A DNA stretch of 63,966 nt, the filler included, from Reclinomonas americana ATCC 50394 (Eukaryota): assembly GCA_048213135.1 (NCBI GenBank). It is 5 parts of 3 records of this genome, joined end to end, with 100 filler letters (N's around TTAATTAATTAA, not from the genome) between each part and the next. Parts side by side here need not be neighbours in the genome. Positions count along the whole stretch, not along the records: positions 1 to 27,758 come from PS015298.1; positions 27,859 to 44,248 come from PS015299.1; positions 44,349 to 52,421 come from PS015299.1; positions 52,522 to 59,478 come from PS015299.1; 1 more part is not named here. The stretch is one strand, 5' to 3'. Of this stretch, positions 1 to 63,966 are shown one piece after another. The translations under genes were made by a program, and so were the position numbers. Below the pieces are notes generated by a model. The model saw nothing but the letters and a program-made list of their open reading frames with translations. It did not search any database and was not told the origin of the DNA. Every line of letters begins with the position of its first letter. Positions within the stretch are counted from its first letter, which is position 1.

Positions 1-43
1 AAGAAGAACAAGAAGAACAAGAAGAAGAAGAAGAGGAAGAAGG

Positions 44-3000
44 TCAAAGAGGAGGAGAAGGAGGATGAGAGCAAGAGACCTCATCCTGTAAAGGTCGATG
101 TCGCAGCGACTGTTGCAGAGTCGACATTTGCATCTCGACCTCCTCTCGACGCCGCTGCTCGCGCTCCAATGCCGTGGCCATGTGCTCTAGTCGCTCTTGC
201 AGAGAGAGCACCAGTGCAGCCATCTCACCCTGTGCATGTGAGGTGCGCCCGGTTGTTGTCGCGCGTGCACTGGCAGGAACTGACAAGTGTGTCTGCAAAA
301 CGCGTTGTGTGAGCAGTGAGTGAGTGAGAGTGTGTGTGCATGTGGGCGAGCAGCTGACCGTGCTTGGTGCCTTGATGGCGTTGCGCTGCATGCTCTGCTC
401 ACCACGTTTCAATTGTTTTCAGTGTGTGTGACACAAGGACACAGCACGTCTGTCTCTGTCTCTGTCTGTTTGTGAGTCTCTCTCATCGACCTCCACTGAC
501 TACTGTCGTGGTGGTCGTGGTGGCGGCTGCAGTGGGCGAGGCCATGACGGCTTGTGAGCCGCGACGACCGCCACGCGAGCCCTTCTTGCCATTGGCAGTG
601 GTGGTGGCGGTGGGAGGTGAGGCAGGAGTGGTCGGTGAGCTGCGACGACGAGAGGCGGCTGTGGAGGAGGCGCCGCGCTTGCCTTTGCCTGTGGAGGTCG
701 GTGGCGAGGATTGCTGTGAGGCCTCGCCGTCGTCGTCGTCGCCTTCCATGCGCACGTCGGAGGCGGGAGCAGCAGCTGCAGCAGCAGTGCTGTCGTCGTC
801 AGCGGCGATGGCGGCCATCTCGCTGTCGGCTGCGGTGGAGGATGAACCAGAGGCCTCGGCAGCAGCAGCAGCAGCAGTGGCGGCAGCTGCAGCGGCGGCG
901 GCTGCGGCGGCTTCTTGCTCGAGATACGCAAAACTTGGCGGATCCGTGTGCGAGTTGGGGCAGAAGAACGCCCGGCCGATCACGAACTCGCGGCCGCGAA
1001 TCACCACTGTTGAAGGAGGAAGTGTGAGCAGGGAGATGTGGAAAGTTTCCAAACACGCGAGAATCTTGAATGCAATACAATCAACGGAGAGCAACAACGA
1101 CACTGCCGAGAAGGCAAGGAAGAGTACAACTTAACGACAGACATGACACAGGGAGGCAAGTGACGAGTGATAGACAACCAAGACAAAAAGGGTAAACGCA
1201 AGAACAGAAATGACAAATTGCACTCCATCGCTCTCTCTTTCTCTCTCTCCCTCCCTCTCTCTCTCTCTTCGACTGCGCCAGGACGAGAAAAGATCCCGAC
1301 TGCGCACGACAGACCACGACAAGGGAATAACATGCCAGCATGACGTCCGCCCGCGCATTTCTCCCCAAGTCGGTCCACNNNNNNNNNNNNNNNNNNNNNN
1401 NNNNNNNNNNNNNNNNNNNNNNNNNNNNNNNNNNNNNNNNNNNNNNNNNNNNNNNNNNNNNNNNNNNNNNNNNCGCACGATCGATATCAGGTGATTGCCG
1501 ACGAGGGCTACGCGCCATTATACTTTACCTCGTTCAAGCTGCGCCGACAGACGCTGTTCCTGGAGACACCCAGTCGACGGTCCTCTCTCTATATCATATA
1601 TAACAGATCGCGACCAATTTGACTGATTGCTTGCTGGTGCTTGTCAGATATGAGTTGTCGTTCTTGCAAGGCAGTCAGGATCCGCAAGCCGCTGCGCAGT
1701 GGTTGGATCGTGAGCGGCAAGCGTATGTGGGACGGCACCCGGGGCATGCGAGCGAGGAGAGCGGGGAGGCGGAGGATGATGAGGGATTCGTGCGACCGGC
1801 ACCGCGTGTGCCTGCGTCGCGTGGGGATCGTGTGCCAGTGTCGGGACGCAAGCTGGAGGAGCTGTACTTGTCGCAAAAGTTGGCTCGTTGCGTGCGATGT
1901 TTTCTTGCAGCACACGAGCGTCGAGAACAAGGAGGAGGAGAGATGGCTCATGCGCTGTTGTTTGTGGATTGCAGTGACTGGCGCGCGCACTGATGTGCCG
2001 TTTGGTCCGCCGCGCTCGTTTGCCAGCGAGGCGGAGCAGCAGTACAGTCTGCGTGCTGGCCTCTTCCGCTTGTCGATGGTGACGGGCCCGCTGCGAGCGG
2101 GCGCGGCACATCCGCGTGTGTCGACTCCGGCGCCGCTTGTCGGATCCGACGGGCACCTCGTAGATTCTCCGGTCTCTCCCGGCAACAGCGCCAGCAATGG
2201 CGGCGCTGCTGTTCCGAGTGCGTTCGGTGAGTGTGTGTGTGCGCGCGGGGGGAGAGTGGCATGGAAAAGAGTGGTTGCTGAACAGTCAATGACAGGGAGC
2301 CTGTGTTCGGTGCACGAATTGCCGTCGGTTCCGTCGCGCCCTGTCGACGTCAGAGTGATGGCCGACTGTCTGACGTGGGATGAGATGCAGTGGGATGACT
2401 ATTCAGGTGAGTGATGGAGGGCAAAACAANNNNNNNNNNNNNNNNNNNNNNNNNNNNNNNNNNNNNNNNNNNNNNNNNNNNNNNNNNNNNNNNNNNNNNN
2501 NNNNNNNNNNNNNNNNNNNNNNNNNNNNNNNNNNNNNNNNNNNNNNNNNNNNNNNNNNNNNNNNNNNNNNNNNNNNNNNNNNNNNNNNNNNNNNNNNNNN
2601 NNNNNNNNNNNNNNNNNNNNNNNNNNNNNNNNNNNNNNNNNNNNNNNNNNNNNNNNNNNNNNNNNNNNNNNNNNNNNNNNNNNNNNNNNNNNNNNNNNNN
2701 NNNNNNNNNNNNNNNNNNNNNNNNNNNNNNNNNNNNNNNNNNNNNNNNNNNNNNNNNNNNNNNNNNNNNNNNNNNNNNNNNNNNNNNNNNNNNNNNNNNN
2801 NNNNNNNNNNNNNNNNNNNNNNNNNNNNNNNNNNNNNNNNNNNNNNNNNNNNNNNNNNNNNNNNNNNNNNNNNNNNNNNNNNNNNNNNNNNNNNNNNNNN
2901 NNNNNNNNNNNNNNNCGTGAGAACAACAAGCCACAGAGAGGCGAGAGTGAGTGAGGCAGAGTGTGAGTGAGTGAGTGAGTGAGAGGTACCTCCAGTGAGA

Positions 3001-3473
3001 ACTTTTGCAGCGGATCGCCACTCAGAGTGAACGAGAGACTGATGTTGGGCAGGAACTTGGATCGCTGTTGTTGAAGGGAGAGAGAGAGGCAAGCAACAGA
3101 GAGACAAAAGACAGAGAGTTAGTCATGTTGTGTGTGTCTCCGATAACGGCGTGAGGGCAGACAGTGTGCGTGTGAGAGAGGGAGAGTGTGTGCAAGAGCG
3201 CGCAATGTCGCTCTTCTTCGTTTGCTTGCGCACCTCCTCCATGCGCTTGGTGAGTGCGGCCTTGCGTACGCTGTGACGCGACTGCTTCTGCGATTGCTGT
3301 TTGAGCGAGAACAACTGTGTGAGAGAGGGGGGAAAGAGAGAGAGACAAGTGTTTTCTTTACAAAGAACCTTGCGCGTGGTGCGTCCGCCCGCGGCTCCGC
3401 TGCTTCCTCCGCCGCCGCCTTGTCCTCCTCCGCCTCCAGTGGTGGCGCGCGGCTCAGCGCGTGCGCGACCCAT
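44..3473 (-). CDS. Multi-exon hypothetical protein with Ala/Ser/Thr-rich and coiled-coil C-terminal part; segment 1474-2429 probably belongs to it but is assembled inverted
   Basis: ATG at 3473 (MGRARAEP...). Exon ...DPLQKFSLE|gtacct is phase-compatible with + strand exon cag|VIADEGYAPLYF... at ~1490. Minus-strand exons at ~500-1015 and ~80-230 (LQERLEHMATALEREQRRREEVEMQM). No recognised domain. Confidence 0.45.
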
Positions 3474-4528
3474 TGTTTCTCTCTCTTTCTCACAATGAAA
3501 CAACGAATGCTGGTCGTCCTGCGTCCCGTTGAGTTGTCCAAAAGGCGGCATACACGACAACGGGGAAGGGGAGGGTTGGTGGAGTCGCCGGTGGTGCTGG
3601 TGTGTGTAGTGAGTGTGTGTGTCGGGAGGGCAAGAAGAAATGCAAGGGATTGCAATTGCAGTTGCGAATGGATGAAGAGTGATCGAGGTGGCCAGTGATC
3701 GCCTGTAAAAAGGCAAAGACAATCCCGATACGCTGCAAGTTTTGTTTGTGCATACACAGCGCTGCGCATGCTGGCTTCACACGGATCCGGACCAGGCATT
3801 GCAGTTGCTTTGCGATCGTTTGCCGTACGCGTCCTCTGGCCTTTTCCCAAGATTGTATGCCCAGTACAAGTACCGTATACGACCGCGCAGAAACGCTGTG
3901 CGTCAGCAAGTGAGTGTAATTCACTGTTCAGCCACGCTTTGCAATGACGATCTCAGTTTCAGATCGCGATCGCGACTGCTCCGAGAGCGGACAGACGCAC
4001 AACGAAACCCGCTGCCGTCCAGACTGCTGTTTATGTTTATGTTTTGCAGAGCATGCGGCTGGACTTGATTGTCAGACACAGCAGTGGCTTGTTCATTGGC
4101 ACGATGACCATTTCGGATTAATATTCACACCGGTACCGCTCTCCTCCCCAGTCTCTGCAATCGCATTTCTGCGTTCCGCCCCAGCTGCGCGATGTAAGGA
4201 GCATCCGCACCCCTGCGACGTACTCGTGCTCCTCATCGCCATTTTTCGAGCTCGCTGTCAGTTTTGTACGTGTTCGAATTCGAAACGGCCCGACGCATTC
4301 GACGTCCCCACCCCCCACTCTCCACGCCTCTTCCCAACACGCGCACGCAACACGACACAATGGAGCCAAAACACCCACATCTGCAAATGCAGCATTCAAA
4401 ACACTTCCAATTTTCCCGCGCGTGCCACCCACCGCGCAGGACACGACTGCTGCACCTCACTCCCACACTCAGCACGCGTGCAACGCCTGCGCGCAACCTC
4501 TCTTCCCGCGCACAAGACAAAAAGAGTC

Positions 4529-9918
<5,390 letters not shown>

Positions 9919-9941
9919 TAAAAAAAGAAAGGTAGACGCAT

Positions 9942-12900
9942 TCATTCTCCTGCCGCCGCTGTCGTGGTCTTTGCCGAGGGCGAGGAAGGAGGCAGCAAAG
10001 CAACTGCTTCCGCTGTCCATGAACATTGAAATCCTCCACCCGGTTTCTCCACGTCGGCCAGCATGACATGGCCGAGCAGTGCGAGACCGCGTGGCTCCAC
10101 TGTCTGCTGGAACACGATACGATCGCGCGTGACACCGTCACTGGAAATCTGCAACGACAGTCAAGGAGAAAAGTCAGGAGCAGCACGAGGCGAGAGAGAC
10201 AAAGGAGATTGCGCTCCAGAGACTCAACAGTGTTGGCCGACTGCACTTCCAGTCGCACCGACCACGCCGAGGCCGACTGGCTCCTTACAGCGTACGCCAC
10301 AGAGGACGATTGTCTGTGTGGCAGCGAGGCATAAGAACAGAGATGATCGACAGCAAAGACGACGGGCTGATCGCAACGGAAGTGACAGCTGCAACACGCG
10401 AATTTCACCAGCACCGACAGCGACGGGACTGCGCACCGGCGCACCAAAGCGCTCGATGAGGCGCGCAAAAGCATCGCTGCAACCCTGCGCGAAGTCGCTG
10501 GGCGTGAGTCAATCGCTCTTATTTATTCTTCTTTCCCCGCACAAACCTTGTTCCATCGCGAGTGCTCACGCAGCTCGTGCGGCGACTGCGAGTGTACAGA
10601 CAGAACAATCGAGCGCGACGCCACGGACCGCAAACCCGCGTCGTAGCCGAGAGCATGGATGCATCGCCAGGCAAAGCCCTGCACCATATGACGAGCACAT
10701 GAGCGATCCGATCACGCACAACAACCTGCATCGAAAGCCTACCTCTCCCTGCTCGTGAACCAGCCGGCTGAAATCTGTAAGCGGGTCAGACTCTGCGACG
10801 GAACGTGATGGAAGCACGAGTGCACGCAACATTCCACCAACTCCAGGAACGTGAGGTGACCAGGTTTCTGCAGTCCATGACACTCCAAAACCGTTCGTTC
10901 CACCTCGTCCTTGGAGAGGCGCATGCCGAATCCAACTCGACACAGTTTCCGCAGCTCTGCGCACAACGGATAATGAGAATCCTGCCTCCAATATCACGTC
11001 CACTGCCACCATCACCTTCTCCATTCAGCAACTGGTCCATGTCACGGTCATACCTGTTGCAACGAAAACGGTCATTGACTTCCCTCTTTCGTTGCCACCC
11101 CCTCCTCGCCAACCAACTCACATGCAAAAGGCATCGCCCAGCAGCGAAAGCACATCGGCACTCAATCGACCGTCGTTCTCCGTCAGGCTCGCACGCACGT
11201 CCACAACGCCGGCACCCTCTGGCACTCGCAACAGGCAGCCCGACGAACTGCATCGAATCAAATCAGCGCAATTTCATGATTAACAAGCAGTGCATACTCA
11301 ACATTGGGAACAAGGCATACTGCCCCGCCTCCAGGTCCATGCACACTTGCCACTGGCGACGCAGACCGACAAAACTGCGATGCTGCGAGGCCGCACGCTG
11401 CGCCACGACAATCTCCGACTCTCCGCCGCTCGCAGAACCGGAAGCAGCGGCCTTGCGAATGATCACCAGGCCCAGATCCAGGCTGGCGCGCTGCAGTCGA
11501 GTGCCACACCTTCTGTGGTCCTCCTGATGCACTGTGACGATGACTCGACCGGCACTCTGCAGCGTGAGGTCGTACGAGGGACCCGACACCGTGCCGTTGG
11601 CCTCGCGTGCAAACAGACCCTTGCGACGCGACTCGTGCAAAGTGCTCTCCGTGCTGCGTGCAAGTCAGCGAAAGGCACAGCGTGCAAAACTTTCTACGTG
11701 AAGAACGACGCAACAAGAGCTCCAACACCGACGCAAAGTGCAACTGAAAGTCGACGAGCGACATGAGAATGTCACTTTTGGCAGTGGCGCCATAATAGTC
11801 GAGCATGTCGCGATACTCGGGCGTCCAGGTGGCCGAGTGTTTGGACCAGTCGCCGCGCCTTGACAAGCACATCAATCACGTGAGCACTGGAGAAGGAAAC
11901 ATGATGAAAGCTCGCATACCATCGTTGCGTGGACTGAGCGGCCGAAACGGTACGCAGTCGGACGAGTTTCGTGGAGGGCGGCACCTCAATCACATCCACG
12001 ACGGCGTACGGTCGCTGCTGCACAAAGTTTGCGTGCTCCACCGGTGTCGGCCCTGCATACGTAGCAGTACACAGAGCAGAGACGTAAGCACATTTGCACC
12101 TTGAGTGGCTCCGACACACTCGTGCGCACCTCGAGCAAAGGCAGCGACCACACGACTGCACAACACCGCGTCCGTGAGAGCCTCCCACAGAGCGGTGCCG
12201 TCGCCGTCGACTGGTACCATGTGTTGCCTATACGGGGCACCAGTGAGGTCCATCAGAGTGTGATGCAGGCGGCCGCCGACAAAAAGCTGGATTTGGGGAA
12301 AGGAGGAAAAGAGAAAAGAGACGTAAGCTTGTGTGAGTGACAGGCAGAGTGCATCTGGATTTTGCACCTGCGAGTATGATCCCAGCAGCTTGGCCATGGC
12401 TTTCTCCACCAGCATAGGCCACAACGCGCCAGAAACAGTTCGGCCGTGCATGGGCCCACCGCCTGGAGAGTTCACGTGCAATGAGTCACGAGCCAGCTCG
12501 ATAAAGAAGACGGAAAAAGGGCACACCTTTGAAACATGGAATAAGATCGTCCACAACCACCGTGCACGGCTCGCCATCGCGGTACAGGCGCACGTGATAA
12601 CAGCCACACTCCTGCAACGCTTGGTCCTCGCCGTTCACAAACAGTCGCTGTACGAGAGCCGGGTGCAAGCTGAGCAACGCAAGCGAGTCCTGCGATCGTG
12701 GTGACTGAGTGAGCACTCCAATCTGCCACATCACGACCGGGAGAGGAGACTCACATGCAACCAGCTGCATTCGACAACAGACCAGATAACACAAAGTCAA
12801 AAGTACGCAGGCACATGGTGAACACGCACTCGGCACGCACGACAAGTCCTCCAGATGACTGACAATATCCAGCGGCTGCCAGTGTCGCGGGAACAGAGAT

Positions 12901-14712
12901 GGCTGCCGTGCAGCTGGACCTTGGCTGGCCGTCGCAAATGTTGATGGTCTGAACCAAGCGGTCAGCACAGGCTGGGTGTGTGTGGAGCACAACAAGCAAA
13001 TTGCTCTCTCCACACCTCAACCACTGCACAAAGTGGTGAGCGGTGCGGTCGCCCAGTGCGAACTTGTTGGCCGGCCACGAGAGATCCACAAACTGGCACG
13101 CATCTTGCTGGCAAATGGCGACAATCTGCGCAAAAAGCAGAGAAGTTCAGTTGAGATCTTCTTGCGCAACACTCTTCGACGATTTTCTTTCTCTCACCTC
13201 ATCACGGTCGAGCAGCGGCCTCCATCGCATCCACACATGATTGCCGCCGCCTTCTGGCACAAAGCCCACGCTCCAGTGGCGCACCATGACAGCATCTTGG
13301 TCGCCGACCACGGGACTCGACGCCCCATACGAGTCATGGTCATCGTCGTCGGCCGACTGCACCACTCTGTTGCGCGGAAGAAATGAGCAGTTGGTACACA
13401 GCAGGATGGGAAACGTTGTGTGGCGACGCAACGAACAGAGCGGAACACAGTGCGTCTCACTGCTTGCGTCCACCACGTGCAGCGTCAGCAGTGGCGTCGC
13501 AGCAGCACCCGGCAGCAGGAGGTACGACCGCGGAAGCGATTCCTCACTGACAATTCGAAGAGCGTGAGCGATTTCCGCCAAGTCTGGCGCGAGCGGGCAC
13601 TCTCACCTCGGGAGAGCCACGTTCACCGCCATGGACAAGTCGAGCGACACTTGCAAGATAATCGGCGACACGTTGATCACATCAAAGTGGATGGCGCCCG
13701 CACCATCCACGTCGCTGCGCCTCTTCACCAGCAGCACGCCGATCGAGCTGTCGGCGCCCGAGGGCACCCACTGAACCCATCGAATACCGCCTCCTCCGCT
13801 CTCCTCCATCGTCGCCACCAATGGCAATTCACTCGCCAGCCTCAGACATGGCGCGCAAAAGACACCATCTGCATTCACGTCAACAACTTGCAAGTAAGGA
13901 GTACCGATCATGGCATGAATCACCAGCAGAGACCGGTCGCTGCCAGCAACGCATACACCGCGGCCTCCGATCGCACCACGGACACAGACGCGAGTGACTC
14001 GGGTCCACAGCCGCCCTCTCACGACAATGAGTGCACAGAAACGGTGCACTGGACGGCGTCTCCGTCACAATCGGCGACAACAGCTGTGATCGTTCGTTTC
14101 AGTCCCCTCGCTGCGTGGCTTCCCGTGTGAGACGCATAACAGACAGACTCACCACTGCATTCTCACACACACTGCAGTGACTGTAGCCGACCATTCGCAC
14201 ATGCTGCGTGCAGTGGCGACAGCTCTTTGCGGCCCAACACTGCGCACAGAATCGACTTGCCACTGTGGCTCCTCCTGCTGCTGCACTCGCCAGTGTCTCT
14301 CCACAGGCGACACACTCACGCGCAGTGGCATGAGCGTTCAACGTGAGAGGCAGGTGAGCGATGCTGCTGGAGGAGCTTCCCGCGAGACCTCCCAGTCGCT
14401 TGAGTCGCGCGAGATCAGCGCAGTCGCTACACAGGTGCTCCTGTGTGTGTGCATGAGAGTGAGTGGAGAAGGATTGCATGCGTGAGTTGAGCAAGCGACC
14501 TTGGGCACTCGTGCATGCATGGCACACTGGCGACACTGAATCACATGCCTGCTCAATGAGTGAGGTGTGAGCGATCTGGCGACTCTTTCTCTCTCTCTCT
14601 CTCTCACACACAGCGACACACACCAACACTGTCTACAGTAGAACGGGTTGCCCCATGCACGTGGAAAGCGATGACAGCCGGCACACAGCGATGCCGCACC
14701 ATCGTCGCTCAT
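9942..14712 (-). CDS. Calpain-like protein: six CxxC...CxxC knuckles, beta-rich domain, CysPc core lacking the catalytic triad, domain III with EF-hand-like insert, C-terminal domain
   Basis: Spliced motifs QFVDLSWPANKFALG...VQWLRP, YHVRLYRDGEPCTVVVDDLIP, LWPMLVEKAMAKLLGSY, LMDLTGAP, WRGDWSKHSATWT, VIVTVHQED, LEAGQYALFP, YDRDMDQLLNGEE, ALGYDAGL. ATG at 14712, TGA at 9942. Confidence 0.85.
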
Positions 14713-14773
14713 TGACTTGAAAACCGAACAAAGACTAAAGCAGAGGACACAAGACACTGTGCTGCTTTCGTTT

Positions 14774-17700
14774 TCATTTGAGTCTGAGAGGCGCACCGGT
14801 GCCCATTCTGGCCGGTGGCGAGGCGCCGACAATGCCTGCACTTCCTTGACTACCGATNNNNNNNNNNNNNNNNNNNNNNNNNNNNNNNNNNNNNNNNNNN
14901 NNNNNNNNNNNNNNNNNNNNNNNNNNNNNNNNNNNNNNNNNNNNNNNNNNNNNNNNNNNNNNNNNNNNNNNNNNNNNNNNNNNNNNNNNNNNNNNNNNNN
15001 NNNNNNNNNNNNNNNNNNNNNNNNNNNNNNNNNNNNNNNNNNNNNNNNNNNNNNNNNNNNNNNNNNNNNNNNNNNNNNNNNNNNNNNNNNNNNNNNNNNN
15101 NNNNNNNNNNNNNNNNNNNNNNNNNNNNNNNNNNNNNNNNNNNNNNNNNNNNNNNNNNNNNNNNNNNNNNNNNNNNNNNNNNNNNNNNNNNNNNNNNNNN
15201 NNNNNNNNNNNNNNNNNNNNNNNNNNNNNNNNNNNNNNNNNNNNNNNNNNNNNNNNNNNNNNNNNNNNNNNNNNNNNNNNNNNNNNNNNNNNNNNNNNNN
15301 NNNNNNNNNNNNNNNNNNNNNNNNNNNNNNNNNNNNNNNNNNNNNNNNNNNNNNNNNNNNNNNNNNNNNNNNNNNNNNNNNNNNNNNNNNNNNNNNNNNN
15401 NNNNNTCGGCGGCCGCCAATGCCGCCAAGAAGACCGCCACTGGGGTCTCCTCACCGCCGGCCGCCGGATCGCCCAAGGTCGTGTCGCCCACCGACGGCGC
15501 GCTCTCGCCGACCTCCACCTCGTCGCAGTCGTCGTCCACGGGCGCCCGCTCGTTTGCCGCGCGCTCTGCACTCCTCATGCAGCAACGGCAGCAGACCAAG
15601 GACAAGGGCAGCAGCGCGCTGTCGCCCTCGTCGATGAGCTCCACTGGTTCAGGTCGCCGCTCACCACCCGCAGCGGGAACAGCAGCAACAGTTGCCTCGG
15701 TGGCCTCTCCGCCCTCCACCGTGGTCTCACCAGTGAGCCACGGCGGCAGTCCACTCAGCGCCCGCAGCGAGGACATTTTGGCGCGCGCCCGTGCCGCCGC
15801 TGCTCGTGTCGTCGCCTCGCCAGCCAACGGCCACGCGACCACCGCGGTCACCACCGCAGCACCAGTGGGACCGCTCAGCCCATCCTCCGACGCCGGCAGC
15901 CTTGACGTCAGCAACACTGGCGGTGGTGTCGGTGGTGGCGTGCTGAGTGGCAACACACGTCGCCTGAGTGGCGACGAACGACCCGGCAACAAGTACCGCC
16001 GCCATCGCCTGAGCTCGCCCATCAGCGAGGTCTCCACTCCATCGCCCGACTCCTCACCACAGCACACCNNNNNNNNNNNNNNNNNNNNGCGCGGTGAGTA
16101 CTGCAGTGGGCTCACGCGTCCGTAGCCCGACGACTTGACGCCCTCGTAGCGCGCCGAGTTGCCAGGTGATCGCGACCCGCCGTTGCTGTTGCCGGTGGTG
16201 GCGGCGGCGGCGGCGGCGGCGGTAGTGGTGGTGGCGCTCTTTGCATTCGAGGCAGGCGACCGACGGCCGGCTGCTGGACTCAGTGAGCGACGCGTCCGAG
16301 TGGACGGGGATGGCGGTCCCTTGGCGGCGGTGGCTCCGGCATTCGCCGGACTGGCGGAACGCTGCAATCCGGGGCTGGAACTGCGTGAGTTGGTCGGCGA
16401 CGGCAGCACTCCACTGCTGGCCGATCGTGACGACGGCGACGGTGTGCGCACACGGACAGGTCGCGGCGACGGCTTCGGTGACGGCTTGGGCGACGCACGA
16501 CCGCTCGGCGGCCGAGGCGATGTGCCCTTGCTGCCGGACGGTGAAGGATCGCGTGGAACAAATCGCGGTCCACCAGCCGGCGACGCTCGACCAGTGCGCG
16601 TCGCAGAAGACGGAGGCTGCGACGAAGTGGGTGGCTTGGGTGCCGGCGACTTGCCGGCAGGCGCCGATGACGATTTGATGGTGACCTTTACGGGCGATGG
16701 CGGCTGATTGGCGCCTTCGGCAGGCGATGCCGCAGCGACGGCGGTGGCGTCGTCCGCGATACGCACAGTGCGCGTGCGTGGCGACGAGTTGGGTGAGCGC
16801 GCCGGCGAGCGAGCGGGAGAGCGAGTCGGTGAGTGCGGCAGAGAGCTGTTGGCGCTGGCGGTGGCCGAGACCGGAGCTGCAGCGCCGTCGACCGACTTGA
16901 CCTTGAAACCAGAGATCCCGGACTGGAGGTACGAGCTGCTTCCGCTGCGGCTGGCGCTGCCGGCCTCCGGGGTCGACGCGGAGTTAAAATCGTCGACCAC
17001 CGTCGGCGACGGCGACGAGAGCACGTTGGACGACGAGCCGGAAATGACCAGCGGGGCGGGCGGGAGACCACGCGGACGCAGCGTGGGCGGTGCGGCGCGG
17101 CGCAGTGGTGCCGGCACATTGACTGTGAGTCCGTGTGTGGGGGTCGAGCTTCGTCTCGCATCCGAAGCGCTGTCGGACGGCGGTGGTGAGACGCGTCCAA
17201 TTGAACCGTTCGGACGAACAGTCACTGCGTTGGTGTCGGTGGCGGGTGGCTCGGCGGGGGCGGCAGCTGTGGTGATCCCAAGGGGGAAATGAGTTAGGAG
17301 GGAGGGAGTGAGGGAGAGGAAAAGAGGGACATGAAGTCTAGCCACACCTACGGTCTTCCCGGGTGGTGGATGCGAAGAAAGTTTGCTCGGCAGCGTCTTG
17401 GCGGTGATCTGCGTCGGTCGCGAGCGCGGTGAACGAGAACCGCTCGGTTCTTGCTCTTGTTGCTGCTGCTGCTGCGATTGCGGTTGTGGTTGTTGACCCT
17501 TGTCGGCGGCGAGGGCCTTGCGAACAGAGATGGCGCTGGGGCGTGAGGCGGGTGCCAGCAACGAGGCGGCGGCAGTCTCATTGAACACGATGGGAGCCGG
17601 CAGGCCCTCGAACGGCGACAGCACGAGGTCGGACTTGGATGGTCCGGTCTTTGATGGCAACAGTGGGGCACTCGGTGGCATCTCCAGTGCATCCACATAC

Positions 17701-20700
17701 TCGACCTCCACCAGCTCGCTGGCCAGCATGTCGAGTGGGTCGTCGACGATTTCCATCTCCGTGGCCACGGGAGCTGGCTTGCTCGCCACAATGACTTCCA
17801 CTTCTGGTGAGAGGAAAAGGGAGAGGGGAGGGAGAGGGAGAGGGAGAGGGAGATGAGGGAGAGGAGAGAGGAGAGGGAGAGGGAGGGANNNNNNNNNNNN
17901 NNNNNNNNNNNNNNNNNNNNNNNNNNNNNNNNNNNNNNNNNNNNNNNNNNNNNNNNNNNNNNNNNNNNNNNNNNNNNNNNNNNNNNNNNNNNNNNNNNNN
18001 NNNNNNNNNNNNNNNNNNNNNNNNNNNNNNNNNNNNNNNNNNNNNNNNNNNNNNNNNNNNNNNNNNNNNNNNNNNNNNNNNNNNNNNNNNNNNNNNNNNN
18101 NNNNNNNNNNNNNNNNNNNNNNNNNNNNNNNNNNNNNNNNNNNNNNNNNNNNNNNNNNNNNNNNNNNNNNNNNNNNNNNNNNNNNNNNNNNNNNNNNNNN
18201 NNNNNNNNNNNNNNNNNNNNNNNNNNNNNNNNNNNNNNNNNNNNNNNNNNNNNNNNNNNNNNNNNNNNNNNNNNNNNNNNNNNNNNNNNNNNNNNNNNNN
18301 NNNNNNNNNNNNNNNNNNNNNNNNNNNNNNNNNNNNNNNNNNNNNNNNNNNNNNNNNNNNNNNNNNNNNNNNNNNNNNNNNNNNNNNNNNNNNNNNNNNN
18401 NNNNNNNNNNNNNNNNNNNNNNNNNNNNNNNNNNNNNNNNNNNNNNNNNNNNNNNNNNNNNNNNNNNNNNNNNNNNNNNNNNNNNNNNNNNNNNNNNNNN
18501 NNNNNNNNNNNNNNNNNNNNNNNNNNNNNNNNNNNNNNNNNNNNNNNNNNNNNNNNNNNNNNNNNNNNNNNNNNNNNNNNNNNNNNNNNNNNNNNNNNNN
18601 NNNNNNNNNNNNNNNNNATCTCTTTCCCTCATTCGCAACTGCCAGAAGACGACTGCCGCGGCTGTGGAATCTTTGTCGTGCGGTTGGCCGACGCCACCGA
18701 AGAACTCGTCGAGTTCTTCGAAGACGCTGGACCGGGAAGACGCGACGAGGAGGCGCCGCCGGTGGTGGCCGTCGACGGCTGCTTGCGTGCTGATGAGGTG
18801 GCGGTGCCTGTGGCCTTGCCACCGGTGGCACTGGCGGCCACCTGCTTGCCGCCCTTGGAGGAGACAGAGGAGGCGGCGCTCTTCGGGGCGGGGGCGGTGT
18901 TCGAACGTGACGGTGCTCGGTCGGCGTCCTCGTCGCCAATGCTGGCGGAGGAGCGATTGCGTGCCGAGGTGGGGGCACTGTTGGGAGCTACTACAAGGCG
19001 ATGAGCTCGTGGGCCACAAGCTGCGAAAAAAATGAAGCAGAACAAACAACTCACCAGACTCGGAGGCCTTCTTGCGCGCATTGACCAGGTCGGCGACGGG
19101 CACCGGCAGACGAGACTCCGGCAGCGAGGGAATCGGCGGTACATCGGCGGCCACTGTACCCAGCACGACGGCCGACACGGGTGTGGCGGCAAGTGAGCGT
19201 CGTCGTGCCGGAGTGCTCTTCGGTCCAGGAATCCGCGAAGCTCTCACCGCTGCACCACCACTTGCCGGCGACACAGTGTCCTCTCCTTCTTCCTCCTCCT
19301 CCTCGTCGTCGTCCTCACCCACATCCATATCACTGTCAAAATCGATGTCTTCGTCGTCGTCGTCGTCATCGTCGTCCTTCTTGGCGGCAGCGGCCTTTTT
19401 GTCGGCCACTGCGCGTGCCTCTACTTCGCTTTCGTCCTCGTCGTTGTCGAGGTACGTCTTGGGCGGCCGTGCTGCCGCCTGTGGTACGGTGGAGACGGCA
19501 GACACTGTCGGTGCCGGCAGCATGGGCGATGGTGGCTTGGGCGTGTTGGAGAGCGCAGGCAAAATGCTCTCATCGACGGCGGCAGGCTCCTTTGGTGGGG
19601 CCTGAGGCGCCGGTGGCAACGGAGGCAGCACGGGTGCCACTACGGCCGCGACAGGGGCCGGTGGCAATGCCGGAAGCGCCGGTGGCGGTTGTGAGGGCAG
19701 CGCTGGTGGTGCTGCTACTACTGCTACAGGTGGTGCTGCTGGTGGTGGTGGTGAATCGTTCTCATCGGCGACCACTGCCGCTCCGCCACCTTCGCGTGCA
19801 CCAGCAGCACCAGCAGCAGCACCAGCATCGTCATCATCCTCCTCTTCGTCATCCGACGGGAAACCAATGTCACTCGACAGTGGCGACTCTTGATTGCCGG
19901 GTGTCACGGCGGCGCCGGCGTCGCTGCCCTTGAGTTTGGAGTGCTGGACGGCGACCGCCAGCAAGTCGCCGAGTCGCTCAACGCTACGTGGCGTATGCGG
20001 CGCACCGGCGTCGGCGGCGGACAGTCCGCGAGGGGTGTTTTGCGCCGACTGCGCCTGGCGCGGCGTGGTGCCACTGAGTGGTGGCAGCGCAGGCAGCGGC
20101 TCGCCCGTGGTGTCGTCGGTGGTGCGTCTCCGTGGCGACACGTGCACGACACGAGATGCGCCCGCCGACTGCGCAACAGCCTGCAGTCCGACCAGTGGGG
20201 GCACCGACACAGCGGCGGCATCGGTGGCCGGCAACAACGACGGCATCTCCGTGGGTGGACGAGGTGATTCTCCTGGTTGTTGCTGTTGGGGCGTGGGCGC
20301 GCGGACCACACGCACGGTGCGAGCGGCGGCCACCTACAGCACGGATAATGAGCGATGAAGCGAAAGGAGGAGGACCAAGTGGAAACGCAACAGAGCGACC
20401 AGGCGTCGGTGGGAGGCTGGATGGTGAGGCTGGGATGGCTGATCCCGCCGCGGCGGTGAGTTGGGTGGCGGTGTCCACGGTTGGTGCGGCGGCGGCAGAG
20501 GCAGTGGCGGCGGTGGCAGAGGCGGTCTCCTCGACCAGCTGGGTGGGTGGGAGGAGGGTGAGGGAGAGGGGAGAGGGGAGAGGGGAGAGGGAGAGGGAGA
20601 GGGAGAGGGAGAGGGAGAGGACGGAAGAGCGAGAGGCAAGATAAGCGGATGAGAGACAAGGACGAAAGCGACGGATGCAGGAGAAACACAGTGACAAACA

Positions 20701-20730
20701 GACGAACGAACAGCGACTACGAGGGTGATA

Positions 20731-20784
<54 letters not shown>

Positions 20785-21664
20785 CAGAGAAAGAGAGAGC
20801 GAGAGCGAGTGAGAGTGTGAGTGTCACAAGCTGCAGTTGCGTTGGCAAACCTGCACATCGATATGCCGAGCATCCACCGTGGCCACTGGCGCCACCACAA
20901 CCTCCGCAGCTGCAGACTCCACCGGCGGAACAACAACAGCAGAAGCAGCGGCGGCCACAGGAGCCGTATTCTGCGGCGTGCTCGATCGAACCTGCAAAAA
21001 AAGAAAACCCACATGATATGAAATCAATACGAAATCACGACTCGATTCGAATGATAATCGATACAATTGAGGATGAGGAAAACGTGAATGACAAGCAAAG
21101 GCACTAAGGTTGCATGTGAGTCACTCGCAAAGTGAATCATGAATATGAAATGGGAGGCAAACAGACAACACTCATGTGTGCATGACACACACTGCAATGC
21201 TCTCTCTCTCTCACAATGTGCACGCATGCGTGTGAGAGTGTGAGAGTGAGAGAGTGTGTGAGAGAAGAAGCAGCACGCGAATTTGCACTTCACACAACTC
21301 CACTCATTCTCACAACATGCACTCTCTCACACACTTGCACGCGCGCGCTCTCTCTCTCTCTCTCTCTCTCAGTTGTCTTTCACACAGAGATAGCGCGTGT
21401 GACACGAACAAAGTTGTGCGTCATGTCGACCATTCTCCTCACCTGTCGCACGACTGTTGCAGCAGCTGCGGTTCCTGTCTTTGCACCTGTACCTGCTGGT
21501 GATGCAGCAGTCGCTGCCGCTGCTGTGGCTGCAGCAGTGGCGGAGGCTGCATCAGTCTTGTTTGTCTCGCCGATTTCTGTCGACGTTGTCTGTGTGGCAG
21601 GTGGAGGTGGGGGCGACTTGGTGCCTACGCCTTGGCCCTTGTCTTTTGATTGACAGCAGCCCAT
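14774..21664 (-). CDS. Large Pro/Ser/Ala-rich disordered protein with N-terminal MGCC acylation motif; segment 15406-16068 probably assembled inverted
   Basis: ATG at 21664 (MGCCQSKDK...). Long open exons at ~19055-20333, ~17350-17805 and ~16090-17270; last exon IGSQGSAG...PLRLK* ends at 14774. No globular domain seen. Confidence 0.7.
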
Positions 21665-22052
21665 TCCTCGCTCTCAATCTGTCTCTGTCTCTCTCACGCG
21701 CGCGATACGTATGACTGACGAAGAGGACAACTCGGCAGGACCAATGCAATGCATTGATTTCTTCACGCTTGCAGAGCCAACGCAACGATCCCATGGCTGC
21801 GGTGGCTTGTGTAGTGCAACATGCCCGTTTTTCCATTGTCTCGCTCTTTCGCATGCGTTTTCGCAGAGGATAGCGCCGCAGGACAACTCATTTCATCACG
21901 AGCATGCTTGATTGTGTTGCTGTGAGGCGAGTGGGAACCAGGTTCCCTTCCCTGAGAGGCATGCACAGACATGTAGTACGTTGGTGCACGTCGGATCACA
22001 ACACACACACAAAACCCCGCCAAATAAGTTGTCCTCCCAACCTCGTCACTTT

Positions 22053-22927
22053 ATGTTTTTGCGCGCACACACTCATCGCCGCCTGCTCTCCTCTGCGGCA
22101 AGCACTGAGCTTGGTCAGTGCCACCTCCCCTCTCACTCTCTCTCTTATTCTCGTTGGCGACTCACACTCTCTGACACACACAGACGCGCTCTTTGCCAAG
22201 TTCACTGAGCGACTGCGCAGACCGCCCACCCCGTCGACGTTCGAGTACAACGAGATCATCAGTCGGTTGGCACGTGAAGGGCGACTGCAACAGGTACTCA
22301 TTCATATACTCATTGCAATCAACTTGTCTCTCACATACACTCACTCACTCACTCACTTACTCTCTCTCTCTCTCTCACTCACTCACTCACTCACTCTCTC
22401 ACTCGCTCACTCACTCACTCACTCACTCACTCACTCACTCACTCACTCGCTCACTCATTCACTCATTCACTCACTCACTCACTCACTCACTCACTCCCTC
22501 CCTCCTTCCTCACTCACTCACTCACTCACTCACTCCCCACTCACTCCCCCACTCACTCCCCACTCACTCCCCCACTCACTCCCCCACTCACTCCCTCGCT
22601 CACTCCCTCACTCCCTCACTCACTCTCCCCTCCCTCCCTCCTTCTTTGCAGCCCTTCCGCCTATACAGTGACATGCGAAAGCGCAACCGTGCGCCCTCCT
22701 CTCACACCTTTACCAGTCTCCTCAACGCATGTGCGACTGCTGCGGCCTCGTCGGAGGATCGCACAGTGACGCGAGCGGAACGGGCACTGCGATTGGTGCG
22801 CGAGGACATGCCGAGATGGGAGGTCGAGCCGCAGGTGGTGCACTACAATGCGCTACTCAAGGCCTGTGTACGCAATGGAGCGATGCCAGAGGTCAGGGAC
22901 TGCTTGCTTTTCGTGATATACGTCCGC

Positions 22928-22980
<53 letters not shown>

Positions 22981-23889
22981 CTTCTTCTTCTTCTTTTCTT
23001 CTTCTTCTTCTTCATCTTGTTCTTGTTCTTGTTCTTGTTCTTGTTCTTCTTCCTCTGCTTCTTCTTCTTCTTGTTTCTTCTTCTTGTTCTTCTTCTTCTT
23101 CGTCTTCTTTGTCTTCTTCTTCTTCTTCGTCTCCTCTTCTTTCTTCTTCTTCTCCTCCTCCTCCTCCCCCCTCCTCCCCCTCCAACTCCTCCTGCTCCAT
23201 CGCTTGATCGCAAACTTACGCAACTTGCGCAGGCACGAGAAGTGTGGAAAGAGGTGTGCGAGAAGACGCGACCGGATGTGCAGTCGTTCGCAGCTGCGTT
23301 GCCGCTGTGGGACCTCGATCCACTGGTGAGCCTCGTGCCCTTTCCTTCCCCTTCTGTTTTCCCTCGCATCATCCCTCCTTCCCTTTGTGTTGTTTTGCAG
23401 TCACTACCCAAGTCACTGGCGACGCTTGGCGTGCGTCCCGACACGCGTCTCATGAACTCGGCCCTGTCGCGTGTGTCGTACGGCGCTCGCTTCGAGTATG
23501 CGCTTCTCTGCGATCTGTACAGTGGTTTGCGGCAGGCTGGCGCGCTGCCCAACGACTACACGTACCAGGTGCTGGTCAACAATCTCGGCACGCTGAAGGA
23601 GCGACGGCAGCGACTGGCGGCCAAGGGCACACAGTCGCCACCGCGCTTGATTGACGACTCGGCGATTGCGGCGCGCTTCAAGGTGCTACGGCGCACGGTT
23701 CGCGAGGCCGATCAAATGAGCGACGAGACGCTGTGCAGACATCTGGAGACGACGCAGTGGTACACGGACCCGAAAACGCGTTCCGTCATCCGACAGGTTC
23801 TCGACGGCACGTGGTCGGCGCCACCACGTGTGCCACCCAAGTTCGCACCCAAACCCCCTGCTGCGGTCGCTGGTGAAACTAGAAAATAG
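22053..23889 (+). CDS. Pentatricopeptide repeat (PPR) protein, probably mitochondrial
   Basis: PPR motifs FEYNEIISRLAREGRLQQ, HTFTSLLNACA, VHYNALLKACVRNG...AREVWKEV, GVRPD, GALPNDYTYQVLV. Arg/Ser-rich N-terminus MFLRAHTHRRLLSS; TAG at 23887-23889. Confidence 0.88.
22337..23200 (+). repeat. Intronic microsatellites (TCAC)n at ~22337-22630 and (TTG)n/(TTC)n at ~22928-23165
   Basis: Directly visible inside two PPR-gene introns. Confidence 0.9.
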
Positions 23890-23948
23890 AGATGGAGTGC
23901 CCAGTGCCACACATATTTTTTTGTTGTCGTTTTATCATTGCGATTAAC

Positions 23949-26700
23949 CTATAGCACGGCCGAGTATACTCTCTGTGCCGGCTCCGACGCGGCCTCGTCT
24001 AGCGGTGAGCCAATGTGGATCGGGGTGCACCATTGCACCACATTCGGCACCTCCAGTGGCTCCATTTCGGGGCACCAAGTTCGCTGCACCTCGTCGGCAC
24101 GCGACAGCTTGCACGACCAGAACTCGAGACGGATTTGCCATGAAATCGTTACTGCTCGGATGGCAAACACGGTGGTGAGAAGGAGGGAACATGGCAACCA
24201 ATGGAGGGTTGCTGCGCGCACCTGCACTGGACGAAAACATGCGTGGCGACGCCATGGGAATCGACAGATCCAGATGTGTTTCGCGCATGTGCAGCGTGTG
24301 CGTCGCCGCCTCGGAGACGATCTGCTGCGAGGTGAAATCCTCGGGGCCCACATCGTTGTAGGGCTGCGGATGCACCGTCTCCAGCAGCTCGAGAAACGCC
24401 GACACCTGCGCAGGAGGGTGAATTACCGCGCGACAACACAACACGTCGTCGTGGGGAGGATACCTGAAAGCACGGAATGGTGGCACCATCGAAACTCAGC
24501 GTAATGTGAATGACATTGCCCTCCACAAATGCGTCGTCGTGGAAACTGACGGTGGTGATCAGCTGGCCTTGATCGGTGACACGGAGCACCTCTGCGCGGG
24601 GTTGGCAAAGGGGTTCAGGGGACAAGGAGGAGAGGGAAATGGAGAGGAAAAGAACGACATGAAGGAAAACGAGTACGAGGAAGATGAGGGAGAGAAGGAG
24701 TGGAAGAAAGACGTGAAAGTCGAAAGGAAGAGAGGACAAGAAGGAAAGAGGAGGAGGAAGAACATAAACAAGGAGAAGAAATGGAAGAGAAGGGAAAGGA
24801 GGTGGACGACAGAAAACGAAAGGAGAAAAGGAGACGAAAGAGGAGGAGGAAACACCGACAACAGAAAGAAATCAGGAACACAAAGAGGAGGAAGGAGAAC
24901 AAGGAAGCGGTGGAGGACATAACACGGACAAGGAGAAGAGACAGAAGGGAAGGAAGCACGAGGTCGAAGATGAAGAAGGAAAGGAGAAAGGAACAGAGGA
25001 GAAGAGGGCAGAGAGGAGAAGGAGGAAGAGGAGGAGGAAGAACGAGTAGAAGGAGTGGAGATATAGGAGACGAAACAAGAGGAGGAGGAAACAACAACAA
25101 GAACACGAAGACGAGGAAGGAGAACAAGAAGCGGTGGTTGGACAACACGGACAAGGAGAAGAAACGGAAGGCAAGGAAGCACGAGGTGAAAGATGAAGAA
25201 GGAAAGAAGAAAGGAACAGAGGAGAAGGAGGCGACAGGAGGAGGAAGAACCAACGACAATACAAAGTAACCACTAATGTGAATTGTTCGCGATTTTTTCT
25301 CTTCTCCTTTCATCCTATTCCTCTCACGCCAACGCAACTCCGCCTTCTCTCCAGCGACTCGCGCAACTCGATCTGCGTGCCCATGGCGTACCGCATCACC
25401 GGTCGCAGAGCACTCGGCGTGCTGTCGCTCGCCATTGACTCCCCTGCTCCAAACTGTGAGAAGCGATTCGACGAATGGAGAAGACGCACACTTGCACACA
25501 AACCAACAGCATTGAGAGCACAGTGGCGCATCTGGAAGAGCAGCGGGCAGTCGACGTGCATCACGGGGAACTCGATGCGTTGGGCGCCAGCAAAGGCGTT
25601 GTCAATGTGAATCGGCATCGAGAAGATGACGGGATCGACACACATGGGCATCAGTAGGCCGATATGGAGGCGGTACGAGATGCTGACGACGGTGCCGCGG
25701 TAGGAGGGCGGTAGAAAGGCTGGAAGGAGGATTTCGCACCAGACTGTGCGCCACAAACAGCGTGAGCACACAAGAGGAATTCGAGCAAGTGTCCTTCCTG
25801 CCCCCTCCCACACTCACACGACGTCTCCTCGCTCAGCTCGACCCGCTCGGCCAACAGGTGCGTCTTGGAACAGAAAATGGGTAGTCGACTGGTCGTGCTG
25901 TCGGTGACCGGCGACGCCATCTCCGTGTTGAGTGAGCGATGCCAGGTGCGTCCGCTAGCCGCGCTGCTGCGACGCCACTCGTCCCAACTCTCGCCCAGGG
26001 CCGACACCGCGTCCAGAAAGAACGGCATCGGTTCACCGCCGGCAGCCGAGGCGGCGGCCGAATCGGTGGGCCACACCCACTGAAACCACTTGGAATCGTA
26101 GACCAGCACGCCGTCCATTTGCGCCAACAGATCAAACATCACATTGTCGAGACCCGTCATGCGCATCGACACGGCGGTGCGCCGATCGAGCGGAGCGCCA
26201 CCCGCCACACCATCGCCGTCAATCCAGCCCTCGTCTTCGCCTTCATCGGAGGACGGGCCACCGTCCTCTTGACTGTCGCTCGAGTCGTCGGTGGTGTAGC
26301 CGGCGTCATCCACCGACGACAGATCCTCCTCCTCTTCCGAACCAGCAGGACCGCCAATACCACCACCACCACCACCACCACCTCCGCCACTGCCACCGAA
26401 GCCAGATAATGCCGGCGGCGTTGAGCCGTCGCCATCGGTGCCACCACCAAACATGTGATCGCCACCGGCGCCGGCCTCGGGCGACGAGGAGAACCAATTG
26501 AGAGGATTCAGCATTGCCAGGAGGCCAGCACCACCACCACCACTGCTGCCGCTGTCGGCGCTGGAGCTTCCGGCTCCTGCATGCGCACCGGTGCCGGCAG
26601 TGGAGGTGCCGGCGCTGACGCCGGCGCGTGCTCCGTGTCGGCGGGAGCGGCGAGTGCGGGCGGACTGCGCGGGGTGGAAGGAAGCGGGGGAGAGAGGTTG
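23949..26700 (-). CDS. RGP1: RGP1-like (arrestin-fold, Ric1-Rgp1 RAB6 GEF subunit) protein; 5' end uncertain, possible further exon at ~27390-27640
   Basis: PIFCSKTHLLAERVEL, EILLPAFLPPSYRGTVVSISYRLHIG, FVEGNVIHITLSFDGATIPCFQVSAFLELLE and LDLSIPMASPRMFSS match my recollection of the Rgp1 motif order. No search was run. Confidence 0.65.
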
Positions 26701-27802
26701 AGAAGACACAACACAGAGGAAAGGGCGGAAGGAGAGAAGAGAAGCAACAGGAACAAGGATACAACAAAGGGAATCAACTCGTGGTCAACGCAACGCAGTA
26801 ACAGAAGAAGGACAAGGAGAGAGAGGATGCCATACACAGACAACAAGCCACGACAGTGATAATAGCGATACAGACATGGAACTGAGCAACAACACACAAA
26901 CAAAGACTCGATCCCGCGGAACTACTCCCTGGTCAACGCAAGTGAGGCAAACACGACAAGAGTCGAGGCAATACAAGCACACAGTATGCTTGACCAACAC
27001 AAAAGGCAGCAGAGCGAGCGACACAGTTGAAGTGAGGCGAAATGAAAACAGAGAGCCGACGGGCAGTGACACAAGCGACCAAAGACAAGGAGAGGAGACA
27101 AAATATAACATGGATAACAAGCCACAACAGTTGACAACAGTTGACATGGAGGCCTGAGTAACCATACAATAACAGATGTGGCTGCTCATGAACAACGCAA
27201 CGCAGCAACAGGAAGGAAACGAAGCGAAACAAGACAAGGAGAGAGTAGACGAAAACACAATTGCAGACATCACAAACGCATTCTCTTGGTCAACACAGCT
27301 GCAGCGAAGCAAAACCAGACAACGAGAGAGGAGATGATCACAAACTCGCCACCAGGAAACAACTCTTGATCAACTCAAACACAGACAGGTTTGCAACATC
27401 CCGGGCCTTCCCGCTCCCACTCACCCTTCTCTCGCCCACCATCGACGCCGACACCACTCGATCTCTCCTCCCGGGCGCCCCACTCGCACTGTGCGACCGA
27501 GTCACCGCCGCAGATGCACTCCCACTCGATCCCGAAGCAGCAACACCACCACCAGCAGCAGGCGATCTGACTGGCAACGGGGGCGGCAGAACGCTCTCCG
27601 CCGGCAGCTTAGTCTTCAGTGGCAAGCGCAGAGCCGAGGCGCTGTGTGTGCGTGGAAGCCGTCGCGAGGTCGACGAGATGCGCAGGGAGCCAACTGCTGA
27701 AAGGCAATGGGCGATCGTCAAGGATCAAATCCGTTGTTTTTTTAAGTCATCAGTGTGTNNNNNNNNNNNNNNNNNNNNNNNNNNNNNNNNNNNNNNNNNN
27801 NN

Positions 27803-27814
27803 TTAATTAATTAA
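27803..27814. other. Artificial six-frame stop linker TTAATTAATTAA in an N-run (also at 44293-44304, 52466-52477, 59523-59534)
   Basis: Identical palindromic 12-mer flanked by equal N-runs at four sites; a standard contig-concatenation spacer. Confidence 0.97.
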
Positions 27815-27876
27815 NNNNNNNNNNNNNNNNNNNNNNNNNNNNNNNNNNNNNNNNNNNNGCAGGGAGAGAGAGAGAG

Positions 27877-27923
<47 letters not shown>

Positions 27924-28012
27924 GGAGAGAGTAGTGGTGTGAGCGAATGAGCACCAACATGGACCTTTTTCTTGTTCGCGACAAGACGCAACAATGAGGC
28001 TGTGCTTGCTCA

Positions 28013-30064
28013 CACGGTTGACGGTAATGGAGGCCGTGCAGTGACCGAGGCCACGGCAATCGAGCTCCACCTCCATGCCCTTCAGCGTGTTCTTCATGCC
28101 CTCCACTGCAACCACGGCAGCCGCAATCACAAATGTCACGTCGGTGCCGTCGTCGGCAAGAATGCGATTCTTTGTCAAGTACATGAAATTGTCCTCGCCG
28201 AGATCGCGGCGCAGACGGCGATGCACTGTAGATTGACAAAGCGGGAGTGTGACAATGAGAAGGCAGGCAGAAGAAGAAGGGAGAGCTCGACGAACCCTGG
28301 TTTTCGGGATTGTGCGACGTGAGGCAGCCGACAATGGCGCCACATGCAGTGCGCGGCACGCGGAAGGCTGACTCCTGCGTGATGCCGTAGTGTACCAGGC
28401 CGCCAACATCGTCACGACCGCCTGCGGAGTGCAATGGTGAGTGGTGAGACAAGAGGCCCCTCTTGTTGCGCTCGTCGCGATGTACATTCTCTCGCTTGTG
28501 CGCTCGGTGCGACGCAAACTCTCTGTACTGACGTGCTCGTTGCGATGCACACTCTGCTTAACTCGCTGCATAATTATCTCCATAGTCGCTGAGCTAGGCG
28601 CGTGGCACGCGCTCTGTCGCTACATGGCTCGGTGTGACGCAAGCTGCGATGCACATTCACTCGCGCGGATGCGTACTCTCTCTTGTTGGCGGGCTCGGTG
28701 CGATGTGCCTGCGCTCTTTTCCACTCGACCCTCTCCCTCTCCCTCTCTCCTTCTCTCCCCCTCGCACGCAACAGTGAGTTGCCAGGTCAATGCCCACCAG
28801 CACATACGACTGCGCGTTGCCGTTGTAGATTTTGTGCTTCAGCACATCGTCGAGCATGTGAGCGACAGTGACGTGAGCCAGGGCTGTTCAGATGCGCAGT
28901 TAAGAACTGGGCTCACAAGGAAGGAATACAGTAAATCACAACGCAACTGCGTCCATCCTCAGTTCCACCACCAGTGGGCTTGAACGACTCGGCCTTCAGA
29001 CGACCTGCACCGCTAGGTGTGAGCAACAAGCTTCGTCCTCTCTCTCTCTCNNNNNNNNNNNNNNNNNNNNNNNNNNNNNNNNNNNNNNNNNNNNNNNNNN
29101 NNNNNNNNNNNNNNNNNNNNNNNNNNNNNNNNNNNNNNNNNNNNNNNNNNNNNNNNNNNNNNNNNNNNNNNNNNNNNNNNNNNNNNNNNNNNNNNNNNNN
29201 NNNNNNNNNNNNNNNNNNNNNNNNNNNNNNNNNNNNNNNNNNNNNNNNNNNNNNNNNNNNNNNNNNNNNNNNNNNNNNNNNNNNNNNNNNNNNNNNNNNN
29301 NNNNNNNNNNNNNNNNNNNNNNNNNNNNNNNNNNNNNNNNNNNNNNNNNNNNNNNNNNNNNNNNNNNNNNNNNNNNNNNNNNNNNNNNNNNNNNNNNNNN
29401 NNNNNNNNNNNNNNNNNNNNNNNNNNNNNNNNNNNNNNNNNNNNNNNNNNNNNNNNNNNNNNNNNNNNNNNNNNNNNNNNNNNNNNNNNNNNNNNNNNNN
29501 NNNNNNNNNNNNNNNNNNNNNNNNNNNNNNNNNNNNNNNNNNNNNNNNNNNNNNNNNNNNNNNNNNNNNNNNNNNNNNNNNNNNNNNNNNNNNNNNNNNN
29601 NNNNNNNNNNNNNNNNNNNNNNNNNNNNNNNNNNNNNNNNNNNNNNNNNNNNNNNNNNNNNNNNNNNNNNNNNNNNNNNNNNNNNNNNNNNNNNNNNNNN
29701 NNNNNNNNNNNNNNNNNNNNNNNNNNNNNNNNNNNNNNNNNNNNNNNNNNNNNNNNNNNNNNNNNNNNNNNNNNNNNNNNNNNNNNNNNNNNNNNNNNNN
29801 NNNNNNNNNNNNNNNNNNNNNNNNNNNNNNNNNNNNNNNNNNNNNNNNNNNNNNNNNNNNNNNNNNNNNNNNNNNNNNNNNNNNNNNNNNNNNNNNNNNN
29901 NNNNNNNNNNNNNNNNNNNNNNNNNNNNNNNNNNNNNNNNNNNNNNNNNNNNNNNNNNNNNNNNNNNNCGTACCACCGACGGTACGGTCGTACGACGTAC
30001 GTACCGTACCGTACGACCGACCGACGTCGTACGACCGTACGTACGTGTAGTACGACACACGTAC

Positions 30065-30117
<53 letters not shown>

Positions 30118-31780
30118 ACTTCCTCTCCCTCGTTCGCCCTCTCTCTAGCTTTCCCTCCCGGTCTCCCTCTCTCACTCTCTCTCCGCGTTCTCCCCCATCT
30201 CTCTCTCTCTCCCGCCCCTCTCCCTCTCACTCACCCGTCTCGGTCCACGAGGAGAAGCGCAGCGCCACCATGTCCACATACAGACCCATGGCATCGCCCT
30301 GCTGAATACGATCACCGCAGTTGGTGTACGCCACGGTGGTGGCCACCGACGGCAGCGACAGGTCGGCACCGCATTCGCCGACATCGCGGAACACTTCGCA
30401 GCCCTCGCGGTTCTCCTGGTGACCAGCAAACTGCAGCTCGTCACGCAGCACCTGTGCGCACGCCCCACGAGTCAGCGTGGGAGAGGGTGATGCGGAGCGA
30501 CTGGCGTTGCGTACCTGCGCACCACGCACGAGAGCGTACCGATCCGAAATCAACTCCGACAGGTAGATCTTCACCGTGTTCGTCTGGAAGTTGGCCAAAG
30601 AGAGGAGCGGTGAGCGAAAGCAAAGTTGGGCGCGTGATCTGGGACCAGCAGACGTACCTCGACGCCGAATTCGGAGTGCAGCGAGAGCACCTTGCTGAGG
30701 TTCTGCGACGCGGAAACGAATTGCGGTCAGGAACAGCAAAGGTCGGCAAGGCAAAACCACAGTGCGATCTCTGCCTTCTCTCAAGTCGCAAAGCACACCC
30801 AAGTTGCACTGCTCTCACATAGAAGTGCACACGCTCCCCCAAGTGGCAGTGCACACGCTCCCCTCACGTCACAGTGCACACGCTCCCCTCACGTCGCAGT
30901 GCACACGCTCCCCCTCACGTCGCAGTGCACACGCTCCCCCTCACGTCGCAGTGCACACGCTCCCCCTCACGTCGCAGTGCACACGCTCCCCCTCACGTCG
31001 CAGTGCACACGCTCCCCCAAGTCGCAGTGCACATGCTTCCCCAAATCGCAGTGCACACGCCCCCCCACGTCGCAGTGCACACGATCTCTCAAATTACAGT
31101 ACATGCTCTCTGCCACTGTTCTAGTTGTCAACTCGCAGTGCACGCTCACACAAGTCACTCAGCACGTTCACAAGTCACAGAGAGCGTTCCACGCCACTGT
31201 ATCTGTTGTCTTGCCGCACTACAACTCCCTCAAGTCCGAGAGTGTCCTTTCTGACCACTGTTTCTTTTGTCTACTCCCAGTACAACTCCTCAAGCGCCGA
31301 GCACGCTCACAGATCGCACTAAGGGCTCTCTCAAGTTGCTGCGCACGTTCCCAAGTCACAGAGAGGGTTCAATGCTACTGCGTCTGCTGCATAGTCACGC
31401 TCCAACTCCCCAAAGTCGAAGACACTTCTTGCTGGCCACTGTTTTCTGTTGTCTCCCAGTGCAACTCCTCCAACACACACACACACACACTACATACCCC
31501 AAGTCGCAATACACGCTCTCTCAAGTCGCTGAGCACGTTCACTGATCGCACCAATGGCTCTCTCGCAACCGCAATGTCTGCTAGCTGGTCGCGGTGCAAC
31601 ACCCTCAGGTCGCAGAGTATGCTTTCTGACTGTTTAGTTGTCTACTCGCAGTGCAATTCCTCACCTCGCAGTGCAGTTCTCCCTTCGTCCCCTTGTGCTC
31701 TCTCTCTCTCTCTCCCTCCCTCCACATCTCCTCTCTCTGTCTCTCTCTCCCATCTCTCTCCTCCTCCTCTCCCTCTCCTC

Positions 31781-31831
<51 letters not shown>

Positions 31832-32470
31832 TCCCCATCTCTCTCCCTCTCCCTCGCCTTCTCTCTCTCCTCCCCCTCCTCTCCTCACCTTGTACGCCAA
31901 CGACGGATCAAACGGCTGCACAGGCGCCACCCCAAACGAGTAATTCGCCGCCGCCTCTGTCGCCACCATCGGCGACAAGATATCATCCTCGACGTACAAC
32001 GGGAGCGGATCGGGATGAAACAAGTTGTATTGCGACACGGGCATGACAGTCGGCAATCCCTCACGCATCCGATCACTATCCAAGTCCACCTCGTGCGCAT
32101 CAACCACCTCTTCTCCATTGACTCCACCAGTGTGCTGCTGCTCTCCACCTGCACCTGCCTCGTCACTCACAGACTCGCCACCACTGTCATACACAATGTT
32201 CTCGTCGACGTTGCTGCCGAGATTCATGCGAGAGAGCGCAGTGGAGGCGCGACGTTGCAGCGTGTTACGTCGACTGCCCGCGGGCGCGGGAGGATTGACA
32301 AACACAATCAGAGGCTCTTGCTGTTGCGGTTGAGGAGCTGCATCAGTTGTTGTTGTTGCTGCTGCTGCAGTGTCAATGGGCGGTGGCGCAAAGGTCACTG
32401 CTGATGCAGCTGCTGCTGGCGGTGCTGCGGGCTCAGTGGCGGCGGCATGAGAGCTCGGCTTGCAACCCAT
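28013..32470 (-). CDS. LCIB/theta-carbonic-anhydrase-like protein with acylated (MGC) disordered N-terminus; 3' end lost at linker
   Basis: Spliced sequence VAYTNCGD...SFKPTGGG...VAHM...YVLVGIDLATHCG...RTACGAIVGCL gives the Cys-x-Asp / His / ACGA Zn-ligand pattern of the LCIB family. ATG at 32470 (MGCKPSS). Confidence 0.55.
30824..31083 (+). repeat. Intronic ~26-nt minisatellite (gtcgcagtgcacacgctccccctcac)n, about 10 copies, decaying towards ~31680
   Basis: Head-to-tail copies without unique spacers. Confidence 0.9.
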
Positions 32471-32731
32471 TGTGTGCGCGTGAAGCAGGGGGAAAGGGGT
32501 GCGCTTTGGCGACCACGCGCGCGCTTTTGGGTGGTTCCCGCCAAAAACCCACAGACAATGGCGTTTCGCGTGTGTGTGTGTGGCGTGCGGGAGTTGTGCG
32601 CGTGTGTGCACGAGTGGCCGTGGGCGCTGTAGCGACTGCGAACAAAAAAAGCATAACTGCGCGCGGTTTTCTCCGATGTCCCCGCGCTCCTTTGTTCATT
32701 TTCCTCGCGCGCGGTGTTTTGTTTCGCTTGC

Positions 32732-35397
32732 TCAGGCCTTCACGCGGTCGATGAGCTCCTGTGTGAATTCGGTGCAGGTGGCCTTGCCGCCGAGATCGCC
32801 GGTGCGGATCTTGCCTTCGACGAGGACCGAGTGCACGGCGTTTTCGATGCGGGCGGCATGCTCGCGCAGGTTCAGGTGCTGCAGCATCATCACGCCGCTG
32901 AGCAGCAGGGCTGTGGGGTTTGCTCTGTGGTGCACACCAAGCACAGACACATCCCGAGTTATGCTTGTGGAGAGGCAAAAGGCAAGGGAGACTGACGCAA
33001 CTTGTTCTTCCCGGCAATGTCGGGAGCGGAGCCGTGGACGGCCTCGAAGAGCGATGCGTGGATGCCGTAGTTGCCGGATGGTGTCAAGCCCAGGCCGCCC
33101 ACGAGGCCGGCGCACAGGTCGCTGACGATGTCTGCATGAAGGGAAAGGTGTGGAGGGAAAGGGGGGAAAGGGGGGAAATGAGGAAAGCAAACTTCTAATG
33201 CCAGTCACTCATAAACTGTCAGTTGCACGTCGTTTCTCTGTCTGCCAATACTTTCGTGCGCTCAAAGGTTCCCGCCAACTCGATTCTCTGTCCTTTTGAT
33301 ATGGTTTCTCTCTTGAAAAGTGTTCCACTCTGTCAGCTGCACGTCGTTCCTCTTTCCAGCTGATACAATCGTACTTTCTCAATACCCTACTCGCTCCTCA
33401 TCCCGCTCATTCCCCTCGAGCAACGTAATCGTACTCTCTCAGCTGCACGCCAACTCGATTCTCTGTCCGTTTAATACGTTCCACTAATGTAAAATTGGCA
33501 CCCTCTCAGTTGCACTTCGACACGTTTCTGTCCTTCCTCACGTGTTGTGCTCGTATACTCTCTGTGGCACTTTGTGTTGGTCTTCTACTGTCTATTTACA
33601 CATCTCTACGATTTCTCTCAGCGTATTCTTGGTTGTTTCTCAGTCTGGTTGACACATTTCGACAATGTATTCTCTTAGTTGTACGTTACCGTTCCTCTGT
33701 ATAGTTGGCATTTAGCCCGTCTGCATTCTCTCTCTCGCTCACTCGCTCTCTTATCCCTCTTCTTCTTCCTCTCTCTTTCTCACTCTCATACTGTTGCCTC
33801 ACCTCCGAATACAAGCACTTGTTTGTTCTTCTGCCTCTCTCTCTCCCTCCCCTCTGTCTCCTGCAATCTCATCCTTCTTCTCCTTCCATCCCCCTCCCTC
33901 CCACATTCTCGTGGCGTCGCCTCACCTCCGTACAAATTCGGCAGCACCATCACATCAAAGCTCTCCGGATTGCGGACCAGCTGCGCATCACAAAAAAAGG
34001 GTGAGTGACGGCCTCCTCCTGCACACACTCCTCACACACTACCACCAGCACACCTGCATGCATGCGGCGTCGACAATGACTTCGTTGTACTCAATGTCGG
34101 GATACTTGGAGGCAATCTCGCGGGTGCATTTGAGGAAGAGACCGTCGCTGAGCTTCATGATGTTGGCCTGTGTGCGCGGTGATGTGAGCTCTCTGGCCTT
34201 CTCTCCCCGTCCTCCCTCTCCCACCAACCTTGTGAATGGCGGTGACCTTTGCACGTCCGTTCTGCCGTGCGTACTGGAACGCATACTCGGCCACACGCGT
34301 CGATGCCGTGCGCGTGATAATCTTGAGCGACTCCACCACGCCCGGTACCACCTCGTGCTCCAGACCCGAATACTCGCCCTCTGTGTTCTCTCGAATGACC
34401 ACCGTGTTCACGTGCTCGTAGTCTGCGCGCAGCGCGGCGAGTCAGTTCTTATTTTCTGAGCTTCTCCTCCCCTCACCCCCCCAGGTCGACGCAACTCGTC
34501 TTGATGCCCGGCAGCGTCTTGGCCGGTCGCACATTGGCGAACAGGCCGAGCTCCTTGCGCAGCGTGAGATTCAGCGAGCGGAAGCCCTTGCCGATTGGAG
34601 TGGCCATGGGTCCTGTGCAGCGCGCGCGAGTGTGAGACAGGGGAGAGGGAGAAAAAAGGGAGAAGAGGCTCACCCTTCAGTGCCACCTTGTTGCGGCGCA
34701 CCGACTCAATGGCCTCGTCGGAGACCAGCACGCCGGTGCGGTCGGCGGCCTCGGCGCCAATGGAGTAGGGTTCCTGGGGTGAGAGGGAGGAAGGGTGAGG
34801 GAGGAAATGAGAGAAGGAAACGAAGAGGCAGGGGGAGGAAGGAGGAAGGAAGGAAGGAGGACGAAGGAGAGGATGGCGAAAGGGGGCAATGGTTGAGCAA
34901 GAACAATGAGAGATGGCGTGTAAGGAAGAGGGGAATGGAAAGGAGACAGAAGCGATCAAGACGACGTGGAGTGAGAAGGAGAGTGGAGGAGAGGAGACAG
35001 AAGTGATCAAGAAGAGGAAGAGGATGATGAAGAAGGGGGACAACAATGATGAGAGGCGGCGAGTGAGGAGGAAGGATGCGGGGTTGGAGCAGGAGAAGAA
35101 GAAGAGAAAGAGGAGGTGGAGGACAAAGGAGAGGAGATGAAGGAGGAGGGAGGAGAAGGTGGATGGAAGAGAAAGAGGATGATGAAACACGGGTAGATTG
35201 TTGAGCATGCATAATGAGAGACGGCGAGTGAGAAGGAAGGATACAGTGTCGGCGTGGGGAAGTGAGGAGGGCTGTTGACAACGAAGCAGGCAGCTCACCC
35301 ATTCAACGGGGACCTTGGCGGCCTCAAAAATGCGCTGCACGCTCTCGGTGATCTCCGGTCCAATGCCATCGCCGGCGAACAGCGACACTCGGTGGAT
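32732..35397 (-). CDS. IDH3A: Mitochondrial NAD-dependent isocitrate dehydrogenase, catalytic (alpha-type) subunit; first exon(s) missing
   Basis: Eight spliced exons: [76 protein letters not shown] (D..SD of catalytic subunits), [32 protein letters not shown] at 32732. Confidence 0.95.
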
Positions 35398-35409
35398 CTT
35401 GGGAGGCTG

Positions 35410-35989
<580 letters not shown>

Positions 35990-36913
35990 NNNNNNNNNNN
36001 NNNNNNNNNNNNNNNNNNNNNNNNNNNNNNNNNNNNNNNNNNNNNNNNNNNNNNNNNNNNNNNNNNNNNNNNNNNNNNNNNNNNNNNNNNNNNNNNNNNN
36101 NNNNNNNNNNNNNNNNNNNNNNNNNNNNNNNNNNNNNNNNNNNNNNNNNNNNNNNNNNNNNNNNNNNNNNNNNNNNNNNNNNNNNNNNNNNNNNNNNNNN
36201 NNNNNNNNNNNNNNNNNNNNNNNNNNNNNNNNNNNNNNNNNNNNNNNNNNNNNNNNNNNNNNNNNNNNNNNNNNNNNNNNNNNNNNNNNNNNNNNNNNNN
36301 NNNNNNNNNNNNNNNNNNNNNNNNNNNNNNNNNNNNNNNNNNNNNNNNNNNNNNNNNNNNNNNNNNNNNNNNNNNNNNNNNNNNNNNNNNNNNNNNNNNN
36401 NNNNNNNNNNNNNNNNNNNNNNNNNNNNNNNNNNNNNNNNNNNNNNNNNNNNNNNNNNNNNNNNNNNNNNNNNNNNNNNNNNNNNNNNNNNNNNNNNNNN
36501 NNNNNNNNNNNNNNNNNNNNNNNNNNNNNNNNNNNNNNNNNNNNNNNNNNNNNNNNNNNNNNNNNNNNNNNNNNNNNNNNNNNNNNNNNNNNNNNNNNNN
36601 NNNNNNNNNNNNNNNNNNNNNNNNNNNNNNNNNNNNNNNNNNNNNNNNNNNNNNNNNNNNNNNNNNNNNNNNNNNNNNNNNNNNNNNNNNNNNNNNNNNN
36701 NNNNNNNNNNNNNNNNNNNNNNNNNNNNNNNNNNNNNNNNNNNNNNNNNNNNNNNNNNNNNNNNNNNNNNNNNNNNNNNNNNNNNNNNNNNNNNNNNNNN
36801 NNNNNNNNNNNNNNNNNNNNNNNNNNNNNNNNNNNNNNNNNNNNNNNNNNNNNNNNNNNNNNNNAAGGGGAGCTTCTCCATTTTCTCCTTTCCCTCCCCT
36901 TCTTCCCACTCAC

Positions 36914-37054
36914 CCGCATAACACGATCTCTTTCCGCGGGCGCCACGTTCTTCAGTGCCTGCGTGACGCGCTCCATTTCGCCACTGCCGCCTGCCTCCGA
37001 CGCCAGTCGGAATACAGTGTCCACACTCTCCCGCCGACTCAGCTGCACCGACAT
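36914..37054 (-). CDS. Isolated first exon MSVQLSRRES...ERDRVMR, probably exon 1 of the ankyrin-kinase gene on an inverted contig
   Basis: Ends at a phase-0 gtgagt donor; the next + strand exon at ~39123 begins in phase 0 (DLLLRCAREG). Confidence 0.45.
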
Positions 37055-38911
37055 GGATGCAGAGGACAAGGCGCGGGCGGGAGGAGGAGGAAGAGGAGTG
37101 GGAGGAGAAGGGGAAGAGGAGGCCGCTGGAGGGCGCTGTGAGTGAGGGGGAGCGGTGAGTGAGAAGGGATGGAGAAGGGGGAGAGAGAAAGGGGGGCAGG
37201 AAGGGAAAGGAGAGTGAGTGAGTGAGTGAGTGAGTGAGTGAGTGAGTGAGTGAGTGAGTGAGTGAGTGAGTGAGGGAGAGGGGAGGGGTGAGAAGGGATG
37301 GAGAAGGGGGACAGAGAGGGGCAGGAAGGGAAAGGAGAGTGAGTGAGTGAGCGAAGGGATTGAGAGAGTGACTGAGAGGGGGAGAGTGTGAGAGTGAGTG
37401 AGTGAGTGAGAGAAGGAGAGAAGGAGAAGGAGAGAAGGAGAGAGAGAGAGAGAGAGAGAGTGAGAGTGAGTGAGTGAGTGAGTGAGAAGGAGAGAAGGAG
37501 AGAGAGCGAGTGAGTGAGTGAGTGTGCGTGAGAGAGTGAGTGAGTGAGCACAGTGCAGTGAGAAAGAGAAAGACAGAAACGAGTGAGCGAGTTCCGCTCT
37601 CTCTCTCTTTCACGCATGCACACAGACTCAATCCCATTCACTCTCTCTCTCTCTCTCTCACACACACAGTCACACACTCACTCAGACACTCCCTGATCCT
37701 CGCCTCGGCCTCTTCTCTCACTCTCTCATGCTCTCACTGAGCGAGCGAGCGTGCGGGAGAACGATCAAAAAACGGGACACGACGCGCTTTTCTCACGCGT
37801 CACTCTCTCACACACCAGCAAACGCAGACACACACACACTCCGTTGAGCTCCGCACACACTTTCACACACTATCTCGCACACACAAGCAAGCGGACACAA
37901 TTTCCGAACACACACTCTCAAAGACAGACAGACACACACACACCTCTCTCACACACAAGCACAAGCACACACAGTGAGAGACGCAACAGTCGCAGTAGGC
38001 GAGCTCCCCTTGCGCGGCTGCGACATGCAGACAGACAAAAACGCGATTGTCCTCTGCTCAGTGAGAGTTTGCGCGGGAAACTCTGTCTTTTACAACTCTT
38101 TCTCTCTCTCTGNNNNNNNNNNNNNNNNNNNNNNNNNNNNNNNNNNNNNNNNNNNNNNNNNNNNNNNNNNNNNNNNNNNNNNNNNNNNNNNNNNNNNNNN
38201 NNNNNNNNNNNNNNNNNNNNNNNNNNNNNNNNNNNNNNNNNNNNNNNNNNNNNNNNNNNNNNNNNNNNNNNNNNNNNNNNNNNNNNNNNNNNNNNNNNNN
38301 NNNNNNNNNNNNNNNNNNNNNNNNNNNNNNNNNNNNNNNNNNNNNNNNNNNNNNNNNNNNNNNNNNNNNNNNNNNNNNNNNNNNNNNNNNNNNNNNNNNN
38401 NNNNNNNNNNNNNNNNNNNNNNNNNNNNNNNNNNNNNNNNNNNNNNNNNNNNNNNNNNNNNNNNNNNNNNNNNNNNNNNNNNNNNNNNNNNNNNNNNNNN
38501 NNNNNNNNNNNNNNNNNNNNNNNNNNNNNNNNNNNNNNNNNNNNNNNNNNNNNNNNNNNNNNNNNNNNNNNNNNNNNNNNNNNNNNNNNNNNNNNNNNNN
38601 NNNNNNNNNNNNNNNNNNNNNNNNNNNNNNNNNNNNNNNNNNNNNNNNNNNNNNNNNNNNNNNNNNNNNNNNNNNNNNNNNNNNNNNNNNNNNNNNNNNN
38701 NNNNNNNNNNNNNNNNNNNNNNNNNNNNNNNNNNNNNNNNNNNNNNNNNNNNNNNNNNNNNNNNNNNNNNNNNNNNNNNNNNNNNNNNNNNNNNNNNNNN
38801 NNNNNNNNNNNNNNNNNNNNNNNNNNNNNNNNNNNNNNNNNNNNNNNNNNNNNNNNNNNNNNNNNNNNNNNNNNNNNNNNNNNNNNNNNNNNNNNNNNNN
38901 NNNNNNNNNNN

Positions 38912-38986
<75 letters not shown>

Positions 38987-39122
38987 ACCCTACCTGCATA
39001 TAACCCAGCCTTCCCCCTTGCCGTTCCCCCGTCCCGCTTCCCCCATTTACCCCTTTCCCCCTTCCCCCTTTCCCCCCTTCCCCCCCTTGCCTTTCCCCCT
39101 TTCCCCCTTCTCCCACGCCCAG

Positions 39123-42100
39123 GACCTCCTCCTCCGCTGCGCCCGCGAGGGCACACACCGCCTGTGCAGCCTGTTGGTGGCGCAGGGTGTCGCCCTCGAA
39201 GGCAAGAGCGAGCGCGGCGAGACGGCGCTGCAGGTGGCGTGCCGATGCGGCCACTTGAGTGTGGTGCGCATTCTGCACCAGCGCGGCGCTCGCCTTGATG
39301 TGGTCGACGACGAGGGCAGTTCTCCGCTGCACGCCGCCTCGGCCTGTCCCTCCGGCACCAATGTCGTGCAGTACTTGCTGGACCGCAACTGCGTGATTGC
39401 GAAGGTCTGTCTACATGCTGCCTCCTTCCTGCACTCGCACTCTTTTCACTCCCGTCGCAGAATAGTGCCGGTCGCACGGCCTTGTACGCCGCCTGCGAGC
39501 GTGGCAATCTGCGTGCCGCGCGACTGCTGCTCGAGGCCGGCGCCTCGGTCACGGATCTCGATTCGCAGTACATTACGCCGTTGCATGTGGCGTGCTCGAG
39601 TGGACGCCTGCAAGTGGTGCAGTTGCTGCTCGACAATGGCGCCTACATGGACGCCAAGTCGACGTACGGCGTCACTCCGCTGCACTTGGCTGCGCATTCG
39701 CCGCACACGCACTGCTTGTGCCTGCTGCTCGATGCAGGCGCGTCGGCGGCTGAAAAGGCCAAGGACGGCAAGACGCCGCTGCACTGGGCCGCGCACGCCT
39801 CCCGCCTGAAGAATGTTTTGCATTTGCTGTTGCGTGGCGCGTCGCCGTTCGACATGGACGCCAAGGGTCGGCATCCGGTGGAACTGGCGCACGATGGCGA
39901 AGTGATTCGCGTGCTCAAGAGTTTCGTTGATTCTTCTTCTGGGAAAGAAACAGCGCTTGCTCACCATGGATCGATGCACGTGCAGTTCACATGTCGCTGT
40001 GTCGCCGCGTGGATACAAAGGAGCTCGTGTACGCCTTTGTGCAGGGCGAGTTGTCGCGGCTCCAGCTGGTGAAAGATCTCAAGCAGACGCAGCGGGAGCT
40101 GAAGGAGCGGAAGAGCGAATGCCGTGTGCTGGTTTGTCAGGATGAGGAAGCTCCTTCTCACTCCCTCTCGTTTCCACCAGTTTCCCCTTCGTGTTCACTC
40201 GTTTCCTCTCGTTTCCACTCGGTTCCTCTCGCTTCCACTCGTTTTCTCTCATTTCCACTCGTTTCCTCTCGTTTTCCACTCGTTTCCTCTCGTTTCCTCT
40301 CGTCTCCTCTCGTCCCCACTCGTTTCCTCTCGTTTTCCACTCGTTTCCTCTCGTTTCCCACTCGTTTCCTCTCGTTTTCCACTCGTTTCCTCTCGTTTTC
40401 CACTCGTTTCCTCTCGTTTTCCACTCGTTTCCTCTCGTTTTCCACTCGTTTCCTCTCGTTTTCCACTCGTTTCCTCTCGTTTTCCACTCGTTTCCTCTCG
40501 TTTTCCACTCGTTTCCTCTCGTTTTCCACTCGTTTCTCCTCGTTTCCCCTTGTTTCCTCTCGTTCGCACTCGTTTCCCCTCGTTTCCCCTCGTTTCCTCT
40601 CGTTCGCACTCGTTTCCCCTCGTTTCCTCTCGTTCGCACTCGTTTCCCCTCGTTTCCTCTCGTTCGCACTCGTTTCCCCTCGTTTCCTCTCGTTTCCACT
40701 CGTTTCCTCTCGTTTCCACTCGCTTCCTCTCGTTTCCTCTCGTCTTTCTCGTCTTCCTTCCCTTCCCCTTCCCTCCCTTCTCCCTTCTCCCTCATTCTCC
40801 CTTTCCTCACTCACAGCGAGACGAACTGCGAGCGATCCGCATGTTCGAGACCGACAGGGCGGCGAAACAGCGCGAGGTTCATCGCATTCTGTCTCTCACC
40901 CTCACGCGTATCTCTCAGCTTGCATTAACGCGGCTGCATGGCAGGTGGTCATCGTGCGCGAGTTCCGCTCAGTCAGTCATCTCTTGTCGGCTCCCGATTT
41001 CTCGGTGCGAGCGCGCTCATGTCACGTGCTCAACACGCACTTGCGAAGAGGTGTGTGGCGCTCGTGACATTCCGCCTCCTCTCCTCAAATCGTTTGTCTC
41101 ACTGTGCGTGCGCAGGTGTAATGTCCAAGGACATTTTGCGTGTGCACTCGGCGGCACCCGCTGTCGTGGAGCTACTGCAGACACCGCCAAGCTTGCAATG
41201 TGTTGTCGACGTGCTTTCCGTGTTGGCCATTTGCTGCGATGATGGTGCGTCTTGGGTGAAGTGCGGCAAAGGGAGTGATCTGACCTGTTGTTTGTTGGAT
41301 ACTCGCTCAGCCGACACGGGAATGGCGGTGGCTCGTAGCGGTGGCGTGCGCATCGTGCTGGAGTTTGCTGTCTCGTCGCCAGAGAGCTTGGTGAGTGGTG
41401 TGGGTTGCAGTGATGGTTTTTTGAATGTCTATTTCAATCTCTAAACATTGCATCATCCTTCGTGCCTTTCTCGCCCTCTTTTCTCCCTCTCTCATTCACT
41501 CCCTCTGTTTGGTTTTCCTTCCCATTCTGCCACCTCACCCTCATTCTCCTCCATACAGGGCCAATTGTCGTCGCTGGCCGAGACTGTAGGTTTGGAGGAT
41601 GACCTGGTCCTCCTTCCCGGCGCCTTCAAGAGCAGCGTGGCGATTCCCGGTGGTGCAGTGGAAGCCGTGCGGTTTGCCGCGTGGTCACTGGCAAAGATGC
41701 TGCACGGTGGTGCGTCTGCTTGTCTTTCTCTTGCTTCTCTGGGCTTCTTCTTCTCACTGTCAATTATGCAGCCTGCGCCACTGCACCTCGCGAGCTGATT
41801 GCCGAGTACCTGTCGGAGGAGGACGTGATGCACATATTGCAGGCCGTGAAACGAGTGCAGATGCATTCCCTGCTGCCGCTGCTGTGGGTCCTGGTGCTCT
41901 GCGTGGAAAATCGTGAGTGGTGTCCCTTCCCCTCTCCCTGCCCGCCCTATGTGCATGTCGCCAACTTTCACTACGCAACAGCGGCATACGCCCTGCTCAT
42001 CATGACGGACTCCGACATTGGTGCACTGCTGCCGCTGCTATTTGAGGAGAATCGACTGGCTGCCGACGGTTCTCTCTCGCCGCCGCTGCCGCGTGGACCT

Positions 42101-44140
42101 TCGGTTCTCGCCACCACAGCACAGTTGCTGCAGTCGTCGACACCATCTGCTCGGTGCGTACGTGTTCATCGCAGCCTGTCACCGCAGTGGCGTCTCTCAC
42201 TGCGCCATCACGCAGCTCCGGCGACCTCGACAGTTTCAATCATTCTGTGCGCACCTTCTGGTCACAGGTGTACGAGGCCTGTGGCGGCACCAACGCGCAG
42301 AGTGCCATTGTGCAATCGGCACTTCGCACCGCAATCCTCTACCTGTGGAGCATGTGCGATGGAGATGGTAGGCATCGATTGCATTCGTGCCAGTGTTTGG
42401 CACGCATGCTCACTCACCCCTCCTTATCACCCTCGTCAAGCTCTTCGACAGGCCACGTCGGCCCACATGCTCAACTTGCTCAACGAGGCCTCGCTCAACA
42501 TTTGCTCGTTGCAATCGCGACTCGCCTTTTACGCACTGGACAAGATTCTGAAGCAAAGTTGCGTGCGTTCATCGGTCTTCTTCATTTCTCCGTGTCCACC
42601 GTCTTCTTTAGCCACTATTTCTCGGTTCCACGTTTCCGCATTTCTTCGTCGTTGAGCACTCATTGCAGCGTCTTTCCTCTCTCTTTCTCACTTTCTTACT
42701 CTCTTTCTGCTTTCATCTGCATTCTGTCTGCTGCCCATCTCCTCCCCAGCTCCTCCCCGTCCCTTTCTCGTCTCAACTCGTGTCCTTCCGTCTCCTTCGC
42801 GTCTCCTTCGCGTCTCCTTCGCGTCTCCTTCGCGTCTCCTTCGCGTCTCCCTCCCGTCTCCTCCCATCTCCTCCCGTCTCCTCCCATCTCCTCCCGTCTC
42901 CTACCCGTCTCCTTCCCATCTCCTTCCCATCTCCGCTCATTTGTCTCCCTTTCCCTGAATAATAGACTCGGCCGCCCACTACTGGTGTCGCCACTACGTG
43001 GACTTTGACGTCAAGATTGGCAACGGATTCTTCGACATTGGGCGCTCGGCCGAGTACCGCCACATTTCGCATTTTTTGCGCTTGCCACCGGACGACGGAC
43101 GCGAAATCCTCTACGTGTGCACCGAGGGCGACGACAAGGACATGGCGCTGGAATCGTGCATCAAGGAGTGCATTCAGACCATCAGTACGCGTTACGAGAG
43201 TGCAACACTGGAGAAGAAGGTTCGCGCCATTGCCGAGTACGTCGTGGAGCGCATGGGCGGACCGTTGCGTGCGATTGTTGGATATCTGCATCTGAATGTC
43301 TGCCTCACTCCTCCCCTTCTTTCCACTAGTGCCGGTCGACTGATTCCGACTCAATTCTATGAGCACGTGCGCGAACTGAAGCGCAAGTCGGGCAGCAATG
43401 TGTTGCGTGCCCGTCGTCGCACGTCACGCAATTCAGTCATCTTCATCCTCACTGTATCCTCACCGGCAGTGTTCGCTTGGGAGACTTGCGCATTGGTGTC
43501 TGCCGTCACCGCTCGGTGCTATTCAAGTTGTTGGCCGATTGCTGCGGCGTGCCATGCCGCCTTGTGAGGTGCATTGTTCGAGAACACTCTCAACCCCTCC
43601 ACATCTCTCATCTCGCACACAGAGGCACGCATGGCGGCAGCGACGACAACTGGCACGTGTGGAACGTGGTCAAGTTGCAGGTGCAAGACAGTGGATTTGT
43701 GTGGGACCGCTACGTGGTGGTCGACTTGATGTGCGCCGACAGGTAATTCCCGTGGCACTGATGATTTGCCACTCGATTATCACTCGCTGACTGTGGTGAC
43801 GCCGCAGGTATGCATGTTACGAGGAGGGCTCAGAAGCTGCCGAGGAATACAAGCGCATGGATGGTGGCTCCATTGGTGGTGTGTCGATTCAAGGCCACCT
43901 CAAGCTGCGGCGCAAGGAGCTCGTGGACATTGGTCAGCTGGGCAAGTCGGCGAATCAGGTGATTCATGTAGAAGCCACGGTGTTGCATCAACAACATCAT
44001 CATCCTCACGACGAGTCCTGCAGGTGTTTGCCGTGCGACACGTTGTCACGAACGAGGTGCTGGCGGTGAAGCGTGTGCTCCTCGATCCGGAGAGCTTGTA
44101 CCGAAAGCAGGCGGCGCAGCGTGAGCTGGAGATTTTCCGG
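39123..44140 (+). CDS. Ankyrin repeat - coiled coil - ARM-like - EDR1/CTR1/ARMC3 peptidase-like domain - protein kinase (truncated at linker)
   Basis: About eight ankyrin repeats (GETALQVAC, GSSPLHAA, TPLHVAC, GVTPLHLAA, GKTPLHWAA). EDR1-type motifs AAHYW...KIGNGFFDIG, VVERMGG, SNVVRLGDLRIGVCRHRSVLFKLLAD...PCRLVRG, HVWNVV, VVDLM. Kinase start VFAVRH...LAVKRV...RELEIF. Confidence 0.85.
40165..40745 (+). repeat. Intronic 21-nt minisatellite (ctcgttttccactcgtttcct)n built from 10/11-mers
   Basis: Directly visible; explains the FPLVSSR/ETRGNE pseudo-ORFs. Confidence 0.92.
42788..42925 (+). repeat. Intronic 11-nt tandem repeat (cgtctccttcg)n and variants
   Basis: Directly visible. Confidence 0.85.
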
Positions 44141-44214
44141 TGTGTGTTGAATCGCATCGCGTTCATCTCTCTCTTTCTCTCTCCCTTCCTCTCGCTCTCC
44201 CTCGCTTCCTCTTG

Positions 44215-44245
<31 letters not shown>

Positions 44246-44348
44246 TCCNNNNNNNNNNNNNNNNNNNNNNNNNNNNNNNNNNNNNNNNNNNNTTAATTAA
44301 TTAANNNNNNNNNNNNNNNNNNNNNNNNNNNNNNNNNNNNNNNNNNNN

Positions 44349-47300
44349 ACGCTCAGCTTCAGCTTTGGACGAGGCATCCATCTGATACAACACAGCATGC
44401 AGTGAGACGAATGCGAGGATCATCAAAATGAAAAGGGCGACAAACCTGTGCCTCCAGTGAGCTGCTGAGATTGGTTCGATCGATGGTGAGCGTGCGCACT
44501 TGCTGCGTCAGTGCCTCCAACTGTATCTGTGAGATTTGCAGACGATGCAGCTGCTCGTCGGTCACCGATGCGCCAGTGTGCCCGGTGGAGCGGTGTGAAC
44601 TGTTGAGTTCGGCCAGCAAGCGGTCGCGCTCCTGCAGCAGCGAACCCATCTCCTCCATGTGGGTCTCCAGCGAGGTTTGCAATCGCACGTTCTCCGTCTC
44701 CACCGTGCGCGCCTCCTTTGAGCGTGTTTGCAGCTCACGTCCCTGCAGCTCGCAAAGGCTCTTCACGTTGGCCAACTCGACCGTCAACTCCTCCACCGTG
44801 CGGTTCAACTCGTCGAACTCCGACACCAAGAACTCGTGAGCAGTCTTGTCGCTCTCCGAATCCTCCACGCGCTGGCGCAGAGCGGCCAGTTCAACGTCCT
44901 TGCTCTCGACGTCACGGGAGCGTTGGGCCAACACATTCATGGCCTACCACAAACACACATGAGCATTTCGAGGAAGTGATAGATAGAGAGAAGAGACACA
45001 ATTAGTGTCGCCGTCACCTCAGCAAGCTGTGCGGTCAGCGCGTCCTTCTGCATGCGAGCATCGGCAGCATCGCGTTCAGCTTGAGTCACCGCGGCGACAG
45101 AGGCCACCGACGAGGCAGCATTCGATTTCAAATGTTCGTTCTCCTCGCGCATCTCGGCCAGCTCCGACTCCATCGCGTGCGCCTCATCGAGCAACTCAGA
45201 AGTCGACAGCAGCTGCCGCTTCGTGTCCTCGAGTTCCGCCAGCACGTCATCAAGCTCGCTGCGAGGCACTCGTCCCGCCTCCAGCTCCTCGATCGTGAGT
45301 CGCAGAGCAGCGTTACTGCGCTGCTCTTCCTGTTAATGCGCAGAAAAAGAGGAGTGAGGTGACGGGATACAAAAAGAACAAGGATCAGCAAGCGAGTCGC
45401 ACCTCGAGTGCCGTGTTCGTCTCCAACAGGATTTGATAGTACTCGTCACGCTCTGCGTTCGCCGCTTGCAGTTGCACCTCAAGACTGGATTGTGAGCCCT
45501 GCGTCGTCTCCGCGAATCGTGCACTCTCAACTCGGAGCTGACTAATTTGCTCCTTCAGAGTCGCCTCCGTCGNNNNNNNNNNNNNNNNNNNNCCTGAGAC
45601 TGCAGTTGCTCCTTCAAAGTCGCCTCTGTCGCCACAGCTTGCTGCACTTGCTCCTCCAGCGCAGCTACTCGCAAACTCGCGGCATCAGCCTGAGACTGCA
45701 GTTGCTCCTTCAGGGCTGACTCCGTCGCCGCAGCTTGTTGCACCTGCTGCTCCAGTGCCGCCACTCGTGTACTCGCAGCATCAGTTTGAGACTGCAGTTG
45801 CTCCTTCAGAGCCGTCTCCGTCGCCGCAGCTTGCTGCAGCTGCTCCTCAAGTGCAGCCACTCGAGCACTCGCGGCATCAACCTGAGACTGCAGTTGCTCC
45901 TTTAGAGCCGACTCCGTCGCCACAGCTTGTTGCACTTGCTCCTCCAGCGCAGCTACTCGCACACTTGCGGCGTCAGTCTGAGACTGCAGTTGCTCCTTCA
46001 GTGCCGTCTCCGTCGCCACAGCTTGTTGCACTTGCTCCTCCAGCGCAGCTACTCGCACACTTGCGGCGCCAGTCTGAGACTGCAGTTGCTCCTTCAGTGC
46101 CGTCTCCGTCGCCACAGCTTGTTGCACCTGCTCCTCCAGTGCGGCCACCCGTGCGCTCGCGGCGTCAGCCTGAGACTGCAGCTGCTCCTTCAGAGCCGTC
46201 TCCGTCGCCACAGCTTGTTGCAGCTGCTCCTCCAGCGCAGCCACTCGCACACTTGCGGCATCAGCCTGTGCCTGCAGTTGCTCCTTCAGAGCCGTCTCCG
46301 TCGCCGCAGCTTGTTGCAGCTGCGCACTCGAATCACCAGCCTGAGACTGCAGCTGCTCCTTCAGAGCTGACTCCATCGCCGCAGCTTGTTGCACCTGCTG
46401 CTCCAGTGCCGCCACTCGCTCACTCGCAGAATCAGCCTGTGACTGCAGCTGCTCCTTCAGTGCCGTCTCTGTCGCCGCAGCTTGTTGCACTTGCTCCTCC
46501 AGCGCGGCCACTCGCGCACTCGCGGCCTCAGCCTGAGACTGCAGTTGCTTCTTCAGAGCCGTCTCTGCCGCCGCAATTTGTTGCACCTGCTCCTCCAGCG
46601 CGGCCACCTGTGCACTCGCAGAATCAGCCTGTGACTGCAGCTGCTCCTTCAGAGCCGTCTCTGTCGCCGCAGCTTGCTGCAGCTGCTCCTCCAGTGCGGC
46701 CACCCGTGCACTCGCAGCGTCAGTCTGAGACTGCAGTTGCTCCTTCAGAGCCATCTCCGTCGCCACTGCCTGCTGCACCTGCTCCTCCAGAGCAGCTACT
46801 CGGGCACTCGACGCATCAGCCAGAGACTGCAGTTGCTCCTTCAGAGCCGTCTCCGTCGCCACAGCTTGTTGCACTTGCTCCTCCAGTGCGGCCACTCGAA
46901 CACTCGCGGCATCAGTCTGAGACTGCAGCTGCTCCTTCAGAGCCGACTCCGTCGCCGCAGCTTGTTGCACTTGCTCCTCCAGCGCAGCCACTCGAACACT
47001 CGCAGCATCAGCCTGAGACTGCAGTTGCTCCTTCAGAGCCGTCTCCGTCGCCGCAGCTTGCTGCACTTGCTCCTCCAGTGCGGCCACTCGGGCACTCGAC
47101 GCATCAGCCAGAGACTGCAGTTGCTCCTTCAGAGCCGTCTCCGTCGCCGAAGCTTGTTGCACCTGCTCCTCCAGAGCAGCTACTCGAGCACTCGCAGCAT
47201 CAGCCTGAGACTGCAGTTGCTCCTTCAGTGCCGTCTCCGTCGCCACAGCTTGTTGCACTTGCTCCTCCAGCGCAGCCACTCGAGCACTCGAATCACCAGC

Positions 47301-50300
47301 CTGAGACTGCAGTTGCTCCTTCAGAGCTGACTCCATCGCCGCAGCTTGTTGCAGCTGCTCCTCCAGCGCAGCCACTCGCACACTCGCAGAATCAGCCTGA
47401 GACTGCAGTTGCTCCTTCAGTGCCGCCTCTGTCGCCGCAGCTTGTTGCACCTGCTCCTCCAACGCAGCCACTCGAGCACTCGCAGAATCAGCCTGAGACT
47501 GCAGTTGCTCCTTCAGTGCCGCCTCTGTCGCCGCAGCTTGTTGCACCTGCTCCTCCAGCGCAGCCACTCGAGCACTCGCAGAATCAGCCTGAGACTGCAG
47601 TTGCTCCTTTAGAGCCGACTCCGTCGCCACAGCTTGTTGCACTTGCTCCTCCAGCGCGGCCACTCGCGCACTCGCGGCGTCAGCCTGAGACTGCAGTTGC
47701 TCCTTCAGTGCCGCCTCTGTCGCCGCAGCATGTTGCACCTGCTCCTCCAGTGCAGCCACTCGTGCACTCGCAGCAGCTGCCTGTGAAAGCAGTTGCTCTT
47801 TCAGAGCTGACTCCCTCGCCGCAGCTTGTTGCACTTGCTCCTCCAGAGCCGCCACTCGTGCACTCGCAGAATCAGTCTGAGACTGCAGTTGCTCCTTCAG
47901 GGCTGACTCCGTCGCCACAGCTTGTTGCACCTGCTCCTCCAGTGCAGCCACTCGAGCACTCGACGCATCAGTCTGAGACTGCATGTGGATTTGAATCTCA
48001 GCCAGCTGGAATTCCAAACTCGACGCTCGCTGCTGCGCGACCTCCGACTCCTCAGTCAGCGCGGCGACACGCGATTGTAGCAGAGAAGTCTCTGCGCGTG
48101 CCGCCTCCAGTGATGCTGAGCAATCTTGCAGTTGAGACTCGACGGTCGCTGCCTCGGTGGTGGCACGAACCAGCTGCTCTTGCAGAGTTGAATTCTCGTC
48201 CACTGACTCGTCGAGGTGCTCTTGCATCTCGGTGATGCGCCGCCGTTCCTGCTGAAGCTGTTGAATCGTTGTCGTCAGCTGCTGCTGGCCGTCCGACTGC
48301 TGCTGCTGCATCAGCTGCTGAATGGCCTGCAGCTTTTCCTCCGATGCCTCCACTGCGGCCTGCAAACGGATACGCTCATCCTCCAACGTAGCTGCCTCCA
48401 TCATCGCAGAAACAAGCTGTTCGTGCAATGTCGCGGCCTCCTCACGTGCCTCCTCCACCGAATCGGCGAGACTCTGCCGCTGTTCCTGAGCTGTCCGTAC
48501 GTCGCGAGCCAAAGTTGCTTCCCTCTTCTTCGACTCGGCAAGTCGCGACTCTACGTCTGCCAACTTGGCCTGCTCAGTCGACAACGCAAGTGCACCGGAG
48601 ACGCGCTGCTGCTGTTCCGTCGCCAACGCGATCTCAATCGACGCAATGTGATCTCGTGCAACATCAAGCTCACGCCCACGAAGAGCCAGCTGCTCCGCCG
48701 TCACCGTGGCCACCGCCGCTTGCGTGACTCGAGTGACCAACACTTCTGCGGTAGCACATTGACGCTCGTCGGCAAGCGCACCAGCAAGCTCTCGAACGCG
48801 ATCTTCCGCATGGTGCAAACTGTCTGCCGTGCGAGCCAGCTGCGCACAGTGCTGGCCAACGGTTCTTGAGACGCCTGCGAGTTCGTCCAGTAGCGCAGCC
48901 TCGATTCCCAGGGTGACGGCTCTACCAGCCATGGTTGAAACCACCAGCGCAGACCGCAGCTCGGCAATCTCTTCGGCCGAACGAGCAGCGTCACGGAGCG
49001 TATCGTGCACAGTGGAGCTCAACACTGTGAGGTCGCACTCAGCCTGGTGCAGCTGCAGGCGCAGCCCATCAAGTCGCTGGGTGGCAGCCGCTAGAGCATC
49101 CCGTGACAATTCATCGTCGACTTGCAGTTGATCACAGCGGGCCGATTCATCGGCCAGCGACTGCTGCAGAAGCGAGCACTCAAGCGTTGATGCTGTGTTT
49201 GCACAAGTCAGCGTAATTGTGACTATGAACAAAACAGAAGAAATTATACACACCACGAAGCGCAGATTGTGTGTCCACGAAGACAGCATCGACATGGTTG
49301 AAGATACTCTCGTTCACGATGCGTGCAACCAGAGCGCGACCGGTATCCAACGCGAAATCGTCGGCACGCTGGCGTTCAGTAGCCTGGCAATGCCGTTCGG
49401 CAGCCTCCAGTTGCGCCTTCAGCGTCGTCATTTGCTCCGAGTGTGCTTGCTCAGCAGTCTCGAGTTGCGCCTTCAATGCCGTCACCTGCTCTGAATGTTT
49501 TTGCTCAGTTGACAATCTGTCTTGCTCAGCAGTCTCGAGTTGCGCCTTCAGCGCCGTCACCTGCTCTGAGTGAGCCTGCTCAGTCGATAGCCTGTCATGT
49601 TCAGCAGCCTCAAGTTGTGCCTTCAGCGCCGTCACTTGCTCCAAGTGAGTCTGCTCAGTTGACAATCTGTCATGCTCGGCAGTCTCGAGTTGCGCCTTCA
49701 GCGCCACCACCTGCTCTGAGTGTGCTTGCTCAGCCGATAATCTCTCGTGCTCAGCAGTCTCGAGTTGCGCCTTCAGCGCCGTCACCTGCTCTGAGTGAGC
49801 CTGCTCAGTCGATAGCCTGTCATGTTCAGCAGCCTCAAGTTGTGCCTTCAGCGCCGTCACCTGCTCCAAGTGAGCCTGCTCAGTCGATGACCTGTCACGC
49901 TCAGCAGCCTCAAGTTGTGCCTTAAGCGCCGCCATTTGCTCCGAGTGAGTCTGCTCAGTTGACAACCTGTCATGCTCGGCAGTCTCGAGTTGTGCCTTCA
50001 GCGCCGCCACCTGCTCTGAGTGAGCCTGCTCAGTCGATAGCCTGTCATGCTCGGCAGTCTCGAGTTGCGCCTTCAGTGCCGTCACTTGCACCGAGTGAGC
50101 CTGCTCAGTCGATAGCCTGTCATGTTCAGCAGCCTCAAGTTGTGCCTTCAGCGCCGTCACTTGCTCCAAGTGAGCCTGCTCAGCCGATGACCTATCATGC
50201 TCAGCAGTCACGAGTTGCGCCTTCAGTGCCGTCACTTGCTCCGAGTGAGCCTGCTCAGTTAACAATCTGTCATGCTCAGCAGTCTCGAGTTCCGCCTTCA

Positions 50301-53300
50301 GCGCCGTCACTTGCTCCAAGTGAGCTTGCTCAGTCGATAGCCTGTCATGCTCAGCAGTCTCGAGTTGCGCCTTCAGCGCCGTCACTTGCTCTGAGTGTGC
50401 TTGCTCAGCAGTCTCGAGTTGCGCCTTCAGTGCCGTCACTTGCTCTGAGTGCGCCTGCTCAGTCGATAATCTGTCATGCTCAGCAGTCTCGAGTTGCGCC
50501 TTCAACGCTGTCACTTGCTCTGAGTGTGCTTGCTCAGCAGTCACGAGTTGCGCCTTCAGTGCTGTCACCTGCTCCGAGTGAGTCTGCTCAGTTGACAATC
50601 TGTCATGCTCAGCAGTCTCGAGTTGCGCCTTCAGCGCCGTCACTTCCTCCGAGTGCGCCTGCTCAGCCGATGACCTATAATGCTCAGCAGTCTCGAGTTC
50701 CGCCTTCAGTGCCGTCACTTGCTCCGAATGAGCCTGCTCGGCCGATAATCTGTCACGCTCAGCAATCTCGAGTTGCGCCTTCAGCGCCGCCACTTGCTCC
50801 GAGTGAGCCTGCTCAGTTGACAACCTGTCATGCTCGGCAGTCTCGAGTTGCGCCTTCAGCGCCGTCACCTGCTCCGAGTGAGCCTGCTCAGTTGACAACC
50901 TGTCGTGCTCAGCAGTCTCGAGTTGCGCCTTCAGCGCTGTCACTTGCTCCGAGTGTGCTTGCTCAGCCAATAGTCTGTCGTGCTCAGCAGTCTCGAGCTG
51001 CACCTTCAGCGTCGCCACTTGCTCCGAAAGAGCCTGCTGAGCAGTCTCGAGCCGCCCCTGCATCGTTGCCAGTTCTTCGCGAGCGACAGCCAGCTCATCT
51101 CGTGTTGACTGTCGTCGCCGCTCTGAACTGGCAAGCTTACCAACTGAGACGAGATTAAGCAGCCAGGCGTGTTGACGCTCGCCATCTGCAGCCTCCAGTT
51201 GCGTGCGCAATTCCTCCCTCTGCTCGGTGGCCGCGCGCAGCTGATCCGCCGTCTCACGTCGCAATCGGGCGCATTCCTGTTGCACCTGATCACGGCTGCT
51301 CGTCACAGCGGCAAGTTCAGCACGCGTGTTCTGCAGTGTGCGCTCCGCACTCTCCTGCATGGCCGCCGCCTCCTGCGCAGCACGCTGGCAGGCATCGTGC
51401 TGTTGGTCTCACTTGTTAGTTGCCAGATAGTATCAGAGACACGGCGACTGGGGGAGCAGAATTCACCTTCCACTGCAGCTGCTCGACGCGCGACTCGAGT
51501 TGTACGCGTTCTGCCGTGCTTCGCTCCAGCTGCTCCTCGAGGCGTCGCACATTTGCACCGTGGTCACGCTCCACCACGTGTGCCTCCTCAAGCAGTCGCT
51601 CCATGTCATCCGTCTGCTGCTGACACCGGTCACGAAGGGTGGCGATCAGGGCCGCCAGCTGCTCGTTTTCCAGCTTGTTCACCGCCAGTTCAGATCGAGC
51701 AGACTCGAGCGAGCGTTCTAATCTGACACGCTCTAGCGCCGCCTGCTGCACAACCACATTGCAGTGCTGTTCTACAGCTGTCGCATTTTCCCGCACTCGC
51801 TCCAATTCGCTGGTCTTGGCCCGCACAGCGGCTCTGAGTTGCTCAACTTCAGCATCCAGCTCGCCGATGCGAACGTCACGCTGCGTTGGCATAGTGTCAG
51901 CGACAGTCAACAAAGCCAACACCCGCAGAGAGCATAGCACACAAACCGGATCAGGAGGCACCTCCTCTGGGATCACGTCGCCAACAATGAGCTCCTCCGC
52001 CTCGCCACTGGCACTGACCGGTGCCCGAGGAGTGACGGCGGACAAAGCATCCGTAAAGCTCGGCGGCTCCGACAGCTGCGCCTGGTGCCTCTCGGGCACC
52101 ACGACAGCCGCGTGCTCTCGGCCAGACTGATAGCTGCGTCTGGTGCGCGCGGCCTGTCGCAGCTCACTGCACGTCGCCTCGGCGGCTGCCAGCTGCTCCT
52201 GCAACTCGGCCACTGTTGCGGCGTGCATGCGATCAGATGCCACCTGCAACCTCAGCGCATCGTCCAACACGCGGCCTTGTGACTCGACCACCACGTCGCG
52301 CACTGCTGACGCCGCGGCAGCTTGCACCGCATGTTGAGCAAGCGTGATGACATTGTCTTCGGCCTGCTGATTTTCAGTCTGCATGACTTGCTCCTCGAGA
52401 CGCAAGACCTCATCCACCAGGNNNNNNNNNNNNNNNNNNNNNNNNNNNNNNNNNNNNNNNNNNNNTTAATTAATTAANNNNNNNNNNNNNNNNNNNNNNN
52501 NNNNNNNNNNNNNNNNNNNNNCATGGACCACCGCCAATCGCGCGCAACAAGCCGGCCTGGTGGCAGCACTCTCGGAGCGCTTGCAGACCGTCACCGACGA
52601 GTGCGAGCAAGCGCGATGCGAGTCCAGCGAGTTGCGCTCGCACGCCGCGCTCCTCATGGGAGACGTGGATGAACTGCACAAGGCACTGCTGCGCTCGACG
52701 GCAGAGGAGAGTGCTCTTCGCGGTCTCTTTGGCGAGCTGGATCAGCAACACGAGTCGCTGCTGGCGGACTTTGAGCGACTCGGTGTGCAGGCTGTTGAAC
52801 TGCGGCGTGAGCGCGACCAGTTCTCTGCTGCGTACCAGGAGTGCGACGCACAGCGGCAGACGGTGGAGGCGGAACGCGACGCNNNNNNNNNNNNNNNNNN
52901 NNATATCTGTGCAAGAGGAGAAGGGAGATGAGAGGGAAGGGGAAGAGGGAAGAGAGGGAAGGGGAAGAGGGAAGGGAGGGAGAAGGAAGGGAAAGAGAGG
53001 GAAGAGAGGGAAGAGAGAGAGAAAAAAGGAGACGGAGGGAGAGGGAAAGGGAATGGAAGAGAGAGGGAGAGAGAACGGGGAAGGAAGTGAGAGAGAGAGA
53101 GAGAGAAGAGAGGGAAGAAAGGGAGAGAAACGAGAGAAGCGCAAGAGAGAAGCGCGAGAGACAAGGCAAATGGAAACGACGGAACAGAGAGTAGGAGTGA
53201 CGGATGAGGAAATGGAGAGAAGAAAGGAAGGGAAATGTATGATGGAGACGAAAGAGATGGGAAAGAAAGAAAAGGAAGAAAGCGACAGAAGGGAGAGAGG

Positions 53301-55361
53301 AAAAGACGTAGGGCGAGGAAAAGAGTAGAGCGAGAGAGGCGAGGAGAAAAACATCAAGGATAGACGAGATGGTGAAAAATGAAGGGAGAGGAAAGTGAGA
53401 GTATAGGGCGACAAAGAAGGGGAATGGAAACGACGGAAGAGAGAGAGAGAAAGGATGAGATGAAATGGAGAGAAGAAAGGAAGGGAAAGAAAGATAGCGC
53501 GGAAAGAGAAGAAAGAGAAGAACGAGAAAGAGAAGAGAGAGAACGGAGGGAAGAAAGGGAGAGAGAAAAGAGAACACAGAAAGACAAACGGAGAGAGACA
53601 AGGAGGGAACGAGAAACGCGCGGGAAAGAAAGAAGGGAGAAGACAGAGAAGGAAAATAGACAGAACGGAGAGAAGAGAGAGGGAATGAGAGTGGAAAGAC
53701 AACTTTGTCAGCAACGTGATACCCAAAAACACACACCTCATTGGTGATCTCCTCCTGCAGTTTCTGGCACAACTCCGTCTGCTGATCCATCTCGTCCTGG
53801 AGTTGGAGTATCTCAGAGTGCCATTCGGCACACAATTGTAGTGCCTCGGCACGCTCTCGTTCCGCCACCGACAGCGCCTCTTCCATGTGTCGTGCAGTCA
53901 TCCCTGATGCCGCCTGCTGGTTCTGCAGCAAGCTCGTCAGTTGCTGCACGCGGGTGTGATGTAGTGCGTGCAGCTTGTCGAGTTGCGCTCTCGAAACGGC
54001 GGTCAGAGCGTCCACCGAACTCGAGGCGGTGTGGCGAACCACGCGGCACTTGCTGAGCTGCGCGGTGCACACGTGGTACAAGGCCTGCGACACCTCGGCG
54101 TCGCGCACTGACCGATCGCGTTCCCGTTGCACACGCGCCAGTTGCTGCAGGGCCACATGCAGGTCCTCTTCCTGCTGCTCCTTGGCAGCACGGACGTGCA
54201 GAAGCTCTGCCGCGCGGTCATGAGGGGAAAGGGAGGAGCGCCAACGAATTCATCAACACGACACCATCCATACCTTGCTCAACGCCATCCAGTGACGACC
54301 TGGACAGTGCGAGTTCTGCTTCCACGGAGCGCAAGTGCGCCAATGTGTCGTCAACCTGGCGCTCCAATGCACCGACCGTCGCCTGCAGCTCTGTTGTTGA
54401 CGACGAACGGAAAGCGATGAGTTTGTGAAAGCAACATAAAGGACCAATCACGTCCACGAACCGTCGCGTTCCCTCTTGGTGGCATCCAACTCGTCGAGTG
54501 TGGCGGTTACGCTGTCGTGCGCCCGGGCAAACTCGGCCTGCACTTCTGCCAACGCCGTTCGCGTGTCGTCCAGATTCGCGCACGTGATGCGAAGTTTTTC
54601 CATCGATGATCGCACATACTCGCTGTCCACCAACGGAGATGCCGCCGTGACCGCCGCCACCGCCGCCGTCACCGCATCGGCCACAATGGCGGAGGTAATG
54701 GGCGGATCGGAGATCAACACGGCGGCCTCTTCCGCCTCCGCCTCCAGCTGCTCGACATGCAGAAGCAACTCATCGCGCTCGCGCTTCACACGCTCCAGCT
54801 CGTCGCTGACCAACTCGTGCACCGTCTCCACATCGTCCAAGTTGTGTCGCAGCGCGTCGCTCATTTCCTCACGCAGTCGATCGAACTGCTGCCGCTCGAC
54901 CACCAGCTGCGCCTCGAGCTGCGCCACCCGCACACGCCACGCCACGTCGCCACCAGCACCGGTACCATCGTCCTGACTGGCGGCCAGCAGTGCGCCGCGT
55001 AACCTGCTGACCTCGGTTTCGAGTTGCTGAATGCGCGCGCTCGCACCCCGATCCTGGTCCTGGTCGGCCAGCAACGACAGCGGCGACTCGACATCGCGCA
55101 GCTGCTCCTCCAGTTCGACCAGGCCCGCGCGGCACTCGCCGACGTCCTCGTACAGGTGGTCGACAGAAGACGATGATGAAGTGGAAGACGAGGTCGTGGT
55201 GGTGGTAGTCGTGGTGGTGGTGGTGGTCGCGTCGGTGGCCGCCGACTCGCGATCACGGTCGGCCACATTGCGCGTCACGTGGGTGCCGCGGCATACGTCG
55301 GCCAGCGCCATGCGGTGCCATTGGCGGGGTTCGCGGTCGCGGAGGTCGGTGATGTGCGGGA
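44349..55361 (-). CDS. Giant coiled-coil protein (well over 2500 aa) with two internal repeat arrays; both ends missing; 52522-52882 assembled inverted
   Basis: Continuous E/Q/A/L-rich exons (ORFs 54448-55311, 51416-52417, 49180-51360, 45555-49295, 44937-45269, 44359-44940) joined by short GT-AG introns. Confidence 0.85.
45593..47983 (-). repeat. Coding 96-nt (32-aa) tandem array, about 25 copies: QLQSQADAASARVAALEEQVQQAAATETALKE
   Basis: tgagactgcag recurs every 96 nt; one internally deleted unit near 46320; array runs into a 20-N gap. Confidence 0.95.
49395..51055 (-). repeat. Coding 75-nt (25-aa) tandem array with 54-nt (18-aa) variants, over 20 copies: EQVTALKAQLETAEHDRLSTEQAHS
   Basis: Visible in DNA and in ORF 49180-51360. 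Confidence 0.95.
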
Positions 55362-57202
55362 CTGCAATAGGGGGAAGGGGTTAATAGGGGAAGAGAGAGG
55401 GGGAGGGTGACAGGGACAGGGTGAGGGGAGTGGAGAGAAGCATGATGGAGGTGCGGCGACTCTACGATCTCTGTGTGAAGGAGTGCGAGGAAACAATGAT
55501 GGACTTGCAACTGCAGAAGGAGAGAGAGAGGCCCGACGGAGAACCGGCAGTCAGATGCAATGGGAGATGATTGACGGTGCAAGAGAAGAATGAGGGGAGA
55601 GGGAGAAGCGCGACGGAGGTGCGACGATACGAAGATCTCCCAGAGCCAGAATGCGAAGGGAAAGACAAATGGCTGTGTCCAGCTCAAACGGCCGAGAGAG
55701 GGAAATGAGGAATGAGTGCGATGACGATGAAGGATCGTGCACGAAATGAGTGAGGGGAGAAGGAGAGGTGCGACAGAGGCGAACTGGGACGAAGGATGAT
55801 GAGAATCTAGTATGGTNNNNNNNNNNNNNNNNNNNNNNNNNNNNNNNNNNNNNNNNNNNNNNNNNNNNNNNNNNNNNNNNNNNNNNNNNNNNNNNNNNNN
55901 NNNNNNNNNNNNNNNNNNNNNNNNNNNNNNNNNNNNNNNNNNNNNNNNNNNNNNNNNNNNNNNNNNNNNNNNNNNNNNNNNNNNNNNNNNNNNNNNNNNN
56001 NNNNNNNNNNNNNNNNNNNNNNNNNNNNNNNNNNNNNNNNNNNNNNNNNNNNNNNNTTGCACTCACTGACGCGCTCCTCCTCACTGCTTGTCACGCGCTC
56101 ACTCACGCACGCACACACACACACACACGCACACACTCGCTCACTCGCTCGCCTGCTGCGGAAGATCTGCTTGTGAGGCGTGATTCGTGATCAGAGAGTG
56201 AGAGGCGCGCGCGAGCAACGTCCCGCCTTTTTCCGAAACCGGACCGATATTATTTCCTGTATTATTTGGAAAGGTAAAAAGCGACCAAGATTGCACGCGT
56301 AAGAACGGAATGCATCGATGTGCGATAACGAGGTGCTTTCAAGTGAAGGAGTGAAAGGCGAGGAGAGGCAGGAAATTCGTCGAATTCGTTGAATGATTGG
56401 AATTGTGGATTTCCACGACGCAGCAGCGCAACAACAACGACAGCAACTTTGCAAATTCCAAGAGCTTCACAGCTGCAGAAACTCAGATATCACGGAAAAA
56501 ACGAGAAAAAGTCGAGATGGCTAATGCTGGCGTTTCTGCAAGAGAAACCACGGCTCATGACAAGCATGGATTTGACGCCGAATTCCACAAAGGAAACGAG
56601 AAAAATATCAAGAGGTGTTGGTATCAGAAGGCATGATGGAAGTGTTGAGCTGCGGAACACGAAGTCGAGGACAATCCATAACTGTAGTGTCCTCTCCTTC
56701 AGTTCCTTGCTTCTGTAGGCTTCCTCTCTTACGAGAGCAAGCCACCTGGTTGGCACTTCCGTGGTGGTCCAGCGGTGAGCACTCAGGCGGGAGCCAGGAT
56801 CGTGACCAGCGGGCCGCACACACGCTCGAGGGAGGGTTTTGCTGGTCACATTGCTTGACCGGCCCCTCTCGAGGCCCGATCTAAGCGAAGGCATGTAAAA
56901 TAAAGTCAAACTATAAGTCGGTTGTGGTTGGGGTGCATCGCTGTCGGTGTTGAGTCGAGTAGAGAGTGCCACGTTAGTGACGGTGCTGTCCCGTGGTGGA
57001 CTGGTGGTGGCAGTAGAGGACACTACAATTGGTTGTCGAGACTGATAAGTGTGGAGCAAGCTCAAATACGGAACTCTCTCCAAACGTAGTCAGGAGAGTA
57101 TGTAAAACCAACAGAGCCAGGCAACATGCAATTAAGTCCGGGAAGGAGCCAAGGTGTCAGTTGAGTGGTTGTTGCTGATGATGATGTTGCTCACGGGAGT
57201 TG

Positions 57203-57720
57203 TCACTGCCGCCTGTTGATCCTGGCAACGGCACCGCAATGCGCCGACCAGATGTAATGGTCGTGGCGCGCAGCGCAGCTGCACAGTTTCGACAGCAAGC
57301 GACCCGTGTCGTCACTGCTTCGACGCTCCTGAGGTGAACGGCCATGCACCAGTTCGGCCTTGTTGTCACCAGTCCGTTTCGGGACGATATCACCAGAGCC
57401 AAACACCAGTGTATAGAAGACAACGCGCTTCAACGTGTGTTGCTCGACAGCACGCATCAGATCGCGATACTTCTCCGTTTTCTTCTTAGCAGCCGTCTCC
57501 AGGGAGCTCTTTCTGTCATCTTGCAGTCGTCCGTCAGCGGCATACGCCACAGTCACGTCAGCCATGATGGATACGGTTGAACTTGGTCATCAAGACAGCT
57601 GTTGCTTGTTTGTTAGTGAATGAATTGTTGTTGTCAGCAGCGACCTTGAAGAAACACCCTTCTCGGCATTCAATGCAGCAAAACTGGCATCACGTAAAGG
57701 TTACATTCACCCTCGATTCA
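57203..57720 (-). mobile_element. Decayed 3' fragment of a non-LTR retrotransposon: restriction-like endonuclease (RLE) domain
   Basis: Intronless ORF ADVTVAY...SLETAAKKKTEKYRDL...VVFYTLVFGS resembles the DVTV/K..KY/plvvG tail of R2/NeSL/CRE-type elements. Frame disrupted immediately upstream; flanking DNA less GC-rich than the genes. Confidence 0.65.
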
Positions 57721-57807
57721 GCACCCATTCTTTCCCTCTCCCCTTATCTCCCACCCTCTCACTCTCAATCCCAATTCTCAAAGAGACCCTCCACCGCCGG
57801 CGACATG

Positions 57808-59253
57808 TCACCCACATGCTGCGCGCCGACCGTGTCCGACGCCGCCGCCAGACCCCGACGCGCCTCGGCCTTGCTCAGCAGGCTGCACGACGAGATGATG
57901 AGAGCTACATTTACAAATCAGCGCCGATATATTCAAAAGACGCACCTGAAACAAAGCGCCTTTGGACGCTCGGCAGACTTGCGCGTGATCTCCACCATGA
58001 CGCTGCGGGAAAATGATGAGATGCAATTGTGTGCACAGACCGTGGTGGATTGATGTACGCAACTGCATAAACGGAGACAGCACCTCGACCTCATCGGCCG
58101 CGAGCGTCAACTTCATCTGCCCCGTCTCCTCGACGTAGTCATACCGCGTGATCCACGCCATGTCCTCAATGAACACTTGGCCCTCCAACCCAAGATCCTC
58201 CGAGGCGACCTTGATGCTGCTCTTTCGCACCTCGCTGATAACCTGTCGAGCAAGGGTGTGAGCAACAAAACGTCACACAGAGAGGAAGTATCCAGGCGTG
58301 GACGCAACGAAAATGGCTCGCACAGGGCGAGTTCCCACCAGCAACCACAGGAACAGTTCGGAGCTCTCGTCCTGCGCACCGCGTGCACCCTGCTTCTTCT
58401 CGTTGGCATGGTCGGCAATCTGCATGCACGCACATATCAGCTTCATCGTCGCATACGTACGAACACACTCACTGCCTCCGCACCGCAGTGACTGTGGAGC
58501 AGGCAAACATGTTGGGCAATGGCCGTTCAACAGTGCACGCCAAGCTGTCTAGCGCCCACTGCAACATGCGATGTACGGTGACATCCGGGAACCTTTCCAA
58601 CATCTCACAAGTCAGACCACCACCCTCACCGGTTGCACATGCACACACACTCACCGACGAATGGGACTGGTGAAATGCGTGTAATACGGCACATTAAGCG
58701 CGTAGTGATGCCACTGATCCAGCGGCAGATCCTGCGTCGAAAAGTACAACGCCCGCTGCATCGTGCACGTCGCCAGGAGCTCGAGCACCATGGCGAGCGT
58801 CTTGGAACCGGTGGCGTCCTCACGGACGCGTTGCAGACTGCGATGCACTTCGCCGGCCGACTTTGCCGCGAACTCGATATGGCGATCTGCACAGAACTTC
58901 AGGAACTCGGCCATCTTTTTCGGATTCGGCGGAGCGTGTCGGCGCAAGAGTGCACTCTAACCGAGAAGCGATAAGTGTGTGCTGAGAGCGGCTCCGAACA
59001 TGATTTACAACACTCACCTCTCCCGCATGCTGCGAGATGAACTTGCCGACCAGCAGGTTGGCGGCCAACATATACTCCTCGACGAGCGAGTTGGCCTCGC
59101 GAATGTAGTACGGCTGCACGCTCAGCGGCATGTTGGTGGCGCGGTCCAAGGCAAAGTAGTACTTTTGGCGATTCAAACTCAGCGAGCCAGTTTCGTAGCG
59201 CAGCTTGCGACGCGCGGCCGCCACCTCGTGCATGAGGAGAATGTCGTCGCAGA
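57808..59253 (-). CDS. DIS3L2: RNB/RNase II-family 3'-5' exoribonuclease, DIS3L2-like (3' part; 5' exons lost at linker; exact stop uncertain)
   Basis: [76 protein letters not shown]...AQDESSELFL, and a C-terminal S1-like segment. Confidence 0.85.
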
Positions 59254-59578
59254 CCTGCGGCATGAAGGGAAAGGGAAGGGAGAGAGAGAAGGGGAGAGGG
59301 AGTGGGACGGAGAGAGAAGGAGAGGAGAGGGAGTGGGAGGGAGTGAGTGAGGAGGGAGAAGGAGGGAGAGAGAGAGAGACGAAGGGAGAGGGAGAGGGAG
59401 AGGCAGTGGGAGTGAATGAGTGAGGGAGAGGGAGAGAGAGAGGGAGAGAGAGAGGGAGAAGGAGAGGGAAAGGGAGATNNNNNNNNNNNNNNNNNNNNNN
59501 NNNNNNNNNNNNNNNNNNNNNNTTAATTAATTAANNNNNNNNNNNNNNNNNNNNNNNNNNNNNNNNNNNNNNNNNNNN

Positions 59579-61020
59579 CTGCGGACGGGGCGGGAGACGC
59601 ACCTTGATGCCAGGCTCGCCTCGTATCGCCATCCATCATGATCCACCGACTCGGCTGGTCGTGACTCATGCCATCACTGACGGCCTCGTACTCACTGCGG
59701 GCGGGCATTTGCGCGTGCTGCCGTGCTTGTGTGGCAGCAGCGGCGGCCGCAAATCGCTCGCTGGCCTGCGACGCCACTGTTGTCACCTGTTGCGAGAGTC
59801 GTCGATTCTCTTCGCGCAGTTGCATCACCAGCTGCTCACGTTCCTTGGCCTGCAACAGGATGAGTGCGTGTGCTGCTCGTTTTGCACACAGACATACAAC
59901 CGCACCTCGCCCGCCATCTCGGCCAAGTCGGAGCGCAGCTGATGATTGTGTCGTGCGATGCGGTCCAACTCCTCGCGCAGCACATGAACCTCCTTGGCCT
60001 GGTGCGAGCTCACGTCGGCATGATCGTACGCCTGCTTTGTCACAACTCGCAACGCCCTCGCTTTCTTCTCCGCCTGCGTTCCACAAGAGGGCTCACGGAA
60101 CTGAGCGCGTCGGCCACTCGAACAATACATACACACACACGCACACACGCACCGTGGCCTCCACCACCCGCGCACTCTCCTCGGCCCTGCGCCGGAGCTT
60201 GTCGTTGCGCATCGCCAACTCTCGAGTCTGCCGATATCTGTCCTTGGTCTCCTGCACCGTCGTCTCCAGTGTGCTCACGCGCTGCTTCAGCTCCGTCACC
60301 TGCTTCTCCAGCTCGCACTTCTCGGCACTGCATCGCCACGCAGCACAAGTCACACACTCGGGCGACGGAGAGGAGCGAATACAACAGGAGTGGAGCCTAC
60401 CTGATCGTGGCGAGCTTGGCCTGCTTCCGTTCGACCTTTTTCTCCGCATTCGCCGCCTTTTTCTGCACCTGCTGTTCGCGGCCACTCATCTCCGCCGCTT
60501 GCTTCTGCACCTCGGCAAAGCGCTTCCGCAGTTCCCCGTACGCCTGATCGGCCTCCCACAACCGCTGAGCGTCTTCTTGACTCTTTGTGGTTTGCGTTGT
60601 CAGTTTGGACGCGCCACCACATTACACGAGAGCAGTGCGCCACTCACCTGTGCCGTCAGTCGCTCCACTTCGGCTTGCAACTGGTGCTGCTCGGCCACCG
60701 AGGCCGCCAGCCGACCGTGACCCTCTTGAATGCGCACACTCATCGCCTGATCACACGTGAGAGTGAGAGTGGGGCAAACACACCAACAGAGCACAAGCGG
60801 GAAAGTCACGCACATTGGCCTGCACTGTCAGCTCCTCATGCTGCCGCTGCAACGAGCGATACTCGCGGGCCAGCACTGCTCATGCGATCAGACATAGAGG
60901 GAAAGAGTGAGACAGAAAAGAAGGCGCGCACTCACCCGACAGCTGCTCCGCCTTCTCCTCGTTCTCCTTTTGCGACACATCCAGCCGCTGTTGCAGCGAC
61001 AAGTACATCGGAATGGCCAT
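59579..61020 (-). CDS. Multi-exon coiled-coil protein of unknown function; 3' end lost at linker
   Basis: Exons MYLSLQQRLDVSQKENEEKAEQL, LAREYRSLQRQHEEL, AEKCELEKQVTELKQRVSTLE, AKEREQLVMQLREENRRL with GT-AG boundaries. Confidence 0.7.
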
Positions 61021-61108
61021 CGCTCACTACTCCTCTTTTCTCCTCCCGCGTAAAATCGCCTGTGTCAACGGTCACTCACACACACTTCATCACACACACA
61101 CGCACACA

Positions 61109-62837
61109 ATGAGCTCGAAACCGCGTCGCGTCTCCACCGGAGGCGCTTCCATGTCCAGTGCGCGTTCTGCCACGTCCTCTTCCACAACTACCACCACCAC
61201 CACCACAACCACCACAAGACGTCGTCCACAACAAGCCTCCTCCTCTGCGGCTGCTGCTGGTGCCTCTTCTCCTGCTCCTCCACCACCTCCTCCTCGTTCA
61301 CAAGCCGAGTCTGCGTCACACATTGCGGCCTCGCTCATTGTGCGTCACTCTCTCTCTGTGAGAGCAGAGAGTGAGCATCTATCTGACTGTCGCCACACAA
61401 CAGTGCGACAAGGCTCAGGAGCGATCACTGGAGAAGATCTATGACCTGGATCTGCGCGACTGCAAGCTGACCACGAGTCGAGGGCTGGAGAAGGTCTCCT
61501 TTTGCTGACTTGTCTCATCACTGGGGGGAGTTTCGACTCATATCAGCATCATCTGTGCAGTGTGTTCGTCTGAAGAAGCTCGACTTGTCGCACAACGAGC
61601 TGGAGGTGCTGGAGGGACTGCAGGAGTGCACTGATCTGCGCGAGTTGCGCGCCACTCGCAATCTGTTGCGCGCCTTGTCGGGCTTGGAAAAGTGCGCTGC
61701 TGCTGTCGTCGTCGTCGTCTGTCGGCTTGTCGGTGATGATGAGCACTCACACCGTGCACTCACAGATGCACCCGACTGACGGCACTGTATGTGGCGGATA
61801 ATCGCATCGCGGCGCTGGATGACAGCCTGCGTGCGTGCGAGACACTGACGACGCTGTCGATGCCAAACAACGTGTTGACGGCGTTGGATCAGCGATGGTT
61901 TGAGACGTTTAGGCCGGTGCTGCAGACGCTGGATATCTCGGGGAATGCGTTCGGCACTGGTGACACGGGTGGAGTGCTCAGATTACCGCGCAGTGGCTTC
62001 CCCGAGTTGCGGACGTTGCATGCCAACAACAATTCTGTCGGTGAAGTGCGTGGCTTGTCGGTGTTGCCGGCGTTGGAGGAGTTGCTGCTGCGGTACAACC
62101 GTCTGGTCTCCTTTGCCGGCGTCTCCAATCTCGACAAGTGTGAGCGGCTGACTCGTCTGGATCTCACCGGCAACCAGCTGGTGGGCATGGAGTTCTTTCC
62201 GCCGTCCATGCCGGCTCTGACGGAGCTGCTATTGGCGCGCAACAAGCTGGCCGGCAGTGTGCGTGAGGCGCTGCGTGTCATTGCTGCGGCATGTCCGAGA
62301 GTGGAGGTGTTGGAGTTAGATCGCAATCTGCTCGAGAGCGACGGTCTTGCGCCCTCGACCTACCTGCTGGAGCTGCAGCCGTTGGCGTCGCTCGCCGAGT
62401 TCTCGCTGTTTGAGAATCCGTGCATGGAGGTCGTCGACCCGGTGCAGTTTCGTGTGGGTGCGATGGAGAGCAGAGTGTTGTAAGGGTGTGCCGACATGCT
62501 GTGTTTGTCACAGGTTTGTGGAGACGGCCATGCTGTTGCTGCCGACGGTCGACACGATCGACAAGCTGCCCGTCCGTCCAATTGGTGATCAGCCGGCCGC
62601 GGCGCCCAACCAGGACTACGGCCTACAGCTCACCAGCCTCGATGAGTTGGAGCGGGAGCTGGAGTCGCTGATGCGTACAGATGGCGAGGGTTCATCGTCG
62701 ACACCACGCGCACAAGGCACCTCTCGGCGACCGCCAGTTGGGCGACCGGGCTCCGCCTCGGGTGGCCGTCCGGGCTCGGCGGCTGGTCTTCGCAGACCAC
62801 AGACACCGGGAACCAGTGTGCCGACCACAGCTTCAGG
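61109..62837 (+). CDS. Leucine-rich repeat protein (SDS22-like repeats plus LRR cap); continues on inverted segment 63438-63810
   Basis: LKKLDLSHNELEVLEGL, LRELRATRNLL, LQTLDISGN, LEELLLRYNRL, LTRLDLTGNQL, LEVLELDRNLL-like repeat, FSLFENP...LPTVDTID cap; ATG at 61109. Confidence 0.88.
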
Positions 62838-62838
62838 T

Positions 62839-62926
<88 letters not shown>
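62838..62926 (+). repeat. (GT)n microsatellite; its complement (CA)n at ~63862-63953 is probably the same intronic tract
   Basis: Directly visible at both contig ends. Confidence 0.9.
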
Positions 62927-62928
<2 letters not shown>

Positions 62929-63858
62929 TAACGTAACCGTAAGTAGTCGGTACGTACGTACGTACGTANNNNNNNNNNNNNNNNNNNNNNNNNNNNNNNN
63001 NNNNNNNNNNNNNNNNNNNNNNNNNNNNNNNNNNNNNNNNNNNNNNNNNNNNNNNNNNNNNNNNNNNNNNNNNNNNNNNNNNNNNNNNNNNNNNNNNNNN
63101 NNNNNNNNNNNNNNNNNNNNNNNNNNNNNNNNNNNNNNNNNNNNNNNNNNNNNNNNNNNNNNNNNNNNNNNNNNNNNNNNNNNNNNNNNNNNNNNNNNNN
63201 NNNNNNNNNNNNNNNNNNNNNNNNNNNNNNNNNNNNNNNNNNNNNNNNNNNNNNNNNNNNNNNNNNNNNNNNNNNNNNNNNNNNNNNNNNNNNNNNNNNN
63301 NNNNNNNNNNNNNNNNNNNNNNNNNNNNNNNNNNNNNNNNNNNNNNNNNNNNNNNNNNNNNNNNNNNNNNNNNNNNNNNNNNNNNNNNNNNNNNNNNNNN
63401 NNNNNNNNNNNNNNNNNNNNNNNNNNNNNNNNNNNNNAGTGTCGTGAGGAACGTGGTCGAACCGGGATCGGCAAGCGCAGCCACCTCCGACGAGGCGGCA
63501 GAGGGCGGTCGCACGCTGGCCTTGGACGACGGCGATCCGTCGGCAGACGACAGCGAGCGCACCGAATCCATGGCCTTGTCATTAATAACTGCACACGCAA
63601 AAGAATGAGGATGACGATCGAATGAAAGAAGAGTGTCAAACGCACTTGTGGCCTTCTTCTCCAGCGACTCAAACACTTCGAGGTAGCGATTGGTGATCGA
63701 ATCCATCTCCCGCCGCAGCTCCTTCACCGCCGACATGACAGCGTCGGTGGACACTGTTCGGTACACGTTGACTGGGCGCGAGTTGACAGCGCGTAGAATC
63801 GGTCGACCTACAACACCCATCAAATGAGCACACTGTGACACGTGCCATGTTTCGTATC

Positions 63859-63956
<98 letters not shown>

Positions 63957-63966
63957 ACGGTCGTCG

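Follow-up and report, generated by a model that had tools for sequence, protein, structure and literature searches.

Background

The closest described parallel to the donors reported here is a set of rare human 5′ splice sites, for which a +1 shifted register of U1 pairing (Roca and Krainer 2009, as described in the available part of PMC4856993) and registers with a bulge at +2/+3 have been validated. As set out in the same part of PMC4856993, the human shifted sites are rare, belong to GU-initiated U2-type introns, carry the U1-complementary block one position deeper, with U at +3, G at +6 rather than +5 and an AAGU-type core, and are cleaved at the first GU. The bulge registers were predicted for 68 (+2/+3) and 51 (+3) of 201,541 human sites (Roca et al. 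2012; PMC4856993 Table 3). In Micromonas, ordinary donors read AG/GTGCGT (a slash marks the cut; PMC3879977, available part).

We analysed a single 64-kb window, the whole stretch of 63,966 nucleotides including 6326 N, and characterised a class of donors with an extra T after the initial GT, GTTGCGT and less often GTTGAGT or GTTTCGT, hereafter the GTT class. The source DNA is GC-rich and intron-rich, with frames widely open throughout. The class resembles the human shifted sites in beginning with GU, in U+3, in G at +6 instead of +5, in the cut at the first GU and, on our reading, in a U1-complementary block one position deeper, whereas its core is GCGU. It is also far commoner than this human parallel, roughly matching its unshifted counterpart in frequency, so that the start-of-intron signal is offset by one base from the cut far more often here than in humans. 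The pattern can also be written as GU-(U)-core, a single U being bulged, as in the human +2/+3 bulge sites, although the G at −1 that the bulge register favours is absent here. With Micromonas the window shares the GCGT core, a CTGAC-type branch motif and a GC-rich genome; the available part of PMC3879977 mentions neither an inserted T nor a shortage of G at −1, and the introns here are about 60-75 nt long and far more numerous.

Cut sites in two genes with homologues

Cut sites were placed by splice-neutral protein-to-genome alignment, in which any GT or GC donor was permitted, with 12 beta-amylase and 12 NAD-isocitrate dehydrogenase (IDH) homologues as queries; both proteins encoded here are closest to green-algal ones. 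In these two genes 19 introns were fixed by homology, 12 of them ordinary and the following seven of the GTT class:

7411-7471, + strand: beta-amylase intron, C/GTTGCGT, 61 nt, phase 1 (MSF-H-TSGGNVGD); exact placement by 9 of 12 homologues
8646-8707, + strand: beta-amylase intron, A/GTTGCGT, 62 nt, phase 2 (RYPSY-Q-LRNN); placed by homologues
9000-9061, + strand: beta-amylase intron, C/GTTGCGT, 62 nt, phase 1 (FYL-Q-WYS); 12 of 12 homologues
9167-9239, + strand: beta-amylase intron, C/GTTGCGT, 73 nt, phase 1 (GI-H-WWY); 11 of 12 homologues
9265-9328, + strand: beta-amylase intron, A/GTTTCGT, 64 nt, phase 2 (DH-H-AAELTAG); 11 of 12 homologues
34423-34495, − strand: IDH intron, A/GTTGCGT, 73 nt, phase 1; 12 of 12 homologues, and 5 of 5 in a separate alignment
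32925-33001, − strand: IDH intron, A/GTTGCGT, 77 nt, phase 2 (GKN-K-ANPTALL); 12 of 12 homologues, and 5 of 5 in a separate alignment

When GT was the sole donor permitted, 9 of 12 homologues placed the intron at 8646, and with GT and GC permitted 7 of 12 did so; in the latter run three homologues favoured a GT 6 nt upstream, with loss of the conserved Y, and two a GC at 8664. The exon upstream of the 9000 intron (8810-8998) matches residues 224-284 of PDB 8j5d_A.

As judged from these alignments, GTT-class sites are cut at the first GT, which was the site chosen in all seven testable introns (7-12 of 12 homologues each). A cut at the GC three bases downstream (+4) was never picked by any alignment, GC donors being permitted. 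The original prediction had placed the cut at the first GT by means of conserved motifs, and the alignments agree, recreating the H of GIHWWY, HAAELTAG and MSFH and the K of GKNKANP. In the same seven introns, removal of a GT...AG segment restores the conserved frame. All 17 introns inspected end in YAG, in most cases with a CTSAY-like motif 10-30 nt upstream; a strict form of the branch motif overlooked 3 of the 7 homology-fixed GTT-class introns. The GTT-class introns are otherwise like the ordinary ones, with lengths of 61-77 nt, CTSAY-type branch motifs and YAG.

U12-type introns have an RTATCCTT donor and a TCCTTRAY branch. They offer the likeness of a second, tightly conserved donor class beside a degenerate major one, but their consensus is unrelated, the 3′ halves here cannot be told apart from those of ordinary introns, and this identity was rejected because neither donors nor 3′ ends fit. 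Introner elements or transposon-borne introns were rejected as well: no 8-mers beyond low complexity are common among the introns, and matches between intron start and next exon, or between exon end and intron end, as expected of a target-site duplication, do not exceed those of ordinary introns.

The ordinary donors used for comparison are:

7149-9733, + strand: ordinary beta-amylase donors after G, namely 7149 GTGCGC, 8748 GTGCGT, 9387 GTTGGT and 9670 GTTTGT; homologues
7149-9733, + strand: ordinary beta-amylase donors after non-G, namely 7279 C/GTGCGT, 7550 A/GTGCGT and 9522 C/GTGCGT; homologues
33132-35298, − strand: ordinary IDH donors, all after G, namely 35298 GTGAGC (525 nt), 34673 GTGAGC and 34228 GTTGGT; 12 of 12 homologues each
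33132-35298, − strand: further ordinary IDH donors, all after G, namely 34053 GTGTGC and 33925 GTGAGG (794 nt); 12 of 12 homologues each

Of the seven ordinary beta-amylase introns, 7550 adjoins an N block and is supported by 2 of 12 homologues; each of the others has 7-12 of 12.

Abundance and composition of the GTT class

The class makes up 7 of the 19 homology-fixed introns and 20 of the 115 introns in an ab initio parse that is itself unreliable, that is, about a fifth to a third of the introns in the window. When acceptor-like sites were scanned 52-85 nt downstream of GT-heptamers, GTTGCGT was the most enriched heptamer, with acceptor-like signals at 12 of 32 copies compared to 392 of 7112 for all GT (5.5%; binomial p = 6e-8). 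A downstream branch motif and YAG follow 12 GTTGCGT and 13 GTGCGT copies. The plain copy number of GTTGCGT barely exceeds the maximal-order Markov expectation (32 vs 24.7).

The extra base is always T: among GT-N-GCGT strings, downstream 3′ signals accompany 12 of 32 with T, 0 of 1 with A, 0 of 13 with C and 0 of 21 with G. At +5, all 12 ordinary donors carry G, whereas the seven homology-fixed GTT-class donors carry C or A, and all seven have G+6 and T+7. The combination of U+3, G+6 and U+7 without G+5 is found in 18 of the 19 sites listed by the original prediction (10377 has A at +7), and the GCGT core in 21 of the 24 class sites. The GTT donors are a distinct class and not the product of independent positions. 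Their core looks displaced from the cut by one base, with GT-T-GCGT where GT-GCGT is usual, and less often with a GAGT or TCGT core.

Unlike most other donors here, those of the class have no G at −1. This base is G in 0 of 7 GTT-class and 9 of 12 ordinary homology-fixed donors (Fisher p = 0.003), and in 0 of 32 GTTGCGT copies on both strands compared to 12 of 57 GTGCGT copies anywhere in the window (p = 0.003). It was said that ordinary donors often follow G, which is true of the weak cores (9 of 9; the nine G-preceded donors are GTGAGC, GTGAGG, GTGTGC, GTGCGC, GTTGGT, GTTTGT and one GTGCGT), but the remaining GTGCGT donors come after C (two) and A (one).

Modelled pairing with U1

A U1 or U6 gene was sought in the 64-kb window and none was found. 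Pairing was computed for 12 donors with the textbook U1 5′ end, which may differ from the organism's own U1, and all registers were weak (0 to −2.7 kcal/mol). With this U1 end, the canonical register gave 0.0 in all 12 donors and the shifted register fell below zero in six, at best −2.7 kcal/mol; shifted pairing was better than bulged in three donors and tied with it in nine, and bulged pairing was never better. The ordinary C/GTGCGT and A/GTGCGT donors reach only about −1.4 kcal/mol with the same U1 end, and therefore U1 pairing as modelled has no explanatory power for donor strength here.

Among the mechanisms considered (shifted, bulged, variant snRNA), a +1 shifted register fits best, and we give a probability of roughly 0.5 to the joint reading that the GTT-class introns are genuine U2-type GT-AG introns and that their core, lying one nucleotide further from the cleavage site, is read in this register. 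The UGCGU core would be bound as on ordinary donors, most likely by the 5′ end of U1 snRNA; G+1 would take the usual place of G−1 opposite C9 of U1, and U+3 would pair with A7. The cut would be set afterwards on GU by U6, U5 and Prp8, and the tight core may make up for the lost exon-side pair. The original prediction had already proposed this register or a variant U1/U6 snRNA. For the register speak a core displaced by one, an inserted T as pairing with A7 needs, G+6/T+7 and the missing G−1; its corollary that −1 should behave like the −2 of ordinary donors is not clearly seen (G in 0 of 24 class sites vs 4 of 12). Taking ordinary −2 (G in 4 of 12) as the guide, the deficit of G−1 goes beyond the expectation for a shifted register, a point against it.

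It is unlikely, though plausible from human precedent (PMC4856993, available part), that these donors are instead bound by U1 in the normal register around a single bulged U (+2 or +3), G+1 lying opposite C8 and C9 being free for the last exon base. The ties in nine donors with the textbook U1 end are compatible with this, and two adjacent U's would make the bulge positionally degenerate, which could account for the T-only insertion. In such a register, however, G at −1 should contribute one more G-C pair and be preferred just as it is in ordinary donors, and it is seen in 0 of 7, 0 of 24 and 0 of 32 cases; nor does the bulge ever beat the shifted register in textbook-U1 pairing.

We are more doubtful of a variant U1 (or U6) whose sequence complements the UGCGU core, or perhaps GUUGCGU as a whole, and for which one donor class would be perfect and the other displaced; two U1 variants, one for each class, are a conceivable form of it. 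Textbook U1 is nearly unpaired with GUUGCGU in any register and weakly paired with GUGCGU lacking G−1, GTTGCGT and GTGCGT both show strong conservation and serve as donors about equally often, and the core is much tighter than expected of a mostly mismatched one. Against this, the U1 5′ end is to our knowledge nearly invariant across eukaryotes, and we know of no variant U1 for green algae with an AG/GTGCGT consensus, such as Micromonas. Green algae with that consensus do exist (PMC3879977, available part), and a U1 complementary to CAG/GUUGCGU would favour G at −1, which was not observed.

Improbable, in our view, is that the class is real while its avoidance of a preceding G has no mechanistic meaning, there being no selection for G−1 given the strong core, together with the rarity of GGTT. 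Part of the G deficit comes from the background, GGTT being scarce here: over all occurrences in the window, the share preceded by G is 13.6% for GTT, 11.3% for GTTG and 8.4% for GTTGC. At these context rates P(0/19) is 0.06-0.15, GTTGCGT copies showing no donor signs also lack G at −1, and three of the four homology-fixed GTGCGT donors follow non-G too. The comparison with GTGCGT copies anywhere in the window and P(0/32) of 0.009-0.04 argue against it, and the context rates themselves include donor copies. The claim that these donors never follow G stands for the listed sites (0 of 19), for GTTGCGT (0 of 32) and relative to ordinary donors, but one of the 49 copies of the three heptamers does follow G, and relative to local context the effect is marginal.

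Sites outside the two genes

All 19 listed coordinates carry the expected motif on the expected strand (14 GTTGCGT, one GTTGCGA at −10377, two GTTGAGT and two GTTTCGT), with G+5 in none and a preceding G in none, so the string part of the prediction is correct throughout. That all 19 are frame-restoring introns is proven by homology for seven (+7411, +8646, +9000, +9167, +9265, −34495 and −33001), and the other 12 are probable, possible or candidate sites. By coordinate arithmetic, +43264 and +43402 taken together keep the frame between two Pfam-anchored exons; +39921, −58063, −10830 and −10228 have a branch-like motif and YAG 54-85 nt downstream; +1887, +4888, +42558, −10377, −28772 and −28947 show the string with weak or atypical 3′ signals.

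43264-43329, + strand: probable intron, C/GTTGCGTGCG, 66 nt, EDR1/CTR1-like peptidase domain; frame link with 43402-43469 between Pfam-anchored exons, branch motif and YAG present, picked by the 115-intron ab initio parse
43402-43469, + strand: probable intron, T/GTTGCGTGCC, 68 nt (SN-V-VRLG); joint frame argument with 43264-43329
39921-39985, + strand: probable intron, A/GTTTCGT, 65 nt, ankyrin-repeat gene; 3′ signals, and every parse including the flat-donor one
58003-58063, − strand: probable intron, A/GTTGCGT, 61 nt, C-terminal part of an RNB (DIS3-like) gene; 3′ signals and two parses, the flanking exons giving nothing usable against PDB
10775-10830, − strand: possible intron, T/GTTGCGTGCA, 56 nt; 3′ signals, several frames open
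10149-10228, − strand: possible intron, T/GTTGAGT, 80 nt; 3′ signals, several frames open
1887-1893, + strand: candidate donor C/GTTGCGTGCG; string, best acceptor 88 nt downstream, many frames open
4888-4894, + strand: candidate donor T/GTTGAGT; string, sole frame-open acceptor at 109 nt, weak 3′ signals
42558-42564, + strand: candidate donor A/GTTGCGTGCGT, with an ordinary GTGCGT 5 nt downstream (42563); string
10371-10377, − strand: candidate donor C/GTTGCGA; string, weak 3′ signals
28766-28772, − strand: candidate donor T/GTTGCGTGCG; string, AG at 64 nt not preceded by a branch-like motif
28941-28947, − strand: candidate donor A/GTTGCGT; string, weak 3′ signals at 64 nt

Among these 12 sites, five (+1887, +42558, −28772, +43264 and −10830) read GTTGCGTGC followed by G or A and therefore hold a second, ordinary-looking GT five bases downstream, frame alone being compatible with either GT; +43402 likewise has a second GT. 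It is very improbable that the true donor of some unproven sites, those of GTTGCGTGCG type, is instead an ordinary GTGCG(T) starting five bases further on, leaving a class smaller than 19: a second GT is present in 5 of the 12 unproven sites, the parses split at 42558 (two pick 42563, one picks 42558 with a 408-nt intron) and all frames are widely open in GC-rich DNA, but the seven homology-fixed sites are untouched, none having a second GT at +6 in frame, and 43264 and 43402 together fit the frame only when cut at their first GTs and obvious acceptors.

Beyond the 19, five further candidates were found:

58243-58308, − strand: candidate intron, C/GTTGCGT, 66 nt, phase 0, RNB gene (…RAIF/VISEV…); parse and 3′ signals
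11654-11714, − strand: candidate intron, T/GTTGCGT, 61 nt, end of the calpain catalytic domain; picked by each parse, the flat-donor one too, and 3′ signals
13367-13432, − strand: candidate intron, C/GTTGCGT, 66 nt, calpain gene; parse and 3′ signals
20334-20391, − strand: candidate intron, T/GTTGCGT, 58 nt; parses and 3′ signals
11248-11302, − strand: candidate intron, T/GTTGAGT, 55 nt; parse and 3′ signals

Introns with GTT-type donors and their cut site

Donors with the usual core plus one extra T after GT (GTTGCGT, GTTGAGT and GTTTCGT; the GTT class) are a major class within this window. Introns were placed with a protein-to-genome aligner that scored with BLOSUM62 and a flat penalty, used no donor or acceptor matrix and accepted any GT-AG intron of 40-900 nt, with GC-AG introns permitted too in the final run. 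With 12 beta-amylase and 12 NAD-isocitrate dehydrogenase (IDH) homologues as input, the aligner fixes 19 introns, seven of which are of the GTT class, every one cut at the first GT.

GTT-class intron starts fixed by homology
7411, + strand, 9 of 12 homologues
8646, + strand, 7-9 of 12 homologues
9000, + strand, 12 of 12 homologues
9167, + strand, 11 of 12 homologues
9265, + strand, 11 of 12 homologues
34495, - strand, 12 of 12 homologues
33001, - strand, 12 of 12 homologues

The original prediction had set the cut at the first GT from conserved motifs, and the alignments agree, showing residues restored in MSF-H, GI-H-WWY, H-H-AAELTAG and GKN-K-ANP. At 8646 the dissenting homologues take either a GC at 8664 or a GT that lies six bases upstream and would cost RYPSY its conserved Tyr. 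The GC donor at +4, named beforehand as the competing cut, was never picked by the aligner even with GC-AG introns permitted. A homologous-protein search with a beta-amylase exon returned no match.

Within 8646-8714 (+) the intron begins GTTGCG and the exon right after its acceptor begins ATTGCG, and a non-canonical cut seven bases on at both ends would give the same protein; of 19 short GTT-type introns set side by side no other has such a repeat, which is probably a coincidence. The seven homology-fixed GTT-class introns have phases 1, 2, 1, 1, 2, 1 and 2, that is, phase 0 in none of seven compared with five of 12 ordinary introns, numbers too small to interpret.

Status of the predicted sites and further candidates

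The predicted motif is present on the predicted strand at all 19 coordinates of the original list. For GTTGCG the sole deviation from the full heptamer is the - strand site at 10377, which reads GTTGCGA. As introns, seven of the 19 are real by independent homology and most of the others are plausible, with six being bare strings (1887, 4888, 42558, 10377, 28772 and 28947). The sites at +43264 and +43402 have obvious acceptors and form a pair joining the frames of two Pfam-anchored exons; a homologous-protein search with the EDR1/CTR1-like peptidase (EDR1-like) exon gave no match. Four further sites have a branch motif and YAG 54-85 nt downstream. Several of the unproven sites read GTTGCGTGCG and thus have, five bases further on, a second GT that looks like an ordinary donor. 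At 42558 the ab initio parses differ on which of the two GTs serves as donor. Six candidates can be added to the original list, of which the one at 58308 would be phase 0.

Additional GTT-class candidates
11714, - strand, GTTGCGT
13432, - strand, GTTGCGT
20391, - strand, GTTGCGT
58308, - strand, GTTGCGT
11302, - strand, GTTGAGT
62447, + strand, GTTTCGT

A Pfam search on 102 ORF fragments from the calpain, RNB (DIS3-like) and EDR1 regions anchored too few exons for fixing further junctions, and a PDB search with two RNB C-terminal exons returned nothing usable.

Abundance and distinctness of the GTT class

The expectation that these donors serve a sizeable minority of introns is borne out in the window, with seven of the 19 homology-fixed introns and, in an ab initio parse allowing both donor types, 20 GTTNNGT donors among 115 introns. 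This parse is unreliable and its counts are only indicative, because the GTT class and a bonus for G at -1 of ordinary donors were built into its donor model. It finds 14 of 17 homology-fixed introns with the GTT class and 11 of 17 without it. Gene finders that rely on just one donor matrix mis-annotate genomes carrying this class, which would lead to frameshifts or to gene models wrong by a codon or a few. Codon models with flat or self-trained donors missed the beta-amylase control and were excluded from the conclusions.

When reading frame is ignored, no GT-heptamer is more enriched than GTTGCGT at 52-85 nt before acceptor-like sites, where 12 of its 32 copies lie compared with 5.5% of all GT (p = 6e-8). 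The 12 GTTGCGT copies with branch motif and YAG downstream are about equal in number to the 13 of GTGCGT. A looser 3'-signal census comparing GTNNGT with GTTNNGT was swamped by GT microsatellites.

The two donor types split cleanly by position. All 12 ordinary homology-fixed donors have G at +5, whereas the seven of the GTT class have C at +5, G at +6 and T at +7, a pattern that is not possible from independent position frequencies and that marks a separate class. Only T is found as the inserted base, with GT-N-GCGT showing downstream 3' signals in 12/32 copies for T, 0/1 for A, 0/13 for C and 0/21 for G. The core is tighter than that of ordinary donors (GCGT in 21 of 24), and 3' halves and lengths resemble those of other introns. 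GTT-class introns have neither mutual similarity nor duplications at their ends, which rules out introner copies and an origin by target-site duplication. U12-type introns were rejected from the donors and 3' ends.

Base preceding the cut

It had been proposed that these donors never follow an exonic G, and this holds at 19/19 predicted sites. Among homology-fixed donors, G at -1 is found in none of the seven of the GTT class and in nine of the 12 ordinary ones (Fisher p = 0.003), and among all copies in the window in 0/32 GTTGCGT compared with 12/57 GTGCGT (p = 0.003); over all copies of the three GTT-class heptamers it is found once in 49. Against local context, however, the absence is only marginal, because GGTT is rare: on both strands of the whole window G precedes GTT in 13.6% and GTG in 23.8% of cases, and it precedes GTTGC in 8.4%. 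For 19 sites the local-context probability of finding no G is 0.06-0.15, and for 32 sites it is 0.009-0.04; the rarity of GGTT bears on any claim about the base preceding GTT-type donors. Ordinary homology-fixed donors with weak cores all follow G, and of the four ordinary GTGCGT donors two come after C and one after A; strong cores may simply have no need of G at -1, which would account for part of the effect. That the rule has no mechanistic meaning at all strikes us as very improbable.

Candidate mechanisms

The best single explanation of the pattern is the +1 shifted U1 register, a reasonable but unproven reading to which we assign a probability of about 0.5. Under it, U1 would read a core, UGCGU, shared by both donor classes; in GU-UGCGU, G+1 would take the place where G-1 normally pairs, opposite U1 C9, and U+3 would pair with U1 A7, which would account for T as the only inserted base. 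The predicted equivalence of -1 in the GTT class with -2 in ordinary donors is not clearly seen, G being present in 0/24 and 4/12, respectively.

The U1 pairing model itself does not carry the argument. With a textbook U1 5' end, from which the host U1 may differ, GTT-class donors score 0.0 kcal/mol in the canonical register in 12/12 cases, with -2.7 as their best value in the shifted register, compared with about -1.4 for GUGCGU donors without G at -1 and -4.5 to -10.2 for donors after G.

A wider and still doubtful reading is that the snRNA-read core (UGCGU) is routinely placed at either of two distances from the cleavage site, in roughly 1/3 and 2/3 of introns, with either U1 or U6 diverged or a catalytic core tolerant of a one-nt offset. 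In the tolerant version, the offset would be accepted during U1 binding as well as in the helix of U6 ACAGAGA with the 5' splice site beside the active site. If true, this would be a natural system in which the place of U1 binding and the place of the cut are uncoupled genome-wide.

The bulged register, in which one U is looped out and G+1 lies opposite C8, appears unlikely: it ties with the shifted register in 9/12 donors under the textbook U1 5' end and loses in 3/12, but it predicts that G at -1 would still be useful, which is not seen. A variant snRNA is less probable again. The weak U1 pairing would mean either that proteins and U6/U5 contribute much more or that the host U1 differs; an Rfam scan of the window gave 0 matches at gathering score.

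Comparison with known systems

Human 5' splice sites with a shifted or a bulged register are an established phenomenon; of 201,541 human sites, 68 are predicted to use bulge +2/+3 and 51 to use bulge +3 (PMC4856993, Table 3). Human displaced-register sites make up far below 0.1% of sites and were proven one by one, in contrast to about 1/5-1/3 of introns in this window. The canonical donor of Micromonas is given as AG|GTGCGT (PMC3879977). In the full texts searched, no lineage was reported to have abundant GTT-type donors. A metagenome scan gave 80 loci for an IDH exon, the best at 81% identity, and among the 9 of these 80 examined none had the GTT class or looked like a close relative. If the proportion seen in this one 64-kb window held genome-wide, the genome would be a natural experiment bearing on how the spliceosome positions the cut with respect to pairing by U1 and U6, and on a possible trade-off of exon-side against intron-side pairing.

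Gene content and makeup of the window

The 63,966 bases include 6,326 N in 22 blocks and have ~58% G+C outside N, with numerous (TC)n and (CA)n runs. Genes were identified by Pfam on long ORFs, except the last, which comes from translated ORFs.

Genes in the window
7.0-9.9 kb, + strand, beta-amylase
11-14 kb, - strand, calpain
Rgp1
32.7-35.3 kb, - strand, IDH
39-44 kb, + strand, ankyrin and EDR1/CTR1-like peptidase
57.7-59.5 kb, - strand, RNB (DIS3-like)
Leucine-rich repeat (LRR) gene

Many short introns interrupt all genes found; they mostly measure 55-80 nt, carry branch motifs of the CTSAY type and end in YAG. For the two best-conserved genes, green algae supply the nearest named relatives: Polytomella, Haematococcus and Prasinoderma for beta-amylase, and trebouxiophytes and chlorophytes for IDH.

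The N blocks at 27759-27858, 44249-44348, 52422-52521 and 59479-59578 are four pairs of 44 bases with 12 bases between pair members, and several 20-base blocks are also present; the pattern looks like masking rather than assembly gaps. On the - strand, 45594-52420 holds very long, near intron-free frames (1240 and 742 aa) of a Q/E/A/L-rich, coiled-coil-like protein, which dominated and biased the first codon model. Its near-identical tandem units recur at intervals of 54-150 bp, in most cases 75 or 150, and show on the opposite strand as repeated GTTGCGCCTT at 49.4-50.9 kb. Amid its 61-77 nt introns the IDH gene has two long ones, 33132-33925 (794 nt) and 34774-35298 (525 nt), both with ordinary G|GTGAG donors. 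Finally, the RNB intron at 58594-58654 (-), which follows ...SPIRR, by eye combines an ordinary G|GTGAGT donor with an AAG acceptor (purine at -3), which is unusual here, as 17/17 introns inspected end in YAG.
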